Assembly: GCA_043744475.1 (NCBI GenBank) | Contig: JAYTUR010000962.1 | Span: forward strand, 1 to 42,176 | Reading direction: 5' to 3' | Length of the DNA: 42,176 bases | Source: Saprospiraceae bacterium | GTDB taxonomy: Bacteria; Bacteroidota; Bacteroidia; Chitinophagales; Saprospiraceae | Shown: in pieces, positions 1 to 42,176 of the stretch | How positions within the stretch are numbered: position 1 is the stretch's first letter | How the letters are laid out: every line of letters begins with the position of its first letter | The notes under the pieces: model-generated | Databases searched by the model: none | What the model was told of the DNA's origin: nothing | The model's input: the letters and a program-made list of their open reading frames with translations, nothing else | Position numbers and translations under genes: made by a program

Positions 1-330
1 CTCGATACAAGTATCGCACAAAACAGCACAGGCTTGTTGATAAGTATTGGTTTCAAAATTACCCATAATCGGGTATTCCCAATTTGCCTGATGATTCAAA
101 GCGACCATATTGACATGTTCACTGTCTTTCATCGCCGACTCACAGGCGCAGCATTTTGCTTTGCGAAAAAGGTCAACAATGGGATTATGCGGTTGATGGC
201 TGTCATCGGCGTCATCATCGTCCGCAGAGAGGATTGGATAACCACAAGAGTCGCATTCTTGAAAGGAAACCTCTTCGATTCCCCACGATGCGCCACATTC
301 GGGATTTGGGCAGCTCATATATTCTGTCAT
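1..330 (-). CDS. Cys-rich (zinc-ribbon-like) hypothetical protein; 3' end cut by the window edge
   Basis: My own minus-strand translation from ATG 328..330 gives MTEYMSCPNPECGASWGIEEVSFQECDSCGYP...KCCACES...CAVLCDTCIE, open to base 1 (110 codons). It is absent from the ORF track because there is no stop in the window. It is co-oriented with the operon, and the overlapping + ORF 34..345 looks like a shadow. Confidence 0.55.
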   Translation of the reverse strand, partial: MTEYMSCPNPECGASWGIEEVSFQECDSCGYPILSADDDDADDSHQPHNPIVDLFRKAKCCACESAMKDSEHVNMVALNHQANWEYPIMGNFETNTYQQACAVLCDTCIE

Positions 331-366
331 ATCTCTTTGATTTAATAAGTTTAAAAATAGATTTTA

Positions 367-377
367 TACTGAGGGGG
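367..377 (+). repeat. Dispersed motif TACTGAGGGGG
   Basis: Exact 11-mer. Intergenic, directly abutting the stop (378..380) of ORF 378..710. Confidence 0.95.
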
Positions 378-710
378 TTAAAATAAATTCAATTGTTTCT
401 CTGAAACAGGTTTCGGTTCTTTCAGCAGCTCCGCAATAGACGCAATAAAATCAATCCGCCGTTTGGCAACAATAGGATTAAATGCGCCCTCAACAGCCAG
501 CTGTTCGATATACTTTTCAAAGCGTTTCAACCCCGCTTCAATATCGGAATTGTAGTGCGTAGGTTTCCCCTCGAAGGCGAGGTGCGCATCTATACACACC
601 TCATACAATTTCCGCAAATAAATGCGGTGCGGATTATCCTTCGCCGCTTGGCGAAATATTAGCCCCCATGTGGAGAGGAATTCGCATTCGTCTCTGATTT
701 CTGTTCTCAT
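378..710 (-). CDS. Hypothetical early protein (110 aa)
   Basis: ATG-started ORF. Its ATG overlaps the upstream stop as ATGA (707..710). No recognisable motif. Confidence 0.6.
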   Translation of the reverse strand: MRTEIRDECEFLSTWGLIFRQAAKDNPHRIYLRKLYEVCIDAHLAFEGKPTHYNSDIEAGLKRFEKYIEQLAVEGAFNPIVAKRRIDFIASIAELLKEPKPVSEKQLNLF

Positions 711-997
711 ATTTCTTCAATTAAAATGTCAATCAAATATTGTTCATGTTTTTGGATTTCTGAATTTAGCTTAATCAATAAATTTTCCGATTTGATGAGG
801 CAGTCTAAATAGCTACTCTTTTTCTTATCGTCCATGAGGTCGCCAAATTCCTCAATCATTCGGGCGTAACAATCTCGCATAAGTTTTTCATCATTCAGTT
901 GCTTTTTTAGCGTGTCCAAAGCGATTTCGATGTCGCGCTGAATAGCGTTGAGGTTGGGTTTTGGGCTTTTTCCTATTATGAGATTTTTAGTTTGCAT
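707..997 (-). CDS. Hypothetical early protein (96 aa), coiled-coil-like
   Basis: ATG-started ORF, translationally coupled to the next ORF by an ATGA overlap. Confidence 0.6.
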   Translation of the reverse strand: MQTKNLIIGKSPKPNLNAIQRDIEIALDTLKKQLNDEKLMRDCYARMIEEFGDLMDDKKKSSYLDCLIKSENLLIKLNSEIQKHEQYLIDILIEEI

Positions 998-1062
998 TTC
1001 TTTTTAAGTTATTTTAATGATTTACTCTATCCCCCCCCCTTATGAGAAAGGGCTTTTTTATC

Positions 1063-1272
1063 TGGTCAATTGGTCAAAGAGCCTATAAATAGGCTTTAAC
1101 CCATTGACAATCAATATTTTGTGTTTGACCAAAAGTTGACCAAAGCCTTAAAAGTTTTGGTCAAAAAAATAGGCTGTTTTGGTCAAGTGGTCAAGTGGTC
1201 AACTTTGGTCAAGTTTTGGTCTACACAATTAATTGATAATCAATTAATTACAAAGGTTTGACCATTTGACCA
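1063..1272. repeat. Iteron array (putative origin of replication): TGGTCAA / TTGACCA
   Basis: Exact TGGTCAA starts at 1063, 1071, 1158, 1180, 1188, 1196 and 1206. Exact TTGACCA starts at 1125, 1136, 1258 and 1266. Variants start at 1104 and 1217 (and outside the array at 1394 and 1402). Spacing is 8-11 bp. Non-coding, next to the primase-helicase gene. Confidence 0.7.
1227..1249. repeat. Perfect AT-only palindrome inside the iteron array (possible unwinding element)
   Basis: AATTAATTGAT-A-ATCAATTAATT, 11-bp arms. Confidence 0.75.
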
Positions 1273-1408
1273 AATGCTAAATAGATTTTTATACAGGGGT
1301 CTTTTTGTAAAAATGAATCTAAAAAAAAGAGATACTATATGTCGGAACTCTTGTTTTTTAGCCCTTAGCCGACCGTTAAAGCGGTCGGTCTTTTGGTCGG
1401 TTGGTCAT

Positions 1409-4400
1409 TTATCCAACCCTCCGCACATTCTTCCTGTCAAAATTCTCGTCCGTCACAAGTAAATATTCGGTCTTACCAAATTTGACCCGCCCGTCTGTTC
1501 CTGCGGTTGGGTTAAACTCAAAACCCATGTATTTGCAGTAGAGCCGTACCTTTTCTTTGATGCGCTTTTCATCCATGTACTTTTTGTCATTCGGGAATGC
1601 ATCGGTGTAATCAATCAACACTTTCCGTTTTTCAACCGCCAAGTTGCGATAACATTGTGGGTCGTTGTTGAAAGGGTCACCATCTTCATCTGCACTAAAA
1701 TAGAGCTCGGCAAACTCCAAGAAATTCTCTCCTATTTCCTGTCTCAATTTGCGTTTTTCTAAGTCCGCGGTCGGTATCGTGTATTTGTTCAAGTCGGGAA
1801 ATTTCAAGTAGGTTTGGATGCACGTCGCCATAAAGTTGTAGAAGCGATTCCATTCCTCGTAATCCCATTCATTGAACATCAAGCGTCCGAAAGTATCCTG
1901 CGGAGTGCGAGCTGCATTGAAGTAATCTGAAAAACCAAGTAGGTATTGGCGGCGCATCGTCGAGTTGTCCGAGCCGCGTATCGCGTGATTGGTACTGAAG
2001 ATGAATTTTGGTGCAGGAATATTGAAGCGGCGTTGCCCTTTTTGATTGACCTCTACGCCCCGCGTGATTTGACTAAAAAAGTGTTCAAAATCCAAATTGA
2101 CACGGCAATCATCAAAAACAAGAATATTGGTACGTTCATCAACCCCATCGTAGATGTGTGGGTCTTCGGCGATGTTGCGCTTTTTGCCATCAATCACGAC
2201 CGTCGGCATCAGGTGTTCAAACATCGTGGCGTAAATGGATTTGCCAGAACCGCCCTGTGATTTGCCGACTTCGCTTTCGATGCCGTCCATCGCAATAATT
2301 GCCTTCATTTGGGCTTTGTTGCGATACTCATGCAACACATACCCTGCGGCAATCATTTTGCAAACGACGTGGGTAATGAGGTCTTGGCGTTCCTGCGCGG
2401 TCAATAACTCGCCGCCATCAGAGCGCGGAACGATGACATCGCGCCCATTTTCGCCTTTCTGCATCACTTCATTTTTGCGCCACCAAAAGTTTGAGGTGGC
2501 GAGCATGAATTGATACATATCGGTTTTCTTGCCCTCCTCAGATGTTTGAATTGACCACCCCTCAGTATCACCGCCTTTGACCCGCGAGATGCTTACCAAA
2601 GGCTTCGCCAAAAGCGACGGTTCAAAATTGATTATTTTGTCCGCCCAGATGGTTTTTGGTAATTCCGAAAGCGGATGCTCCTCGATGCCATCAGCCGTTA
2701 TCTTCCAATATTTTTTAGGAAAATAGAGGTATTGCGCTTCCTTTTCAGGTTCTGAAAATTCAGGCGCAGTGTAGTACATATTTGAGAGCTTATCGGGTCC
2801 GAGATACTGTGTGCCGCCTTTCAAAATCATATTTAATACCCCAATTTCGCCCAAATCCTCTGTGAAGGCTTTGATGAATTGCTGAATGCGGTGGTGGTCA
2901 ACCTCTTTCACAACCTTCCCTTCAGTGCGAATCATGCGGTATTTGTTCTTGCCCAAATCATAAAGCCCAAATCCACGATTCCTAAGAAATTGAAGACAAT
3001 TGTAATAATTGAAAGATAATGCTTCGCGCATACCTGTGCGGGTCGGTACTTCTTCGATTGTCCAATACTTTTCATACTCGAGTATTTTGTCCACCATCTC
3101 AAACCGCGCGCCGCCTTCCGCTTCTTCGTTCCAAGTCCAACGCTGTTTGTTGTACACAAATTCGCGGCGCAATTTGAGCGCGTCTTTATGAAAATCTAAA
3201 AACGATTGGGCATTGTGGAGATGCCAATGTTCGTAGATTTTTTGCGGCGACGTGAGCGTGATTTCATGCACATTCACATACTGCCCTTTGCCCTCGCGGT
3301 CAATCCGTGCGCGCTCAAAATCGGCTTCGAGTTCGATTTCTTTACCCAAAAATTGATGTACTAAAAGGTCATCCGCACCTTTCAGGACAACATCTTTACC
3401 GTAGGCAAAAAAGATGCGCAGTTCAATCCCTGCATTCTTATAACCATAGAAATAATCGCGAAATTTGACAACCGCAGAGGCAAAGGTTTTTGGTCGCCAA
3501 TCCACGTTATCCTCGTTTTTTGACAAACCTTGCCAATCTGAATCTAACAAAAACACAACGTTTTTAACCTCGCACCGCTTCAAAAGCATCTCAAGCTGCG
3601 ACGACATCCCCTCAAAAGTCAAATTATGAATACCGCCGATGCCGACAGTTTGCAAGCCGTGCAGCGTCATTTTGTCCGCTTTTTTTTCCCCCTCAGTAAC
3701 GTAGAGGGTTTCAAAAGTTTGGTGCGAGCTGTACGCCGCAATGATGGCGTTGGGCAACCAAAGCTGTGAACTGGACCGCGATGGGCTTTGGTACTTCATC
3801 GGTTTCCCTGCTTTCGACTTGTGCAATTCTGGATTTTGCCACCGCACCCGAAAATACCGTTTTGTTTTCCCCTTGGCATCGTTGTACATGACCGCCTCAC
3901 CTTTTAGATCCAGGTAATTCAATATCATGTCGTCCCCGGCGTTCAGGTTAAACATTTCGTTGACGCTGCCTTGCTCATAGCGACTGCGCTCTATAACTTT
4001 GCCACTGCCAATTTTCTCATTCCACTTGACCGCATCGGCAGGAATACCCGAAGCGAGCAACTGTAAATCCCTAAACGGCTTCTTTGAAACGGTACTTTTC
4101 ATCACATCACTTCCTTCAGTATCGTTGCCCAAATCGACGTTGAATTCACGCGCCACAATTTTGAGCGCATCAGGATAACTCAAATCCTGTGTTTTCATCA
4201 GAAAGTCAATCGCACCTATGCCGCCTTCGTCACATTTCCAGCATTTCCAAATATCCTTTGTCGCGCTCACCGAAAATTTCCCTTTTGCGCCGCACAATGG
4301 ACAATCCGCCACATGGTCGACACCCTTTTTTTTGAAAGCAAGGTACTTCGATGCGACTTCGATAAGTCCACGCTCCGCAGCTTCCTTGATGCGTTGTGCC

Positions 4401-4444
4401 GTTTCTTTTGAAATGTGTTGTTTATGTTGCGTTGCTGATTCCAT
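1409..4444 (-). CDS. Primase-helicase fusion: DnaG-type CHC2 zinc finger + Toprim primase, with a C-terminal D5/P4-like P-loop (SF3-type) NTPase
   Basis: CHC2 finger CPLCGAKGKFSVSATKDIWKCWKCDEGG. Toprim-like YVTEGEKKADK and FLLDSDWQG. Walker A GKSQGGSGKS and Walker B ILVFDDC. Lies next to the iteron array. Confidence 0.9.
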   Translation of the reverse strand: MESATQHKQHISKETAQRIKEAAERGLIEVASKYLAFKKKGVDHVADCPLCGAKGKFSVSATKDIWKCWKCDEGGIGAIDFLMKTQDLSYPDALKIVAREFNVDLGNDTEGSDVMKSTVSKKPFRDLQLLASGIPADAVKWNEKIGSGKVIERSRYEQGSVNEMFNLNAGDDMILNYLDLKGEAVMYNDAKGKTKRYFRVRWQNPELHKSKAGKPMKYQSPSRSSSQLWLPNAIIAAYSSHQTFETLYVTEGEKKADKMTLHGLQTVGIGGIHNLTFEGMSSQLEMLLKRCEVKNVVFLLDSDWQGLSKNEDNVDWRPKTFASAVVKFRDYFYGYKNAGIELRIFFAYGKDVVLKGADDLLVHQFLGKEIELEADFERARIDREGKGQYVNVHEITLTSPQKIYEHWHLHNAQSFLDFHKDALKLRREFVYNKQRWTWNEEAEGGARFEMVDKILEYEKYWTIEEVPTRTGMREALSFNYYNCLQFLRNRGFGLYDLGKNKYRMIRTEGKVVKEVDHHRIQQFIKAFTEDLGEIGVLNMILKGGTQYLGPDKLSNMYYTAPEFSEPEKEAQYLYFPKKYWKITADGIEEHPLSELPKTIWADKIINFEPSLLAKPLVSISRVKGGDTEGWSIQTSEEGKKTDMYQFMLATSNFWWRKNEVMQKGENGRDVIVPRSDGGELLTAQERQDLITHVVCKMIAAGYVLHEYRNKAQMKAIIAMDGIESEVGKSQGGSGKSIYATMFEHLMPTVVIDGKKRNIAEDPHIYDGVDERTNILVFDDCRVNLDFEHFFSQITRGVEVNQKGQRRFNIPAPKFIFSTNHAIRGSDNSTMRRQYLLGFSDYFNAARTPQDTFGRLMFNEWDYEEWNRFYNFMATCIQTYLKFPDLNKYTIPTADLEKRKLRQEIGENFLEFAELYFSADEDGDPFNNDPQCYRNLAVEKRKVLIDYTDAFPNDKKYMDEKRIKEKVRLYCKYMGFEFNPTAGTDGRVKFGKTEYLLVTDENFDRKNVRRVG
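2558..2567 (-). repeat. Dispersed motif TACTGAGGGG
   Basis: Exact 10-mer inside the primase-helicase CDS (GDTEGW). Confidence 0.9.
3688..3698 (-). repeat. Dispersed motif TACTGAGGGGG
   Basis: Exact 11-mer inside the primase-helicase CDS (VTEGE). Confidence 0.95.
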
Positions 4445-4558
4445 AAAATAGAGAGATTATTAAAAGTGCGTTGGTAAAATACACCGCCGCCATCAGTGGT
4501 GGCAGGACACTAAAATCTAAAAAGCTAAACTCTACGGGTCAGCTCCTTCTGGATGATT

Positions 4559-4735
4559 TTACTGAGGGGGTGTTAAAATAACCGTCCCTTCACCTGATGT
4601 TGTAAATCCAGCTTCATAAGAAGCGTGTAAAGCATTAATAAAATGTAAGCCGTGCATTCCTGCTTGAATCGCACGCTCTCTTAATTCTCCATATTTTAGA
4701 ATTGTGTCTGTACCGAATAATTTTACTATTTTCAT
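4559..4735 (-). CDS. Small hypothetical protein (58 aa), below the ORF-track size cutoff
   Basis: My translation gives MKIVKLFGTDTILKYGELRERAIQAGMHGLHFINALHASYEAGFTTSGEGTVILTPPQ*. The stop TAA lies inside a dispersed-motif copy. The leader AACAATTTAAAATCAAG is shared with the next ORF. Confidence 0.4.
   Translation of the reverse strand: MKIVKLFGTDTILKYGELRERAIQAGMHGLHFINALHASYEAGFTTSGEGTVILTPPQ
4560..4570 (+). repeat. Dispersed motif TACTGAGGGGG
   Basis: Exact 11-mer overlapping the TAA stop of the 58-aa ORF. Confidence 0.95.
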
Positions 4736-4770
4736 AATTGCTTGATTTTAAATTGTTTAAAAAATAGATT

Positions 4771-4968
4771 TTACTGAGGGGTATGGCTAAGAATGTCATC
4801 TACAGAGTACCAACCATGTGGTGCAATACCAATCCATAACAACCCGCTTTGGAACAGCATAAATTTTGTTATTCCAACTTGCTTTCTGACCGCCTTACCG
4901 TCGATGTACACGATAGCTTCGACCATATCCCCGACTTTGTATTTGCCTTGTGGCTCTGTTGTTACCAT
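4771..4968 (-). CDS. Small hypothetical protein (65 aa)
   Basis: The track ORF 4771..5013 starts at TTG. The in-frame ATG at 4966..4968 is preceded by the conserved leader AACAATTTAAAAATCAAG and avoids overlap with the upstream gene. The protein ends HTPQ* inside a motif copy. Confidence 0.5.
   Translation of the reverse strand: MVTTEPQGKYKVGDMVEAIVYIDGKAVRKQVGITKFMLFQSGLLWIGIAPHGWYSVDDILSHTPQ
4772..4781 (+). repeat. Dispersed motif TACTGAGGGG
   Basis: Exact 10-mer overlapping the TAA stop of ORF 4771..4968. Confidence 0.9.
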
Positions 4969-4990
4969 GACTTGATTTTTAAATTGTTGT

Positions 4991-5251
4991 TTACCTAATC
5001 TTCCCCTCCCCAAGTGTTATTACTTCCTGATGAGGTGCAATCCTTTGCAAATCAATAAACTGCGACCTGTCGCCGCCGTTTGAAAGCGCATTGATATAAT
5101 CAACTTCTGCCTTTGCAGAATCAATTAATACGCTACCAATTTCAGCAAGTGCCTTCGCTTTTTTATAATCGAACGATGTGTTGTCATCGTCAAGAAGTTT
5201 CTCCATACCTTCTATCAGTAAGTTTCTTACATCAGTCATCTTGTTTTTCAT
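4991..5251 (-). CDS. Hypothetical protein (86 aa; alternative start at 5239)
   Basis: ATG ORF overlapping the end of the HNH gene. Acidic and helical. Confidence 0.55.
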   Translation of the reverse strand: MKNKMTDVRNLLIEGMEKLLDDDNTSFDYKKAKALAEIGSVLIDSAKAEVDYINALSNGGDRSQFIDLQRIAPHQEVITLGEGKIR

Positions 5252-5858
5252 ATTTTTTAATGCGATTTTTAAGTTTATGTAATGCGTGGATTGTCTCTTG
5301 TACTTCTATTGGAAATCGTCGAATTGTATTTCTTGCCATTATTTCGGCATCAGAAATACATTCTAAATTTTCAATAGTGCAATTGAGCGTATTGCCGTCT
5401 TTGAAAACGATATTATAACCTGGTGCAATTTTGCCATGCTCTTGCTCCCAAATCAGCCTGTGCTTTTCGACCCATTTATTTCTTTGGAGCCGTATGTACA
5501 GATATTTTCGTTGAGTACCGACCTCAATCCTCAATGATTCAGCACCGTCAAATTTTGTATTGCGCGGCTGCCAACCCTTCCTGAAATGACCGATTTTTGT
5601 TTTTTCTATGGCTTCATTAGACATGTAGTCAGTCTGCTTTTTCCCTTTTGTAAAGGGAATGTTCCCTTTCTTGAACTGACCGATTGTACTCCTTTCTGCT
5701 CGGACTGTATCATCTAACCGCAATCCGAGCGTGTTTCTGCGATTTTTAATCGCGCTACGGCTTCTATCAGGCAGCAGATTATACAGCTGCTCTACGGTTA
5801 GTTTTCCGTGTTCGCGGCGTAGTATTTCATCTTCTTCAGGTGTCCACCAAGTTTTCAT
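5232..5858 (-). CDS. HNH-family endonuclease with an N-terminal SANT/Myb-like DNA-binding domain
   Basis: N-terminus WWTPEEDEILRREHGKLTVEQL...AIKNRRNTLG. C-terminus KHRLIWEQEHGKIAPGYNIVFKDGNTLNCTIENLECI (HNH_3-like). Confidence 0.75.
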   Translation of the reverse strand: MKTWWTPEEDEILRREHGKLTVEQLYNLLPDRSRSAIKNRRNTLGLRLDDTVRAERSTIGQFKKGNIPFTKGKKQTDYMSNEAIEKTKIGHFRKGWQPRNTKFDGAESLRIEVGTQRKYLYIRLQRNKWVEKHRLIWEQEHGKIAPGYNIVFKDGNTLNCTIENLECISDAEIMARNTIRRFPIEVQETIHALHKLKNRIKKYEKQDD

Positions 5859-6166
5859 GCGGCAGTTTGAGTTTGAGCGATTAAAGAATCTGTGTTTATA
5901 AGCGTCACAACGCCATCCGCACTGATATCAATTAGCCCCTGTTTTATCCCCGCTGACATAAGTTCGTGAAATTGTGGCAGTGCCATTCCTACTCTTTCTG
6001 CATTATGTCTTAATTCCACATACAGAATTTCCGTTTTGCCTTCAAAAAGGCTTTTCATTTTTTCTTGATTATTCATATTCAATGCTTTATAGAGTTCTCT
6101 GAAATACCTTATGCTCTCAACCTCTGAAGCGAGATAACATGAGGCGATTATTAAAATAACTATCAT
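5855..6166 (-). CDS. Hypothetical protein (103 aa; possibly starts at the internal MNNQEK, 6076)
   Basis: ATG ORF with an ATGA overlap to the HNH gene. C-terminal part is winged-helix-like (LPQFHELMSAGIKQGLIDISADGVVTL). Confidence 0.5.
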   Translation of the reverse strand: MIVILIIASCYLASEVESIRYFRELYKALNMNNQEKMKSLFEGKTEILYVELRHNAERVGMALPQFHELMSAGIKQGLIDISADGVVTLINTDSLIAQTQTAA

Positions 6167-6202
6167 AAGTCTTTGTATTTATGAGTTAAATTTTATTGCG
6201 TT

Positions 6203-6246
6203 TTGATATAAAATAGGCTTCGCCATCCGCGCCGTTTGGCGAAGCC
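6203..6246 (-). terminator. Intrinsic terminator-like hairpin
   Basis: Stem GGCTTCGCC (6216..6224) / GGCGAAGCC (6238..6246), followed on the minus strand by CUAUUUUAUAU. Confidence 0.55.
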
Positions 6247-6398
6247 GTGTTAAAAAATAGTTAGTATGTTGCTTCTGTTGAAATAAAATCACGTTGCATC
6301 GCCTCGAAATTCGGGACGGCAACGATTAGAAAAGTTATAAATAGTATCATTACACACGTGGAATTATAAGATTAAAAAAAATGATGTTCCGTGTGTAG

Positions 6399-6623
6399 TT
6401 ATCTCTGTCTCAAAAAAAAGTCAATATATCTGAACGCATTTTGTTGATGCGTCAAGTAGTTACAGTATTCAGAAACCCGATTTGGGTGATGGCGGAAAAG
6501 AAATTCTACCACACTACCCTTTTTGGGCACTTCTATTTCAAAGCCGTCGGCGAATCGTAGGGTCATTACATTGTTTTGACAATGAAAATGAGACACAATA
6601 CACTGAAAATCACACAGAACCAA
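6399..6623 (-). CDS. Hypothetical protein (74 aa), weakly supported
   Basis: The track ORF begins at TTG, and the first in-frame ATG would give only ~53 aa. Followed by the terminator hairpin 6216..6246. Confidence 0.3.
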   Translation of the reverse strand: MVLCDFQCIVSHFHCQNNVMTLRFADGFEIEVPKKGSVVEFLFRHHPNRVSEYCNYLTHQQNAFRYIDFFLRQR

Positions 6624-6704
6624 TTTATTGCCGTGCAGGTGTTGCAGGGTTTTTGAGGCTCTTGTATTTTCAGTTGATTTAGGTCGTGGCTTATTTTCTC
6701 TCTG

Positions 6705-6902
6705 TTATTCATTGTTCACCTCCTTAATTTCTACAACAACTTGCCATTTTTTCACAACCCCTCGTTTTTTGTGGTCGCGCGAAATATGCAAGTCTTTTTT
6801 CGTTAACTTCCGCATTGTGAGAAAATCGGGTAACATTGTATCGCCATCTTCAAATTCAACCGCAAGCATATAGCCAAAGGCGGGTATTTTCAGCTTACTC
6901 AT
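6705..6902 (-). CDS. Small hypothetical protein (65 aa; a longer 84-aa form would start at 6959)
   Basis: ATG 6900..6902 is embedded in AATGAGTAA, overlapping the stop of the upstream 731-aa gene (coupling geometry). Confidence 0.45.
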   Translation of the reverse strand: MSKLKIPAFGYMLAVEFEDGDTMLPDFLTMRKLTKKDLHISRDHKKRGVVKKWQVVVEIKEVNNE

Positions 6903-9090
6903 TGCTCCCCTCCTTACCTCTTTTATCAATGAGGAAGAAAAACGCTTCCCGATTGTCATAAGGTAGTTTGAATTTTTCGCACAGGTCTAAACGCCCCGTT
7001 GCAGCCTTCGCAAATTCATCCAATACCGACTTATTGACCGCTATTTTTTGACGCAATGACATGTATGCCTCATCGCACAGTTTGAATATGTTTTTTGCGA
7101 CGGTGCCGTCATTTGCCTGTGAGTTATTGAAATGACTTTCGCCATATTTTAATATTTTTCCCCTCAGCAATTCCAGTTTATCGTCGAGTAAACTTGTTGT
7201 TTTTTCGGCTTTCGGCTGTGGCACAGTGTCTATGGGCTGTGGCACAGTTTCGGGTTTTTCTCCCGTTTTTACTGAGGGGGTAGGGTTGAGTCGTTTTTTC
7301 GATATTTCTAAGGCTAAATCCTTGATTGGTTGGAGCGGCACGAGCGACAAGGAATTTTTAATATAGATGACCATCGGGTTTATACTGTCACAGGCATCCA
7401 CCCAATCTGTGTAATCGTATGCCTCACGCGGGTCGTAGGAGCATGAGCAAACATCTACCTGACCTTGCATATTGTATTCTGAAAACCGCTTTGTAGGCTT
7501 TTCTTCCGTTTTTACTGAGGGGGTAGGGGCAGTCGCCGCAATGGGTTGTTTCCCCGCTTTTTGGCGATACCAGTTGACGACTTGACCAAACAGAAAAACC
7601 ATATCATCACCTTCAATGACTTTTTTCGTAATGACATCAGAAGTGATACGCATCAACATTGCTGGGTCTTGTTCAAAAAACTGAATGGATTGTGCATAGT
7701 AATCTTCAAAAACGCCCTTCATATTGTTATCCGTAAGGGTTTTGTGAAATAGACCCCAATCAGAGCTATCGGATTCCGACATGTTTATTGCTTTTAAGTA
7801 ATCAAGTGGATTGCTGAATTTTTGCGCCCCGAGTGCGACGTATTCAGCCGCATAACCCGCCGTGAGTGCCGATAGGTACATTTGCAGATTTATCGCCGTG
7901 TTATCGAAATTATTGGATTGCACGACGTGCCCAAGCGAGTTGAGTTCTCCATTTACCTCTATTGATATTTTTGAAATCTCAATATTTGCATTTTGCCCCA
8001 ATGCTTTCATGTACCCGAATGCGCACAGATGTCCCGCTTCGTGTACGGCAATACGCTCTGTTGAGAAGTTGAGAAACGAACCTGATAATGTACCCACGGA
8101 TAGGGGCGTTGAGGTTGCTCCTGTGGGTGTGATTGCTGAAAAAACATCTTGCTTCAAATTGTCAATCAATCGCTCAAATTTGCCGACGTTAAAACTGGCT
8201 TGATAGAGCGATAATAAAAGTCCTACGATAAACATCAAAGCTGTTGCACCCACCGACAACCACATAAAGAGGGTAGCCCATGCCGCCGCATGTTTTTTGA
8301 ACAAATCCATATTAAAATCATTGGCTTTGCCTACGGCTGCAATACTTGCCCCTGCGGTTGGGTCATTTAGGACGTTTATTTTTGCCTGTCGCTGGGCATC
8401 TAATTTGATGTCGTATTTAGACATTATGTTATTTTTTTTCGACTTATATTCCGATTCATATTGTCGTTCCTTACTTTTTAGCGCATTTTGTCGTTCAACC
8501 CATGTGCCACCCATGCCAAAAGGAGCTAAAGCAGCCGATTTTTTCTTAACACCGCCTAATTCATCGTCTCTATCCTTCTGTATTTTGGCAATCTCCGCGT
8601 CTATGGCGGCTATTTTTTTGAGTTGTGCATTATCGGCATTTGATTGCAATGCCGAAACATCTGTTATAATAGGTCGTTCTGTCACTGATTCTGCGGCAGA
8701 ATCTCGAAGAAAGAGCGTGACACCGACCGTCACAATAATTAAAAAAACACAAAGCGCACCTGAAATCCAAAGCAGCCCTTTAAATGCCCGTTGTTTTTTT
8801 TGTGGCAAAATCTTCCAATCACCTGCAATGATTGACGTTAGGGTAGGCACAAGGATTATAAAAATGCCACCCTCCACGCAATAGAGGTAAATACCGATAA
8901 TTATTGCCGTTAAAGCACCCGCGACATAGGGACTTTCTAAACCCTTCATAAATATCATAAACAGAGGGATGGATAAAACAGCGGCGGAATCAAGTCCCGT
9001 TATAAATGCCGTGCCCTTAAAACAATTGAGTAGGAAACTATAAACCTCTCCATTGTCTCCTTTTTTGAATAAATCTTTGAAAATTTCCAT
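6895..9090 (-). CDS. Multi-pass membrane protein with a coiled coil and an FtsH (M41)-like HEAGH zinc-peptidase domain but no AAA domain
   Basis: Hydrophobic helices lie in aa ~25-125 and ~270-295. Peptidase motif is ERIAVHEAGHLCAFGY...LGHVV...LTAGYAAEYVALG. Two PTPSVKT(E/G)EKP repeats are encoded by dispersed-motif copies. Confidence 0.65.
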   Translation of the reverse strand: MEIFKDLFKKGDNGEVYSFLLNCFKGTAFITGLDSAAVLSIPLFMIFMKGLESPYVAGALTAIIIGIYLYCVEGGIFIILVPTLTSIIAGDWKILPQKKQRAFKGLLWISGALCVFLIIVTVGVTLFLRDSAAESVTERPIITDVSALQSNADNAQLKKIAAIDAEIAKIQKDRDDELGGVKKKSAALAPFGMGGTWVERQNALKSKERQYESEYKSKKNNIMSKYDIKLDAQRQAKINVLNDPTAGASIAAVGKANDFNMDLFKKHAAAWATLFMWLSVGATALMFIVGLLLSLYQASFNVGKFERLIDNLKQDVFSAITPTGATSTPLSVGTLSGSFLNFSTERIAVHEAGHLCAFGYMKALGQNANIEISKISIEVNGELNSLGHVVQSNNFDNTAINLQMYLSALTAGYAAEYVALGAQKFSNPLDYLKAINMSESDSSDWGLFHKTLTDNNMKGVFEDYYAQSIQFFEQDPAMLMRITSDVITKKVIEGDDMVFLFGQVVNWYRQKAGKQPIAATAPTPSVKTEEKPTKRFSEYNMQGQVDVCSCSYDPREAYDYTDWVDACDSINPMVIYIKNSLSLVPLQPIKDLALEISKKRLNPTPSVKTGEKPETVPQPIDTVPQPKAEKTTSLLDDKLELLRGKILKYGESHFNNSQANDGTVAKNIFKLCDEAYMSLRQKIAVNKSVLDEFAKAATGRLDLCEKFKLPYDNREAFFFLIDKRGKEGSNE
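7270..7280 (+). repeat. Dispersed motif TACTGAGGGGG
   Basis: Exact 11-mer in CDS 6895..9090, encoding PTPSVKT. Confidence 0.95.
7513..7523 (+). repeat. Dispersed motif TACTGAGGGGG
   Basis: Exact 11-mer in CDS 6895..9090, encoding the second PTPSVKT. Confidence 0.95.
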
Positions 9091-9201
9091 TAGACCGAAA
9101 TTTAAAAATGTGATAAAAAAATATTTACTTTTGTATCTTAAAATTCTTAGACCGAATTTGCAGAATTAGCCGGCTACCGCGAATAGTCGGCTTTTCTGTT
9201 T

Positions 9202-9444
9202 TTATATCGCCCTGTCGACCGCGACGGGCTTGATGATATTCTTATTTTTCATTTCCCACCACTTCCACCATGCCTCTATATATTCCTGCTCGGTGGCGTG
9301 TACTAAGCCCTCGCGTTCAAAACCTTCTTTATTATGGGGAATAAACGCGGTTGGTGTACATTCAAAAAAGCTCTCATCGGTTTCCTTGACGAAAGTCCAT
9401 TCGTCGGTGCCTAAATTTTCGTATTTCCAAAATTGTAAAGCCAT
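9202..9444 (-). CDS. Hypothetical protein (80 aa), Trp-rich
   Basis: The track start at 9450 is TTG. The first ATG is at 9442..9444 (MALQFWKYENLG...). Confidence 0.55.
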   Translation of the reverse strand: MALQFWKYENLGTDEWTFVKETDESFFECTPTAFIPHNKEGFEREGLVHATEQEYIEAWWKWWEMKNKNIIKPVAVDRAI

Positions 9445-9776
9445 AATCAAGATTTTTTAAAAGAGCTACCCAAAATAGCAGGGTAGCTTCCGACCCAAAT
9501 TATAATCCCATGAACAAATCATCTTAAAAAGTGGCGACTCCCGATAAGAGCCGCCTCCCGACCCCAAAAAACCAAATGAAAACAATTCTTTTTCTTTAAA
9601 AAAAGCGGCGGTTTGACCATCTAACACGATTGAATCTGTTCGCCCCGCCGCTTTTCGTCTCTTCTAAATAAAATAAAAATACTTTCGCCAAATTCGTTCA
9701 TAAACGAATAACTAAGTTTGCCTCTCTTGCCGCTTCGAGGCTCTTGCGAACGTTTCCCCCCTTGATGGGAGTAGCA

Positions 9777-10181
9777 TTATCTTTGTTTCACGGCTTTCGG
9801 ACAATCGCATTGCCATTTAGGTGCAATGAAAATGGTCAATCTCTCTCGTTCGCCTAACTGTGCCAATATTAACCTGTCTTTTGCGATGCCTTTGCCTATG
9901 AGTTCACCGTCTTTGTCAATCACGTATGTCCATATTTCGTTTGTTGCAATTGGTAAATTATCGAACTGATAAAAGCCCTCTGCGACCTTAAAAGGTGGAA
10001 ACTCTGCCGATGGGCATTGACTGCCGATTGTGTACCATTGCACAGGATTAGACCTTGTGTTTAATCTTGCGAATGTGAACACTCTTGTTGCTTCATCGCA
10101 AGAGTTGAATACTTGTACTGTTTGCGCCTTTGCGCTAAACCAAGCTGCGAATAGGGCAGCGGTAATAATAGATTTTCTCAT
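9777..10181 (-). CDS. Exported hypothetical protein (134 aa)
   Basis: N-terminal signal-like MRKSIITAALFAAWFSAKAQ. Confidence 0.65.
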   Translation of the reverse strand: MRKSIITAALFAAWFSAKAQTVQVFNSCDEATRVFTFARLNTRSNPVQWYTIGSQCPSAEFPPFKVAEGFYQFDNLPIATNEIWTYVIDKDGELIGKGIAKDRLILAQLGERERLTIFIAPKWQCDCPKAVKQR

Positions 10182-10255
10182 TTTTGAAATATTATGTTAT
10201 GGAATTATTGATAAAACAACTATTTGACACACAAATAGTTATGACTTACTTTTGT

Positions 10256-10295
10256 AAAAAAAAAGGGGCTTAAAACAAATACCCTCGAAAGCCCC
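10256..10295 (-). terminator. Intrinsic terminator directly after the Cro-like gene
   Basis: Stem GGGGCTT (10265..10271) / AAGCCCC (10289..10295), then U9 on the minus strand (10256..10264). Confidence 0.75.
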
Positions 10296-10353
10296 CTTAA
10301 ACGAAAAAACAGCATATTTATAGAAAATCAAAACCGATACTAATGAGAAGAAA

Positions 10354-10590
10354 CTACACCGCTTCAACAGCTTCAATGAAGCCCTCTAAATCTGTCAATT
10401 TCTCTCTTGCCACCTCTGCGGCAATTATTTTAATCATTTTCCTTTTTTCGGCACTGACACCGATTGTTGTGTTTTGATAGATGCCCAGCGTTGCACCTAC
10501 CGTTTGGGGCGAAGATTCCGACCGTTTAGCAATTTCGCTCAATATGCCAAATGGAACATTGATTTTTTTGCTATTTGTTTTTTTATTCAT
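10354..10590 (-). CDS. Small HTH protein, Cro-like by position (first gene of the leftward early operon)
   Basis: Divergent from the XRE repressor. HTH-like ILSEIAKRSESSPQTVGATLG. Followed by a strong terminator. Confidence 0.6.
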   Translation of the reverse strand: MNKKTNSKKINVPFGILSEIAKRSESSPQTVGATLGIYQNTTIGVSAEKRKMIKIIAAEVAREKLTDLEGFIEAVEAV

Positions 10591-10598
10591 TTTCCTTT

Positions 10599-10630
10599 AT
10601 TATATTTGTCTAACGTGATACAAATATAAT
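10599..10630. promoter_or_regulatory. Operator/promoter palindrome of the genetic switch
   Basis: 11-bp perfect inverted repeat ATTATATTTGT (10599..10609) / ACAAATATAAT (10620..10630). Each arm contains TATATTTG (TAnnTTTG) pointing toward the other arm. Confidence 0.5.
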
Positions 10631-10712
10631 TCCATATTTCTGATAATTCCAAATTAATGGAAAATAATTTTCATAATTCTGTAATTATTTTTTTTGACTA
10701 AATCAATTTAAG

Positions 10713-11129
10713 GTGAATATCAATGACCGACTAAGAGAACTTATCAAAACATTAGGACTCAATAAGACTCAACTGGCAAAAGAGACGGGTTTAAATTACA
10801 CGACCTTAGATAGTGTTATCAATGAAAAAACAAACAATAAACCCTCTTTTGATACACTTTCAGCAATTTTATTAACGTATAGGCAAGTTGACCCTGATTG
10901 GTTGATTCATGGAATAGGAGATGTTTTCAGGAAAATGGAAATAACTAATTCAGAAAAATGGAATTTACAGAAAAATGAATTAAACGAAGACCCCCCTCAG
11001 TACAAACCCGATGCGAAGCCAAAACAAGACGAGCTCTCCGAAAAGCGATACGAGCTTTTATTGATTGAGATGGAAGCGATAAGGAAGCGGGTAGAAATGG
11101 TGGAGAAGGCATTGAAGCAGAAGAAATAA
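10713..11129 (+). CDS. XRE-family HTH repressor (CI-like)
   Basis: LRELIKTLGLNKTQLAKETGLNYTTLDSVINEK. GTG start as in the track. C-terminal coiled coil. Divergent from the Cro-like gene. Confidence 0.8.
   Translation: MNINDRLRELIKTLGLNKTQLAKETGLNYTTLDSVINEKTNNKPSFDTLSAILLTYRQVDPDWLIHGIGDVFRKMEITNSEKWNLQKNELNEDPPQYKPDAKPKQDELSEKRYELLLIEMEAIRKRVEMVEKALKQKK
10992..11002 (-). repeat. Dispersed motif TACTGAGGGGG
   Basis: Exact 11-mer in the repressor CDS (DPPQYK). Confidence 0.95.
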
Positions 11130-11136
11130 ATAAATA

Positions 11137-11147
11137 TACTGAGGGGG
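11137..11147 (+). repeat. Dispersed motif TACTGAGGGGG
   Basis: Exact 11-mer, 7 nt after the repressor stop codon. Confidence 0.95.
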
Positions 11148-11189
11148 GAGCTACACAGAAAGACCTAATTTTTAAACAGATAAATTTTC

Positions 11190-11528
11190 ATGAAAAGAGG
11201 AATAATAGTGGCGACTCTGCTTCTCTATAGTGTGTTTTGTTTTGGGCAGAAAGAACAAATCATAGGCAAATACATGAGCAAAGAATTAGATGGTTGTGAA
11301 ATGACCTTTTATCAAAGAGGCGAAAAGATTTATCTCAAAACGGTATATATCAAAAGAGCAGGCAAACCTGTGGAGCAGCAAGTGAAACGGCGCAAAGTAA
11401 ATGGCAAAATGCGATTTGACTATTTAAATGGTGAGATGCGTGGCGAATATTTTATCATTGAAAATGATGGCAATTTAGGCGAATATAATAAAGAGGGTAA
11501 ACGGTTTGATATTGCTACGAAAATGTAG
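11190..11528 (+). CDS. Exported hypothetical protein (112 aa) in the lysogeny block
   Basis: Signal-like MKRGIIVATLLLYSVFCFGQ. Co-oriented with repressor and integrase. Confidence 0.6.
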   Translation: MKRGIIVATLLLYSVFCFGQKEQIIGKYMSKELDGCEMTFYQRGEKIYLKTVYIKRAGKPVEQQVKRRKVNGKMRFDYLNGEMRGEYFIIENDGNLGEYNKEGKRFDIATKM

Positions 11529-11573
11529 AATGGTTCGTTTGATTGTCATTCATTCATGCTTAAAAATTCTCTT

Positions 11574-12026
11574 ATGAAAAAGGTATTGATTTTTTTACTT
11601 CTACTCAGTTGCACATTGGTATACAGCCAAAAGGATTCGAGTCAAATTGTGTACGTGAAAGGAAAGCGGCTTGACACGACACTGACGTATATCACCGTCA
11701 ATTTTGAGGTATTCTCAACGCTTAAAAAATCGGAAAGTTACTGGATGACAGCATGGAAGGGTTTGGATGACAAGCCAATCGCGCCGAAGAGTTATGGGCT
11801 GGATATGAAAAAAGTATGGGACGATATGATACAAACGGCAAAAGATTACGCTATTGTCAACTATAAGGGCAAATCTATGGGTATTACGAATGAAGATGAC
11901 CTATTCAACGTGATGGCAGCAAATGGTTATCGCTTTATTCTAAAAACACCTATTCCGCCGATAAATGTTGGATTGGTGGCAGCTCGTGCGTTTGCGGGAA
12001 CATCGTATAAGTTTGAGAGGCGGTGA
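11574..12026 (+). CDS. Putative lipoprotein (150 aa) in the lysogeny block
   Basis: MKKVLIFLLLLSCTLVYSQ with a lipobox-like LLLSC. The track start at 11556 is also an ATG. Confidence 0.6.
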   Translation: MKKVLIFLLLLSCTLVYSQKDSSQIVYVKGKRLDTTLTYITVNFEVFSTLKKSESYWMTAWKGLDDKPIAPKSYGLDMKKVWDDMIQTAKDYAIVNYKGKSMGITNEDDLFNVMAANGYRFILKTPIPPINVGLVAARAFAGTSYKFERR

Positions 12027-12050
12027 GTGTTGTCCTATCCGAAAATAAAT

Positions 12051-12175
12051 TTTGTTTTGTGACACTTATAAGTTATTGATTTAGAGATTATTAGCTGTGA
12101 TGTGTTATTTCCGTCCTTCACCACCTAATTTACAAAGTATTGAATGTCAACGCTTTGCGAGTGTCACAAAACAAA
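12051..12175. repeat. 16-bp perfect inverted repeat flanking 93 bp upstream of int (attP / arm-site candidate)
   Basis: TTTGTTTTGTGACACT (12051..12066) and AGTGTCACAAAACAAA (12160..12175). Confidence 0.45.
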
Positions 12176-12208
12176 GGTATGGACAAATAGCTCATCGTCA
12201 AAATTTAG

Positions 12209-13303
12209 ATGATGAGAAAAAAAAATTTGCCTAAAATATACCCTTTGTCAAGGGATTTAAAAAAAGAGTGGTTTGTCTCTTGGCGTTTTTTAGATGAGAA
12301 CGGCTTTTCTAAGCTGGTAAAGGAGAGGATTCCTAATTTAAACACAATTGCTGAAAGGCTCGCCTACGGAGAAAAAATCAGTAAAAATTTATTAACGCAT
12401 GGCTGGAAACCAAAGGAGAAAAGTCCTTTTGCAGGTTCGGTGGATGCGATGAAGTTGGCTTTTGATTGGCTTCATGCTCGAAAGGGTGTGGTGCGACGGA
12501 AGACTTTTTTTACTTATCAGTCGCATTTGAAGAATTTAGATGCATTTGTGAAGTTGAAAAAATTTCGGTCGGTGAACTTGACATTGGCAGAGGCTTTCTT
12601 GGTGTCGCTTACTGAAGGGGGTAAGGCGGCGGCGACGGTCAATGCACATCGAAGGACTTTTAATCAGGCGTTTAATTTTTGTGTTCGTAAGAAAACGATG
12701 TCGAAAAATCCTTTTGAGGGGACTGAAAGGGTATCGGGGAGTTCGGATTCTAAGATGCCTTTTACAAAGACTCAAGCGCATTTTGTGAAGTCAAAAATGC
12801 CTGAAGAATTGTGGGCGGCGGCGCGGTGGTTGTATTACTGCTTTATAAGACCGGGTGAGCTGCGACAGATTCGGGTAGGGGAGTTGGATTTGGATGAAGG
12901 TAAAATATTGGTTAAGTCTGATATTTCTAAGAATCGAAAAAGTGAATGGGTGATTGTTCCCGCCGCTTTGATGAAGGAACTTGCGCCGCTTTGTCTATAT
13001 CAATATGACCCGACTTGGTTTTTGATTGGTGAAAATGGGTTGCCTTCTGAAACTACTGTGGGTTTCAACTTTTGGTCAAATCGGCATTTGAAGTTACTGA
13101 AGGCTTTGAACTTTGATACGAAACAATATTCGCTTTATAGTTGGAAACATTACGGTGTTTATAGGTTGGCAAAAGCAACTAAAGATTATAGGGCGGTGCA
13201 GCTTCAATGCCGGCATCACTCGTTGGACATGACTGTGCGCTACTTGAGGAAGATTGGTATCATGGAGTATAATAATATTCGTGATGATTTTCCAGAGGTG
13301 TGA
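12209..13303 (+). CDS. int: Tyrosine site-specific integrase
   Basis: SAM-like N-terminal domain. Catalytic-domain signatures CFIRPGELRQI, WKHYGVYRLA and CRHHSLDMTVRYL (H-x-x-R ... Y). Confidence 0.9.
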   Translation: MMRKKNLPKIYPLSRDLKKEWFVSWRFLDENGFSKLVKERIPNLNTIAERLAYGEKISKNLLTHGWKPKEKSPFAGSVDAMKLAFDWLHARKGVVRRKTFFTYQSHLKNLDAFVKLKKFRSVNLTLAEAFLVSLTEGGKAAATVNAHRRTFNQAFNFCVRKKTMSKNPFEGTERVSGSSDSKMPFTKTQAHFVKSKMPEELWAAARWLYYCFIRPGELRQIRVGELDLDEGKILVKSDISKNRKSEWVIVPAALMKELAPLCLYQYDPTWFLIGENGLPSETTVGFNFWSNRHLKLLKALNFDTKQYSLYSWKHYGVYRLAKATKDYRAVQLQCRHHSLDMTVRYLRKIGIMEYNNIRDDFPEV

Positions 13304-13319
13304 CTTAATATGTAGGGGC

Positions 13320-13356
13320 AAAAAAAGCCGATACTGACGGTATCGGCTTAACTTTT
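13320..13356. terminator. Bidirectional terminator between the convergent int and antirepressor-like genes
   Basis: A7-GCCGATAC-tgacg-GTATCGGC-TTAACTTTT. Confidence 0.75.
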
Positions 13357-13376
13357 GGAAATAGGGTAGTGGGCAG

Positions 13377-13919
13377 TTAGGAAAGATTTAAACTCAATTG
13401 CCCCTGCACCAATTCAATATCCATCTCCTTCAATGTCTTTGTAATGTGCTTCTCCTTTTTTTTCAGTTCCTGGATCCGTTGGTATTCGGCACTTTCCAAA
13501 AGTTGGGCATCCAATTTCTCTTGTAATTCCAAAATTTCCAATTGCGTTTCTGTTTTTTCGTTCAAGGCAGTCATGCGTCCTGTCATTGCGCCGTGGAAAT
13601 GGTTGAATAAAATTTCATAGCACTTACGCTTATAAAGTTTTAATTCGGCACTATCAGAACGGATTGAGAAGAGCCAACCATAAACAAATTTTTCGGGCAA
13701 ACAAACCATGTTTCGGAGCTTCCCGTCAGCAGCAACTATTGGCTGTTCAGCCAATAGTTCACTTAAAATTTCATCCTCTTTAATGTTCTTAAAAGTGCGT
13801 GTATACTCAATATTTAGAGCATCACAAATAGGCTTAATAGCAACCCACCATGTACCATCGGCAAGCAAAATCGATATGCGTTTGCCATTAAATTCTAAAA
13901 ACTTTTCTATGTTTTTCAT
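13377..13919 (-). CDS. Antirepressor-like protein (Bro-N / P22 AR N-terminal-like domain + coiled coil)
   Basis: FNGKRISILLADGTWWVAIKPICDALNIEYTRTFKNI...KFVYGWLFSI. The track start at 13937 is TTG; the first ATG is at 13917..13919. Confidence 0.7.
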   Translation of the reverse strand: MKNIEKFLEFNGKRISILLADGTWWVAIKPICDALNIEYTRTFKNIKEDEILSELLAEQPIVAADGKLRNMVCLPEKFVYGWLFSIRSDSAELKLYKRKCYEILFNHFHGAMTGRMTALNEKTETQLEILELQEKLDAQLLESAEYQRIQELKKKEKHITKTLKEMDIELVQGQLSLNLS

Positions 13920-13978
13920 CTCTGAAATTTTATGCAACTATCCCGTATTCAGGGGATAGTTGCGGTGATAAAAATAGG

Positions 13979-14215
13979 TTATTTTACTGAGGGGTGTAGC
14001 GATAGATAATTGTATTTGTACAAAGCAGACTCCAACAAAATGCGAATACCCCAAAACGATTCCTGTCGTTCAATTTCGTTTTTAGGTTCTCGATAGTGAA
14101 TGTGCAAATCGCACAAGGCTAATGCCGCTTCTAATTGATTTTGGATTTGGCAAGATACGTCGATGGACGTAATGTCGCAAAAGGGATGGACGGGAGTGGA
14201 ATTTTGTTCTTTCAT
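13979..14215 (-). CDS. Small hypothetical protein (78 aa) downstream of structured-RNA cassette A
   Basis: ATG ORF ending HPSVK* within a dispersed-motif copy. Confidence 0.5.
   Translation of the reverse strand: MKEQNSTPVHPFCDITSIDVSCQIQNQLEAALALCDLHIHYREPKNEIERQESFWGIRILLESALYKYNYLSLHPSVK
13985..13994 (+). repeat. Dispersed motif TACTGAGGGG
   Basis: Exact 10-mer covering the last codons of ORF 13979..14215. Confidence 0.9.
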
Positions 14216-14255
14216 CGTGGTGGATGCTTTTAAAGATTAATGAAATTTGAATTAT

Positions 14256-14326
14256 AAAAAAAACGGCTGTCCCACATCCACCACAGATGCCTTTAGCACG
14301 GCAAAGCCGAGAAAGGAGGAACAGCC
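14256..14326 (-). terminator. Intrinsic terminator ending RNA A
   Basis: Stem 14318..14326 / 14265..14273 (9 bp, one G-U valid only in the minus-strand RNA), then U8 (14256..14263). Confidence 0.6.
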
Positions 14327-14420
14327 TAACCCAAAAACATTGGGCTTATCTTGAATCTAAACAGACTTTTTTTAAATAGGAAAGCCTAAACCGTACTAAC
14401 GCTATCATGTGGTGGACGAT
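14256..14420 (-). ncRNA. Candidate ~165-nt structured RNA / attenuator leader A
   Basis: Runs from the twin promoter to the terminator. Long-range complementarity between 14408..14416 and 14277..14285. Shares the UAGG-loop-CCUA hairpin with copy B. Confidence 0.45.
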
Positions 14421-14457
14421 ACGACAAAGATAGAAATAATCATGCCACAAAAACAAG
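14421..14457 (-). promoter_or_regulatory. Twin promoter, copy A
   Basis: 37/37 identical to 26059..26095. Minus strand reads CTTGTTTTTGTGGCATGATTATTTCTATCTTTGTCGT, with the TATCTTTG -7 box and upstream TTG/TTTG. Confidence 0.6.
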
Positions 14458-14474
14458 TGTGTTTGGAAATAAAT

Positions 14475-14508
14475 AAAAAAAGCCCCCTCAGTAACGAGAG
14501 GGCTTTTT
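14475..14508. terminator. Bidirectional terminator containing a dispersed-motif copy
   Basis: A7-GCCCCCTC-AGTAAC-GAGAGGGC-T5 (hairpin 14482..14503). Confidence 0.75.
14483..14493 (-). repeat. Dispersed motif TACTGAGGGGG
   Basis: Exact 11-mer forming an arm/loop of the terminator at 14482..14503. Confidence 0.95.
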
Positions 14509-14515
14509 CTTAATT

Positions 14516-15118
14516 TTAATCTTTTGTTTTCTTCTTTCTCAAAAAATCAAAGAATCTCTTTTTCTTTTTAATGGGTTTTGTCTTAACCGCATCGTCGACC
14601 TTCAAAATGTAATTTGGATTTTTTACGGCGAGCGTTATGTCGCCTTCTTGATACAATGCCTGTCCTATTATCTCTTTTCCCGCAGGTCTTATATTATAGC
14701 TGTTTGGCAAAATGCCCTGCACCGTGGTTTTTGGACGACTGGCAATGTCGGTTTTCACGTCCGATTCTATTGCCTTGGCATCGGTGAGCGTGCCTGTGGC
14801 TTGAACTTGCAGCTGTTTTGCGGCGACTTGCAATCCGAGAGCTTGTTGTAATAGCTGGTCTTGAACCGTGCTAAAACGAGCTGTGTCCGTTATCACTCGG
14901 ACGCGAAAAATGATAGCAGTTTCGCCTTTGTTACTCACGCTGTCGACGCCTAATTTTTCGACGATGACGCCTGAATCTCTATTTGAGACATACACTTTCG
15001 TTGTTGTAGCGAAGTCCATAATTGAGCGAATGCCCAATCGGTTGTTAGCCACTTTTGTTTGCGCCTGTGCGCTGAAAATGATGCCTAAAAAGGCAATAAC
15101 AAAGAATGTTTTTTTCAT
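14516..15118 (-). CDS. Exported hypothetical protein (200 aa)
   Basis: Signal-like MKKTFFVIAFLGIIFSAQAQ. Lys-rich C-terminus. Confidence 0.65.
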   Translation of the reverse strand: MKKTFFVIAFLGIIFSAQAQTKVANNRLGIRSIMDFATTTKVYVSNRDSGVIVEKLGVDSVSNKGETAIIFRVRVITDTARFSTVQDQLLQQALGLQVAAKQLQVQATGTLTDAKAIESDVKTDIASRPKTTVQGILPNSYNIRPAGKEIIGQALYQEGDITLAVKNPNYILKVDDAVKTKPIKKKKRFFDFLRKKKTKD

Positions 15119-15126
15119 TTTTTAAT

Positions 15127-15849
15127 TTATTTTATTTTTATTATCCAAAAATCGTCACACATAGAACTCAATGCAACAGAAAAAGGCATATAAAAAAGCC
15201 CTTCATGCCCCCAATTTTTACCCCAACTGTTTACACAAGTAAAAAATTTTGTATGGCAATTATATCCTATAATATGCACTGCATGACCTCCTACTAACTT
15301 TTCATTCTTCTTTGGCTTAGGCATAAGCCCTGTTTTTTCAATTATTGAGCCTTCAAAACTTTCATATACATCAAAACCAAAAAGAACTGGATTTCCATTA
15401 AAAAGCGTTTGACATATATCATTTTTTGTTTGATTAACTCTTTCATATTGTTCTATGCAATGCAATAACCCATCTTTATAGCAATTTATAGTAGGCATAA
15501 CTTTAAATTTACTTATATTATATGGGTATAAAACTTCATTACAAATACCAGTTTTGTTTAAACTTTTAACGCTTTGTCTAATGGTACTTCCTGCATCTTC
15601 ATTAATTGTGCCATCTTCTTTACGCTCGTTATAATACAGAAAGAGAGGCGAACCGTCAAAGCCTGTTAAATGGCGATAAACCCTCGCTGCACTAATAGCG
15701 GTGCAACTACCAATTTCCAGTTGGTCATATATTTCAGTTTTGCTTGTGTCAATTTCATAAGACTTTGGATAGTCGTATTTTTTAGGAGAGGTAATTATGA
15801 AATCTCGTTCATCTACTCTCTGTCTTTCCCATCCATAAATTCTTTGCAT
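15127..15849 (-). CDS. Papain-family (C1) cysteine peptidase, no signal peptide
   Basis: Catalytic signatures QLEIGSCTAISA (Cys), GGHAVHIIGY (His) and VNSWGKNWGHEG (Asn/Trp). Markedly AT-rich relative to the neighbouring genes. Confidence 0.85.
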   Translation of the reverse strand: MQRIYGWERQRVDERDFIITSPKKYDYPKSYEIDTSKTEIYDQLEIGSCTAISAARVYRHLTGFDGSPLFLYYNERKEDGTINEDAGSTIRQSVKSLNKTGICNEVLYPYNISKFKVMPTINCYKDGLLHCIEQYERVNQTKNDICQTLFNGNPVLFGFDVYESFEGSIIEKTGLMPKPKKNEKLVGGHAVHIIGYNCHTKFFTCVNSWGKNWGHEGLFYMPFSVALSSMCDDFWIIKIK

Positions 15850-15870
15850 TATGTATTTTTAATATAAATT

Positions 15871-18800
15871 TTAATTACTTACTAATTCCCATTCTGCCCC
15901 ATTTGACCTAAAAGTGACGGTACTACCTATAACTCCCTGTGCTGCAAGTACAAAACTTGCTGCATATACACCGTCTAATTTTTCAATATTCCCTGCCTGT
16001 CCAGTCGTGTTTGTAGTTGGTGTTAGCGTCACCGTTCCTGTGGAAGCTGCACCCCCCGCCTTAAAGCCACGCTTAACGGTTATTAGCCTGTTTTTAAAAT
16101 CCGATGCTTTGGGGAATGTTATTGTGACATTGGTAGCTTCGTTTGTGACCGTCACATAAATATCATCTGCAAGTACCGTGTAGCTTGAAGATGTTGATGC
16201 GTAAACTTTACCAATATTATTAAGTTCTTTATTGACATTTCCAGTTCCAGTTGTAACGACTTCTTTTCCTGTTAAGCCGATATATTGATTTCTTATAAGA
16301 TAGTTAACATTGCTACCAAGTTCAACTCCTGCCTTTTGCGATATTGTTTCTACCCCCCCAGTAGAAGGATTGTCTCCGTTCCAAATGTGGTTTCCTATCA
16401 TACAATCTCCGATGTTGACATTACAATCAGTTGCGTATATGTTTGCGTATGTATTTGTGCTTGACATAGAATTATCATTTACGTTTACACCTTGAATAAT
16501 GACAGAATTTGAACCTGTGATTTTGATGCCTTCACGTTCTGCCAATTGCACAATACCACCTGTAATTGTTATTGCTTTTGCAGTTGAGGCTGCAATATTA
16601 TAGCCGTGTAAGCCCCATGTTAAGTAACAATTTACAAAGTCTATGTTTGTGCCTTTTGCAATATATACCGCATCGTAGCCAGTTGACGGCTCAAATAAAC
16701 AATTTGAAAATTTTACCCAACGAGGATTATGATATACGCCACCTGTGTTATCTATGTACACACCTTCTTTTGCTATGCCTGTTGATGTGTATTGCGTAAT
16801 ACAATCGTCTCCAATGAAAGTATCTGTACCATCTTCCAATTTAATACCATAACCACTTCCTACAAAATGAAAATGTTTAAGCGTGTTCCCTATGCAGTTG
16901 TTTTCGTAGATAAGTCCATTGTTAACTTTGCCAACTGCGATATTATCGCTCATTATCAAGTCGTCGGTTACACCCGAAGAACATTTATTGTACCTTATCC
17001 CGTTCCATGTCGAGTTTATATAAAGATGTGTAAATCTATAATCACCGCTTGTAAACATCTCAATTGCGTAGCCACTGCTACGAGTTGAACGGTTACAAAT
17101 AATGCCAAAATCACTGAATTGAAGCCCTGATATTGCGCCACCTGTTCCATCCACATAAAACATAGTGTTTGTATTATGGTCAATAAAAAACAGGGTTTTG
17201 TACTTATCTTGACCTCTCATTTTTACTGATGACGTTAAGCCAATTCCTGTAACTGAACGGTAAGTGCCGTTTTTGACAAATACTTCAATACCCGATGAAA
17301 TCGCACTTTGAAAACACTTGTTGAAAGCGGTTGCGTTTTCGCCCCCTCCATCGTTTTGCGCCCCGAACCACATTGGGTCGAGGTAGTCAATTGCAGACTT
17401 ATCGAAAATCACGTTTCCGTTTCCGTAAAACGCTTGTTTTCTTGTTTCAATAATACATTTTCCATTTACGTATAGAATCGCCCCTGCATCGCAAGAAATT
17501 GAACTATTGCCTTTTATGACAAGGGTCATTGTAGAAGGTATTGTTATGTCTCCTAATATGTTATAAGCAGAATCAATCACTAATTGACGAATACCTAAGC
17601 TGATAGCCCGATTAAAAGATTCGTAAGCCTTGTTTGTACCACGATTACCGCCAACATCTTCTAAGGTGTAAAATCCACGCTGCGGAAACCATCGTCCGTT
17701 CTGCCAAGTCATTAAAGTGCTTTCTGTGCTAATTATTGAAAGCCCTGTTTGTCGCCAAATTAATGAGGTATCTATGCCTGCTGATGTTGCAGCCGTTATA
17801 ACAGCTTTTGAGCGATAGATAATACCGTTTGTGCCAATAACTAAATTACTATCCGCCGCACTTGTTGAGGCTTGAATACCTAATGCACGAATAGGATTAC
17901 CCTCTGAACCTGCATAAACATCGAGTTTATACTGAGGGGATATGACCCCGATGCCAAACATTTTGTTATTGCCAAGGACGGCTCCTGTTCCGCTATTTGT
18001 GCGAAAACGTAGGTCATAAGCGTCATTTGTTCCAAGTACGGCTGTTGCGCCAAAAGAGTTGCCACCGTTTTGAAATCCAGCATTTGAAACCGCATCGAGT
18101 TGACTTTTGTTGACCGCATCGGTTGATGCTGTACCATTTGCGAGATTCGTTATTTTATTTGTGTTGAGGTTAATTACTCCGTTAACATCGAGTTTTGTTG
18201 TAGGCGTTATACCTATCCCAAAATTGCCGCTTGCGTCAAACCTTGCCCACTCTGTTACGACATTTGATGTCGTCGCTGAACCAAAACGGATGCCGTTTGC
18301 GTTACCACCACCGACTTGATTAATAAGCCAAGTCTCGCCATTGCCACCGCTTCTGTTCCATTGCAAGAATGCGCCCCCTGCACCTATTGCGGTTGTGCCG
18401 TTTGTGCTGAAACCACTTGCTGCGGTTATACTGCCCGAAGATGCTACGACTGAACCCGATTCACTTAGAATAGAGTTGCCAATTGTGTTCGTGCCTGTGA
18501 ATTTTGTTAGGAATCCCGATGTACCCGAAACGGCTGTGTTTATGCCTGTGGCAATTTGTCCAAATGCTGCCGCATCGGTGGAAGCTGTGCCGTTGGCAAG
18601 TGAGGTTATTTTGTTGGACGTTACATCTATTGCCCCTGCTTGGAGGCTTCCATAGCCTGTCGATGCGTTTGTAATTCTTAACACACCTGCGCTTACTCGT
18701 CCAATCCCGACATCATCTGTAGCTGTATGACTGCTGCTGAATCTGATACCTTCCGCATAATTAGAACCGCCTATTCTAAGAAAAGAACCAAACAAATTGT

Positions 18801-19713
18801 TTGTCACAATTGTTGGCAGCGAGTTTGCGGATTGAATGAAAAAACCATAGCTATCAACTGTTTGTAAAAAAGCCACTGCACCGTTTGTGGGCGAATGAAG
18901 TTCGAGTAAGGCTCTGTCACCTGTTGAAGGCTTCAACACTAAGCCAACACTACCATAATGCAGCGATTGTGTAGAGGCAGAGCCGCCTATGTTTGTGCGA
19001 TTGCTTGTTATGCTTACATCATTAGTCGAGCTAACTGAAAGCGCATCGTTGAAAGCAGAAAAGACATTGCTTACTGATAGCGATAAGGCAGTTACAGCCG
19101 TACCGCTATTGTTTTTTATTTTCAGTCCATAATTATTGGATAGTAGAATGTTACCACTACCAACCTCTAATCTTTCACTTGGACTTGTTGTACCAACTCC
19201 GACATTGCCACCGCCAGAGTTGATTGTAAGGTCTGACCAAGCGGCAAGCGTATTCGTTAAGCCGCCTATTAATGCTTTTCCATTCAGTAACCCAACCGCA
19301 ACTCTGTCACCTGCTGCTGCCCCAAAATTTCCCGCAAGCCAATCGGTGTACCCACTTCCTCCGTTTGTCGTGTTAACATTCAGCCCTCCTGTGCCTTGGA
19401 CGTCCAATTTCGTAGTTGGCGAAGACGTGCCGATACCAACATTACCACCCGCCAAAATCCGCATCCGTTCCGTACTATTCGTCCGAAAAATCAAATCATA
19501 AGCTGCATTTGTTCCAAAAATAGAATGAGCCGAAACGGTATTTCCACCAACTTTCCAAACGAGGGTGTCGCTTGAAAAGTAGTTTTTAAGTTGTAATCCT
19601 GTGTAAACACTCGCCCCATTCGTCGTTTTCGAGACAAAACCGTCGGTGTCTGCTTGTGCGAAAAGACAAGCAGACACGAAAGAGAAAAACAATATGATGA
19701 GCGATTTTTTCAT
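15871..19713 (-). CDS. Large tail fibre / tailspike protein with a central pectate-lyase-like beta-helix region
   Basis: Repeats GNVGIGTSSPTTKLDV, GNFGIGITPTTKLDV and KIT(S/N)LANGTASTDA. Beta-helix-like segment YTLEDVGG...LVIDSAYNILGDITIPSTMTLVIKGNS. Lies downstream of the tape measure. Confidence 0.8.
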   Translation of the reverse strand: MKKSLIILFFSFVSACLFAQADTDGFVSKTTNGASVYTGLQLKNYFSSDTLVWKVGGNTVSAHSIFGTNAAYDLIFRTNSTERMRILAGGNVGIGTSSPTTKLDVQGTGGLNVNTTNGGSGYTDWLAGNFGAAAGDRVAVGLLNGKALIGGLTNTLAAWSDLTINSGGGNVGVGTTSPSERLEVGSGNILLSNNYGLKIKNNSGTAVTALSLSVSNVFSAFNDALSVSSTNDVSITSNRTNIGGSASTQSLHYGSVGLVLKPSTGDRALLELHSPTNGAVAFLQTVDSYGFFIQSANSLPTIVTNNLFGSFLRIGGSNYAEGIRFSSSHTATDDVGIGRVSAGVLRITNASTGYGSLQAGAIDVTSNKITSLANGTASTDAAAFGQIATGINTAVSGTSGFLTKFTGTNTIGNSILSESGSVVASSGSITAASGFSTNGTTAIGAGGAFLQWNRSGGNGETWLINQVGGGNANGIRFGSATTSNVVTEWARFDASGNFGIGITPTTKLDVNGVINLNTNKITNLANGTASTDAVNKSQLDAVSNAGFQNGGNSFGATAVLGTNDAYDLRFRTNSGTGAVLGNNKMFGIGVISPQYKLDVYAGSEGNPIRALGIQASTSAADSNLVIGTNGIIYRSKAVITAATSAGIDTSLIWRQTGLSIISTESTLMTWQNGRWFPQRGFYTLEDVGGNRGTNKAYESFNRAISLGIRQLVIDSAYNILGDITIPSTMTLVIKGNSSISCDAGAILYVNGKCIIETRKQAFYGNGNVIFDKSAIDYLDPMWFGAQNDGGGENATAFNKCFQSAISSGIEVFVKNGTYRSVTGIGLTSSVKMRGQDKYKTLFFIDHNTNTMFYVDGTGGAISGLQFSDFGIICNRSTRSSGYAIEMFTSGDYRFTHLYINSTWNGIRYNKCSSGVTDDLIMSDNIAVGKVNNGLIYENNCIGNTLKHFHFVGSGYGIKLEDGTDTFIGDDCITQYTSTGIAKEGVYIDNTGGVYHNPRWVKFSNCLFEPSTGYDAVYIAKGTNIDFVNCYLTWGLHGYNIAASTAKAITITGGIVQLAEREGIKITGSNSVIIQGVNVNDNSMSSTNTYANIYATDCNVNIGDCMIGNHIWNGDNPSTGGVETISQKAGVELGSNVNYLIRNQYIGLTGKEVVTTGTGNVNKELNNIGKVYASTSSSYTVLADDIYVTVTNEATNVTITFPKASDFKNRLITVKRGFKAGGAASTGTVTLTPTTNTTGQAGNIEKLDGVYAASFVLAAQGVIGSTVTFRSNGAEWELVSN
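17930..17939 (+). repeat. Dispersed motif TACTGAGGGG
   Basis: Exact 10-mer in the fibre CDS (ISPQYK). Confidence 0.9.
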
Positions 19714-19722
19714 GTTTTTTGT

Positions 19723-20958
19723 TTACCAAGTCAATGACGCAATCCAAGCCGTACTTGAAATTTTACGAAGACGAATAGTTGTATTTTGGCTATTCGCAGC
19801 AATTGTGTAGCTGCTTGCGCCGTTAAAAGTTTCTGATGCACTGCTATTGATGACAACAGAACCCGTTGACGTGGATAGAATAGGTAATTCCAATAATGCG
19901 CCTGTTGCACCCCCTGATGTGACAGTTACGGTCGTTGTGCTTGTCGAATTGACTGGTGTTAAAGGCGTTGTAGCCGCTAACGTTAAGGTTGCACCTGTTG
20001 AGGTTGTGGCGGGTGTTGTCGCAATTAGGTTGCTAAAAGTTGTTGCACCACTTAAAGTTGTTGCCCCACTCGATGTTAACCCCCCAGAATAAGTTGAAGC
20101 TGTTGACGTTGTTGCGCCTTGGGCGGTTACATTAGCAAGCGTAATATGATTTGAAGATGCACCAAGTGAAACCGCCGTTCCATTCAAAGTAATTGACGAG
20201 TTCGCTAAATTTGCGTTAGGCAATAACCCAGTTACTTTTGTTGTCAAATCTACGGCTGCTGCCCCAATTTTTGCGGTCGTGACTGCCCCTGTTGCGATTG
20301 TTGTTGCATTACCAACACTCGTAACATCGCCTGTCATATTGGCATTTGTTGTAACAGTCGCTGCGTTCCCAGTTGTTGATTGATTTAATGTAGGAAAATC
20401 GGCTGCAATAGCAATTGTCAATGCACCCGTTGTTGTCGTACTTTTTAGAATACCCGTTGCCAATGCGCTTGTTCCTCCGCTATAATCAGTCCCCAACGTT
20501 GCTGCTGTAAAGGCACTTGTACCATTTCCTTTTAATACGCCTGTAAGCGTTGTTGCACCTGAACCACCATTGGCAACGGCTACCGTACCTGTGACATTGG
20601 CGGAAGTACCTGTAATATTGCCACTTGGAATGACATAATCTGTACCCGCTGTTGCGGCAGATATAGCCGTGCCGTTGCCTTTCAATAGACCTGTAACGGT
20701 TGTTGAAAGCGTAATAGCGGGGGTCGTTGTTGCAGTTGCCACCGTACCTGCAAGCCCGTTTGCGCTCACAACGGAAAGGCTTGTAACAGTACCGCCGCCC
20801 AAACCTGTTGTGATATAGGTTTTGAGGGCATCGACAGTGTACGCCCCTGCGCCAGTACCTGCGCTGTTTTCGTATAGCACCTTGTCGGTGCCTGCCTGCC
20901 CGAAGGCGGCTGTTGTTGCGAAAAGTAGTGCCAAAAGCACTATTTTAATCTTTTCCAT
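19723..20958 (-). CDS. Thr/Gly/Ala-rich fibre-like protein (411 aa)
   Basis: Low-complexity repeats (LKGNGT(A/S)...AAT(A/L)GTDY x2). Lies between two fibre-module genes. Confidence 0.65.
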   Translation of the reverse strand: MEKIKIVLLALLFATTAAFGQAGTDKVLYENSAGTGAGAYTVDALKTYITTGLGGGTVTSLSVVSANGLAGTVATATTTPAITLSTTVTGLLKGNGTAISAATAGTDYVIPSGNITGTSANVTGTVAVANGGSGATTLTGVLKGNGTSAFTAATLGTDYSGGTSALATGILKSTTTTGALTIAIAADFPTLNQSTTGNAATVTTNANMTGDVTSVGNATTIATGAVTTAKIGAAAVDLTTKVTGLLPNANLANSSITLNGTAVSLGASSNHITLANVTAQGATTSTASTYSGGLTSSGATTLSGATTFSNLIATTPATTSTGATLTLAATTPLTPVNSTSTTTVTVTSGGATGALLELPILSTSTGSVVINSSASETFNGASSYTIAANSQNTTIRLRKISSTAWIASLTW

Positions 20959-21779
20959 GTCCCAGATTTATTTTTGAATGTTATTGAAATTTTTGAATAC
21001 AGTGTATATATGACAGTGCCTGTACTGTCTTTTATGCGCAATGTGTTTGTCGTATTATCTTCCTTTCGGATGGCAAAAACCCAGTCCGTTGTGCCTGTTG
21101 TGTTGGGCAGCGTGCAATCTTTTACGCCACTTGTACAGTCGAAACCGACGGAGCCATAAGAGCCTGTGAGGGTGAAGTTGGTTGAAACGATGGTGTCTTT
21201 TTCGGCGATGACGCCGTTCATGGTAGCGGCTGCGGTGGTGGCAGAGCCTGTTGATTTAACGCCTTTTGTGTCGATTAGACCGTTTGAAACGATGCCTTTA
21301 TCGGCGGTGAGGGTGTCTTTGAATCGTTTTTTTCCGCCGATTGATTGATTTGAAACCGTATCTACGAAGGGCAGAATGACAATATTCCCGTTGGTTATTC
21401 CGAGATTGAGACCTGACAGGTAGAGCGTTTGGCTGCCACCTGATGCGCTCAATTTGGTGGAATCAATAAGGGCTTTTGAGTTGCCGTAGTAGTCAACCGC
21501 GTATACCCAACCGCGATAATCTGTGACGATTCGGTTGCGTAGGTAGTAAGGGTTATCTTTTTTTGAAACTAATAAAACAGGTTCTTCATAGATTCCGAAG
21601 CCCTGGGCGAGTATGGAGTCAATGCTGTATCTGCGGAGCTGCCCTGCGGCTTGAGAATAGCCTTCTAAGTTTTTACCACGGATTATGTTCTCTTTTAACC
21701 ATAAGTCGGGTCTCTGCTGGGCTTGGATAGCACTGCAAAGACTTGAAAATGTGATAATTAAGAAAACTAAGCGATTCAT
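20940..21779 (-). CDS. Tail/fibre-module protein (279 aa)
   Basis: The track start at 21809 is TTG and overlaps the predicted -7 box. ATG 21777..21779 gives MNRLVFLIITFSSLCSAIQAQ. First gene after the tape measure. Confidence 0.6.
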   Translation of the reverse strand: MNRLVFLIITFSSLCSAIQAQQRPDLWLKENIIRGKNLEGYSQAAGQLRRYSIDSILAQGFGIYEEPVLLVSKKDNPYYLRNRIVTDYRGWVYAVDYYGNSKALIDSTKLSASGGSQTLYLSGLNLGITNGNIVILPFVDTVSNQSIGGKKRFKDTLTADKGIVSNGLIDTKGVKSTGSATTAAATMNGVIAEKDTIVSTNFTLTGSYGSVGFDCTSGVKDCTLPNTTGTTDWVFAIRKEDNTTNTLRIKDSTGTVIYTLYSKISITFKNKSGTWKRLK

Positions 21780-21806
21780 AAAAAAGTAATTGTGTTTATG
21801 TTGGGA

Positions 21807-21843
21807 CAAATGTATGAGTGAGATAAGGGTGTGTTTCGGACAA
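21807..21843 (-). promoter_or_regulatory. Late promoter-like module M6 (upstream of the fibre genes)
   Basis: Minus strand TTGTCCGAAACACACCCTTATCTCACTCATACATTTG, with a TACATTTG -7 box. The 11-mer is degenerate here. Confidence 0.5.
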
Positions 21844-22011
21844 TGGAAAGCGGGCTAATTATTTTTCATTTTAAATGGTTCAATTGTTTGGTTTTTAAAC
21901 AATTGCGTCTTTTTACCCCCATGTTTTCAGTCATCGTCTTTAAATTTTTTCTTCCATTCCCTGTCCGCACAAGCAATTGCTTCTAAGAAAATGCGATATA
22001 TGAATAGACCG

Positions 22012-25000
22012 CTATCCTTTTATTGTTTGAATCCGCTTTTGAGCTTCAGTTATCTCTTTTACAATTGCATAGCCAATTGATACTTTTGCATCAATGCCAT
22101 TTTCCAATACTCTTATTAGTTCTGACAACACAGCAACTAATTGCGTATCGCTCGTCACTTGCTTCACCTCTACCGCATCACTACTCCCACCATATCCACC
22201 CTCTTTCCTCTGCTTCACTCCGCCACTACTTACGATATTATCTATCATCCTAACATGCCATGCCACATCAGGTCGTGTTAGCGCAGCGTTCGATACGAAG
22301 TATTCCGGTCCAGCTTCACTTGCAAGTACAAGCGATGGGCTTGATGGTAACATACCAGTGCGCGGTGAACCGATGTACTGCGCATCATACACGCGCCCAT
22401 CATCTTCACCGCGCACATGATATCCACCATCTTTTTTCTGTTTTACCGATGGGGCATCATTGAGTATTTTTTTCGCTGTTGCTATGTTTGCCAATACTAC
22501 CGCCACACCCGTTGCTACCTTGATAGCTAAGTCTATTGGGGTTATTGATGTACTTGCCGCAGCAGCAACGACCCCAGATATAGCTTGAGCAGTATCTACT
22601 GCAATCTTAGCTAATGCAGCAACCTTCTGTAAGGCAGCAGCCTCTGCTGTCTCATTACCTATAATATCACCAAGTGCCGAGAAAGCATTCCCTATTGCAT
22701 TTGCAAGATCTTGATAATGCGCAATAGATTTATTCACAAACTCTCTCTCCGCTTTTAAGGCATCTACATCCGCCTTAATTCTGATAGCCTTCTTTTTATC
22801 AGCTAACGCCTGTTCTAATTTCGCTTTCTTCTCAACATCGTCGCCTAAAATAGCCTTTTCTTTATCTACCTTGATTTGTAGCTCTTGTATGTCAATTTCT
22901 GCCTTAGCCTTTATGTCTGCTTTAGTCTTTTCTAATTCCTCTTTCGAGCCAGGCTTTATGGCAATAACTGGCTTTTCTATATCCCTCAGTATAGCCTCAT
23001 AATCCTGATTTAGTTTAAGCATATCTTGCTTAAACTTCTCGGTATCAGCATATTCTTTAGCCTGGTCTTCTGCTATTTTTTTAACTTTTTCCGCATTAAA
23101 TTTATTTGTTTCGGCTTGTAATTCAGCATTCATCGCCTTTTCAAGGCGTATTCTTGCAGCTGCCCCTTTTGCCACTATTTCAGGAATACCACTTTCTTCT
23201 AATTCCTTTGCCGCATCCAGTTCTTTTTTATAGCTTTCTCGGATAGCATTTAGCCTCTTTTCTTGTTCGCCTAATTTAGTGGCTGTTATCTCATCTTCGT
23301 GTTTTCTTATCTTTTCTTCAAGTTCACGGTTATGCTTATTCAGCATCGCCAATATTTCAAGGTTGGTTTTGTTTTGTAGTTCTTTTAATATTCGAGTCGC
23401 TTCCTTGCGATTTTCGGGGTCTTTCGATAGTAATAGTTCTTTCGCAATCTCTATTTGTTTATCATATTTCTCTTTTATCTTAATCGCTTCAGATTGGTCA
23501 CGTGTGGCATTCATCTGGTCAATATCATTTTGATATTGAACCAACATCTCCTTCAATTTCAATAGCTTATCCTGTTCTTTTTCGAGTTCTTTTTTCGCTT
23601 TATCATCAACCACACCACCTTCAACCTTTGGCTTTCCTTTATCTAAAACCTTATCGGTTTTTTCTGCTGCTGCGGCAATAGCATCAAATTGAGCAGCTAA
23701 TTGTGGGAATGATTTTTTAAGCTCTTCTAAAAGCTGCTGTTGTTTTAATTTTGCTGTATTTGTAACCTTGCTTTCTCGACCTAAAGCCTCCGTATAACTT
23801 TCAGAGGCGATACGCTTTGATTCGATGACTCGTAATAAGTCTCTGGCTTGCCCTGCCTCGCCATCAAATATTTTTGAATAAAAACTACCATTTTGGAATG
23901 TAGCCCTTAGTTTAGCCGCTAATTCTGTAGCACTTGACTTAGAATCATTTAAAACTTGCCGAGTTTTAACAATCGCGTCAACATAACTAAGCTGTGCAAT
24001 AGCCTGTTTATCCACGATGTTTTTCTGCCTCGTTAAACTCGCTTCAACTTCCTTACCTGCATTTATAGCAAGTATTTTAGCCAAATATTGCTGATTCACC
24101 TCCTGTAACCTATCGCGCAACTGTTCATTTGTTACTTTTTCTTTATCAAGTCCTGCCAAAAATTTAGGTTGTATTGCTACAATTTGGTCTATTATAGCTT
24201 TCCTTTTTTGGCTACCGATTTCATATTTAGTAACATTTTCAACAAGTACAGACAGCTCTGTGCGCTCTTTTTCGGTTGCCTTCAACATAGAATCCATGCG
24301 CGGCGTAAGAGAATCAAACCCTTTATTGAATTTATCAAAGAAATCAATCGCAAATCCCAAAACAGGTTTCAGCCCATTGGCAACACTTGAAAATACATTT
24401 TTGCTGAATATTTGTATGTTATCTTTTAATGTCGAAAACAACCCATCTACCGTTTTAGATTGCTTTTCCATCAGATTGAAAAACTTGCCACCTTCTTGTG
24501 ACATCGCAAAAATGGCTTTTTCAACATCCTTAAAACCAATTTTACCAGTTTCAGACATTTTGAATATCTCCGCTTCAGACACCTTAAATTGCGCAGCTAA
24601 AGCGGCAATCAGGGGTACACCTGCTTCCGTAAATTGCTTTAATTCACCACCGGCTAACTTTGTTTTAGTGGCAACCTGACCAAAAGCAAGAACCAATTGT
24701 GGAAGCTTTTCTTTCCCAACACCAGCAGCGATATTGCCCAAAGACTCCATCGTAGGGATAATCTTCTCCGTCTCAATACCCATTGCCAACAATCGCTTGC
24801 TATAATCTATCAATTCCGATTGTTCAAAAGGTGTTTTAGCCGCCAACTCTACAATCTTTTGAATCAGTAAACCCGCTTTTTCAGATGAACCTATCATCGT
24901 TTCAAAAGCGATTTGAGCCTGCTCAAAGTCTGACGCCGCTTTTATACCAGCCATACCAAACTCTAAAACCTTTTGTGCAGCAAAAGCCGCCGCCGCAACA

Positions 25001-25458
25001 CCTGCTATTTGTAAGAGCGAGCCATGCATCGGTTGTAACGACTTGGTAGCATCATCCGTCGTTTTAGACACTTTAGCTATTTCTGCATCTACTTTCTCAA
25101 TCTCCTGCGCAGATGCACCCACCTCTTTCAACTTCGCATTGTACTCCGCCGTACCACGTTTCAAGTTCTCCAACTCCTTCAGCAACTCGCTATGTTTCGT
25201 TTTGAGTTGATTGATTGACCCTTCAACCACAGGCGTAACCGCTTTGAAAGCATTGGCGTACTCCCTCAAAGCATTCTTTTGGTCAACAATGATGGTTTCC
25301 ACTTTCCGAAATCGCTCCGCCTTTTGTGCAAAGTCTTCCGTGCCTAATGTAGCCCTCCGCAGTTCTGCATTCAGGCGAGCTGCCTCCGCGGTGAGTCCTT
25401 TGAGCGTGTTATCAACTTCCTTTCCGTTTATGTATATCGTTGCGGTACTTTGAGCCAT
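22012..25458 (-). CDS. Tail tape measure protein (1148 aa)
   Basis: Long coiled-coil protein with a TMP-core-like segment GGELKQFTEAGVPLIAALAAQFKVSEAEIFKMSETGKIGFKDVEKAI. The track's TTG start at 25569 would span a terminator and promoter; ATG 25456..25458 (MAQSTATIYINGKEV) is preferred. Confidence 0.9.
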   Translation of the reverse strand: MAQSTATIYINGKEVDNTLKGLTAEAARLNAELRRATLGTEDFAQKAERFRKVETIIVDQKNALREYANAFKAVTPVVEGSINQLKTKHSELLKELENLKRGTAEYNAKLKEVGASAQEIEKVDAEIAKVSKTTDDATKSLQPMHGSLLQIAGVAAAAFAAQKVLEFGMAGIKAASDFEQAQIAFETMIGSSEKAGLLIQKIVELAAKTPFEQSELIDYSKRLLAMGIETEKIIPTMESLGNIAAGVGKEKLPQLVLAFGQVATKTKLAGGELKQFTEAGVPLIAALAAQFKVSEAEIFKMSETGKIGFKDVEKAIFAMSQEGGKFFNLMEKQSKTVDGLFSTLKDNIQIFSKNVFSSVANGLKPVLGFAIDFFDKFNKGFDSLTPRMDSMLKATEKERTELSVLVENVTKYEIGSQKRKAIIDQIVAIQPKFLAGLDKEKVTNEQLRDRLQEVNQQYLAKILAINAGKEVEASLTRQKNIVDKQAIAQLSYVDAIVKTRQVLNDSKSSATELAAKLRATFQNGSFYSKIFDGEAGQARDLLRVIESKRIASESYTEALGRESKVTNTAKLKQQQLLEELKKSFPQLAAQFDAIAAAAEKTDKVLDKGKPKVEGGVVDDKAKKELEKEQDKLLKLKEMLVQYQNDIDQMNATRDQSEAIKIKEKYDKQIEIAKELLLSKDPENRKEATRILKELQNKTNLEILAMLNKHNRELEEKIRKHEDEITATKLGEQEKRLNAIRESYKKELDAAKELEESGIPEIVAKGAAARIRLEKAMNAELQAETNKFNAEKVKKIAEDQAKEYADTEKFKQDMLKLNQDYEAILRDIEKPVIAIKPGSKEELEKTKADIKAKAEIDIQELQIKVDKEKAILGDDVEKKAKLEQALADKKKAIRIKADVDALKAEREFVNKSIAHYQDLANAIGNAFSALGDIIGNETAEAAALQKVAALAKIAVDTAQAISGVVAAAASTSITPIDLAIKVATGVAVVLANIATAKKILNDAPSVKQKKDGGYHVRGEDDGRVYDAQYIGSPRTGMLPSSPSLVLASEAGPEYFVSNAALTRPDVAWHVRMIDNIVSSGGVKQRKEGGYGGSSDAVEVKQVTSDTQLVAVLSELIRVLENGIDAKVSIGYAIVKEITEAQKRIQTIKG

Positions 25459-25481
25459 GTCTTTGTGTTTAAATTTTTGCT

Positions 25482-25518
25482 CAAAGTTCGACAGACACCA
25501 CCCCCTCAGTATGGACAT
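25482..25518 (-). promoter_or_regulatory. Late promoter-like module M5 (upstream of tape measure)
   Basis: Minus strand ATGTCCATACTGAGGGGGTGGTGTCTGTCGAACTTTG. Same 36-nt GTCC-to-TTTG frame, but the 11-mer is inverted and shifted 5 nt. Confidence 0.5.
25501..25511 (-). repeat. Dispersed motif TACTGAGGGGG
   Basis: Exact 11-mer inside module M5. Confidence 0.95.
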
Positions 25519-25549
25519 AAAAAAAGCCACACCGATTATCGGTATGGCT
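25519..25549 (-). terminator. Terminator preceding M5
   Basis: AGCCACACCGAT / ATCGGTATGGCT stem (one mismatch), then U7-8 on the minus strand. Confidence 0.7.
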
Positions 25550-25576
25550 TCATATAGTTTCAATGACAAAAATAAG

Positions 25577-25843
25577 TTATGCTACCGAGGGGGTCGCAGA
25601 TAAGGTATCTAATTTTGATAAAAGCCAGTGGTATTGTCTTTGCAGTTGAAAAGGAATGGTGTCACACGTCTCATGGGTTTCGGCTTTCTGCCACGCGTAA
25701 TCCAGAACATGAAAAGTAAAGTCGTCAAAATCTACTTCGGTAAGAAAATCCTCCACCGCCGACAAAATAATCTCTTTTTGGTCAGCATTGAGTTTGGAAA
25801 AATCGTAGCGTTCGCCACACATTAGAAATGGGTTCTTTTTCAT
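25577..25843 (-). CDS. Small hypothetical protein (88 aa) downstream of structured-RNA cassette B
   Basis: ATG ORF ending TPSVA* over a one-mismatch motif copy (TACCGAGGGGG, 25583..25593). Confidence 0.5.
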   Translation of the reverse strand: MKKNPFLMCGERYDFSKLNADQKEIILSAVEDFLTEVDFDDFTFHVLDYAWQKAETHETCDTIPFQLQRQYHWLLSKLDTLSATPSVA

Positions 25844-25888
25844 CTTAGGTTTGCAATTTAGATGATTAAAAATAGGATTTTAGAAATG

Positions 25889-25971
25889 CAAAAAGGCGCG
25901 TATGCCATTCCGCTGCAAACCACCTACAAGTAGGTATGCGTTTCCAAAACGCTCGGAATGACACACGCGCC
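25889..25971 (-). terminator. Intrinsic terminator ending RNA B
   Basis: 18-bp stem 25954..25971 / 25895..25912. Its two non-Watson-Crick positions are G-U in the minus-strand RNA (A-C on the other strand). Followed by U5. Confidence 0.7.
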
Positions 25972-26058
25972 TCCTTTTATAGAAACTGTATGTACTGGAT
26001 AGGCATAAAAAAAGCCTACTTCTTCAAGTAAGCTATTGCCTACTTGTATGTGGTTTGC
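25889..26058 (-). ncRNA. Candidate ~170-nt structured RNA / attenuator leader B
   Basis: The 5' segment 26039..26058 pairs 19/20 with 25915..25934, which lies inside the terminator loop. Confidence 0.45.
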
Positions 26059-26095
26059 ACGACAAAGATAGAAATAATCATGCCACAAAAACAAG
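26059..26095 (-). promoter_or_regulatory. Twin promoter, copy B
   Basis: 37/37 identical to 14421..14457. Similarity (~75%) continues into the upstream terminator. Confidence 0.6.
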
Positions 26096-26108
26096 AGTTT
26101 TTAAAAAT

Positions 26109-26141
26109 AAAAAAAACGCCCCCTCAGTAATGAGGTAGGCG
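26109..26141 (-). terminator. Terminator after the KilA-N gene, containing a dispersed-motif copy
   Basis: Hairpin CGCC-CCCTCA-GTAA-TGAGG-TAGGCG (26117..26141), then U8 on the minus strand (26109..26116). Confidence 0.75.
26119..26129 (-). repeat. Dispersed motif TACTGAGGGGG
   Basis: Exact 11-mer forming an arm of the terminator at 26117..26141. Confidence 0.95.
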
Positions 26142-26196
26142 TTCATGCTTTCAGTAACTTTTTAACCACCGTCTGAATAGACGGTGGTTAAATTTA

Positions 26197-26736
26197 TCAA
26201 TTATCCTCCATAGGCGTTTTGAATATATCCATTTGATTGCGATTGAACTTTGAACGTCCATAAGCTGCCTGTCTTTTTTCAAGTTCCAATTGTTCCAAAA
26301 CATTGTAGCGTGGGTCAGAGGTTCGGAGTTCCTCTCTCAATGCTTCAATTTTAGTTTCCCTTTCTGCCGATTCTTTTAAGTTCTTTTTGAGTTGGTTAAA
26401 TTCACCAAAAATGATTTTGTCAATAGTCGAATACACCCATAGTTCAAAAGCAGGATTGAGCCAAGCAGCAAACTTGAGGGCTAAGACTCGGTGCATCCAA
26501 GTACCTTCTTGTTGTTTAGATGTTACCAAATCTTCTTCAAATTTAATGTTTAAATTAGGAGAATTCTCCTTTTTTAAACACTCTTCAATAAAGGATTTTG
26601 TACTATCAAGTATCAAAAAATCCTTTGGAAATTTACCATAAACCTTCGCCATTTGCGTCGCATTGACTTTAAGGTTTTCATTGTTGAACTCGAATGTAAT
26701 TAAGTTCTCATTGAATTTAAAAGTTACTTCTGTCAT
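26197..26736 (-). CDS. KilA-N domain protein with a C-terminal coiled coil
   Basis: ATQMAKVYGK...EGTWMHRVLALKFAAWLNPAFELWVYSTIDKI. A low-GC island inside the virion module. Confidence 0.8.
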   Translation of the reverse strand: MTEVTFKFNENLITFEFNNENLKVNATQMAKVYGKFPKDFLILDSTKSFIEECLKKENSPNLNIKFEEDLVTSKQQEGTWMHRVLALKFAAWLNPAFELWVYSTIDKIIFGEFNQLKKNLKESAERETKIEALREELRTSDPRYNVLEQLELEKRQAAYGRSKFNRNQMDIFKTPMEDN

Positions 26737-26865
26737 TGTTCTAAAAATTTATATTGTAAATGAAAAGCAATATCGCTTTCAGGCACAAACATATTATAAT
26801 TAATTTTAATAAACAAATTATTTATAATATTTTTAAATAAAATGTTTAAAATATTTTCTGGACAT

Positions 26866-26895
26866 AAAAAAAGCGACCCCTCCGTAAGGCATCGC
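26866..26895 (-). terminator. Weaker terminator-like hairpin after the gp10-like gene
   Basis: GCGACC..GG..TCGC with a one-mismatch motif copy in the loop. U7 on the minus strand, then GTCC. Confidence 0.45.
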
Positions 26896-26921
26896 TTCTA
26901 ACTATCAATTTTCATCAATCA

Positions 26922-27344
26922 TTAATTTCTCGTTGCAAATCTGACAATCGAATCCGCCAAACCCTGCGCCAACAAACCCGCCAACACAGGCAAACGCTCC
27001 GCAATCGTTTCATTGATAAACGGTTGCGCCGACCGATTCCCTTGATTCATCTTGCCCAAACTTGCGGGGTTTGTCCGTTTCTTTTCGCCGTTTTTGTTGT
27101 ACCACGTTGAGCCTTTCGAGCCACCATGCCCCCGACTTGCCCCTTTGTCCACCCATGCCACATACCGTTCAAAATTAAACGAAATGGCGTATGGCTCTTG
27201 CTGTCGCAACTTCACACGCCCCTTGAAGCTGCGTGCGCCTGCGCCTGTCAACTGTGGCATCCGTGCTTTCAGCATCTCCTTTGTGTCGCCCGTCCAATCT
27301 TTCAGCGTTTGGATGGCTTCTTCGAGGGGTGTATTGTCAATCAT
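26922..27344 (-). CDS. HK97 gp10-like tail/head-completion protein (tentative)
   Basis: 140 aa. Pattern ...MPQLTGAGARSFKGRV... and size/position resemble the gp10 family. Judged by eye only. Confidence 0.5.
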   Translation of the reverse strand: MIDNTPLEEAIQTLKDWTGDTKEMLKARMPQLTGAGARSFKGRVKLRQQEPYAISFNFERYVAWVDKGASRGHGGSKGSTWYNKNGEKKRTNPASLGKMNQGNRSAQPFINETIAERLPVLAGLLAQGLADSIVRFATRN

Positions 27345-27361
27345 TTCCTTATATTTATATC

Positions 27362-27547
27362 ATGAAATCAAAAATCAAACAACTCATTACCTGGTACCAA
27401 GAAAACCGGGAAGCCAATCGCCTATACGCCGCGGAAAATCCGTACAAACACCGCACTCACCCGCGCATCCAAGCCACCAACACAGCCCTAAAATGGTTAT
27501 ACAAACAACTAAGCCGCTTTCTTCGCTTTCTTTTCCGTCACCTCTGA
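27362..27547 (+). CDS. Candidate antisense-oriented small basic protein (61 aa)
   Basis: MKSKIKQLITWYQENREANRLYAAENPYKHRTHPRIQATNTALKWLYKQLSRFLRFLFRHL. It fills a coding-like (GC-rich) 164-nt gap between minus-strand genes. TATATTTA lies 4 nt upstream of the ATG. Confidence 0.3.
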   Translation: MKSKIKQLITWYQENREANRLYAAENPYKHRTHPRIQATNTALKWLYKQLSRFLRFLFRHL

Positions 27548-28459
27548 CTTCGTTTCGAGGTACGAGAGCGTGATAAAAATATCCTGATAGTTCGACGATT
27601 CAATCGCCTTGCGCGCCAACACATCGCCTTTCGACATCTCAATCGCCACACCTGCCCAACTGTACACCGCCAAACGGCGCATCAAAGCATCCGATGTTCC
27701 GTTTTTGAACACTTGCGGATTTTGCTTGATGATTTGCTCTCGACAACTCACAATCCAAAACCACAAAAGCCGCTTCACTTGTCCAGGCACGGTTTCCCAC
27801 AATTTCGCGCGGTATTCAATCACCTCGTCCGATTGTTCCAACGCCGTGCGACGGTCGCCGTCAAAACCCGTTGCGCGGTTCGCCGCATCATTTGGCTTCG
27901 ATGGACGAAACACCACCGCCAAAGCCCGATGAATGTGTTTTTCATCGCCATTCATCCCGTATCGGTCAAAACAAGTGAACACATCCGCCATTTCAGAATA
28001 TGACATATTCGCCAATCCATCCGCCGCCGCATAGAGTTTCACCTCTTTCGGCTCTTTGCCTTTGCGCTTTTTCGTCAAAATTACTTTTGGATAAGGGCAA
28101 ACCGTCATGGTCGGCGATATGGCAAACTTTTCGGTGCCATCATCATTTAGCGTTTTTGTAAACAAAAAATCCGTCACCGTTTCCGTCACCGCTTTCAAGT
28201 CCAAAGCCCACATCTCGTTATCCGCTTCCGATTCTCGCCAATATTGCAAAAAAGTATCGTCCATTTCTGCCAAAAATTGCATGAGTGCAATCCTTTTTTG
28301 AATGAAACTCGCCGCATTAAGCGACATCAACACATCGTTGCACACGAGTTTTTGTTTCAACGTCAGGTCATTCCACGATTTAGGCGTCAAAAAAGTACGC
28401 CCCAAAATCTGTATCACATTCTGATTAAAATCTTGATTATCTATGTTCATAAAATACAT
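27509..28459 (-). CDS. Hypothetical virion-module protein (316 aa)
   Basis: ATG ORF, tightly packed with the upstream gene (4-nt gap). Confidence 0.6.
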   Translation of the reverse strand: MYFMNIDNQDFNQNVIQILGRTFLTPKSWNDLTLKQKLVCNDVLMSLNAASFIQKRIALMQFLAEMDDTFLQYWRESEADNEMWALDLKAVTETVTDFLFTKTLNDDGTEKFAISPTMTVCPYPKVILTKKRKGKEPKEVKLYAAADGLANMSYSEMADVFTCFDRYGMNGDEKHIHRALAVVFRPSKPNDAANRATGFDGDRRTALEQSDEVIEYRAKLWETVPGQVKRLLWFWIVSCREQIIKQNPQVFKNGTSDALMRRLAVYSWAGVAIEMSKGDVLARKAIESSNYQDIFITLSYLETKSEVTEKKAKKAA

Positions 28460-28463
28460 TTTT

Positions 28464-30278
28464 CTATTTCACCAAAAAAACAACTTTCACAGCAACCCGT
28501 CCGTTCACTTTTTCCGTCACTTCCATTGTTTTTATCGCCGCCACGATGGACCCATTGGGCGTTTCGATGCGGCGCAAAGCGTTTTTCCATTCTAATGTTT
28601 TCCTAATCTCTGTCGTCGTCAGCTCAAAATTAGCTGAAAATGACCAACCTTTTGCCCGATATTCTGCCGATTCTCGCCAATATTGCGCCAACAAACCCAC
28701 AGGCTCTAAACTCAATGTCCCGAAATCCGCCGAGCTCGCCGTTGGCAAATAACCGCGATTCACAACATCTTCCTGCACGGGTCGCTCAAATATAAAGCGC
28801 AAATGTCCCACGGCTTCACTGCGCACCCTTTCCGAAAAACAGCCGCGTTTTGCACCCGCGATAAGCCGCTCTGGCAACGTCCCCGTTTCCAACTCAATCA
28901 CCTCAAAACCTTCACCTTCGATGTGTGAAGCCAAAGCGGAGGAGGTCGCTTTGTCGTCATCTTTATTGGCGTATCGAAATGTAAATCCCCGATTCCGCTT
29001 ATAGCCACGCTCCTCCGTTTTTGGTACAATATATGGTGTCCAATCGTTTGCTGTTTGCCCCCTCAGTAATTTGTCTTTTGGTTTAAACACCAACCTTTCA
29101 TCGTCAATTTGCCAACAGAGGTTGAACGTATTACAAAATGCAGACAAAAACTCCGCTGCCGACATGTCGGGCAAATGGTTTTTCAAAGCAATTTGCCCGG
29201 CATACGCATTCGTGTATTTTAGTTCCGAAAATTCATAAGCCGGCAACACATCGTCCAACGACCGATTATTTTCAACCAACAGCGTCATTAATTCATCCCA
29301 TCCCGACACCGCGCCGCCTTGCAAAGCCGTCACGCCCATCGCTTCGGCGATTTTGAGCAGAACAAACGGCACGCGCACGAACGGCACAAAAGTATATTTC
29401 CACGCATCTTCCAGTGATTTTTCAAAACCCGAAAAATCTTCCGTCGACTTAAAACCCACATCCCAAACATCGTCGAGGGTGCGATACTCCGCAAAATTGA
29501 TAAGCCCGGACCACGCCGCATTTTTCCCTTCGTACAGATTCGTATTTTGCATCAAAGCAAAGGACATATCCGCGCGCGGCGTAACCAAAACCGTTTGAAC
29601 GAAATTCAAAAAATTAGCCCGTTGTGCACCAGGTTTGGTTATCGAATTTGAAGTCAACGTAATCCCATTATACGTAGGCGTATAATTTATGATTTTGTAA
29701 GCATGTCCATCCGCCATCGGCGACAACGTCACCAAATAAGCCCCGTCCGATACCGCCACGGTTTCGCCCAATGCAATATTCACTGCACTGGCGAAAGAAT
29801 TGGCGTTGTCGGTCGCAAAAGGATGTCCATCAATATCCATTGAATACCCCGTCGCCAAGCTAATCGGGCGAAATTGAAAGTACCATCTATTCAGCACCGT
29901 TTGCGGTATCGCCACCGTCGGCATTAGGTTTTGAATTTTGATTTGCGCCAAACTTTTGAGGTTCGCCCGACTTTTGTTCTCAAAATGCCCGTCAAAAAAA
30001 CCATCTGGCGCACCTTCAACTCGGTATAAACCCGTCGCTATATCTTGACTTTCCACCTTCACCGTTGCCGCAATCTCATCCGTCACGTCCAAACTGTCGA
30101 GACGTTGTTTGTTTTTCAACAACAACAACAAGTCAGGCGTTTGCGGCAACCGAAACGGCAACGAATAGCCCCGCTCCGAGCTGTCATCATCAAAAGCAGG
30201 ACAAACGAAGTTCAGCGCAATACTCGATGCAGGGTCGAGGTCAACGGACGTGTCGGATATATAGAGTTCAAAAGCCAT
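28464..30278 (-). CDS. Putative virion structural protein (604 aa)
   Basis: The track start at 30284 is TTG. ATG 30276..30278 gives MAFELYISDTSVDLDP..., an N-terminus typical of tail/baseplate-type proteins (my impression only). Confidence 0.6.
   Translation of the reverse strand: MAFELYISDTSVDLDPASSIALNFVCPAFDDDSSERGYSLPFRLPQTPDLLLLLKNKQRLDSLDVTDEIAATVKVESQDIATGLYRVEGAPDGFFDGHFENKSRANLKSLAQIKIQNLMPTVAIPQTVLNRWYFQFRPISLATGYSMDIDGHPFATDNANSFASAVNIALGETVAVSDGAYLVTLSPMADGHAYKIINYTPTYNGITLTSNSITKPGAQRANFLNFVQTVLVTPRADMSFALMQNTNLYEGKNAAWSGLINFAEYRTLDDVWDVGFKSTEDFSGFEKSLEDAWKYTFVPFVRVPFVLLKIAEAMGVTALQGGAVSGWDELMTLLVENNRSLDDVLPAYEFSELKYTNAYAGQIALKNHLPDMSAAEFLSAFCNTFNLCWQIDDERLVFKPKDKLLRGQTANDWTPYIVPKTEERGYKRNRGFTFRYANKDDDKATSSALASHIEGEGFEVIELETGTLPERLIAGAKRGCFSERVRSEAVGHLRFIFERPVQEDVVNRGYLPTASSADFGTLSLEPVGLLAQYWRESAEYRAKGWSFSANFELTTTEIRKTLEWKNALRRIETPNGSIVAAIKTMEVTEKVNGRVAVKVVFLVK
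29058..29068 (-). repeat. Dispersed motif TACTGAGGGGG
   Basis: Exact 11-mer in CDS 28464..30278 (KLLRGQ). Confidence 0.95.
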
Positions 30279-30415
30279 ATTCAAAAGTTAATAAAACGAA
30301 CATTTTCTTTACCGTTTCTATTAAGCCCATTTTCAAGTAAAATAAAAGTTTTTTAAGGTAAAACAAATAGGTAAAGAAATCAAAATAAAAAATTAAAGTC
30401 GTCAGACGGTTTTCT

Positions 30416-32002
30416 TTACCATTTCAACCACAAATCGGTCGTCGGCGCGCCATACTCCAATTGCGGCACCGCTTTTATTTCCAACGCCCACAAATCTTGT
30501 TTCCCATCGTCGAGCGTGAATTTCGTATCTGTAATCCGCACAGGGATATACCCCTCAGTAAGTGAGACCTCAAACACAAAACGACTTGCAACCAAGTTCT
30601 CCAAAGCGCGGCATTCCTCTTGCGACAAATAACCTGTCCGGTATGAAAACGACCTACGCCACTTTTTTTCAGCTTCAAAGGTTTCAATCACATCATCTTT
30701 GTAACGGATTGATTCACGTCGTTCTAATTCAACACCCATCGCCGTCGCGCCCGTCAAACGGACCGATTCAAAAACACCGTATTGGTTCAAAAACATCAAA
30801 TACCGTTCATCTTCTCGATACCGACGGTCTATCGTATATCGCCGCCAACCGCTTACAGGCGTATTGGTTTGGTCTAACAATCGAATTTCCACCGCCGCTG
30901 CATTGTCTGGGTAATCATGCGACTTCAAAGCAGGTATCATCAGCGTCTCATTCGGCGAGGCATAGAGAGAAATTACACTGTTAATTCCTGTCGTGTCCGA
31001 ACCATCGGTATTGAGCCACACTTTCCATTCCACCTTCAGGGATTGAAAAACGTCTGTGTAATTGTACCACACTACAAATTCAGGACTGTTTTGCGCCACA
31101 AGACGGTCATCGGGTAGCGTGTTAAGAAAACACGTATCAATCGTGCGTGTTGCCAACCAATCGGCGCGTAAGGCAACATTGTTTGGAATGCCGCCCGTTA
31201 TCATCTTTTTTATGGCGGTCGTTGTCCAAGCCTGTTGGGTCGTCGGTGCGCCATACTTTTCCGTGTATCGAAAATAGTAACGGCGAATATGGTTCGCTCG
31301 ATGCGCCGGCACTGTCGTACAATTCGGCGGCACGAAACGAATAGCACCGACAAAAGCTGTGAGAATATTCTGGATGTTAATACGTGTCAACCCCGCCACA
31401 TTTGGGATACTTTCACCCGAAAACAGACTTTTGAACATCCCTGAACCATAATCGAGTTCCGAAAACAACTCATACACCGCCCGATAATTCGCAGGCGTGG
31501 TGTCTGGCATCGCCAAAGTGGTTATCGAGACGGTTGCCACCGAAAGGCTTACAACCGCAATCGAAAAAGTCGTTTGTGTGTCAATTGCGGTAAAAGTGAT
31601 GGTTGAGACATTCGTACCTGAATTATAACTGAAGGAAACTTTCAAAAAAGGTGATAGCGCAGGAGAACGCGCCATCCGCGCCGCCAAATCTTGATAATAT
31701 ACTTCATACGTCGGATTAGGTCGAGGCGGAGAAGGGTTAACTTGATACGTTGGAAGTTGTTGTTCCGTCGAGGGCGACGTCACGAAGTCAAACACAATAC
31801 TGTAAGTCGCACCACTTGGCTCTGTTAGGTTAATAGTAATCCTTGCACCCGCATACACATCATCATTTTCGACCAACAATAAACTTTGTTGCATCCCCAC
31901 TGCCGCAAACAACGAGCTGTCATCATGCGTGGAAAGCAATTTGAAATTCGCCACATTTTGAGCAAATATCAACGAAGCGGGTTGTCCTGTTAGTGCAATC
32001 AT
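30416..32002 (-). CDS. Putative virion structural protein (528 aa)
   Basis: ATG ORF with an ATGA overlap to the upstream gene. Confidence 0.6.
   Translation of the reverse strand: MIALTGQPASLIFAQNVANFKLLSTHDDSSLFAAVGMQQSLLLVENDDVYAGARITINLTEPSGATYSIVFDFVTSPSTEQQLPTYQVNPSPPRPNPTYEVYYQDLAARMARSPALSPFLKVSFSYNSGTNVSTITFTAIDTQTTFSIAVVSLSVATVSITTLAMPDTTPANYRAVYELFSELDYGSGMFKSLFSGESIPNVAGLTRINIQNILTAFVGAIRFVPPNCTTVPAHRANHIRRYYFRYTEKYGAPTTQQAWTTTAIKKMITGGIPNNVALRADWLATRTIDTCFLNTLPDDRLVAQNSPEFVVWYNYTDVFQSLKVEWKVWLNTDGSDTTGINSVISLYASPNETLMIPALKSHDYPDNAAAVEIRLLDQTNTPVSGWRRYTIDRRYREDERYLMFLNQYGVFESVRLTGATAMGVELERRESIRYKDDVIETFEAEKKWRRSFSYRTGYLSQEECRALENLVASRFVFEVSLTEGYIPVRITDTKFTLDDGKQDLWALEIKAVPQLEYGAPTTDLWLKW
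30551..30560 (-). repeat. Dispersed motif TACTGAGGGG
   Basis: Exact 10-mer in CDS 30416..32002 (LTEGY). Confidence 0.9.
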
Positions 32003-32556
32003 AAGTCAGTAGGTGTTGTACCGCTGTCCGTCCAAACGCAGTCGATTGGGCAATGAGGCAATATGTTTTTGTACGAAAATGTCACCAAAAAACCGACCCA
32101 TTTCTCTTCAACCACCCGTTCCGAAAACCGCGCATTCAAGTTCTCAAATCGGTCCGCTTGTCGATGAAATAAGGGATGACCCGCTTGTGAGTCCGCGACC
32201 ATGCGTTGCAATATTTGCAGGGCAATGACCTCCGTTTCTGGCAACGAATTCCACCATTCGTATTTGGCATCCGTGCGTGGGCTTGTTTTTTTCAAAATTA
32301 AGAAACCGCCGAGGTGGGTCCGTTTGGCGTTGCCGTCTTCCGCGTCTTCCGTTTCCATCGTTGGAATTACCAGGATCAAGATAAAATCAGCATCGGACTT
32401 GATACCCATCCGTGCAATGTCGAGTTCCTTAATATCTCGTTGCAACACGACATCAAAGGTTTTGCCGCCAATCGTGTCATCGTGCAACAAAAGCGGATGT
32501 TTTTGAGCAAGATATTTGAAATATCGGATGTATGTTGAGACAAAAGGTAAAGCCAT
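31999..32556 (-). CDS. Hypothetical virion-module protein (185 aa)
   Basis: ATG ORF, translationally coupled to the next gene. Confidence 0.6.
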   Translation of the reverse strand: MALPFVSTYIRYFKYLAQKHPLLLHDDTIGGKTFDVVLQRDIKELDIARMGIKSDADFILILVIPTMETEDAEDGNAKRTHLGGFLILKKTSPRTDAKYEWWNSLPETEVIALQILQRMVADSQAGHPLFHRQADRFENLNARFSERVVEEKWVGFLVTFSYKNILPHCPIDCVWTDSGTTPTDL

Positions 32557-32568
32557 TTTTAAGAATAT

Positions 32569-33075
32569 TTATCCCCAAATTATGTGTAAATCAAACGAAA
32601 TTTGACGGTTTGGCGTTCTATTCCCCCCAAACCACGCATTGATAAGATACCCCGATGAGAAATTTGTCCAATCCAGTTCTACCTTTGTTCTTGTTTCATC
32701 ATGCGCATGTTCACACACAAGAAAGCGCACTTTTTGCGCCACTTCGTCAAATTGTATCTGAATAATTGCTTTTGATGTCACACTTATCAAAGGTTTAGCA
32801 TACGGGTCGTAACTGCCATTTTTGTGAATATATAAGCACAAATCAAACGAGTCCGTTTCTGCAACATACCGCCAACCGCACATAATCGCATCCTCACGCG
32901 GTTTAAAAAAATGCCATTTTACCCCAAACAGCTTATTCCAGTCCGATTGGTCAACATCAACATTGTATTTGCTATTTTCCGAAAATTCAACGTAAGCATC
33001 TATTTGTTTCGGTTTGCGGTAGGTGAACCTAAACGGAAAACTGAAATGAAAGCCTTTGAAATGAGTGATGGTCAT
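32569..33075 (-). CDS. Hypothetical virion-module protein (168 aa)
   Basis: ATG ORF, first gene after late promoter-like module M4. Confidence 0.6.
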   Translation of the reverse strand: MTITHFKGFHFSFPFRFTYRKPKQIDAYVEFSENSKYNVDVDQSDWNKLFGVKWHFFKPREDAIMCGWRYVAETDSFDLCLYIHKNGSYDPYAKPLISVTSKAIIQIQFDEVAQKVRFLVCEHAHDETRTKVELDWTNFSSGYLINAWFGGNRTPNRQISFDLHIIWG

Positions 33076-33085
33076 TTTTTTTGCT

Positions 33086-33122
33086 CAAAGTTCCGTTTTT
33101 ACTGAGGGGGTATTTCGGACAC
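33086..33122 (-). promoter_or_regulatory. Late promoter-like module M4
   Basis: Minus strand GTGTCCGAAATACCCCCTCAGTAAAAACGGAACTTTG, followed by the leader AGCAAAAAAA and then ATG. Confidence 0.55.
33100..33110 (+). repeat. Dispersed motif TACTGAGGGGG
   Basis: Exact 11-mer inside module M4. Confidence 0.95.
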
Positions 33123-33151
33123 AAAAAAAGCGACCCCGTTCCAAAGGTCGC
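33123..33151 (-). terminator. Terminator preceding M4
   Basis: GCGACC-ccgttccaaa-GGTCGC, then U7 on the minus strand. Confidence 0.7.
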
Positions 33152-33183
33152 CCCAACAAGCATGAAAAAACTACACTCTTATC

Positions 33184-34200
33184 TTAGAGCGACACAACCC
33201 GCCGTTGTTGTTGCAACAACAACGCATCGTAAGCCGCTTGTTTTTCTTCAACTGTTGGCGGAGGTGGCACATAACCCCACGCGTCGATGTTGGCGTTTAT
33301 GCCGTTCAGATTGGTATGAAAGCAAAGCGGAAAATCCGAAATATTAGCGTAGAAGTAATCTTTCAACCGCGTCACATTGCGGTCAGCAGCAAGGTTTTGA
33401 AAGGTCGCCACCCGTTCTAAATTAGAGAATTCGGGAACTAAAAGCGTGTCAGCCCCTTGCTCGCGGGTGCGCTCAACGGTGAAGATGTTACCGCCATTTA
33501 CTTGAACCCGATTGCGGCGTACTGCCTCCTCGATTGTGAAATTGGCAACAACTTTTTGTATCAATCGAATCGCTTCTTTTTCTTTTGGGGTCAAAGATGC
33601 CCCTGTTTTCAATCGACTAAAAAACAGCTTTGGCAACAGCTTTTCAATGGCAAAAAACTCCACTTCATCCACAATTGGGCGCAAATGTTCAAAAGTAAAC
33701 CGCGACAATCGGTGTGAGCTGGCATCTCGAAAGTCCGAAGCATATTTCAGAAACAAACTGCGGTGTTTGTCTTTTTTGTCCCAATTTGTGAAGCTCGAAG
33801 CGTTGGCATCCAAATATTTTAACAACAACTCCAAAGCCTCGTAACCGCGCATGAGCATCTCATCGCGATAATTATTTTCTTGATACCGAAACGGCACATT
33901 TTCAGGACGCACTAAACCCGCGTTGCTGAAGCGGATGTTTTTCGTTAGCGTTGCCACTGCCAAAGCTAAAGGCGCAACGGTCGCCTGCGCTTTTTTTATC
34001 AAAATACTGAGGGGGGCTGTACTGGTTGGATGCGCCGCAATCATTTGGTCCGTCAACGCATCGCCAACCCAAGGGCGAAGATGTTCATTAATTGCCGCTT
34101 CAATATCCGGTTCGATACTGGCGAAAATTTCCGCATCGTTGTCAACCGCGCCACCGACAATGCTTTTGAAATCCGTTATATTCGTGAATAATTGTGCCAT
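33184..34200 (-). CDS. Hypothetical virion-module protein (338 aa), possibly a head-tail adaptor
   Basis: ATG ORF 3 nt after the portal-like gene. N-terminus ITDFKSIVGGAVDNDAEIFASIEPDIEAAINEHL resembles connector-type proteins (weak). Confidence 0.55.
   Translation of the reverse strand: MAQLFTNITDFKSIVGGAVDNDAEIFASIEPDIEAAINEHLRPWVGDALTDQMIAAHPTSTAPLSILIKKAQATVAPLALAVATLTKNIRFSNAGLVRPENVPFRYQENNYRDEMLMRGYEALELLLKYLDANASSFTNWDKKDKHRSLFLKYASDFRDASSHRLSRFTFEHLRPIVDEVEFFAIEKLLPKLFFSRLKTGASLTPKEKEAIRLIQKVVANFTIEEAVRRNRVQVNGGNIFTVERTREQGADTLLVPEFSNLERVATFQNLAADRNVTRLKDYFYANISDFPLCFHTNLNGINANIDAWGYVPPPPTVEEKQAAYDALLLQQQRRVVSL
34005..34015 (+). repeat. Dispersed motif TACTGAGGGGG
   Basis: Exact 11-mer in CDS 33184..34200 (APLSIL). 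Confidence 0.95.
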
Positions 34201-34203
34201 TTT

Positions 34204-35574
34204 TTATTGTGGTGTTAGGTTAGTATTGTCAACAATGCCGCTTTTTTTCTGGTCAGTCGTTGTTTGTCCGAGGTCGTCAATCATCGCCACAATATCCCAA
34301 CCATTGTATTCGAAAACGTGGTTCAATGGCTCAAGCAGTTCCATTTGTTCCATCGTATTGCGCAAAATACCTGAATTGAATTGCACGCGCGCATCTGAAC
34401 CGCTTCCTGCACCCATCCCTTTGCCTGTATCGCCCATCATGGACATTTGAGAAGCGTGATACCCAAAAGCGTTGATAATTTCATTATTTGCACTCAACGA
34501 CGACGGTATCCAATTCCCCTCTTTCATCTTGTCGTCAATCGCGATAAGTTCAATCATGCCCAGCAATTTCCCATTTTCTTCAAAATGGTAGGTCGTAATC
34601 ATCTTGCCGCCGTTTTCAATACCAACCAATGAGTCTTCAATTTTTTGTTCAAACGTATCGGTTATTGTTTTGCGTTTTTCGGCGGTGTAGGCATCCCAAT
34701 CGGGGTGTTTAAATTTAAAATAATCAACACTCACCTTCAGGTGATATTTCGCGCGGACCTGATTACGCGACATCGCCAATATTTCCTTCGGCGTATTTTG
34801 CGCGACATCAAGCCAAGTCTCTTTACTCAACATCGTTATCCAAATCGGGCGCGGATAGTAGGTTGTACCAACATTGACGGATTTGGAATGATAAGCATAA
34901 GAATCGCCTTTTAGCCAATCGTAAAAATCGTCGCGATACCATTTGTGGAGTGGAATGGTTTTAATATCGCTGTCTTGTGGGCTTTCGAGTGACCCAAATT
35001 TGCCGCAAAATTTCAAATATTCAATCTCTTGATTGATGGGACTTTGTTTCGTCACGCGGCTAAACATCGAATCCAAATGAAACAAACGGATAATTTGCGA
35101 ACGGTCAACACTCAAATCAAACTGCGAAAATGTGTTAGCAAACATCATTTTTGCAAACGCTTGTGGATACAGCCATTTTGTGTTTATGATATTTTTTGTC
35201 AAAAAATCGACCGCTTCTTTGTGGTAAGTTTTGATGAAATTGCCTTCATAAAAATCTTTTTTGGACACCAAAGCGACGCCTTTGCCACACATCTCTTGCG
35301 TCATCCGAATCAAAACACGCTTTGCAAACGGCACCGCCGACACGCGTCTGTCTATGAAATGCGGCAAATCGTCACTGAAACCCCATTCCGCCCAACCGCG
35401 CGGATTGGTCGCTTCTGTGCGCGGAAATAGCGGTGCATTGTACTTCATTTCAACCTCATTGAGGGTACGAATGGATAATTCGGGCATAATTTGTAACCGC
35501 CCTGTCTGTCCGTTTTCGCCAATTACGAGGTGAATTGCCGTATCATTCGGCTTTATTTTCGATTCTTGTGTCAT
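34204..35574 (-). CDS. Portal-like protein (456 aa)
   Basis: Size, plus the pattern FEQKIEDSLVGIENGGKMITTY...NNEIINAFGYHASQMSM, which resembles the conserved portal core. Not adjacent to any terminase. Confidence 0.55.
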   Translation of the reverse strand: MTQESKIKPNDTAIHLVIGENGQTGRLQIMPELSIRTLNEVEMKYNAPLFPRTEATNPRGWAEWGFSDDLPHFIDRRVSAVPFAKRVLIRMTQEMCGKGVALVSKKDFYEGNFIKTYHKEAVDFLTKNIINTKWLYPQAFAKMMFANTFSQFDLSVDRSQIIRLFHLDSMFSRVTKQSPINQEIEYLKFCGKFGSLESPQDSDIKTIPLHKWYRDDFYDWLKGDSYAYHSKSVNVGTTYYPRPIWITMLSKETWLDVAQNTPKEILAMSRNQVRAKYHLKVSVDYFKFKHPDWDAYTAEKRKTITDTFEQKIEDSLVGIENGGKMITTYHFEENGKLLGMIELIAIDDKMKEGNWIPSSLSANNEIINAFGYHASQMSMMGDTGKGMGAGSGSDARVQFNSGILRNTMEQMELLEPLNHVFEYNGWDIVAMIDDLGQTTTDQKKSGIVDNTNLTPQ

Positions 35575-35584
35575 TTATGCGGCA

Positions 35585-35956
35585 TTAAGGCACGGTTTTA
35601 ACACCGTTGAATGATTTTATGAGCGGTGGATGAATCTTGAACAACACACTTGTTGGATGTCCATTTGCCATGATGCGGACGTTTCGGGTGTACCATTCCG
35701 AATGATTGGGTTTACGTGTCACATTCAAATTATCGTCGTCAACATCATCAGGACCGAATTGTATTTTTTCGACTTCCGTCAACGCACGACCTTGAATGTT
35801 GTCGGGTATTTCGCGCCCTGTAGCAAGTTGGCACACCATTTCTTCGACGGTGCCACCTTTTTTGCGCTTACGGTCATACGTCCAGATTTCGAGCGTTGCG
35901 ATTTCATTCGCTTCCAATCGCTTCATACATTCCGATATTGTTATGACTTCGCTCAT
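35585..35956 (-). CDS. Hypothetical protein (123 aa)
   Basis: ATG ORF, first gene after late promoter-like module M3. Confidence 0.6.
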   Translation of the reverse strand: MSEVITISECMKRLEANEIATLEIWTYDRKRKKGGTVEEMVCQLATGREIPDNIQGRALTEVEKIQFGPDDVDDDNLNVTRKPNHSEWYTRNVRIMANGHPTSVLFKIHPPLIKSFNGVKTVP

Positions 35957-35970
35957 CTTTTATTTTTGCT

Positions 35971-36007
35971 CAAAATTGCGGATTTACGGAGGGGGTGTTT
36001 CGGACAT
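35971..36007 (-). promoter_or_regulatory. Late promoter-like module M3
   Basis: Minus strand ATGTCCGAAACACCCCCTCCGTAAATCCGCAATTTTG, 35/37 identical to M2. Confidence 0.55.
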
Positions 36008-36011
36008 TCAG

Positions 36012-36046
36012 AAAAACAAAAAGGGTACACTTCGCAAAGCGCACCC
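36012..36046 (-). terminator. Terminator preceding M3
   Basis: GGGT..ACCC hairpin (36023..36046), then UUUUUGUUUUU on the minus strand. Confidence 0.55.
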
Positions 36047-36070
36047 TTTTGTATCCCATGAACATTTTAT

Positions 36071-36301
36071 CTACTCTTTCCTTTTTTTACGTTTCGGTAT
36101 GACCGTTGACGGTATGACCGTTTTTGCCTTCTTTTTCAAGTAAGGAAAACCGCCCAAAAACAAGGCGTTTGCGCGGTCAATGGTCAAGGTATTGAAGTCA
36201 ATTTCGCCAAAGCTGCCAAAATAGTGGCGGCGCGAAAAATCGCCTTCTATGTCATATTTTGCGGCAACATCTGTTTTGAGTGCCGCTTTTTCTTTTGCCA
36301 T
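36071..36301 (-). CDS. Hypothetical protein (76 aa), Lys/Arg-rich C-terminus
   Basis: ATG ORF. Followed by the terminator at 36012..36046. Confidence 0.5.
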   Translation of the reverse strand: MAKEKAALKTDVAAKYDIEGDFSRRHYFGSFGEIDFNTLTIDRANALFLGGFPYLKKKAKTVIPSTVIPKRKKRKE

Positions 36302-36312
36302 GAGTTGTATTT

Positions 36313-37091
36313 TTAAGCAAAAATTAATTGCCCCGATGAACTTGGCGGTGTATAATGCCCCGCAGTATGCGCGGCACCGAGTTCAATTTCGACCGCAAAA
36401 GGCAAAGGTCTATACCACCGCGTCGGGTAAAATACCGTCATGCCATCGCCGACAATCCACACTTCATCGTTGCCCGTTACCCAATATTCCCCATCGGCTG
36501 TTGTCCAACCGTCGGTGATTGGGTCTAAGAGTTTGGGGTGATGTCAGGCGGGAACGCCACGAGGTCGATGGTGCGCGGTGTGCGACCGTTGGCATCAATT
36601 TCGTAATCGAAACCGCGAAAATCGCCGCCTGTGCCACCCGTAAAGCTCATGACTGTCGCAGGGCTTGATTTGCGCCCCATTTCGTGCGTTACGCCCGATT
36701 TGTCAGACACAAGTAGGACCAAACCGCAACAAGCAGACACTTTTTCGGCAAACTCTTTTTCTACTTTGCCGAAGCCTTTGAGTTTGAACTTGAGCTTGTT
36801 TTCAATTTTTGTCGTGCCGTCCTTGGTCGTGCCTTTCGTGTCAATCATGCCCGTATCGGCAATCACGCGCATTTTGCGAAAAAAGCCCTCACCAACAGGT
36901 GCACCCACAAACGAATAAGCCTCACCCACTTCGTTGCTTGCACCCACGGTCGTGATGGGCGTTGAGAGTTTGTTTTTCGACTTTGGGTCGGCGGCTAATT
37001 CGTCTGCACAAGTGAAGTAGATATCTACTTCTATGCCGGCTATATTGAGTTCATCACCTGAACAATCAGGCATAAAATTTCCTAATGGCAT
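36313..37091 (-). CDS. Predicted -1 frameshift fusion product (~259 aa) of the 188-aa gene
   Basis: Slippery CCCAAAC (plus coords 36531..36537, 0-frame C CCA AAC). The -1 frame is open from 36543 to the TAA at 36313..36315 and has no ATG until 36441. The extension stop lies 11 nt upstream of the next gene's ATG. Confidence 0.4.
36525..37091 (-). CDS. Putative major tail / structural protein (188 aa, zero-frame product)
   Basis: ATG ORF with a beta-rich sequence ...KLKFKLKGFGKVEKEF...FTGGTGGDFRGFDYEIDANG. The slippery heptamer lies 2 codons before its stop. Confidence 0.6.
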   Translation of the reverse strand: MPLGNFMPDCSGDELNIAGIEVDIYFTCADELAADPKSKNKLSTPITTVGASNEVGEAYSFVGAPVGEGFFRKMRVIADTGMIDTKGTTKDGTTKIENKLKFKLKGFGKVEKEFAEKVSACCGLVLLVSDKSGVTHEMGRKSSPATVMSFTGGTGGDFRGFDYEIDANGRTPRTIDLVAFPPDITPNS

Positions 37092-37140
37092 TTTAATTTC
37101 TGTATTTATTTGCCTTTTGAGGGCGTGAATAATTGTTTTT

Positions 37141-37151
37141 TACTGAGGGGG
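37141..37151 (+). repeat. Dispersed motif TACTGAGGGGG
   Basis: Exact 11-mer directly abutting the stop (37152..37154) of ORF 37152..37439. Confidence 0.95.
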
Positions 37152-37439
37152 TTACTTCGCCTCAACGAGGTACGCGTAACCGACATCAACTAAGTGTTGC
37201 AAAGCTGCTTGCGCCGCTTCTTTGTCAAAACCTTCGAGTTGTTCCGCTTTGACGGTTTCAACATCCACTTTTTCGCCGTTGGCAATAGTAATGAGCGTTT
37301 CGACGTGCAAAGAGCGACCCGATGTGCTGTTGATGTGTGGTGGATGCGATTTCAAAAAGCCAAATTTCTTTGTTTCTGATTTTTCGCCTTTCCGCACTTT
37401 TGCGGAAAATACACCGCTAATTGGTTTAATATCAGCCAT
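37152..37439 (-). CDS. Hypothetical head-module protein (95 aa)
   Basis: ATG ORF downstream of the capsid gene. Its stop abuts a dispersed-motif copy. Confidence 0.6.
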   Translation of the reverse strand: MADIKPISGVFSAKVRKGEKSETKKFGFLKSHPPHINSTSGRSLHVETLITIANGEKVDVETVKAEQLEGFDKEAAQAALQHLVDVGYAYLVEAK

Positions 37440-37440
37440 A

Positions 37441-37546
37441 ATGATTTATGAATTGTGAATTGTGAATTGTAAGCTATGAATTATGAGTTATGAATTATGA
37501 ATTATTTTAAAAAACTCATAACTCATAATTCATAACTCACAACTAA
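37441..37546. repeat. Heptanucleotide-periodic repeat block forming a long hairpin after the capsid gene
   Basis: TGAATTG x3 (37449..37469), then (A/G)TTATGA units, mirrored by TCATAA(C/T) units. Perfect 19-bp stem 37475..37493 / 37516..37534. Confidence 0.85.
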
Positions 37547-38536
37547 TTAAGCTGGCGGTTCGGCGTCTGAAATCCACAGCGTTTGGAAATTTTCAACCCC
37601 CACAAACATTTGGGTTTCACCCAAACCTTTCAGCGTGCGGTCAAATTCTTGCCAACGAATGGTCGGCACGATGTCGCCGCCGTTGTTGCGCAAGCCAAAC
37701 ACCAGGTTATCTTCCATTTCCGAGGCATCCAAAATCAAACGTTGTTTGCCCGACATAGAAGGGCACGCAACGAGCGTTTTGTTGGAAAAAGGAATTTTGA
37801 TACTGCGGTCAAATCCTTCATCTTTTACGTTCGCCACATAGCCGTTTTTGACATACAGGGCATATTGGTACAAGTCAAGGATTTCGGGTGCGCACAAAAC
37901 TTTGCGCGGCACTGCTTTCACGACTTCGGGCAAACTGTCGCAGAACAATTTGATTTTGTCAAAAACATTGCTTGAAGTGATTGTACCAACTGTAACGATG
38001 CGACCCGTCATTTTCGACGCAGTGATGGCGTTGTTAATGATTAACTCTAAGCCGTCAATAGCGGCAATTGCCACGCCTGCTGTGCCTGCTGTTGGGGTCA
38101 CTTTCACACCCTTGTAAATCATCTTTTGCTCAAAGGCTTGACGTGCAACAGGGTAAATGTGATTCGCAACAAGATAATCAGAGAAAAACTTGTAGTCGAA
38201 TACGGATTTGCCCAAAGGCGACATCGAAGGGTCCCAACTTGCCAAAAAAGAGTTTAACTCCGTTGCTGTCCATTGAATGTCGATTTTGACGGGTTGCAAA
38301 ACGTAGGTTTCAGAGGTCAGGGTTTCGGTATTGTTCGGCGTAAAAGCACTTTGATAACCCTGAAACAAATCGCCTGTGAGCGAAATATTGGGTGCAGCAT
38401 ACGCATAATCAACACGAACCGTTTTGAAATGCTTGAGCGTTACGATATCTTGACGCAACACGGCATTCATTCCAGCTTTGTACCGCGTCGCTTGTTGATT
38501 CAGAGCGGCGGCGGTTGAGGCAATTAAATTAGCCAT
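37547..38536 (-). CDS. Major capsid protein (by position and size)
   Basis: 329 aa, immediately after the protease/scaffold gene. Followed by a very strong hairpin. Confidence 0.7.
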   Translation of the reverse strand: MANLIASTAAALNQQATRYKAGMNAVLRQDIVTLKHFKTVRVDYAYAAPNISLTGDLFQGYQSAFTPNNTETLTSETYVLQPVKIDIQWTATELNSFLASWDPSMSPLGKSVFDYKFFSDYLVANHIYPVARQAFEQKMIYKGVKVTPTAGTAGVAIAAIDGLELIINNAITASKMTGRIVTVGTITSSNVFDKIKLFCDSLPEVVKAVPRKVLCAPEILDLYQYALYVKNGYVANVKDEGFDRSIKIPFSNKTLVACPSMSGKQRLILDASEMEDNLVFGLRNNGGDIVPTIRWQEFDRTLKGLGETQMFVGVENFQTLWISDAEPPA

Positions 38537-38583
38537 ATTAAATTTTTAGTTTTTGTGTTTACTTTTTTTGGTAAACAGGTTAT

Positions 38584-39654
38584 TTAAATGTCGTCGCCGC
38601 CAAACTGTTTGCCCGCTTTCAGACTTTCGTTTACCGCGGCGCGTAAATCCACTTTTTGCGTATCGGGGTCATTTGCCGCTTCCGCGCCCAATCCCGTTGC
38701 CGCTGTTGCGTGTGGCGCAACGCCGTGTGTGCTTTTTTTCAAAGCCTCGACTTCGATTTTGAGGGCTTCGTTTTCAGCTTTCACAGGGGCAAGGGCATCT
38801 GTGAGTAATTTTTCAGCATCGGCTACTGTGAGCGGCTGTTTTGCTTTTTCATCGGCAATAATCTTCTCAACATCGCCCAGATTGAGCGTGCCGTCTTGGA
38901 TTGCCGTTTTCAAGGCTTCTGTCGTCATTTCTTCTATTTTATTGAATGAATTATTAGGAATCTCATCAACATTAGGTTGAGTGAGCTTATTGATAAACGA
39001 TTTAAAAAAAGTCATTTTCATAGGTTCAGTAATGGTTGCTGGGTTTTCGACTTCATAGTCTTCATCGCTATTTTCTTGAAAAAGACCCATGTCGAGACAT
39101 TGATTATAGGTAAAATGGTGGTCAGCGTAGTCATAAAACTGTTGGCGAATGTCTTCAATCGTTTTGCCTGTTGCCTCTGCCATCATCTGAATACTCGCCT
39201 CGGCGATTGTATCCAATCGGTCAGCCGTTTCGCGCATATCCTTCGCCGTACCAAAACAACCGATCGAAGGCGCATGAATCATTAAGGATGAATTCTTCGC
39301 CATGTGTCGGTTTGCAATTGGCACACACAACCAAATATCCGCCGCCATCGAAAAAGCCTGACCATCGTTCCAAGTATGGATGTCAAACGGGGAACTCTTA
39401 ATTGCTGTAATCATCGCTAAACCATGAGAAGTGTAACCGCCCGGACTATTGATGCGCAAATGAACCTCTTGAACACCTTGACTTTTGAGCATATCTAAGG
39501 TTTTGACAAACTCAATATCTGTCATATTTTGCTCCTCATTATCGCCGAACATATCAGAATCACCGACAATGCCATACATGAAAATGCTGGCTTCAATGCC
39601 CTCTTTTTGGACATAGAACTTTTGAGTCTCTTGTATTTTCTTGCCTTTTGTCAT
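38584..39654 (-). CDS. ClpP-like (S14) prohead protease fused to a scaffold-like coiled-coil C-terminal region
   Basis: LRINSPGGY, GQAFSMAADIW (Ser) and SSLMIHAPS (His). C-terminal helical region EALKIEVEALKK. The track start at 39669 is TTG; ATG 39652..39654 lies 4 nt after the upstream stop. Confidence 0.85.
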   Translation of the reverse strand: MTKGKKIQETQKFYVQKEGIEASIFMYGIVGDSDMFGDNEEQNMTDIEFVKTLDMLKSQGVQEVHLRINSPGGYTSHGLAMITAIKSSPFDIHTWNDGQAFSMAADIWLCVPIANRHMAKNSSLMIHAPSIGCFGTAKDMRETADRLDTIAEASIQMMAEATGKTIEDIRQQFYDYADHHFTYNQCLDMGLFQENSDEDYEVENPATITEPMKMTFFKSFINKLTQPNVDEIPNNSFNKIEEMTTEALKTAIQDGTLNLGDVEKIIADEKAKQPLTVADAEKLLTDALAPVKAENEALKIEVEALKKSTHGVAPHATAATGLGAEAANDPDTQKVDLRAAVNESLKAGKQFGGDDI

Positions 39655-39658
39655 ATCG

Positions 39659-40135
39659 TTAATATCCAATCGCTTTTTGAATCTGTTTTGCCTTGAATTC
39701 TACTGTGTGATAACCCCGCGCTGAACTCCAAGACGATGAAAACCGCAAAGGAAATTTCACACTTCCGAGCACAAATTTCTGCCCTGTATGGGTTTCGATT
39801 CGGACAATGAATTTTTGCCTTTCCATATTGTCCAGTTGCGCCTGAACGGCGGGCGACTGCATGGGCAAAATGGCTTGTATTTTTTCGTCTGTTGTTTGCC
39901 CTTGATTGGTCAATCCGCTTGTTTCCTCCCAAAATTGTTTGTCGGCATCCAATGCGCGAATCGGCATTTTGTACCAGGCGAAATAAGCATTGAGCGTGAT
40001 GGCGCCGCGTAAACGACCATCTGAAAGCTCGAAAGTTTTGAAGCTCGCAACGCCTTGCACGGGTATGAACTCGATGATGGGCAAGCCAACCAAATTCGGT
40101 TCAGAACAATCGTATAAGGCGGTGAAATCTGTCAT
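39659..40135 (-). CDS. Hypothetical head-module protein (158 aa)
   Basis: The ATG lies 4 nt downstream of the -7-like box of module M2, so the mRNA may be leaderless. Confidence 0.6.
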   Translation of the reverse strand: MTDFTALYDCSEPNLVGLPIIEFIPVQGVASFKTFELSDGRLRGAITLNAYFAWYKMPIRALDADKQFWEETSGLTNQGQTTDEKIQAILPMQSPAVQAQLDNMERQKFIVRIETHTGQKFVLGSVKFPLRFSSSWSSARGYHTVEFKAKQIQKAIGY

Positions 40136-40139
40136 GTCG

Positions 40140-40176
40140 CAAAATTGCGGATTTACTGAGGGGGTGTTTCGGACAA
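40140..40176 (-). promoter_or_regulatory. Late promoter-like module M2 (upstream of the head operon)
   Basis: Minus strand TTGTCCGAAACACCCCCTCAGTAAATCCGCAATTTTG. The ATG follows 4 nt later. Confidence 0.55.
40154..40164 (+). repeat. Dispersed motif TACTGAGGGGG
   Basis: Exact 11-mer inside module M2. Confidence 0.95.
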
Positions 40177-40178
40177 TG

Positions 40179-40203
40179 AAAAAAGCCCCGCTTTTGGCGA
40201 GGC
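40179..40203 (-). terminator. Terminator preceding M2
   Basis: GCCTCGC-caaaa-GCGGGGC (one G-U), then U6 on the minus strand. Confidence 0.65.
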
Positions 40204-40237
40204 TTCAACAAACATTAAGAAAGCAGTTGCATACTAA

Positions 40238-40735
40238 TTATCCTTTTCGCGTCACGAAGCGGGGTAAGTGTCTCTGTTCACGCAAGCGTTGTGAGGCTTT
40301 TTCGAGGGCATCGTGGGTGTATTGCAAATTGAATTCAGCAGCATAATACTCGACAACGGCGGTGGCAGGCGATTCGAGGGCGTCACGTTTTGCGCAACTC
40401 ACCGCGACTATTTGGTCTATCAGCCAATGCCGCAGCGTTTCATTGATGAAAATAATTCGCCGTTGGATGAGATATGAACCGAGCGGAATGTAGATGAACA
40501 AATAATCATCCATGCCCTCAACAGTTTTGGATTCGGGTTCAAAGGGTGGTAAACCAAAATCAAGATTGGAAAGTAACAGCGTTCCGAGGGTCGTTTGTCT
40601 ATCGGCAAAAAACGCCTCTCTCCCCCACCATTTTTGCGACCACTTTTTGAGGTCGCTATTGATGGGCATTTTGACCCTATAAAATTTCGTTTCGTCTGCC
40701 TTTGCAGACCCATTTTGTTTCAAACGATATGTCAT
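40238..40735 (-). CDS. Hypothetical protein (165 aa); candidate regulator by position only
   Basis: ATG ORF with its own TATATTTG box embedded in a large palindrome. Sits between the lysis genes and the head operon. Confidence 0.6.
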   Translation of the reverse strand: MTYRLKQNGSAKADETKFYRVKMPINSDLKKWSQKWWGREAFFADRQTTLGTLLLSNLDFGLPPFEPESKTVEGMDDYLFIYIPLGSYLIQRRIIFINETLRHWLIDQIVAVSCAKRDALESPATAVVEYYAAEFNLQYTHDALEKASQRLREQRHLPRFVTRKG

Positions 40736-40825
40736 GGATAGTGGATTTTACAGAACAAATATATGTTTTTTACGCTTAAAATATATATAAAAGTTTGTTC
40801 TGTAAAATCTTTTGTTTTACTATCC
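40736..40825. promoter_or_regulatory. Nested palindrome filling the holin / 165-aa gene intergenic region
   Basis: Outer arms GGATAGT (40736..40742) / ACTATCC (40819..40825). Inner perfect 16-bp arms 40744..40759 / 40794..40809. A TATATTTG box on the minus strand overlaps the promoter-proximal inner arm (40744..40759). Confidence 0.6.
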
Positions 40826-41329
40826 TTATTTCTCCTCTTTTTTGGTTGGCGTTAGGTCAATGAATTGACTGAATACTTTTTTGAAACCGCCCAGAATATC
40901 CGTTCCGGTCAAGGTGAAAATATTCTCTTTGAAGGACAAAAATTCGGTGAAACAGATGGACGCAGCGACGATTTCCACCAACGGCACATTCGGCATAATA
41001 CCGCCCACATTTGGCTTAATGAACGCCGCATGTAACCAAGCAGCGGCTAAAATACCGAAAAAATAGACGAAAAATTTTTCAATGGTGCGATAAAAACCAC
41101 GACTTGTGATGGCTTCGCCCCGCTTTTTGGCGGCGAGCATACCCGAAATGGCATCCGCCACCGTTAAAAAAGCGGAGAGTAGTATGAAATCTTTGATGGG
41201 CATGAGAAATGATATCGCCCAGCTCATGCCTACGATAAAAACCACTTTGTCGTAGGTCGTTTCCCATAATTTTTCGAGAATGGATATCATGTTATGTTGT
41301 TTGGCTTTGTTTTTGGTTACGTAATCCAT
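40826..41329 (-). CDS. Holin (Phage_holin_4-like membrane protein)
   Basis: Three or four hydrophobic helices and the motif TVADAISGMLAAKKRGEAITSRG. Adjacent to the endolysin. Confidence 0.7.
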   Translation of the reverse strand: MDYVTKNKAKQHNMISILEKLWETTYDKVVFIVGMSWAISFLMPIKDFILLSAFLTVADAISGMLAAKKRGEAITSRGFYRTIEKFFVYFFGILAAAWLHAAFIKPNVGGIMPNVPLVEIVAASICFTEFLSFKENIFTLTGTDILGGFKKVFSQFIDLTPTKKEEK

Positions 41330-41453
41330 TACAGTTGTTTTTTTGCGGCGGGGCGACCCAGATATATCCGCCGTCGTTTGTACCGCCTCCCGTGTTTAAT
41401 TTATTCATTTTTTTTGTTTTTGTTTCAAGATATGTTCAAGTCGTAGCAATGAG

Positions 41454-42020
41454 CTACCCTTTTCTTTTTTCGATTTCTAAACTCGCCCAATTCCGCCAAT
41501 CTTTGCAGCGATTAAGCCACCCTTCAAGAAATTTTTTTTGCGTGGCATCACGCTTGACAATGCTGTTGAGGTATGCGATGCGGGCATCCATAATCCTATC
41601 TATCATTTTTTGTGTACCTATTGTTTTTGTCGCGCTGTTAATTGCATCAATGGAAATGTTGCCAAAAATGTTATCATCTACCACCCGATAGCCCATTTTT
41701 TGCAAAAGTTGTTGCATCTCACGCTTTCCAAATTGCGAATTGAAAGCAAAATCAAAACACACCGCCGCCACAATGTTGTCAATGATGCGATGACAATTGA
41801 TGTAATTGAACGAGTACGTGTAAAAAGCCCGGACCTGTTCAACTGTTAGTTTTTTAAAGCCGTCGGCGGTGGGCTTCATGTTCAGCACTTTTTTGCACAG
41901 TGCGTAGTAATAATCAATTGTAATCCCATCATTCGTCATCCCGCCTTTGTCGGCATCGTCATTCGAGATTCCTTTCTCTTTTTCCCATTTGTAGACTTGT
42001 TGAAAAACAGATTCCAGCAT
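41454..42020 (-). CDS. Endolysin, GH108-like muramidase with a PG_binding_3-like C-terminal domain
   Basis: VYKWEKEKGISNDDADKGGMTNDGIT. The track's TTG start at 42089 would span the predicted promoter; ATG 42018..42020 (MLESVFQQ) is preferred. Confidence 0.8.
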   Translation of the reverse strand: MLESVFQQVYKWEKEKGISNDDADKGGMTNDGITIDYYYALCKKVLNMKPTADGFKKLTVEQVRAFYTYSFNYINCHRIIDNIVAAVCFDFAFNSQFGKREMQQLLQKMGYRVVDDNIFGNISIDAINSATKTIGTQKMIDRIMDARIAYLNSIVKRDATQKKFLEGWLNRCKDWRNWASLEIEKRKG

Positions 42021-42050
42021 TTTGAATAAAATTTTAAAAAATTGTATATG

Positions 42051-42086
42051 CAAAATTACGATGACACCCCTTTTTATTTCGGACAA
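42051..42086 (-). promoter_or_regulatory. Late promoter-like module M1 (upstream of endolysin)
   Basis: Minus strand TTGTCCGAAATAAAAAGGGGTGTCATCGTAATTTTG. TAATTTTG is a TAnnTTTG box, 30 nt from the ATG. Confidence 0.5.
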
Positions 42087-42087
42087 C

Positions 42088-42121
42088 AAAAAAAGCGACC
42101 CTCTCAGTAAAGGGTGGTCGC
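42088..42121 (-). terminator. Terminator preceding M1
   Basis: Hairpin GCGACC..GGTCGC (42095..42121) with a motif variant in the loop. U7 on the minus strand. Confidence 0.65.
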
Positions 42122-42176
42122 TTTCATCTTTATAAAATGTCGAAAATCAATTATTTTCTACAAAATCACCTTTCCT

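Follow-up and report, generated by a model that had tools for sequence, protein, structure and literature searches.

Leader RNAs of temperate Bacteroidota phages that probably act as same-strand antisense regulators of anti-repressor and small genes

By analogy, the control logic that appears closest to that of the elements described here is that of the c4-icd-ant region of phages P1 and P7, the CI RNA of the satellite phage P4 and the IsrK-orf45-anrP region of Gifsy-1 in Salmonella. The c4 RNA is 77 nt long, with three stems and two recognition loops, a' and b' (PMC5320573); it is cut out by RNase P and blocks a Shine-Dalgarno site, with Rho-dependent polarity. The CI RNA of P4 is made by processing and derives from the operon under its own control; an internal segment is complementary to both an upstream and a downstream site of one transcript (seqA/seqB/seqC), and the RNA works by premature transcription termination of replication genes. 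IsrK ends at its own Rho-independent terminator, and read-through gives a longer mRNA that encodes a small ORF and an anti-repressor-like protein. Translation of the small ORF is set by alternative pairings in this longer RNA, on which the short form is able to act in trans, and IsrK activates translation, displacing an inhibitory helix.

In the plasmids pT181, pIP501 and pAMbeta1, an antisense RNA made from the opposite strand acts on the nascent 5' leader and decides between a terminator and a competing fold, and specificity groups evolve through matched changes. The lambda PR'-6S-tR' unit and the put elements of HK022 each have a short terminated transcript just past a phage promoter, and put is a two-stem RNA that acts on RNA polymerase.

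Within the window, by which we mean the whole 42,176-nt stretch of Saprospiraceae DNA that was analysed, two regulatory units, cassettes A and B, are encoded on the minus strand. The original prediction had described cassette A as an RNA-level unit, and each of the elements that it named was found at the position and on the strand given there. The parts of cassette A are as follows:

14475..14510, minus strand: intrinsic terminator upstream of cassette A, closing ORF 14516..15118 (terminator scan, A/B alignment, repeat family D8)
14421..14457, minus strand: promoter block, identical at 37/37 positions to 26059..26095, with the -7 box and an upstream TTG/TTTG
14432..14425, minus strand: TAnnTTTG box TATCTTTG
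near 14419-14421, minus strand: predicted transcription start
14256..14420, minus strand: predicted leader or small RNA of ~165 nt, from the start to the end of U8
14391..14418, minus strand: seg1, the 5'-terminal copy of the target, whose extended strand pairs with 14301..14275
14418..14408, minus strand: core of seg1, CGUCCACCACA, including the 9-nt piece UCCACCACA at 14416..14408
14326..14318, minus strand: 5' arm of the terminator, GGCUGUUCC
14299..14309, minus strand: inner hairpin CGGC-UUU-GCCG in the terminator loop (sequence and 3' domain folds)
14275..14286, minus strand: seg2, the antisense segment, CUGUGGUGGAUG, stopping 1 nt short of the terminator 3' arm
14285..14275, minus strand: shorter 11-nt piece of seg2, UGUGGUGGAUG
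14273..14265, minus strand: 3' arm of the terminator, GGGACAGCC, followed by G and then U8 (14263..14256)
14226..14217, minus strand: seg3, the target, CAUCCACCAC, followed by G; 14215..14226 with (GA)
13979..14215, minus strand: ORF A, 78 aa, the small ORF ahead of the anti-repressor gene
13377..13919, minus strand: anti-repressor-like gene with a P22_AR_N / Bro-N domain, 59 nt past ORF A

The terminator stem of cassette A comprises 9 bp, including one U-G wobble that, as predicted, occurs only in the minus-strand RNA, and U8 follows it. The inner hairpin is the counterpart of a hairpin (H) in other members of the class described below, and seg3 adjoins the AUG (14215..14213) of ORF A. A search for homologues of ORF A among 5.8 billion proteins returned only ORF A itself; its position matches that of the small ORF preceding ant in P1 (icd) and in Gifsy-1 (orf45). 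On the 3' side of the anti-repressor gene are a terminator and then a convergent integrase gene, such that this Ant-type gene has an immI-like position beside the integrase.

Cassette B repeats the architecture with unrelated segments, as had been claimed for it:

26109..26141, minus strand: upstream terminator, after the KilA-N gene, its 3' half as in cassette A
26059..26095, minus strand: promoter block identical to that of cassette A, with the TATCTTTG box at 26070..26063
25889..26058, minus strand: predicted RNA of ~170 nt
26058..26039, minus strand: seg1
25971..25954 / 25912..25895, minus strand: terminator arms, 18 bp with two wobbles
25952..25938, minus strand: inner hairpin
25934..25914, minus strand: seg2
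25894..25890, minus strand: U-run
25844..25856, minus strand: seg3, UUGCAAACC, with the shorter piece 25856..25848; it ends 4 nt before the AUG at 25843..25841
25577..25843, minus strand: ORF B, 88 aa, no family match

Downstream of ORF B come a terminator of its own (25518..25550) and the tape-measure gene. This cassette has no link to ant; its leader is homologous to that of a unit at another locus, L141. The predicted identity of the two promoter blocks is exact (a 36-mer match, with the 37th base by reading), and in the alignment the similarity reaches 58 nt at 91%, taking in the 3' half of the upstream terminator (TTACTGAGGGGGC and its U-run) and ending at the predicted transcription start. 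The TAnnTTTG and TTTG elements are the consensus of the Bacteroidetes primary sigma factor (PMC7366714). Because a comparison of ORF A with ORF B revealed no similarity, the twins are not a simple gene duplication. This one phage carries two units that differ in address behind identical promoters. The promoter block has no other copy in the window, and a full unit scan of the window returned A and B only. A blastn search of phage GenBank records with the region 13300-15200 gave no match, exact 22-24-mers of the promoter are absent from IMG/VR, JGI metagenomes and GTDB genomes, and a 23-mer of the intergenic motif has no match in IMG/VR. Two further candidate functions were rejected: an operator common to the repressor region (there is no third copy of the block in the window and nothing similar at 10180-10730) and a conserved leader peptide (a uORF of 20 codons lies in seg1 of cassette A and is lacking in B, and in other units the equivalent triplet is for the most part NCG).

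The three-way complementarity was confirmed, and the 9-10 bp originally assigned to it were an understatement. In cassette A, seg1 and seg2 form a helix of ~25 bp with small bulges, which is the minimum-free-energy fold of the leader (-56.5 kcal/mol, z = -4.4, with 0/200 shuffles as stable); in cassette B they pair at 19/20 bp, and the leader folds at -67.5 kcal/mol (z = -6.4). Since this helix is so long, seg2 is not merely exposed in the terminator loop, as had first been supposed. Among the predicted nested folds of 13 read-through RNAs, seg2 is paired with seg1 in nine and with seg3 in two. The intact RNA may thus be self-inhibited, with 'on' as its default state, and because seg2 prefers seg1, action in trans would need processing or a kinetic trap; the candidate mature form would be the terminator domain of 70-95 nt. 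One subfamily of units, A7, has a conserved 5' hairpin that is able to hold part of seg1.

The original prediction also allowed for a regulated attenuator. In its strict form this is weakly supported, because seg2 sits 0-3 nt from the terminator 3' arm and shares no nucleotides with the arms, and the seg1:seg2 and terminator helices are conserved together in an alignment of ten homologous leaders. The other descriptions offered, a translational switch and/or a stable small RNA, fit the evidence.

How do these units compare with the known systems? As in the immI region of P1 and P7, one strand and one transcription unit encode both the regulator RNA and, further downstream, its target, which is the site of translation initiation of a small ORF ahead of an anti-repressor gene; upstream of the regulator the target sequence occurs once more (a1/b1 in P1, seg1 here). 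However, the units have no homology to c4 in sequence or structure, and the Rfam C4 model (RF01695, which spans RNAs of the c4, P4 CI and IsrK types) has no match in cassette A or B at E <= 10; they contain a single recognition segment, placed in an intrinsic terminator hairpin, and it is the start codon itself that is masked. With the CI RNA of P4 they have in common an internal segment complementary to an upstream and a downstream site of one transcript, and derivation from the operon that would be controlled. They differ from it in that their downstream site is a start codon, they have their own terminator, and ant and small ORFs are the controlled genes; by the Rfam model they are not members of that family. 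By their sequence the units resemble IsrK in a predicted Rho-independent terminator, read-through of which would give a transcript that encodes a small ORF and an anti-repressor-like protein; translation of that ORF is proposed to be set by alternative pairings, and the short form would act in trans on the longer one. IsrK differs in its activating effect and in lacking a duplicate of the start region at its 5' end; it belongs to another phylum and has another structure.

Because RNAduplex does not discriminate on long windows, where non-cognate pairs score equally well, further units were sought by contiguous-helix scoring together with promoter, U-run and ATG requirements. To count as a unit, a locus had to have a box, a 5'-terminal seg1, a seg2 preceding a U-run and a seg3 located at an ATG, and the sample was 2.05 Mb of Bacteroidota prophage DNA gathered via homologues of cassette A's anti-repressor gene. 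The scan detected 67 full units, as opposed to 4 in the reversed-sequence control, and distinct units number ~40 in the ~2 Mb sampled. The sequences differ from unit to unit and the three segments match inside each, and the same architecture in unrelated sequence stands upstream of ant homologues with 37-77% identity. The loci belong to genomes of Saprospiraceae, Chitinophagaceae, Flavobacterium, Bacteroidales, Thermophagus and Parasediminibacterium and to IMG/VR contigs; two cultured hosts, Parasediminibacterium paludis CECT 8010 and Thermophagus sp. OGC60D27, carry a copy. In the former the unit occupies L175 1927-2058 (contig NZ_JBHSDC010000018.1), with a predicted RNA of ~130 nt, and in the latter L199 2175-2410, with one of ~235 nt.

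Across the class the predicted RNAs are 128-236 nt long, with one recognition segment inside the terminator hairpin alongside one small hairpin, and the three segments always lie within one transcription unit. In the 13 curated members seg1 invariably lies 3-15 nt past the promoter box (13/13), its identity to seg3 is 6-12/12, and seg3 begins at the U of the AUG in nine. A small ORF preceding ant, with seg3 at its translation start, occurs also at L003, L012, L141, L175, L216 and L217, and in five units ant itself would be the controlled gene, no small ORF lying between. The regulated ORFs are small, diverse and unannotated, and they are not hydrophobic peptides like type I toxins.

Subfamilies share architecture and not sequence: MAFFT was unable to align them with one another. 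A covariance model, R1, built from the 3' domain of one subfamily only, found a new member (L125), which then proved to have matching seg1 and seg3, and it matched only its own subfamily, not cassettes A or B. The class is thus defined by its architecture, and the model from A plus B that had been suggested for finding relatives would reach little; a covariance-type test did yield further examples with compensatory changes, whose absence would have counted against the prediction. Rfam, at the gathering score, reports nothing in the window or in 28 related loci, and at E <= 10 only terminator-driven noise (e.g., PyrR, leader peptides, GibS). These units apparently represent a large, undescribed class of small leader RNAs of temperate Bacteroidota phages, in agreement with the earlier statement that nothing of this kind is known from Bacteroidetes phages, for which Rfam and literature searches also returned none.

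The three-way arrangement is beyond chance. Cognate segments pair in 283/312 cells, compared with 155 +/- 15 when seg2 is permuted among loci, and 0/20000 permutations reach the observed pairing. In anchored blocks 91% and 90% of cells are paired, with double changes at 12/12 pairs and 0/500 shuffles reaching the observed value, although these paired-cell counts are inflated because the helix detector selects for pairing. At low thresholds in AT-rich DNA the detector also returns many false positives (9/9 helices: 5.7% in the null versus 11% observed). Tests on A7 and on L216/L217 are free of this bias.

Ten homologous leaders were aligned with MAFFT, without bias toward pairing, and compared with slid controls, which are 28-50% paired. 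All 9 pairs of seg1:seg2 and all 7 of seg2:seg3 are 100% paired, with compensatory changes at 6 and 4, respectively; the terminator stem (13 pairs) is 100% and the inner hairpin 94% paired, and both covary. The scaffold is conserved (76-87% identity), and variation is limited to seg1, seg2 and seg3 (the last being ORF codons 2-4), always jointly. L216 and L217, at 87% identity, are distinguished by a replacement of 2 nt that recurs in each of the three segments: GCUCAC becomes GACCAC in seg1 and seg3, and GUGAGC becomes GUGGUC in seg2. In related phages of the c4 system, a few matched nucleotide differences reset specificity, and P1 versus P7 can be compared in this respect with L216 versus L217. 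In the plasmid systems, in contrast, the regulator comes from the opposite strand, whereas here regulator and target are on the same strand and under the same promoter. The proposal that pairing is maintained by covariation, first made from A and B, therefore holds far beyond that pair.

The helices contain 29 G-U pairs versus 7 A-C mismatches, which places the pairing in the RNA of the transcribed strand. This asymmetry bears on an interpretation at the DNA level, under which seg1 and seg3 as direct repeats and seg2 as an inverted one, or else the copies of CCCCCTCAGTA, would be sites at which an invertible or mobile cassette recombines. The motif CCCCCTCAGTA is present in 25 copies in the window, and inverted copies do bracket both cassettes (13985/14483 and 25583/26119); but it is absent altogether from the loci of most family members. 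Use of G-U with avoidance of A-C makes sense only for a one-strand RNA, and the locking of seg3 to the AUG and the covariation of terminator and inner hairpin count further against recombination sites, which we find hardly credible.

The original prediction had named lambda Q/6S and HK022 put as analogues. If processive antitermination of either type were at work, a factor or an RNA would modify RNA polymerase for read-through, and a fully conserved promoter block before a terminated ~165-nt transcript, present twice in this one phage, is what such a mechanism might use. The structural gene cluster contains many terminators, so some antitermination may exist in this phage. Nevertheless, of the genes directly upstream of the two units, one is a 200-aa ORF without a match and the other encodes a KilA-N protein (no match in an exact-sequence look-up), and neither is Q-like; the neighbouring genes include no Q-like gene adjoining the units and no late operon behind them, the units standing instead ahead of ant and small accessory ORFs. 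The lambda and HK022 systems have neither start-codon complementarity nor a 5' decoy; masking of a start codon by a segment with an upstream copy plays no part in them, the conserved start-codon pairing is foreign to the put mechanism, and antitermination offers no role for seg3 or for triple covariation. Moreover, promoters vary between phages and the RNA architecture persists. We consider this explanation very improbable, and the analogies do not carry over.

Our best reading is antisense control of translation, and perhaps of termination too, with reprogrammable specificity, and cassettes A and B are probably members of a class of phage leader or small RNAs acting as same-strand antisense regulators. 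Under this model, the host-type TAnnTTTG promoter would start an RNA whose first nucleotides are seg1. Most transcripts would stop at the long terminator hairpin, whose loop consists of the small hairpin and seg2, yielding an RNA of 130-170 nt; the read-through RNA would include seg3, covering or adjoining the start codon of the ORF that comes next (in cassette A, the small ORF with the anti-repressor gene behind it). Pairing of seg2 with seg3 would stop translation initiation and should be an effective lock, given that initiation uses no Shine-Dalgarno sequence and takes place on A-rich, unstructured leaders; Bacteroidetes are without Shine-Dalgarno-led initiation (PMC7366714). As a copy of seg3 minus the start codon, seg1 would be a rival for seg2: intramolecular seg1:seg2 pairing would leave seg3 free and the gene on, and if seg1 were removed, trapped or held by the seg2 of another molecule, seg2 would silence seg3, a state that may favour termination too. 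Of this picture, the analysis shows the anatomy, the three pairings with their covariation and strand specificity, and the association with ant and small ORFs, and we deduce from these the start site, how efficiently transcripts terminate, the sense of the regulation and an effect in trans.

Because the three segments are the sole hypervariable part of the scaffold and change jointly, we infer that the terminated RNA acts in trans. It would then be an immunity-like repressor with a private address, as are c4 in P1/P7 and the CI RNA in P4, and would silence the anti-repressor and small accessory genes in lysogens and, on infection, once an initial burst is over; with a single promoter, A and B would form two channels orthogonal to each other.

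Hypervariability could also arise by drift with compensation in a purely cis-acting element. Such a riboregulator would alternate between seg1:seg2 (start codon free, perhaps with less termination) and seg2:seg3 (start codon masked), in response to temperature, RNase cleavage at the 5' end, a helicase or an RNA-binding protein, and the terminated RNA would be a by-product without function in trans. That seg1 beats seg3 in most of the predicted read-through folds is as expected of an internal competitor, the confinement of all three segments to one transcription unit suits a cis element, and the 5' hairpin of A7 suggests a folding pathway. A switch of this kind, however, needs no private specificities, yet the three segments alone vary, on a scaffold that is conserved, and a single phage has two units with a common promoter and different addresses. 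Nor is there a riboswitch or T-box core among the Rfam matches, or a conserved ligand- or protein-binding core across subfamilies. We therefore regard a purely cis-acting role as rather unlikely.

Another alternative is a toxin-antitoxin-like or growth-arrest module in which the small ORF is harmful and the RNA its antidote, so that the unit would stabilise the prophage or abort superinfection and not steer the choice between lysis and lysogeny. The regulated genes are small, diverse and unannotated, toxic products are typically under such tight double control (here a terminator and start-codon masking), and the small ORF of P1, icd, blocks cell division. But in five units the controlled gene would be ant, a small ORF being absent between, the small ORFs are unlike the hydrophobic peptides of type I toxins, and a regulator that shares strand and transcript with its target is unlike known type I systems. 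A toxin module is, in our estimation, quite improbable.

It is possible, as a tentative suggestion, that temperate Bacteroidota phages possess a modular, reprogrammable RNA address system that forms a layer of heteroimmunity and kin discrimination and arose independently of the enterobacterial c4/CI family. In such a system the terminator scaffold would display a segment of 10-20 nt matching the first codons and a 5' decoy, and a change of 2-4 nt in all three places would create a new orthogonal channel of immunity or control, governing anti-repressors as well as small genes with a possible part in counter-defence. Such a system would also offer a ready set of orthogonal translational regulators for Bacteroides, which lack Shine-Dalgarno sequences; being short and modular, and combining a conserved scaffold with an exchangeable address, the units are attractive for engineering in these bacteria. 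Because two cultured hosts carry a copy, the predictions are directly testable.

Anti-repressor control decides whether a prophage remains silent, and almost nothing is known of it in Bacteroidota phages, or of their RNA regulators generally, even though these phages dominate the gut and many environmental viromes. The element described here would be a concrete and widespread RNA mechanism, and it would show how translation without a Shine-Dalgarno sequence can be gated, by masking of the start codon itself. Its hypervariable triple match provides a natural experiment in the evolution of specificity, and the class would be a second, independent invention of same-strand antisense immunity of the P1/P4 type.

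The regulatory element of cassette A belongs to a widespread class that Rfam does not contain. The original prediction was right in kind: this is a regulatory RNA whose three-way switch is maintained by covariation. Each element that it assigned to this unit was located at its claimed position when the minus strand was read, and the claimed 37/37 identity of the promoter block with 26059..26095, in the twin cassette B, is exact.

Elements of cassette A, as read from the sequence
14432..14425, minus strand: promoter box TATCTTTG
14416..14408, minus strand: seg1, the 5'-end copy of the target
14326..14318 and 14273..14265, minus strand: terminator arms, with one U-G wobble
14285..14275, minus strand: seg2, the antisense segment in the terminator loop
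14263..14256, minus strand: U8 run
14226..14217, minus strand: seg3, the target in the start-codon region
14215, minus strand: AUG of the downstream ORF A

The two cassettes are similar over 58 nt (91%), from the upstream terminator's 3' half as far as GTCGT, and they diverge at the exact site of expected transcription start. The complementarity of seg1 to seg2 is real, but it is more extensive than had been reported: in cassette A, pairing over about 25 bp gives the minimum-free-energy fold (-56.5 kcal/mol, z = -4.4). In cassette B these segments match at 19/20 bp, and the favoured nested fold is the 18-bp terminator, not seg1:seg2 (-67.5 kcal/mol, z = -6.4). Within seg1 of cassette A, an AUG (14406-14408, minus strand) opens a 20-codon upstream ORF, so that the decoy copies the start region, start codon included; seg1 of cassette B contains no AUG-opened upstream ORF.

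The window (42,176 bp) spans an entire contig, from a Bacteroidota-type temperate tailed phage, in which nearly all genes, including those for a DnaG-type primase protein, Clp protease, tape measure, tail fibre and papain-like peptidase, lie on the minus strand, and a short plus-strand module carries an HTH repressor and a tyrosine integrase. Cassette A lies right where the minus-strand gene train ends: upstream is a 200-aa ORF with no family match, and downstream follow ORF A (78 aa) and then ant, a gene for an Ant-type anti-repressor with a P22_AR_N domain (E = 1e-18). Next come a terminator and the integrase gene, which is convergent. Cassette B is flanked by a KilA-N gene and by ORF B (88 aa), which is followed by its own terminator and then the tape-measure gene. 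ORF A and ORF B are unrelated, and no relatives of ORF A were found among 5.8 billion proteins. At 25517-25550, the ATG that probably starts the tape-measure gene (25517) directly adjoins the U-run of the strong terminator after ORF B, and terminators also precede several other structural genes, suggesting that these genes need read-through or their own promoters. Between the ORF A stop codon and the ant AUG lies an 11-bp hairpin (13925-13960, minus strand; GCAACUAUCCC..GGGAUAGUUGC), which may provide an additional layer of control or coupling.

Several other sequences recur in this phage. The 11-mer CCCCCTCAGTA occurs 25 times on the two strands at ≤1 mismatch, against 0.9 expected (e.g., 367-377, 3688-3698, 7270-7280, 13985-13995, 14483-14493, 25501-25511, 26119-26129, 33100-33110, 40154-40164), with 12 copies at gene edges or intergenic and 13 within ORFs, sense and antisense; both cassettes are flanked by inverted copies. 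Among about 218 other loci, it appears only in the closest Ant relatives (L086, L001, L214, L215, L218), and a terminator hairpin in L218 (2305-2345) has its two orientations as arms. The motif could serve as a protein-binding or uptake-like signal specific to the lineage. In ORF 6895..9090, a 33-nt stretch at 7253-7285 is repeated at 7496-7528 (spacing 243 nt, 94% identical), which points to an 81-aa internal protein repeat, itself with the CCCCCTCAGTA motif. ORF A, ORF B and the small pre-ant ORF of L086 all end in PSV(K/A) or PSV (13955-13995; 25553-25593; L086 2355-2375) owing to overlap of the CCCCTCAGTA motif with their final codons, and a block of about 40 nt after this motif (ATAACYTATTTTTRTCA..AACTAT) is conserved between A and B despite the unrelated ORFs. 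A further minus-strand intergenic unit (33076-33140, 35960-36015, 40140-40184; variants at 26855-26879 and 42077-42108) is repeated and is built, in order, from a terminator hairpin and its U-run, (A/G)UGUCCGAAAYA, CCCCCUCAGUAAA, 7-9 nt and TTTG, 20-30 nt ahead of the next ATG, and looks like a phage-specific promoter or regulator site without the usual -33 element.

Direct queries with the promoter, ORF A and the region's DNA returned no relatives. The anti-repressor has 457 homologues, and we retrieved about 215 of their surrounding loci, drawing on Logan/JGI contigs, IMG/VR, JGI metagenomes and GTDB genomes. The first examined by eye, L003 (Ant 68% identical), has the layout of cassette A in unrelated sequence: a TATCTTTG box, a 5' segment, a terminator loop with its complement, and a third copy covering the AUG of a 110-aa ORF before ant. 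Scripted detection of the whole syndrome, applied after L003, was positive at many loci, yielding 67 distinct units representing about 40 different RNAs (all loci, both strands, 2.05 Mb) against 4 in the same scan of reversed sequence; within the window, it detected A and B only. Recorded hosts are Saprospiraceae, Chitinophagaceae, Flavobacterium, Bacteroidales, Mangrovibacterium and Thermophagus, and two of the genomes, those of Parasediminibacterium paludis CECT 8010 (Chitinophagaceae) and Thermophagus sp. OGC60D27, are from isolates. When a covariance model was restricted to the 3' domain, it recovered a locus that the scan had overlooked (L125), and its seg1, seg2 and seg3 were then found to match, which independently confirms the structure.

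These units share an anatomy. Seg1 begins 3-15 nt after the TAnnTTTG box, the -7 element of Bacteroidetes promoters (PMC7366714), and predicted RNA lengths are 128-236 nt. Within a long terminator stem is a small hairpin (GGGUGAAAGUCCC or similar in several members), 3' of which seg2 ends 0-3 nt ahead of the 3' arm, typically in ..GCA(G); the U-run comes after that arm, and this conserved helix and U-run look like an intrinsic terminator. Seg3 lies 20-50 nt beyond the U-run, and the target is the start codon region itself: nine of the 13 curated members have a seg3 that starts at the U of the AUG, in A, B and L194 seg3 ends 1-4 nt ahead of the AUG, and in L003 the full helix likewise starts at this U and the anchored block 8 nt downstream. 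Seg1 and seg3 are near copies (6-12 of 12 positions identical), but seg1 usually lacks the start codon, the equivalent triplet being NCG in 8/10 members of a ten-member subfamily. The directly downstream gene is ant itself in five units; others precede a small ORF and then ant, or small unannotated ORFs about 600 nt past ant. These small ORFs do not belong to a common family, and neither PHROG nor Pfam assigns them a known function. Two loci (L119 2395-2495, L058 2385-2490) have a two-part variant directly upstream of ant, in which the segment AUUGUUAUAAGUU and a separate terminator hairpin precede a complementary segment across the ant AUG; no 5' copy was found. Some Ant relatives (L214 and L218, both 2440-2500; 72-74% identity) have only a short leader, with a TAnnTTTG box, one hairpin (GAAAGCGAUAUUGCUUUC) and a U-run, and L002/L087 and L086 have no leader RNA whatsoever, indicating that the three-way unit is an exchangeable module and not a fixed part of ant.

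Three tests of covariation were applied. In 12-nt blocks anchored at the helices' outer end in the 13 curated members, cognate blocks paired in 283/312 cells, as opposed to 155 ± 15 with seg2 permuted among loci (0/20000 permutations reached 283/312), although, because the blocks were selected by pairing, this gauges cognate specificity and not existence. By pair counting, the two helices were 91% and 90% paired, with double changes at 12/12 pairs of each; 0/500 shuffles reached the observed value, and slid controls gave 28-48%. The second test, which is unbiased, used only a MAFFT alignment of ten homologous leaders (76% mean identity), in which the scaffold (TACCTTTGCAnnGU.., AUCCGUGAAGGUGUCGUAUAGCCGUAAUGCUAUACA.., ..ACAACACCCACUCACGGAUUUUUU) is conserved and variation falls mostly within seg1, seg2 and ORF codons 2-4. 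Here, seg1:seg2 (9 pairs, 6 changed on both sides), seg2:seg3 (7 pairs, 4 with double changes) and the terminator stem (13 pairs) were each 100% paired, and the inner hairpin (7 pairs, 4 with double changes) 94%, against 28-50% in slid controls. A conserved 5' hairpin in columns 24-47 (e.g., L058 3300-3335; ..ACAAGAGC AACA CUUGUUU..GUUGC) is able to pair with the 3' half of seg1 and may be a kinetic trap governing its availability to seg2. In the third test, the closest Ant relatives with a unit, L216 and L217 (87% identical across 198 columns), differ by CU to AC in seg1 (GCUCAC to GACCAC), by the same change in seg3 (AUGCUCAC to AUGACCAC) and by the complementary AG to GU in seg2 (GUGAGC to GUGGUC), with further compensating changes in the terminator stem. 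Over all helices, G-U pairs outnumber A-C mismatches by 29 to 7, so the constraint is on the transcribed-strand RNA, not on DNA.

The analogues originally offered, lambda Q/6S and HK022 put, were the wrong ones: they resemble these units only in that a phage promoter is followed by a short terminated transcript. Three other systems share their logic. In P1/P7 immI, c4 RNA, icd and ant are co-transcribed, and c4, whose P1 and P7 forms are told apart by a few matched bases, pairs with the icd ribosome-binding region and has target copies upstream; the P4 CI RNA pairs with upstream seqA and downstream seqC; and the Gifsy-1 small RNA IsrK has a terminator of its own, beyond which read-through gives the mRNA of orf45 and an anti-repressor-like protein. 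Because cassettes A and B have no match to Rfam C4, even at E ≤ 10, and the fold differs from that of the c4/CI/IsrK family, the element works like these RNAs but is not a member. Searches of the open literature turned up no report of this kind of element in Bacteroidota.

The three pairings centre on seg2 and are mutually exclusive or competing, and they are very probably functional RNA interactions controlling the downstream start codon. Since Bacteroidetes use A-rich unstructured leaders and not Shine-Dalgarno-led initiation (PMC7366714), pairing across the AUG and the nucleotides just upstream should block initiation. The majority of transcripts would end at the terminator, giving a small RNA that presents seg2; seg3, present on the read-through RNA, would be silenced by seg2 unless seg1 captures it. 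In predicted nested folds of the 13 read-through RNAs, seg2 lies on seg1 in 9 and on seg3 in 2, such that the intact leader is probably 'on' in cis, and silencing would require that seg1 be removed, trapped or titrated. Seg2 adjoins the terminator 3' arm without shared nucleotides, and because the seg1:seg2 helix and the terminator stem are conserved together, they may coexist as a pseudoknot. We lean towards this full model, with less assurance than for the pairings themselves. The hypervariable, co-varying address, and the fact that a single phage carries two addresses under the one promoter, both argue for an RNA that is also read in trans, a mode of action that we consider about evenly balanced. 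The seg2 of a resident RNA would then bind seg1 and seg3 of new transcripts, turning off ant and the small ORFs following an initial burst, and in lysogens.

Follow-up and report, generated by a model that had tools for sequence, protein, structure and literature searches.

Putative terminator-plus-promoter cassettes with a fixed TGTCC frame upstream of the late operons of a temperate Bacteroidota phage

The late region of the phage analysed here carries six modules (perhaps seven) that split the structural and lysis genes into separate transcription units, and these modules are probably late promoters, at which the host RNA polymerase would act together with a phage factor that reads the sequence TGTCC. 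The window is the whole 42,176-nt stretch of contig JAYTUR010000962.1 (Saprospiraceae bacterium, assembly GCA_043744475.1), an incomplete genome of an uncultured temperate siphovirus of Bacteroidota with a relationship to the 'Helgolandviridae', the group of Polaribacter phage Leef_1; its host probably belongs to Saprospiraceae. The anatomy, significance, conservation and geometry of the modules were established directly from the sequences. From this geometry we infer promoter activity and start site; that a factor is needed, and which protein it would be, are proposals. As the cassette recurs throughout the phage family, including the cultured phage Leef_1, the late-gene switch is now testable.

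Modules with a fixed frame in the late region

A pattern search of the window for TGTCC-N23-nAnnTTTG returned five exact matches, all on the minus strand (M2 to M6, Table 1); 0.15 matches were expected from shuffles, and at least five were reached in none of 100 shuffles. The sixth site, M1, has the spacing N22, 1 nt less than the rest, and the six modules with a common frame and spacing claimed in the original prediction were thus recovered. Each of them is intergenic, lies on the coding strand and directly precedes a late operon. M2 and M3 differ at one of 36 positions, or at two of 37 when the 5' flanking base is counted, in line with the 35/37 identity given before. The earlier assignments of the operons also hold: the endolysin, ClpP protease/capsid, tape measure and YadA-stalk fibre protein were supported, and the 456-aa portal is assigned by homology to the annotated portal of Leef_1, Leef1_6.

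The hairpins before M1-M5 have dG values of -14 to -20 kcal/mol (z -3.6 to -6.8), and these modules begin 1-5 nt past the terminator U-tract, so the claim that five of six follow a terminator stood, with the distance narrowed from 1-8 nt. Folding of the region upstream of M6 gave no terminator (dG -0.8). In the terminator stem of M1 the host-lineage 10-mer described below occurs inverted and in degenerate form, and the terminator of M5 is enclosed by a 20-bp outer stem with two opposed 10-mers (25580-25594 and 25500-25514; dG -47.3, z -6.9). The leader TTTGAGCAAAAA is common to M3, M4 and M5, as had been noticed. The match at 39772-39806 is equivocal as a seventh, weaker module: it codes for the conserved residues FIVRI..KFV, and synonymous changes remove it in the related phage L164.

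Table 1. Features of the late region of the window and equivalent positions in related phages (L numbers and Leef_1)
Feature	Position	Strand	Details	Equivalents in relatives
Intrinsic terminator before M1	42088..42125	-	hairpin + U7, dG -16.4, z -4.9	
M1, predicted endolysin/holin promoter	42051..42085	-	TGTCCGAAAT-N-TAATTTTG, N22; endolysin ATG 42020	L001 6329, L163 3896, L164 7441 (all N23)
165-aa protein, candidate trans-acting specificity factor	40238..40735	-	conserved in all relatives	
Predicted own promoter of the 165-aa gene	40736..40806	-	canonical -7 box TATATTTG, 40756-40763	
Intrinsic terminator closing the unit of the 165-aa gene	40176..40206	-	dG -15.7, z -3.6	
M2, predicted head-operon promoter	40140..40175	-	before 158 aa, ClpP protease, capsid; ATG at 40135, 4 nt past the box and 40 nt from the T of TGTCC	L001 8350, L163 5947, L164 9605, L253 2603, L255 10502 (4-5 nt box-ATG kept)
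Possible internal module, N22	39772..39806	-	in the 158-aa gene, ~100 nt 5' of the protease gene	
Intrinsic terminator before M3	36007..36052	-	dG -20.1, z -4.2	
M3, predicted promoter of the 123-aa/portal (456 aa)/adaptor-like (338 aa) operon	35971..36006	-	leader AGCAAAAATAAAAG	L001 12499, L163 9869, L252 4604, Leef_1 2475
Intrinsic terminator before M4	33122..33154	-	dG -14.1, z -3.6	
M4, predicted promoter of the 168/185/528/606-aa operon	33086..33121	-	leader AGCAAAAAAA	L001 15443, L163 13123
Intrinsic terminator after the KilA-N/88-aa insert	25518..25551	-	dG -19.9, z -6.8	
M5, predicted tape-measure promoter	25482..25517	-	TGTCCATAC..GAACTTTG; 10-mer inverted; ATG 25458	Leef_1 10520 (positional, ahead of neck and tape-measure genes)
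M6, predicted promoter of post-tape-measure genes (279, 411, 1280 aa, onwards)	21807..21842	-	canonical box TACATTTG; ATG at 21779	

Conservation of the module across the phage family

When related phages were scanned, as had been suggested, five close relatives yielded some 25 additional intergenic copies, located at equivalent places and with few exceptions on the coding strand. Four close-relative phages have 24 coding-strand sites at orthologous positions, in which TGTCC and the -7 box TTTG never change and the spacer does, and the opposite strand of the same phages yielded one match, in L164; L252 and L253 contribute four more sites. An IMG/VR scan found several copies only on the contig of L163. 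Among distant relatives, whose capsid protein is about 30% identical, L002, L006, L161, L162 and L255 carry TGTCC(T)-N23-nAnnTTTG with an ATG 3-4 nt further on (about 0.1 match per locus expected), and the homologue of the 185-aa protein of the M4 operon is also preceded by a module in distant relatives. The cultured phage Leef_1 has TGTCCTTTT six times, always intergenic and on the plus strand (0.14 expected), and its downstream box is only -7-like (CATCTTGC, TATACTTG), as it is in some of the distant relatives. In 742 kb of host loci the module was no more frequent than expected by chance and TGTCC and TTTG showed no favoured spacing; other phages of this host lineage that are not related to the present one lack the module.

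The 4 nt between box and ATG in M2, confirmed on the sequence, fit the leaderless mRNA suggested for it, and a distance of 4-5 nt recurs at 7 of the 24 sites in close relatives, as well as in Leef_1 and other distant relatives. Two Leef_1 sites have their ATG exactly 40 nt from TGTCC, equal to M2. An ATG only 4-5 nt after the box therefore predicts leaderless mRNAs and a fixed start site.

The cassettes also fall on mosaic joints: the 168-aa gene after M4 was found in the window and L001 only, an Acb2/Tad1-like insert lies ahead of the L001 site 18659 and the KilA-N insert ahead of M5. Together with the long stem into which the M5 region folds around its terminator, this could point to a frame that is no promoter at all, serving as a boundary or linker for recombinational module exchange, or as an RNA-level processing or antitermination element after terminator read-through. 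We consider this very unlikely. The modules sit 3' of efficient terminators and hence would rarely be transcribed, Rfam searches gave no family match, and the spacers of orthologous modules vary freely without a compensatory pattern; a role in recombination explains neither why the sites keep so strictly to one strand nor why they contain the host -7 motif and lie at a constant 40 nt from the ATG.

The -7 box and the host promoter grammar

The Bacteroidota consensus is -33 TTTG / -7 TAnnTTTG (PMC7366714, summarising Bayley et al. 2000); the same paper describes leaderless mRNAs as rare and, citing F. johnsoniae, the -33 element as weak or absent in some Bacteroidota. Within the window, canonical TTTG-N20-23-TAnnTTTG was found in two places, the cI/cro switch (10574-10653) and the KilA-N gene/insert (26786-26817). 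Upstream of ORFs in Saprospiraceae loci TAnnTTTG was enriched (72 sense vs 36) and CAnnTTTG was not (16 vs 15), and in the sampled host loci the -33 element was weak or undetectable. The module box is a weakened form of this -7 element, with C for T at -12 in 16 of 20 sites, the canonical T in M1 and M6, and the core AnnTTTG intact in all sites. At every module TTTG is absent 19-21 nt upstream of the box, which bears out the reported lack of a canonical -33 element; the only TTTG in the vicinity is formed where the terminator T-tract ends, 28 nt away, and the position expected for the -33 element is occupied by TGTCC.

An intact -7 core at all sites, a canonical TAnnTTTG in M1 and M6, a T-tract that could serve as an UP element and a -33 element that is undetectable in some Bacteroidota (PMC7366714) and in the sampled host loci would also suit ordinary primary-sigma promoters. 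TGTCC would then be a tolerated or lineage-specific upstream element or a repressor operator, and timing would be set by repression or read-through. We regard this explanation as quite improbable. TGTCC is invariant at 23 (22) nt from the box in about 40 sites, between phages with capsids about 30% identical and hosts with a GC content of 30-54%, and such constancy suggests that the transcription machinery contacts it directly and at a set spacing, and that the sequence is not neutral. Furthermore, this arrangement precedes 0 of 328 host genes, and host promoters do not use C at -12. Lysogens would need the modules silent, yet the repeats of the cI/cro region differ from them in sequence.

ECF-like reading and the central 10-mer

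The ECF consensus is exemplified by TGAAAC-N16-CGTA of B. subtilis SigW. The original prediction had read GAAAC-N16-CG(C/G)A in M2-M4 as ECF-sigma-like; the pattern fits M2 and M3 only, since M4 has GAAAT. An alternative sigma, ECF-like or other and phage- or host-encoded, would take TGTCCGAAAC as -35 and CGCA(A) as -10, with TTTG incidental or discriminator-like. The resemblance of GAAAC-N16-CGCA in M2, M3 and several L001 modules to the ECF consensus is in its favour, as is CCGC at -15 to -12, moderately conserved in 13-16 of 20 sites. However, neither 'AAC' nor 'CG' is conserved (M1, M4 and others have GAAAT, and the distant relatives and Leef_1 TGTCCTTTT), and what close relatives keep invariant is TGTCC and TTTG. 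With CGCA as -10, transcription would start inside or before TTTG, and the fixed 4-nt distance to the ATG would be unexplained. Sigma70_r2/r4 matches were absent among the window proteins and among the called genes of L001, L163, L164 and L255, early regions included, and the host loci lack such a promoter class. Because the window genome is incomplete, a sigma or other regulator gene could lie in the missing segment; nevertheless, we judge an alternative sigma unlikely.

The 11-mer in the module centre was placed as described earlier: M2-M4 contain it, M5 has it in inverted orientation, and M1 and M6 have degenerate versions. Its core CCCCTCAGTA has 425 copies in 454 kb of Saprospiraceae, about one per kb, with AT-rich, helically phased flanks. 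The copies have either orientation and lie in genes as well as in non-coding DNA, are enriched between genes and, within coding DNA, use every frame that avoids a stop codon. The motif is common to phages of the Saprospiraceae lineage and sometimes built into terminator hairpins. It is not present in the modules of relatives infecting other hosts, and the L001 orthologue of M2 has lost it and kept the TGTCC frame. We therefore rejected the 11-mer as a phage operator and as a regulatory part of the module: in the spacer, CCCCTCAGTA is an overlay of a genome-wide host-lineage motif, outside the promoter frame. In density, orientation, AT flanks and terminator use it is similar to the DNA uptake sequences of Haemophilus (USS) and Neisseria (DUS), but inverted-pair terminators are rare in the host (2 in 425), and it could equally well be bound by a nucleoid-associated protein or another protein that bends DNA. 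Our literature search turned up no earlier description of a motif of this kind in Bacteroidota.

Proposed mechanism and candidate factor

With the 11-mer and the ECF-like reading set aside, the terminator-plus-promoter interpretation of the original prediction is supported, as orientation, intergenic position, spacing, conservation at orthologous sites and box-ATG distance agree, and a phage-specific activator or sigma is still the most likely mechanism. In the model that we favour, the intrinsic terminator would close the upstream unit and its T-tract, at about -42 to -50, would take the place of an UP-like element. It would be followed by a two-block promoter, TGTCC(GAAA) at about -40 to -32 and (C/T)AnnTTTG at -12 to -5, 23 nt apart (22 in M1), with transcription starting about 5 nt past the G; the mRNA would then be leaderless (M2) or have a short leader rich in A (AGCAAAAA). 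The AnnTTTG block would act as the -7 element for the host primary sigma, weakened by C at -12, and TGTCC would replace the canonical -33 TTTG. To fire, the host RNA polymerase would need a factor encoded by the phage, which would recognise TGTCC and touch or remodel the enzyme at -35, as a class-II-type activator or by sigma appropriation. This dependence is suggested because the -7 element is weakened, TGTCC lies at the -33 position, and the host and unrelated phages lack the module. The canonical T at -12 in M6 and M1 and the only -7-like box of Leef_1 speak against the model, and since some Bacteroidota and the sampled host loci have a weak -33 element or none, the -7 box and T-tract might suffice without a factor.

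The 165-aa protein, already proposed as a regulator, is the best candidate for the factor, on circumstantial grounds: every relative has a member of its family beside the head-operon module, and in the window its gene lies directly upstream of M2 and would be expressed from its own regulated promoter, which is of the canonical type and not a module. The box of this promoter is flanked by the two arms of a 14-bp inverted repeat without mismatches (core 40747-40759 and 40794-40806); in L001 and L163 both arms have changed in a compensatory manner. The protein family is very small: a set of 1.8 billion proteins contains 9 cluster representatives of it. Domain and structure searches revealed no known domain and no DNA-binding or sigma-like fold, and the sole structural match was the syntenic Leef1_39; the protein could instead be structural, packaging or lysis-associated.

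Comparison with known systems

The late promoters of phage Mu (Plys, PI, PP, Pmom) are activated by the C protein and those of P2/P4 by Ogr/Delta. In both systems several near-identical promoters, each heading a late operon of a temperate phage, have a host-type -10, no usable -35, and a conserved site overlapping or upstream of -35 that is bound by a small phage activator. The modules resemble them in their multiplicity, poor core element and fixed upstream box. They differ in the TGTCC box, the -7/-33 grammar of Bacteroidota and the tight fusion with a terminator; protein searches detected no homologues of C, Mor or Ogr. T4 middle promoters, which rely on a MotA box and sigma appropriation by AsiA, likewise keep a host -10-type element and swap the -35 for a phage box at a fixed distance. 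However, the MotA box is centred at -30 and the TGTCC box at about -38, the phage described here is temperate and small, and no MotA or AsiA homologues were found in it. With canonical Bacteroidota promoters the modules share the invariant AnnTTTG and a predicted start a few nucleotides downstream, which fits the known geometry, whereas they carry TGTCC instead of the -33 TTTG and, in 16 of 20 sites, begin the -7 box with C, a variant that is not host-enriched.

Late-region modules and their terminators

The pattern TGTCC-N23-nAnnTTTG matched the 42,176-bp window five times, on the minus strand only, against a chance level of 0.15 matches on average, and none of 100 dinucleotide-preserving shuffles reached five. 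A sixth copy (M1) had a spacer one nucleotide shorter. The repeated modules described in the original prediction, which lie before the endolysin gene (M1), the head operon (M2), the portal operon (M3), the operon of a 168-aa protein (M4), the tape measure gene (M5) and the fibre genes (M6), were therefore confirmed. As it had stated, M2 and M3 are nearly identical (one difference in 36 positions), the leader AGCAAAAA is common to M3, M4 and M5, and in M2 only 4 nt separate the downstream nAnnTTTG block (the box) from the ATG. Terminators were found before five modules (M1-M5), each as a GC-rich hairpin followed by U5-U7 (dG of -14.1 to -20.1 kcal/mol, z of -3.6 to -6.8), with 1-5 nt between the end of the U-tract and the start of the module; M6 is without a terminator. 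The gene assignments held wherever they could be checked, namely for the endolysin, the holin, the ClpP-type head protease, the tape measure and the YadA-stalk fibre protein; the capsid assignment gained a weak match to an annotated major capsid protein, and the 456-aa portal protein matched the annotated portal of the cultured phage Leef_1. The canonical -33 element (TTTG or TTG, 19-21 nt upstream of the box) was missing: no module has TTTG at that distance, the position being taken by TGTCC; the early promoters of the window do carry a -33 element.

A position-weight scan returned a weaker site with an N22 spacer, which was kept in the close relatives L001 and L163 and lost in a third, L164, through synonymous changes. 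We regard it only as a possible seventh module because the conserved codons explain it at least partly, and it could be either an internal promoter or a by-product of this codon conservation. At M5, the inverted 10-mer of the spacer pairs with a direct copy at 25580-25594. The terminator hairpin is thereby embraced by a stem of some 20 bp (dG of -47 kcal/mol, z of -6.9), an arrangement that may be the reason for the aberrant M5 spacer.

Coordinates of the features in the window
Feature	Position	Strand	Remark
Module, exact N23	21807-21842	-	pattern match
Module, exact N23	25482-25517	-	pattern match
Module, exact N23	33086-33121	-	pattern match
Module, exact N23	35971-36006	-	pattern match
Module, exact N23	40140-40175	-	pattern match
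Module M1	42051-42085	-	spacer 1 nt shorter
Possible seventh module	39772-39806		inside 158-aa gene, ~100 nt before protease gene
Paired region at M5	25490-25605		inverted and direct 10-mer
165-aa protein gene	40238-40735	-	upstream of M2
Perfect 14-bp inverted repeat, TTTTACAGAACAAA / TTTGTTCTGTAAAA	40747-40759 and 40794-40806		brackets promoter of 165-aa gene; unique in window
Zn-ribbon protein (CPNPEC...CDSC)	1-330	-	end of early operon; cut by contig end
TTGACCA(A) repeat array	1040-1410		direct and inverted repeats
Intergenic switch	10574-10653	both	promoters TTTG-N21-23-TAnnTTTG
Promoter in KilA-N insert	26786-26817		same promoter type
KilA-N and 88-aa gene insert	25577-26817		before M5
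Post-tape-measure genes	14516-21779		

Conservation in close and distant relatives

Megablast of the late region against INPHARED gave no DNA-level match, scans of IMG/VR with the capsid protein and with the exact module found nothing, and a capsid-alignment scan found nothing in GTDB genomes and only one contig (L005) in JGI metagenomes. Relatives at several distances were obtained by searching protein collections for homologues of the capsid and 165-aa proteins, combined with contig look-ups. The scan of related phages proposed in the original prediction showed that the module recurs at orthologous sites in close relatives and that its frame is kept in distant ones.

The window and the close relatives L001, L163 and L164 together contained 24 coding-strand sites of the form TGTCC-N22/23-nAnnTTTG, with a null expectation of about 0.1 per locus, and on the opposite strand of these four genomes there was a single match (in L164). 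The orthologous places are before the endolysin gene, the 158-aa/protease/capsid operon, the portal operon and the 185/528-aa operon. Modules of the relatives also precede three genes that are missing from the window, and follow inserts such as an Acb2/Tad1-like gene in L001. TGTCC and TTTG are invariant in the close relatives, GAAA is nearly so and the spacer is variable, which gives the consensus TGTCCGAAA(T/C)ACCCCCTCAGTAttgCCGCAATTTTG; the box itself reads AnnTTTG in all 24 sites. Further close relatives (L252 and L253/L254) contributed four additional sites. In distant relatives, with capsids about 30% identical and a GC content of 42%-54%, TGTCC still lies 23 nt from a -7-like box; in L002, L006, L161, L162 and L255 it is followed by T-rich sequence, and the ATG is often 3-4 nt past the box.

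The same alignment bears on the proposal that an alternative, ECF-like sigma factor reads the modules, through a -35 'AAC' and a -10 'CGT'-type core about 16-17 nt apart. The ECF-like pattern is present in M2, M3 and some sites of L001; in M4, for which GAAAC had been claimed, the sequence is actually GAAAT. Other sites read GAAAT, GAAAG, GAACA or ATACT, and the distant relatives and Leef_1 have TTTT, so that the 'AAC' core is not conserved across sites. Since the scanned proteins also included no sigma gene, we find this explanation unlikely.

Geometry of the predicted start site and the promoter reading

The distance from box to ATG was 4-5 nt in 7 of the 24 close-relative sites, and a fixed short distance was found again in the distant relatives. 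Such a constant distance is what leaderless mRNAs would require, and it predicts a transcription start about 5 nt after the G of the box. With this predicted start, TGTCCGAAA would cover -40 to -32, where a -35/-33 element is expected, and the terminator T-tract approximately -42 to -50.

Reading the modules as terminator plus promoter cassettes is well supported by comparative evidence: strand and position fit promoters, the downstream block resembles the -7 element of the host phylum, and the spacing of the two blocks stays exact over large evolutionary distances. An Rfam search of the whole window returned no family, hence none that overlaps the modules, and the spacers diverge without a compensatory pattern, which together make an RNA element unlikely. 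A purely recombinational or RNA role, which would account for neither the -7 motif nor the ATG geometry, is in our judgement very improbable.

Polaribacter phage Leef_1

Structural similarity to the 165-aa protein brought up a cultured phage of Polaribacter, Leef_1 (MT732473), one of the Leefvirus-like flavophages of the 'Helgolandviridae' (PMC8776804). Its genome contains TGTCCTTTT six times (469, 1808, 2475, 10520, 30638 and 34590), always on the coding strand and always intergenic (null 0.14). Four of the copies come right behind one recurring terminator hairpin; at three of the six boxes (2440-2475, 30600-30640, 34555-34590) the preceding hairpin is almost the same (CCACTCTnnATGAGTGG plus T7), and this near-identity suggests that the whole cassette was duplicated within the Leef_1 genome. 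At 2475 and 34590, exactly 40 nt separate the ATG from the T of TGTCC, as in M2 (40175 to 40135). The relatives of the window match Leef_1 in the capsid (E down to 1e-14), the portal (E of 1e-29) and a Leef48-like protein of 504-549 aa (E of 1e-63 to 1e-98), a 188-aa family is also common to them, and the gene order agrees; for the 165-aa family, the match to Leef1_39 is purely structural. As the conserved factor, Leef_1's LuxR protein was not favoured, since searches of the window yielded no LuxR/GerE domain.

Host promoters and probable dependence on a phage factor

In 328 upstream regions from loci of the probable host lineage, TAnnTTTG was enriched two-fold in the sense orientation (72 vs 36) and CAnnTTTG was not enriched (16 vs 15). 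None of these 328 regions carried the module, and across 742 kb of host loci it occurred at chance frequency, with a flat histogram of TGTCC-to-TTTG spacings; a host promoter class was therefore rejected. The module was also absent from four unrelated phages of the same host lineage that carry the host 10-mer (L018, L023, L032, L034), one of which has tail-fibre genes in common with the window. An IMG/VR-wide scan found several module copies only in the contig of L163; the contigs with two sites (L169, L172, L187, L216, L202) represent chance matches inside coding sequence. The module is thus an attribute of the phage family rather than of the host, which points to a phage-encoded reader of TGTCC.

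The modules are probably factor-dependent, judging from the missing -33 TTTG in all of them and from the first base of the -7 box, with C at 16 and T at two of the 20 N23 sites (in the window, M1 and M6 have T). The alternative is that the primary sigma uses the modules alone, and -33 elements are indeed weak in parts of the phylum; it leaves unexplained the invariance of TGTCC, the fixed spacing and the absence of the module from host promoters, and we therefore consider it quite improbable. For a factor-dependent promoter we infer a mechanism in which an activator, or sigma remodelling, acts through TGTCC. The original prediction had allowed for a phage-specific sigma or an activator, and such a phage factor is still the likeliest mechanism. 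Searches with Pfam, PHROGs and NCBIfam found neither a sigma nor a known activator among the approximately 45 proteins scanned from the incomplete contig, the matches being limited to a Cro/C1-type HTH, KilA-N, P22 AR N-terminal/Bro-N, HNH, integrase, primase, TMP, ClpP, endolysin and holin. In the relatives, Sigma70 domains were likewise absent from the precomputed Pfam hits.

The 165-aa protein

The 165-aa protein, originally suggested as a regulator, is one good candidate for the factor. Among the proteins encoded near the modules it is the only one that is kept throughout the phage family and does not look structural; every relative has a homologue, placed directly before the head-operon module, and its protein family is very small (nine representatives among 1.8 billion proteins). 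Its gene has a promoter of the canonical type (TATATTTG in the window), unlike its neighbours, and this promoter is bracketed by an inverted repeat. In L001 and L163 matching changes occur in both repeat arms (ATAGAAC / GTTCTAT), which suggests a dyad operator. Two AlphaFold models of the protein (pLDDT 70.6 and 77.9) gave no PDB fold match with E below 1, a PDB sequence profile search returned nothing, and known activators were matched neither by homology nor by fold; the only viral model matched, by the fold with pLDDT 77.9 in BFVD, was the uncharacterised Leef1_39. These findings support the suggested regulatory role circumstantially (family-wide conservation, position, its own canonical promoter); they do not speak to DNA binding. 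The Zn-ribbon protein was also tried as a late regulator; its truncated gene had no homologue in any relative.

The central motif of the spacer

The original prediction had treated the 11-mer in the centre of several modules as a component of the module. The motif is not confined to modules: when three mismatches were allowed, ACCCCCTCAGTAAAA occurred 23 times in the window against 0.85 expected, on both strands and also inside genes. There were 20 exact copies of CCCCTCAGTA (for example at 364-378, 4557-4571, 4769-4783, 7267-7281, 7510-7524 and 37138-37152). The motif is equally dense in L001, L163, L164 and unrelated viral contigs. A 731-aa ORF contains two identical 20-nt copies of TACCCCCTCAGTAAAAACGG, 243 bp apart (7262-7282 and 7505-7525), which equal the M4 core and read TPSVKT in frame.

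When one genome per GTDB species was scanned, CCCCCTCAGTAAAA was found overwhelmingly in Saprospiraceae MAGs, and CCCCTCAGTA is a genome-wide motif of such MAGs (host loci L045-L156). In 72 Saprospiraceae MAG loci (454 kb, a biased sample, as loci were picked for having one copy) there were 425 exact copies of CCCCTCAGTA, about one per kb, split 231 to 194 between the two orientations. Intergenic DNA holds 34% of these copies vs 19% of bases; the remaining two-thirds are in coding DNA, where all stop-free frames are used. A+T content around the motif follows a 10-bp period over at least three turns on each side. A polar signal of the Chi or KOPS kind was not favoured, orientation inside single loci being close to random (majority-orientation fraction of 0.71 vs about 0.66 expected).

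Wherever a module contains the motif, it lies at -28 to -19. The modules of L002, L006, L161, L162, L255 and Leef_1, whose genomes lack the motif, are without it, and it was lost from the L001 orthologue of M2 with the frame undisturbed. This distribution indicates that the motif marks the host lineage, probably Saprospiraceae, and not the promoter frame; an influence on the promoters would still be conceivable through a host protein that binds the motif. In its distribution and its phased flanks it is like a DNA uptake sequence or the target of a DNA-bending protein: DNA uptake sequences show the same over-representation of about one per kb, in both orientations and in coding and intergenic DNA. 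A literature search returned no report of such a motif, of either kind, in Bacteroidota.

Genome context of the phage

The window is an entire contig and encodes a tyrosine integrase and a Cro/C1-type repressor facing a small divergent gene; the phage is temperate. The intergenic switch has textbook Bacteroidota promoters on both strands, and the KilA-N insert has a further one, according to the -33/-7 consensus as summarised in PMC7366714. The contig is incomplete: between the early region and the endolysin gene, L001, L163 and L164 have three extra genes (211-256, 209 and ~549 aa), of which the ~549-aa one resembles Leef1_48 and probably encodes the large terminase. An independent second assembly (L159) ends at the same base as the window.

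Inserted genes adjoin modules on their upstream side. Before M5 these are the KilA-N gene and an 88-aa gene, which have a canonical promoter and terminators of their own; in L001 an Acb2/Tad1-like anti-defence gene (18173-18511) lies before an additional module (18659). It seems that late transcription is started anew by the cassettes behind such insertions, and that the cassettes fall on mosaic joints.

Dense TTGACCA(A) repeats lie in a 411-bp gap downstream of the primase-helicase gene, and in the distant relative L005 the equivalent place (L005 2053-2453) is taken by AGTCCAAA repeats; the array is probably a replication origin, with iterons that differ between phages. Among the post-tape-measure genes, four proteins (279, 411, 1280 and 200 aa) start with signal-peptide-like N-termini, e.g. 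MKKSLIILFFSFVSACLFAQ, and a 240-aa protein is a papain-family peptidase C1. Parts of this region are common to an unrelated 76-kb viral contig (L032). Such features are odd for tail fibres.

Discussion

In Bacteroidota the primary sigma of the RNA polymerase is unusual and the promoter grammar is of the -33/-7 type; to our knowledge almost nothing is known on how phages of this phylum time their gene expression. The system described here consists of predicted phage late promoters with a phage-specific box in the -35 region, set in this unusual grammar, and a cultured model exists. It defines a compact and highly conserved class of predicted late promoters, TGTCC-N23-(C/T)AnnTTTG, often predicted to be leaderless. 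The class is shared by what is probably one family of temperate siphoviruses, with uncultured phages of Saprospiraceae at one end and the cultured Leef_1 of Polaribacter at the other. The late switch thereby gains a testable handle, six predicted promoters and one strong candidate gene. The class offers a sequence signature for operon annotation in related metagenomic phages and, probably, orthogonal and tightly insulated terminator-promoter parts for Bacteroidota engineering. A side result is that Saprospiraceae and their phages probably have in common a motif like an uptake sequence, present about once per kb and so far unreported.

A literature search for a phage promoter of this kind returned nothing relevant. 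The features found are those of promoters of the Mu C, P2 Ogr and T4 MotA type: a host-type -10 region with a defective -35, and a conserved phage-specific box whose distance is fixed, the whole recurring ahead of every late operon. As a tentative and still rather doubtful proposal, the modules may belong to a new promoter-retargeting system, in which the 165-aa protein, with a new fold and without a detectable HTH or sigma domain, would read the 5-bp TGTCC at about -38 and redirect the host primary-sigma holoenzyme to the late promoters, and in which, in the Saprospiraceae branch, the host's uptake-sequence-like, DNA-bending 10-mer, set in a constant register of the spacer (-28 to -19), may gate late transcription via an abundant host protein. 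In function the 165-aa protein would then correspond to T4 MotA/AsiA or Mu C, but in a phylum that departs from the sigma-70 paradigm in its promoter grammar.

Follow-up and report, generated by a model that had tools for sequence, protein, structure and literature searches.

What kind of element does this phage encode twice on the minus strand, each time between a promoter and a small open reading frame, and does it work as an RNA? The window, i.e., the whole stretch of DNA that was analysed, comprises 42,176 nt of contig JAYTUR010000962.1 (assembly GCA_043744475.1) from a Saprospiraceae bacterium. The initial annotation described two minus-strand cassettes in it, A and B, with one architecture and different pairing sequences, a description now supported by the sequence and by ~30 related cassettes with three-site covariation. 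On this comparative evidence, cassette B is confirmed as a real leader-RNA control module; its transcript of ~170 nt, the start site and action in trans are predictions.

Cassette B starts with a promoter that reads CTTG-N21-TATCTTTG and is of the Bacteroidota housekeeping-sigma type, whose consensus consists of a -33 TTTG/TTG element and a -7 TAnnTTTG box with a spacer of ~19-21 nt; the conserved spacer is GTGGCAYGRTTRTTT. As had been annotated, this promoter is identical to that of cassette A (37/37, 26059-26095 = 14421-14457 on the minus strand), and the similarity continues beyond it through the motif-containing terminators upstream of A and B. The predicted first 20 nt of the transcript (X) pair at 19 positions with a segment in the terminator loop (X'), which we reproduced; the highest X:X' score in 5000 dinucleotide shuffles of the B leader was 15/20. 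X and X' form a 21-bp inverted repeat with the copies 104 nt apart, and X forms a direct repeat with a third copy (X2), which was again found ending 4 nt from the AUG of the ORF at 25577..25843 (Table 1). The reported terminator stem (T2) was also reproduced: both of its imperfect positions are G-U in the minus-strand RNA and A-C in the plus-strand RNA. With its 18-bp stem and U5, T2 has the make-up of an intrinsic terminator, with an unusually large loop of ~41 nt. The UAGG-loop-CCUA hairpin noted earlier in B is present (H3), but fits better as an arm of an attenuator made up of three hairpins, H1/T1/H3. Its early terminator-like hairpin T1, which the initial annotation had missed, was recognized in a consensus scan for intrinsic terminators (9-bp stem followed by U7) and, lying at about +53, could give rise to a shorter RNA species.

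Table 1 Features of cassettes B and A, in positions of the window.
Feature	Positions	Strand	Description
Upstream terminator of the KilA-N gene	26109..26141	-	hairpin 26141-26117, its 3' arm being the phage-wide motif ACTGAGGGGG; then T-run
Bacteroidota-type promoter B	26059..26095	-	-33 TTG; -7 box TATCTTTG at 26070-26063
Predicted transcription start site, cassette B	26058		G26058
X, cassette B	26039..26058	-	GCAAACCACAUACAAGUAGG; predicted first 20 nt transcribed; 19/20 complementary to X'
H1 hairpin, B leader	26025..26046	-	3' half of X (CAAGUAGGC) pairs with GCUUACUUG; -11.7 kcal/mol; proposed T1 antiterminator
T1, early terminator-like hairpin	26006..26034	-	AGCUUACUU/AAGUAGGCU at 26034-26013, then U7
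H3 hairpin	25999..26019	-	GUAGGC-U7AU-GCCUAU; 62-nt fold
T2, long terminator hairpin	25895..25971	-	18-bp stem 25971-25954 / 25912-25895, two G-U pairs; encloses hairpin P3 (25952-25938) and X'
X', antisense segment	25915..25934	-	CCUACUUGUAGGUGGUUUGC; 3' part of T2 loop, 2 nt from the 3' arm
U5 tract 3' of T2	25890..25894	-	predicted 3' end, giving an RNA of ~165-170 nt
X2, second sense copy	25848..25856	-	UUGCAAACC; ends 4 nt ahead of the AUG at 25843
88-aa ORF under cassette B	25577..25843	-	last codons contain the motif CCCCCTCGGT
Strong intrinsic terminator closing the cassette-B unit	25523..25551	-	tape-measure promoter module next
Twin cassette A	14201..14457	-	promoter 14457-14421; X 14419-14404; X' 14288-14274; T2 arms 14326-14318 and 14273-14265; U8 14263-14256; X2 14227-14217; AUG 14215
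78-aa ORF downstream of cassette A	14215-13979		followed by ant
ant	13919-13377		

Compared with shuffles, the B leader extended by the first ORF codons (25835-26058, 224 nt) has a fold-energy z of -7.1. The folding models show the X:X' helix and the T2 stem as alternative folds, which are nearly equal in the B leader (-69.3 kcal/mol with X:X', -68.6 with T2) and further apart in the A leader (-56.5 and -43.5 kcal/mol, respectively). In most members of the family described below, X:X' and T2 have no nucleotides in common. The predicted mutual exclusion of the two rests on the energetics of nested folds and on steric and topological reasoning, and a pseudoknot holding both helices is a possible alternative. 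When X was blocked in the folding calculations, the stem enclosing X' formed in nearly all family members, with recorded tails that are usually U-rich. In the B leader, H1 competes with T1+U7 (-10.6 kcal/mol against the -11.7 of H1), the two are mutually exclusive, and T1 is predicted to form if X is blocked; H3 takes the 3' arm of T1 after T1 has been passed. As isolated duplexes in B, X:X' was calculated at -31.5 kcal/mol and the 9-bp X':X2 at -12.8 kcal/mol, and cross-pairing of B's X' with A's X2 is predicted at -15.1 kcal/mol, stronger than B's own X':X2.

Comparison of the twins separates what is shared from what is not. A wider 58-nt promoter block is 91% identical between A and B, and the promoter identity ends exactly at the predicted -1; downstream of this position the sequences diverge, with only the architecture and the internal complementarity retained. 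An antitermination RNA of the HK022 put type was rejected, since such an RNA binds RNA polymerase, so that copies behind different promoters keep sequence and structure, whereas the identity of A and B extends no further than -1. T1 was found neither in cassette A nor in the short canonical subfamily, and was rejected as a general feature of the family. The neighbouring genes were confirmed as KilA-N (PF04383), tape measure (PF20155) and, downstream of A as annotated, a P22_AR_N/Bro-N antirepressor (ant). The earlier placing of B between a KilA-N moron and the tape-measure module thus holds for both neighbours, but B itself lies inside the moron insertion: judged against a related phage, cassette B, its ORF and the KilA-N gene form one insertion of ~1.35 kb, which had gone unnoticed. 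X2 of A lies 1 nt ahead of the AUG of the 78-aa ORF, which is followed by ant; X2 of B lies ahead of the 88-aa ORF, after which come the terminator and the tape-measure gene, with no ant. Among the other genes of the window are those for a CI-type HTH repressor (10713-11129) and an integrase. The 88-aa ORF is an orphan, for which searches of 5.8 billion proteins and of IMG/VR returned no homologue; its product is predicted to be helical and acidic (AlphaFold2 pLDDT 56), and neither this ORF nor the 78-aa ORF has a Pfam or PHROG match. A type I toxin-antitoxin system is unlikely, given the diversity of the ORFs and their hydrophilic or acidic character.

We found ~30 cassettes with one layout in Bacteroidota (pro)phages, carrying ~20 different pairing cores. 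They share a host-type promoter, X at ~+1, a long terminator hairpin with X' flush to its 3' arm, a U-run and, at or across the start codon of either a small ORF or ant, X2; in two loci (L205 and L196) the cassette is placed directly on ant. A promoter-anchored scan of ant-linked loci, in which every cassette has a -7 box by construction because the scan started from TAnnTTTG boxes, returned 28 matches from 532 boxes, corresponding to 26 distinct cassettes with ~20 cores. As controls, 878 boxes from unrelated viral loci gave no match, and swapping of the X segments gave 3 matches in 1596 tests. These two nulls were used because genuine cassettes occur on the reverse strand and downstream of ant as well, which makes both unfit as controls. 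In 23 of the 26, the distance from the end of X' to the 3' arm is between -3 and +2 nt; 21 have X starting 3-4 nt past the -7 box, and in 17 the first base of X2 is the U of the AUG. The promoter of the canonical leaders has the form TTTG-N19-TACCTTTG. Complementarity between X' and X2 is often perfect, whereas X is a weakened copy with C-to-U changes. Three members (L193, L197 and L200) are without X2 and retain a perfect 16-bp X:X'; as judged from these sequences, translational control is therefore not universal in the family.

Further members were found by covariance model, BLAST and inspection. The covariance model R1, built on the core of the short canonical subfamily, detected new members and neither of the window copies; therefore, A and B are not detectably homologous to that core. 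Homologues of B were found by BLAST, the closest of which, in a Saprospiraceae MAG, is 79% identical and has changed in concert at X, X' and X2, while the A leader had no homologue in the data examined except an identical fragment of the same phage. The exact promoter 22-mer had no match in IMG/VR, blastn of the region against 50,697 GenBank phages gave none, and protein scans of IMG/VR with Ant and KilA-N found nothing; a scan of IMG/VR with the motif 14-mer gave mostly chance single matches and reached one true relative (L015/L116).

The pairings are preserved through sequence change. In alignment A3, compensatory changes occur at 11 of 15 X:X' pairs and 8 of 20 pairs of the T2 and P3 stems, with none of 500 shuffles as high. 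X':X2 is compensatory at 9 of 13 pairs. In the alignment of B-type leaders (A8), 14 of 53 pairs are compensatory, again with 0/500 shuffles as high, and five compensatory pairs lie in T2; the TTTTTTTATGCC block of H3 is conserved. X/X' covariation of B-type leaders is seen in L202, L212 and L117, in which the H1/T1 module is conserved as well, T1 with compensatory changes. Replacement of the 6-nt core at all three sites occurs in leaders that are otherwise 91-95% identical: L154 and L176 share 95% identity outside the three sites and match at only 3 of the 18 site positions. Concerted change is seen in two further pairs: GCUCAC in L119 is GACCAC in L214 at X, X' and X2 alike, and GCAAACC in window copy B is GCAACAC in L202, again at all three. 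Across the family, the non-Watson-Crick positions in X:X' comprise 22 G-U and one A-C, an excess that points to an RNA on the minus (cassette) strand.

Taken together, A and B are probably, by a modest measure of confidence, two members of a so far uncatalogued group of leader-RNA switches, carried by temperate Bacteroidota phages, that would act in cis and in trans in a c4/CI-like manner. In this model, free X would capture the emerging X', hinder T2 and allow read-through, with X2 and the AUG staying open. If X were occupied, T2 would form and, in B-type leaders, T1 as well, because the 3' half of X is the T1 antiterminator. The proposed occupier is the terminated leader RNA itself, which would display X', act in trans on nascent leaders to cause premature termination, and also act on X2 to block translation. 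The variable X/X'/X2 core would set which phages or cassettes cross-react, with A controlling the small ORF and the antirepressor Ant, and B controlling the orphan 88-aa moron gene. The transcription start site, the RNA ends, the efficiency of termination and trans action are all inferred from sequence. Consistent with the model, an antisense segment is flanked on the same transcript by upstream and downstream sense copies in B, in A and in the 26 scanned cassettes, and the context includes ant just downstream of A as well as the CI-type repressor and integrase in the window. The three-site core switches and the two cores behind identical promoters in one genome are an indirect hint that the RNA may act in trans and confer phage-specific (hetero)immunity. 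Several observations count against the model. The terminated RNA has X as well as X', so that it might mask itself if X were neither removed by processing nor held apart by the loop topology; B's own X':X2 is weak; and the comparisons with known families given below yielded no C4 or c4-a1b1 match in Rfam and small ORFs unrelated to Icd, with T1 not being present in A.

Part of this evidence would also suit an attenuator that acts purely in cis, in which X:X' is the antiterminator of T2 and keeps the AUG open and no trans-acting regulator is made; the availability of X would then be set by another factor, for which a protein that binds RNA, processing or decay of the 5' end, the speed of transcription, temperature and a small RNA of the host are candidates. 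The nearly isoenergetic folds of B, the preference of A for X:X', the terminator fold adopted by almost all members upon blocking of X, the position of X' against the 3' arm, and the perfect X:X' of the members without X2 all agree with such an attenuator. We nevertheless regard it as rather unlikely, since it leaves unexplained both the rapid concerted core swap in nearly identical leaders and the different cores behind identical promoters in one genome, and since X':X2 is kept by covariation although the stronger X:X' would rarely permit X':X2 in cis. A further alternative is an activating arrangement like that of IsrK, in which X':X2 pairing in cis silences the read-through mRNA and the short terminated RNA opens this mRNA in trans, the 5' X serving, e.g., as a decoy for X', so that the leader RNA would activate, and not repress, the small ORF and ant. 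Its layout is that of isrK-orf45-anrP in Gifsy-1, where a small RNA with an intrinsic terminator is read through to a small ORF and an antirepressor (PMC4825925), and the frequent perfect match of X' to X2, with X weakened, is in line with it. However, X is also present in cis and forms the longer and, in B, far more stable duplex, from the T1 attenuator of B-type leaders one would expect termination when X is masked, and there is no Rfam match to IsrK or the C4 clan; we judge this arrangement improbable.

The repeats could instead function as DNA, with X, X' and X2 being protein operators or recombination or inversion sites rather than RNA partners. Invertible promoters with flanking short inverted repeats are common in Bacteroidota, and the X/X' inverted repeat and the X/X2 direct repeats would suit such sites. 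The preponderance of G-U over A-C is a strand asymmetry not expected of DNA sites, the T2 stem imperfections are G-U on the minus strand only, ~20 unrelated cores would require as many binding proteins, and the fixed spacing to the promoter box, terminator arm and AUG fits a transcript. The G-U versus A-C asymmetry led us to reject the DNA-level reading, to which we attach hardly any probability.

To our knowledge, phage lysogeny control in Bacteroidota is almost unstudied, and RNA-based immunity (c4 of P1/P7, CI of P4, IsrK of Gifsy-1) is known from enterobacterial phages only. Tentatively, and with rather less confidence than the c4/CI-like model itself, we suggest that temperate Bacteroidota phages carry a natural library of orthogonal self-addressed riboregulators, in which the terminated leader RNA is the diffusible immunity factor. 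If so, an address of 6-10 nt would be read at two places on incoming or resident cognate transcripts, at the 5' end for premature termination and at the AUG for a translation block. Arms races among related phages would drive the rapid three-site address switching, and this RNA-only layer of immunity or exclusion would have an origin separate from that of the c4/CI RNAs of enterobacterial phages. The family would extend the c4/CI/IsrK logic to Bacteroidota in a different build, with the antisense inside an intrinsic terminator and the transcript 5' end and the AUG as targets, the latter suiting hosts largely without Shine-Dalgarno sequences. It offers a testable handle on the control of antirepressor and moron genes in poorly studied prophages, and its ~20 natural, apparently orthogonal cores on one scaffold could be used for studies of co-transcriptional switching or as Bacteroidota regulators.

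How does the element relate to known systems? Searches of the literature yielded no description of such an element in Bacteroidota, and the closest analogues of cassette B are in coliphages P1 and P4, whose immunity relies on antisense RNA. In P1/P7 immI, as annotated in the P1 RefSeq record, upstream a1 and b1 are followed by c4, by a2 and b2 over the icd start, and by ant, with kilA adjoining; the order X, X', X2, 78-aa ORF and ant in cassette A corresponds to a1b1-c4-a2b2-icd-ant. P1 and P7 are heteroimmune, and a specificity that differs among related phages has its counterpart in the covarying cores of the Bacteroidota cassettes. The likeness is one of layout: no Rfam family reached its gathering threshold in the window, and the C4 clan (CL00128; RF01695, RF03163) gave no match at E<=10 in 25400-26300 and none in 18 related loci, whereas P1 as the positive control scored 68.8 bits (C4) and 51 bits (c4-a1b1). 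Likewise, neither the 88-aa nor the 78-aa ORF could be aligned significantly with P1 Icd by BLASTP. Furthermore, RNase P excises c4 from its transcript as a tRNA-like RNA, whereas ARAGORN found no tRNA-like gene in the window, and the antisense segment here lies in the loop of an intrinsic terminator, with a 3' end predicted to arise by intrinsic termination. The Bacteroidota cassettes pair through one continuous segment of 9-20 nt and c4 through two boxes of 7-8 nt; here X starts at ~+1 and X2 usually overlaps the AUG, which would fit the Shine-Dalgarno-poor Bacteroidota as opposed to the Proteobacteria that host P1/P7.

In the CI RNA of the satellite phage P4, as summarized in PMC4825925, seqB in a leader-derived RNA pairs with upstream seqA and downstream seqC of the same transcription unit, leading to premature termination. 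The H1/T1 module of B-type leaders similarly predicts termination when X is masked. CI RNA, however, is made by processing and it is its seqA/seqC pairing that terminates, whereas the Bacteroidota leaders have intrinsic terminators built in; the genes controlled in P4 are replication genes, as against small accessory ORFs or ant, and there is no similarity to the cassettes in sequence or covariance model. IsrK of Gifsy-1 in Salmonella is a promoter-proximal small RNA whose Rho-independent terminator is partly read through into orf45 and anrP, and its short form acts in trans on the long isoform via sequences that also pair in cis (PMC4825925). The cassettes are like it in having a terminated small RNA with read-through to a small ORF and an antirepressor gene, but IsrK activates translation, its pairing partner lies inside orf45 rather than at the 5' end and the AUG, and neither a three-site repeat nor a hypervariable core is described for it. 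Finally, the 5' module of B-type leaders resembles a trp-type attenuator, with H1 as 1:2, T1+U7 as 2:3 and H3 as 3:4, in which occupancy of segment 1 decides termination. The B-type leader is without a leader peptide, and the transcript begins with segment 1, which is complementary to a loop further downstream in this RNA; the input to this attenuator is likely to be an RNA rather than a ribosome.

Cassette B, the leader-RNA module before the tape-measure gene, had been described from sequence as the twin of cassette A with the same promoter, and on recomputation the two promoter copies were identical over 37 nt, with the identity stopping precisely at the predicted −1 position. The promoter is of the Bacteroidota type (TTG, a 21-nt spacer, TATCTTTG), and the transcription start site of cassette B was placed by the promoter consensus. 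The other elements in the initial annotation were likewise recovered: the long 18-bp terminator hairpin (T2), whose two imperfect positions read as G-U in RNA from the minus strand and as A-C in RNA from the plus strand; the 5′ segment X, comprising the first 20 predicted nucleotides, and its complement X′ within the T2 loop; the second sense copy, X2, which ends 4 nt before the AUG of an 88-aa ORF; and the neighboring genes, encoding KilA-N (PF04383), the tape measure (PF20155) and, at cassette A, a P22_AR_N/Bro-N antirepressor. The best X:X′ pairing among 5000 dinucleotide shuffles of the B leader was 15/20, and the 224-nt leader with the first ORF codons folds much better than its shuffles (z = −7.1).

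Features of cassette B and of the lysogeny module (window coordinates)
Feature	Position	Strand	Remark
Promoter copy B	26059-26095	-	identical to copy A, 14421-14457 (-)
X	26058-26039	-	pairs 19/20 with X′
X′	25934-25915	-	in the loop of the 18-bp stem
X2	25856-25848	-	UUGCAAACC, upstream of the 88-aa ORF AUG
T2 stem	25971-25954 / 25912-25895	-	18 bp, two G-U, then U5
T1	26034-26013	-	AGCUUACUU/AAGUAGGCU, then U7; consensus scan
CI-type (Cro/CI) HTH protein	10713-11129	+	lysogeny module
Tyrosine integrase	12209-13303	+	lysogeny module
Antirepressor ant	13377-13919	-	lysogeny module

The B leader contains a second terminator-like hairpin, T1, which is absent from cassette A. The 5′ arm of T1 can alternatively pair with the 3′ half of X, forming the hairpin H1 (CAAGUAGGC with GCUUACUUG), and its 3′ arm with a downstream GCCUAU, forming H3. 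The fold energies are −11.7 kcal/mol for H1 versus −10.6 kcal/mol for T1; H1 is dominant when X is free (pair probability 0.91, versus 0.06 for T1), and T1 is the minimum-energy fold when X is blocked. Since the T1 arms compete with H1 and H3, the 5′ part of B looks, in these predictions, like a three-hairpin attenuator with X availability as its input. The UAGG-loop-CCUA hairpin, reported as a feature common to A and B, is present in B as H3, where it is one part of this set with H1 and T1. The best nested folds of the B leader with X:X′ (−69.3 kcal/mol) and with T2 (−68.6 kcal/mol) are nearly equal; in the A leader, X:X′ is favored (−56.5 versus −43.5 kcal/mol).

The antirepressor gene beside cassette A, ant, has hundreds of homologues, and we gathered about 100 of its loci from Logan assemblies, metagenomes and MAGs. 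Among the hosts named for the MAGs are Saprospiraceae, Chitinophagaceae, Daejeonella and Mucilaginibacter. In a promoter-anchored scan of these loci, each match needed a TAnnTTTG box closely followed by an X, an X′ farther downstream able to pair with that X, and, beside an ORF start, an X2 pairing to the same core. The scan yielded 28 matches from 532 boxes, representing 26 distinct cassettes with about 20 cores, and no match from 878 boxes in 115 unrelated viral loci. Swapping the X segments gave 3 matches in 1596 tests, which probably stem from swaps between homologous cassettes. Further members were added by a covariance model of the core (L187, L197 and L200), inspection (L135 and L196), extra look-ups (L212, L214, L215 and L217) and BLAST (L202). 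Relative to ant, the cassettes lie upstream, directly on the gene (L205, L196) or downstream; the downstream ones precede small ORFs of 56-150 aa, which fall into many unrelated groups without known domains. These diverse positions and unrelated ORFs indicate that the leader is a portable control module.

The layout is similar throughout the family. Of the 26 cassettes, 21 have X beginning 3-4 nt past the −7 box, 23 have the end of X′ within −3 to +2 nt of the long stem's 3′ arm, and 17 have an X2 whose first base is the U of the AUG; the stem usually leads into a U-rich tail. X2 lies 10-12 nt upstream of the AUG in the long "B-type" leaders (A and B of the window, L117, L122 and L212). The promoter spacer GTGGCAYGRTTRTTT (26072-26086 and 14434-14448; ~3330-3345 in L212, ~715-730 in L117) is conserved among B-type cassettes from different phages and has no further copy within the window. 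Promoter spacers are normally free to vary; this one may be an operator, by analogy with Oc4 in P1. Three loci, L193 (3886-4062), L197 (3880-4045) and L200 (same), have a perfect, covarying 16-bp X:X′ and a conserved terminator core with no X2 at the downstream AUG, and may represent a transcription-only version of the switch. In L177, L153, L205, L182, L127, L135 and L215, X′ complements X2 perfectly and faces U-G wobbles in X, where C-to-U changes weaken the copy of X2, a pattern suggesting that the two duplexes are tuned in strength relative to each other.

The pairings are supported by covariation. In A3, an alignment of 12 sequences of the canonical subfamily, both sides changed at 11/15 pairs of X:X′ and at 8/20 pairs of the long stem plus P3, the hairpin inside it; 91.7% of the cells were paired, versus 31-43% after sliding the partners by 1-3 columns, and none of 500 shuffles reached the observed values. 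X′:X2 changed on both sides at 9/13 pairs. The changes are concentrated in a hexamer (TCGAAA, ATTTCA, TTCCAA, TTCACA, TTCAAA and TTACAA, for example) that is swapped at all three sites together: L154 and L176 match at only 3/18 hexamer positions, against 95% identity across the other 161 columns, and in the backbone that L119 and L214 share, GCUCAC is exchanged for GACCAC at X, X′ and X2. Among the homologues of B, the closest is L202 (Saprospiraceae MAG; 79% identity over 243 nt), which has GCAACAC for GCAAACC at X and X2 and GUGUUGC for GGUUUGC at X′, with a second compensatory pair farther on, where A becomes G in X and U becomes C in X′. Among four B-type leaders, both sides changed at 14/53 pairs (X:X′, T1, T2 and P3), which 0/500 shuffles reached, and at 5 further pairs out of 18 in H1 and X′:X2.

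At the sequence level, the three complementary segments, their covariation, the alternative folds, the terminator-like hairpins and the link to ant are established. We lean toward a leader RNA that acts both in cis and in trans, as in c4/CI. The promoter would fire at about 26058, and free X would act as the antiterminator of T1 via H1 and of T2 via X:X′, while also keeping the AUG open. X:X′ is in the minimum-energy fold of 16/26 members when X is free, and the stem enclosing X′ forms in nearly all members when X is blocked; X′ either adjoins the T2 3′ arm or overlaps it by as many as 3 nt. Were X:X′ to pair early, the T2 5′ arm would sit in a closed loop with the 3′ arm not yet free of the polymerase, and the terminator would wind too late; a static pseudoknot with both helices is also possible. 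The terminated leader (about 165-170 nt; about 50 nt with termination at T1) would display X′ and act in trans on X of nascent leaders, increasing termination, and on X2, blocking translation. The X′:X2 duplex of B is predicted to be weak (−12.8 kcal/mol), somewhat less stable than that of B X′ with A X2 (−15.1 kcal/mol), and cross-talk between the twins is possible.

A cis-only attenuator, with an input other than the leader RNA, is less likely, since a purely cis helix would be expected to show neither the rapid three-site core switching in near-identical leaders nor a genome with identical promoters followed by two different cores; both fit a need for specificity in trans. Activation as in Gifsy-1 IsrK, a small RNA ending at a terminator with read-through into orf45 and the antirepressor gene anrP (PMC4825925), appears more doubtful still. 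DNA-level explanations (repeats, operators or recombination sites) are very improbable: the non-Watson-Crick positions of X:X′ comprise 22 G-U versus 1 A-C and 4 others, an asymmetry somewhat favored by ascertainment because the seed search tolerated G-U, although the extension rule did admit isolated mismatches of every kind. The T2 imperfections of B show the same bias, which points to selection acting on the RNA read from this strand.

In the relative IMGVR_UViG_3300037882_004998, whose structural genes are 72-78% identical to those of the window, a 140-aa gene leads directly to a terminator, the motif and the tape-measure gene, indicating that the KilA-N gene, cassette B and the 88-aa ORF (about 25530-26880) are a single ~1.35-kb insertion. 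This block is missing from the related phage L116, and the direct repeats flanking it (25512-25533 and 26859-26880; TGGACATAAAAAAAGC..., 91% identical) probably mark where a moron was inserted at a terminator/motif module. The placement of B between a KilA-N moron and the tape-measure module therefore holds for the neighbors, with B itself part of the KilA-N insertion. No homologue of the 88-aa ORF was found among 5.8 billion proteins, and its AlphaFold2 model is unreliable (pLDDT 56). The CI-type HTH protein and the integrase mark a temperate phage. At one prophage end, ant and the integrase gene converge, and several relatives have ant and its cassettes in this integrase-proximal position as well. 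No homologue of the cassette A leader was found in the collected data except in L211 (Logan SRR22198270, 1-2196), where a separate sequencing run yielded an identical piece of this phage; the L211 contig begins within the repeated promoter, which would fit short-read assemblies breaking at the 37-58-nt repeat.

The 10-mer ACTGAGGGGG/CCCCCTCAGT has 25 sites in the window (≤1 mismatch; 0.9 expected), for example at 40155-40164, 35986-35995, 33101-33110, 25501-25510, 26119-26128, 14483-14492, 25584-25593 and 13986-13995, and the nearest relatives (L117, L118 and L015/L116) and some IMG/VR contigs are likewise rich in it. Its mRNA-strand context before several genes, GTCCGAAA[CT]A-CCCCCTCAGT-AAA...[CG]AA[CT]TTTG-AGCAAAAA, looks like a phage-specific promoter or activator site; it is inverted before the tape-measure gene. 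The terminator upstream of each cassette has the 10-mer as its 3′ arm, and further copies fall in the last codons (Pro-Ser-Val) of both small ORFs, so that inverted copies bracket each cassette unit. Elsewhere, at 37467-37547, 30-nt inverted repeats of ATGAATTATGAGTTATGAATT-like units (87-90% complementary, 12-16 nt apart) cluster between two minus-strand ORFs.

Cassette A matches, element for element, the order in the P1 RefSeq annotation: promoter, a1, b1, c4 RNA, a2, b2, icd (73 aa), ant1/2 and kilA. The P4 CI RNA pairs with an upstream seqA and a downstream seqC, causing premature termination (PMC4825925). The Rfam models C4 and c4-a1b1, listed for Proteobacteria and their phages (PMC2864571), scored 68.8 and 51 bits on P1 itself and had no match in the window or 18 related loci; the small ORFs are unrelated to P1 Icd, and our literature search found no description of such an element in Bacteroidota. 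The build also differs from c4/CI: the Bacteroidota cassettes have one continuous pairing segment, hold the antisense within the intrinsic terminator loop, and have X at +1 and X2 usually on the AUG, with an additional early attenuator in the B-type leaders. Because the models fail, Icd is unrelated and the build differs, we place the cassettes outside the c4/CI family, although by analogy we regard them as working in the same way; their three-site switching and two cores in one genome resemble P1/P7 heteroimmunity.

Follow-up and report, generated by a model that had tools for sequence, protein, structure and literature searches.

Conserved slippery heptamer and selected -1 frame at the 3' end of a probable phage tail tube gene

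Introduction

What is encoded between two genes of a phage when gene prediction leaves the space between them empty? The question is raised by the window analyzed here, a contig of 42,176 bp taken whole from a 4.7-Mb metagenome-assembled genome, in which a gene for a 188-aa protein (36525..37091) is separated from the next gene on the minus strand (36071..36301) by 223 nt. The original prediction, made from the letters of the window, gave the gap that same size and proposed that ribosomes shift by -1 at a heptamer, CCCAAAC, near the stop codon of the 188-aa gene, adding a C-terminal extension encoded in the gap.

Results

The 188-aa gene ends ..CCT GAC ATC ACC CCA AAC TCT TAG, and the heptamer within that end is in phase, as its first C (36537) is the third position of a codon of the 188-aa ORF. 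The features of the region are as follows.

36525..37091, minus strand: 0-frame gene from the ORF list, 188 aa, encoding a tail-tube-like virion protein (probable major tail protein)
36537..36531, minus strand: slippery heptamer CCCAAAC, read C_CCA_AAC, in phase and of the form X_XXY_YYZ
36527..36525, minus strand: TAG, the 0-frame stop codon of the 188-aa gene, two codons past the point where the slip site begins
36546..36544, minus strand: TGA that closes the -1 frame upstream, three codons 5' of the slip site, in a frame that reads ..*HHPKLLDP..
36313..36537, minus strand: -1 frame extension including its TAA stop codon (36315..36313), made up of a linker, a Trp-rich module and a lineage-specific tail ending ..GQLIFA
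36071..36301, minus strand: next gene, 76 aa, starting 11 nt after the stop codon of the extension

The -1 frame is open from 36543 to the TAA at 36315..36313, and 11 nt separate that TAA from the next ATG (36301). Because the TGA at 36546..36544 and the TAG at 36527..36525 bound the overlap of the 0 and -1 frames, any slip is confined to about six codons, and the heptamer lies inside them. The product extended through the -1 frame would have 259 aa, versus 188 aa for the short form. The original prediction had placed the heptamer at 36531..36537 and had given the coordinates of the 188-aa ORF, the extent of the -1 frame, the encoded peptide and the 11-nt spacing, and all of these agree with the sequence to the base or residue. 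Its junction, ..DITPK-LLDP.., needs correction, however, as a tandem slip gives ..DITPN-LLDP.., in which Asn rather than Lys is decoded before the slip.

How often such an arrangement arises by chance can be gauged within the window. The six frames contain 106 ORFs of 75 aa or longer, and 10 of them carry an in-phase XXXYYYZ no more than 10 codons from the stop codon, and in 3 of those 10 the -1 frame is also open for at least 55 codons past the stop. Heptamer plus open -1 frame in one window alone is weak evidence, and since the pattern is not rare in the window, the case must rest on comparison with relatives. We note a similar arrangement, which may be chance, in a 200-aa ORF elsewhere in the window (14516-15118, minus strand), where TTTTTTG lies in phase eight codons short of the stop and the -1 frame stays open for 66 codons, 55 of them past the stop.

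Two protein searches returned 16 homologs, all of 183 to 190 aa, in a search range that included fused lengths, and an in-frame fusion of the 188-aa protein and the extension was found in 0 of the 16. The DNA of the relatives was then compared together with that of two distant copies in prophages of the same bacterial family, in a set of 16 distinct lineages, window included. CCCAAAC is in phase at the stop codon in 7 of the 16, at 62 to 87% protein identity: the window (WIN), L010, L011/12, L013, L014-16, L019 and L006/7. These are independent assemblies, and assembly error as the source of the frame pattern is ruled out since all seven agree. In six of the seven, no base separates the heptamer from the stop codon (CCCAAAC-TAA or -TGA). 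In all seven, the -1 frame encodes a linker and then a related Trp-rich repeat peptide of the form W-x-T-x-DG-x-x-W (for example, PKLTDPPLDGWQTADGEWWVTQDNQVWIVGDD..GELIFG, PKLTTSISASAWVTPDGELWTTPDGEVWVIGE and PKLIEPSAWATEGGEILLTEDGEYWLIEP), and the appended peptide spans 29 to 74 aa. The original prediction had looked to homologs for the heptamer and the open -1 frame, and seven distinct lineages keep both. By this comparison, conservation in the relatives lifts the slip site far above chance.

Both the heptamer and a matching -1 frame are absent from the other nine lineages (L001/2, L003, L004/5, L008/9, L017/18, L021, L022, L025 and L026), in which the gene ends in ACA CCG AAT (e.g., L001), ACA CCG AAC, ACG CCA AAC or other sequences. 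In the protein tree, the trait spans the whole ingroup, L006 is nested among four lineages without it, and the outgroups lack it. One gain followed by losses would be the simplest history. Uncalled gaps of 125 to 315 nt remain after the gene in L001/2, L003 and L004/5, ingroup members that have no heptamer. Those in L001 (3562-3693), L003 (3562-3687) and L004 (3559-3852) look like decaying remnants of an extension, and the -1 frame of L001 still reads ..ELIAHPLTD.., similar to the linker KLLDPITD. What comes right after the gene in the outgroups is an intrinsic terminator in L021 and L022 and the next gene in L025 and L026. The terminators (L021:941-1031 and L022:3062-3113) are textbook examples, with a GC-rich hairpin and a T-run, which suggests that transcription is attenuated after an abundant structural protein. 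Separately, in L017 (2425-2460) and also L018, which have no extension, the 11 nt that end the gene, stop codon included (CACCGAACTAA), occur three times in tandem where other lineages have the slip site, and the next gene starts immediately afterward. Replication slippage or a deletion may have left the tandem repeat behind as a scar. When contig collections were scanned with the family alignment, the metagenome and genome contigs yielded no relative and the viral contigs a single one, and tblastn with the 188-aa family found no match in 50,697 phage records.

Selection bears on both parts of the signal. In the -1 frame, dN/dS was 0.11 to 0.27 for every divergent pair, with dS saturated, and in the two control frames of the same DNA it was approximately 0.4 to 4.5 and mostly near 1. 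Moreover, four changes separate the extension of L006 from that of L007, and read in the -1 frame all four are synonymous and none nonsynonymous. By these measures, purifying selection acts on the -1 frame in each of the seven lineages with the heptamer. The CCA (Pro) and AAC (Asn) codons and the preceding third-base C are invariant across the seven, and that C is retained even where Thr becomes Ile. Elsewhere in the protein, a single codon is used in all seven lineages at only 4 of 42 invariant residues of fourfold or higher degeneracy and at 8 of 39 of two- or threefold degeneracy. The codon counts indicate that the heptamer is conserved beyond the amino acid requirement, its synonymous positions being frozen.

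Downstream of the heptamer, the RNA is predicted to fold.

36479..36524, minus strand: predicted stem-loop and putative frameshift stimulator, 6 nt after the heptamer

In the window, an outer stem in which ACCCAAT (36524..36518) pairs with ATTGGGT (36485..36479) encloses an inner hairpin. For each lineage, the minimum-energy fold was taken of 62 nt starting 5 nt after the heptamer; that of the window has -21.7 kcal/mol and a z-score of -3.4, and 0.3% of dinucleotide shuffles were as stable. The outer stem begins 5 to 7 nt after the heptamer in all seven heptamer lineages. Scored likewise against dinucleotide shuffles, L014 (z = -4.1) and L010 (-3.5) resemble the window, and the values are -2.3 for L011, -1.4 for L013 and about -0.5 for L006/7, where the structure is a local 8-bp hairpin. 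Among native 62-nt windows of the region, the fold ranks in the top 0.5 to 2.3% in four lineages (top 2.3% in the window), at 8% in L013 and at 24% in L006. The stems are thus weak in L006/7 and L013. Moreover, RNAalifold on the aligned lineages gave no consensus structure and no compensatory pairs, and the stems differ in register among lineages and are built in part from pairing of a conserved Trp codon with CCA. The predicted stem-loop is likely a frameshift stimulator, and we go no further than likely because of the alignment result and the differing registers.

What the -1 frame encodes has a recognizable core.

36448..36507, minus strand: conserved core of the extension from the cross-lineage alignment, WTTADGEYWVTGNDEVWIVG (W-x-T-x-DG-x-x-W-x-T-x-D-x-x-V-W)

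The extension matched no Pfam or PHROG domain and carries no Ig, FN3, BACON or CBM signature, and a HMMER search against 1.84 billion representatives gave weak repeat-type matches only. Matches to RCC1 and WD40 were discounted as generic similarity to DG-x-x-W blades. The best relevant match was P0019 (E = 7.6e-4), an otherwise unrelated protein of 354 aa without a Pfam or PHROG match, in which the motif occurs four times in tandem and in frame (e.g., VNGWANKDGEFWVTGDNEKVWVIN). Because of those four tandem copies, we take the motif to be a small modular unit. A search of the rest of the window and of the assembly found no second copy. Modeled by itself with AF2, the extension gave no reliable fold (pLDDT 39), and the Ig-like or lectin-like fold that the original prediction had guessed at is unsupported by that model and by the Pfam search. 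A docking tag shared with the capsid gene was also considered and rejected, as the capsid stop codon has no slip site nearby and the motif has no second copy.

What the 188-aa protein does can be approached through its locus and its fold. The window is a long-tailed phage. Along its minus strand lie lysis genes, a ClpP-type prohead protease, a putative capsid protein of 329 aa, a 95-aa ORF and the 188-aa gene, followed by small ORFs, a 456-aa protein, a DUF6712 protein, several unassigned genes and the tape measure gene.

25569..22012, minus strand: tape measure gene

The 188-aa gene is thus the second gene past the putative capsid gene, with the tape measure about ten genes (about 11 kb) farther downstream. 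It does not lie beside tail chaperones and tape measure, and its position is unusual for a tail tube gene. Pfam, PHROG and NCBIfam gave no match for the 188-aa protein, the extension or most neighbors, and searches of PDB sequences gave nothing meaningful for the 188-aa family (profile search) or for the 456-aa neighbor. Several relatives, some with the extension and some lacking it, also have a homolog of the 76-aa gene downstream.

As modeled by AF2 (pLDDT 65), the 188-aa protein folds into a beta-sandwich that carries a single helix, with a long loop left disordered at residues 36 to 68, and its strand-helix order is that of tail tubes: a beta-sandwich, one flanking helix and a long beta2-beta3 loop. 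The top Foldseek matches in the PDB are nearly all tail or neck proteins of the tail-tube fold, among them monocin MttP, lambda gpV, SPP1 gp17.1 and proteins of GTA, T1 and 80alpha. The scores are weak: probability goes up to 0.99, but no E-value is better than 4e-3 and no TM exceeds 0.38. Among viral models, the best fold matches (E = 3e-8) are uncharacterized proteins of flavobacterial siphophages; fold matches to proteins of Polaribacter and Nonlabens phages point to a Bacteroidota-type phage. From the modeled fold, we lean toward the 188-aa protein being the tail tube, the alternative being another virion protein of the tube fold, such as a terminator or neck component. The outgroup terminators after the gene fit an abundant structural protein.

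Two observations concern neighboring parts of the window. The 95-aa ORF that separates the 188-aa gene from the capsid gene (37152-37439, minus strand) adjoins a repeat and hairpin spacer after the capsid gene. Its counterpart directly upstream of the homolog has 127 to 149 aa in most relatives (102 and 117 aa in two short contigs), and the ORF of the window may be shortened or use another start. Finally, another gap between two minus-strand late genes (27345-27547) contains a small ATG-initiated ORF on the plus strand, and no slip site linking the flanking minus-strand genes was seen there.

Discussion

How the gap is read seems best explained by a programmed -1 ribosomal frameshift that yields two forms of the 188-aa protein. 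We consider that explanation likely, and that the frameshift is functional seems slightly likelier still. The heptamer is conserved and the -1 frame is under selection, which supports the original prediction of a -1 shift at CCCAAAC that adds a C-terminal extension. Most ribosomes would stop at the TAG (36527..36525) and make the 188-aa form, presumably the major product. In a minority, tRNA-Pro on CCA and tRNA-Asn on AAC would move back one base onto CCC AAA, probably aided by the stem-loop that starts 6 nt downstream. A stop codon directly after a slip site can promote shifting, and the adjacent stop codon in most relatives may aid the slip too. Shifted ribosomes would continue in the -1 frame and complete the 259-aa form, ..DITPN-LLDPITDGWTTADGEYWVTGNDEVWIVG..LIFA, with predicted junction-spanning sequences ..PPDITPNLLDPITDGW.. 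and ..FPPDITPNLLDPITDGW...

Other ways of expressing the gap, or of not expressing it, have to be weighed. Stop-codon readthrough is ruled out because the 0 frame meets another stop 16 codons on. Could the gap hold a separate small gene, translated on its own from a non-ATG start? Within the -1 frame, GTG 36462 is the sole common start codon that gives a listed ORF (49 aa), and ATC, ATT or ATG occurs within -1 codons 4 to 7 in most lineages, such that a rare AUH codon in the linker might serve. The conserved W-x-T-x-DG-x-x-W block, however, lies upstream of GTG 36462. Moreover, ATG, GTG and TTG are all missing from the extension frame of L006/7 and L019, and the first of them in L011 comes no earlier than codon 47 of 54, in a frame whose linker also lacks ATH codons. 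A separate start is therefore very unlikely. It would also leave the frozen heptamer, and the joint loss of heptamer and extension, unexplained. An independently initiated non-ATG ORF was the outcome that the original prediction had set against its own, and the frozen heptamer, the purifying selection and the several lineages that lack starts all disagree with it.

Alternatively, RNA polymerase rather than the ribosome might make the shift by slipping on the CCCC or AAA run. The same protein would result, and the site does have two short homopolymer runs, but they are only 4 and 3 bases long, and productive transcriptional slippage requires much longer runs of A or T. What is conserved, moreover, is an exact in-phase X_XXY_YYZ with a structure at the classic spacing of 5 to 7 nt, and we infer a ribosomal mechanism, with transcriptional slippage unlikely. 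There is as little to recommend the idea that the -1 frame is a sequence accident or the decaying remnant of a once-fused domain, no longer expressed. Decay does occur in the family, as several ingroup relatives without the heptamer keep uncalled gaps of 125 to 315 nt, and comparable patterns of heptamer and open frame occur by chance in the window. Neither a remnant nor an accident, however, would be expected to show purifying selection at saturated synonymous divergence in all seven heptamer lineages, on which seven independent assemblies agree. Thus, we retain programmed ribosomal frameshifting.

How often ribosomes would shift at C_CCA_AAC is a further question. In Escherichia coli, efficient heptamers have all-purine or all-pyrimidine ends, and those ending in AAC are inefficient because the bacterial ribosome poorly tolerates re-pairing from AAC to AAA (PMC4066793). 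Efficiency at C_CCA_AAC may therefore be low, which would suit a minority decorated subunit. There are precedents nonetheless, as A_AAA_AAC in an IS element is a proven case of frameshifting (PMC4066793), haloarchaeal viruses use G_GGA_AAC and A_AAA_AAC, and C_CCA_AAG is highly shift prone in E. coli (PMC5009743).

What the extension does may follow from where it would sit. The virion would contain bare subunits and a minority form whose C terminus is prolonged by a flexible linker and a small beta module rich in Trp. If other decorated tail tubes are a guide, such a module would stand out from the surface of the tail, where it could contact host surface glycans weakly. That the module is an adhesin contacting the host is offered tentatively, on that analogy. 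We speculate further, and with more doubt, that the appended piece is an undescribed Trp-rich three-strand module of about 20 residues (W-x-T-x-DG-x-x-W-x-T-x-D-x-x-V-W), a new glycan-binding decoration of the tail surface that is found in tandem in at least one other protein and is reached here through an AAC-ending, eukaryote-style heptamer poorly used by E. coli ribosomes. If so, the rules of slippage would differ in the host lineage, which is probably Bacteroidota.

Why the site matters does not depend on that speculation. A conserved hidden gene product would be added to an uncharacterized phage family, and a virion surface module would be missing from its annotated proteomes, since all gene callers end the protein at about 185 aa. 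The seven lineages with the signal and the nine without it, some apparently losses, make a natural test set for -1 frameshifting on X_XXA_AAC in bacteria beyond E. coli, where it is deemed inefficient. Moreover, P0019 would be a useful handle for solving the structure of the module, and if the module does bind host glycans, it would bear on the adsorption and host range of these phages.

Tail or capsid proteins extended by frameshifting are a well-known principle, with several precedents for tail tubes (PMC8718954, PMC6669499, PMC5009743), and the present case, as we read it, works in the same way. As in Bacillus phage SPP1, a single tube gene would give two forms, the major one short and the minor one extended at its C terminus, with the frameshift right after the tube domain. 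The shift that makes SPP1 gp17.1* is +1, whereas the shift here would be -1 on C_CCA_AAC, and there is no sequence relationship to gp17.1. In SPP1, gp17.1 and gp17.1* occur at a ratio of 3:1, and the extension is dispensable for infectivity (PMC8718954). Moreover, the SPP1 extension is an FN3 domain (Ig-fold) of about 100 aa (PMC8718954, PMC6669499), whereas the extensions here have 29 to 74 aa and are Trp-rich.

Long forms made by frameshifting are also found in Lactobacillus phage A2, in Listeria phages A118, A500 and PSA and in the capsid of T3/T7 (PMC5009743), and TpeX of the lactococcal 936 group is a further such case (PMC6669499). As in A2, A118, A500, PSA and TpeX, a programmed frameshift at the 3' end of the gene would add a surface domain to a fraction of a major structural protein. 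The extensions of A2, the Listeria phages and TpeX, however, are Ig-like domains or large carbohydrate-binding modules, unlike the small Trp-rich module here, and the Listeria tail gene shifts by +1 rather than -1. The capsid gene here has no such slip site, and the host group differs from those of A2, the Listeria phages and the 936 group, the present phage being of the Bacteroidota type as far as its modeled folds tell.

In the direction and placement of the shift, the site resembles lambda gpG/gpGT, in which a heptamer that is in phase and close to the 3' end of a tail-module gene likewise gives a -1 slip (PMC5009743). The lambda G/GT genes are directly upstream of the tape measure and their products are not in the virion, whereas the gene here is about ten genes upstream and its product has a predicted tube-like fold. 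A G/GT tail assembly chaperone pair was therefore rejected, as position and fold are both wrong. What is distinct in the present system is the heptamer, a very small non-Ig module and an uncharacterized protein family.
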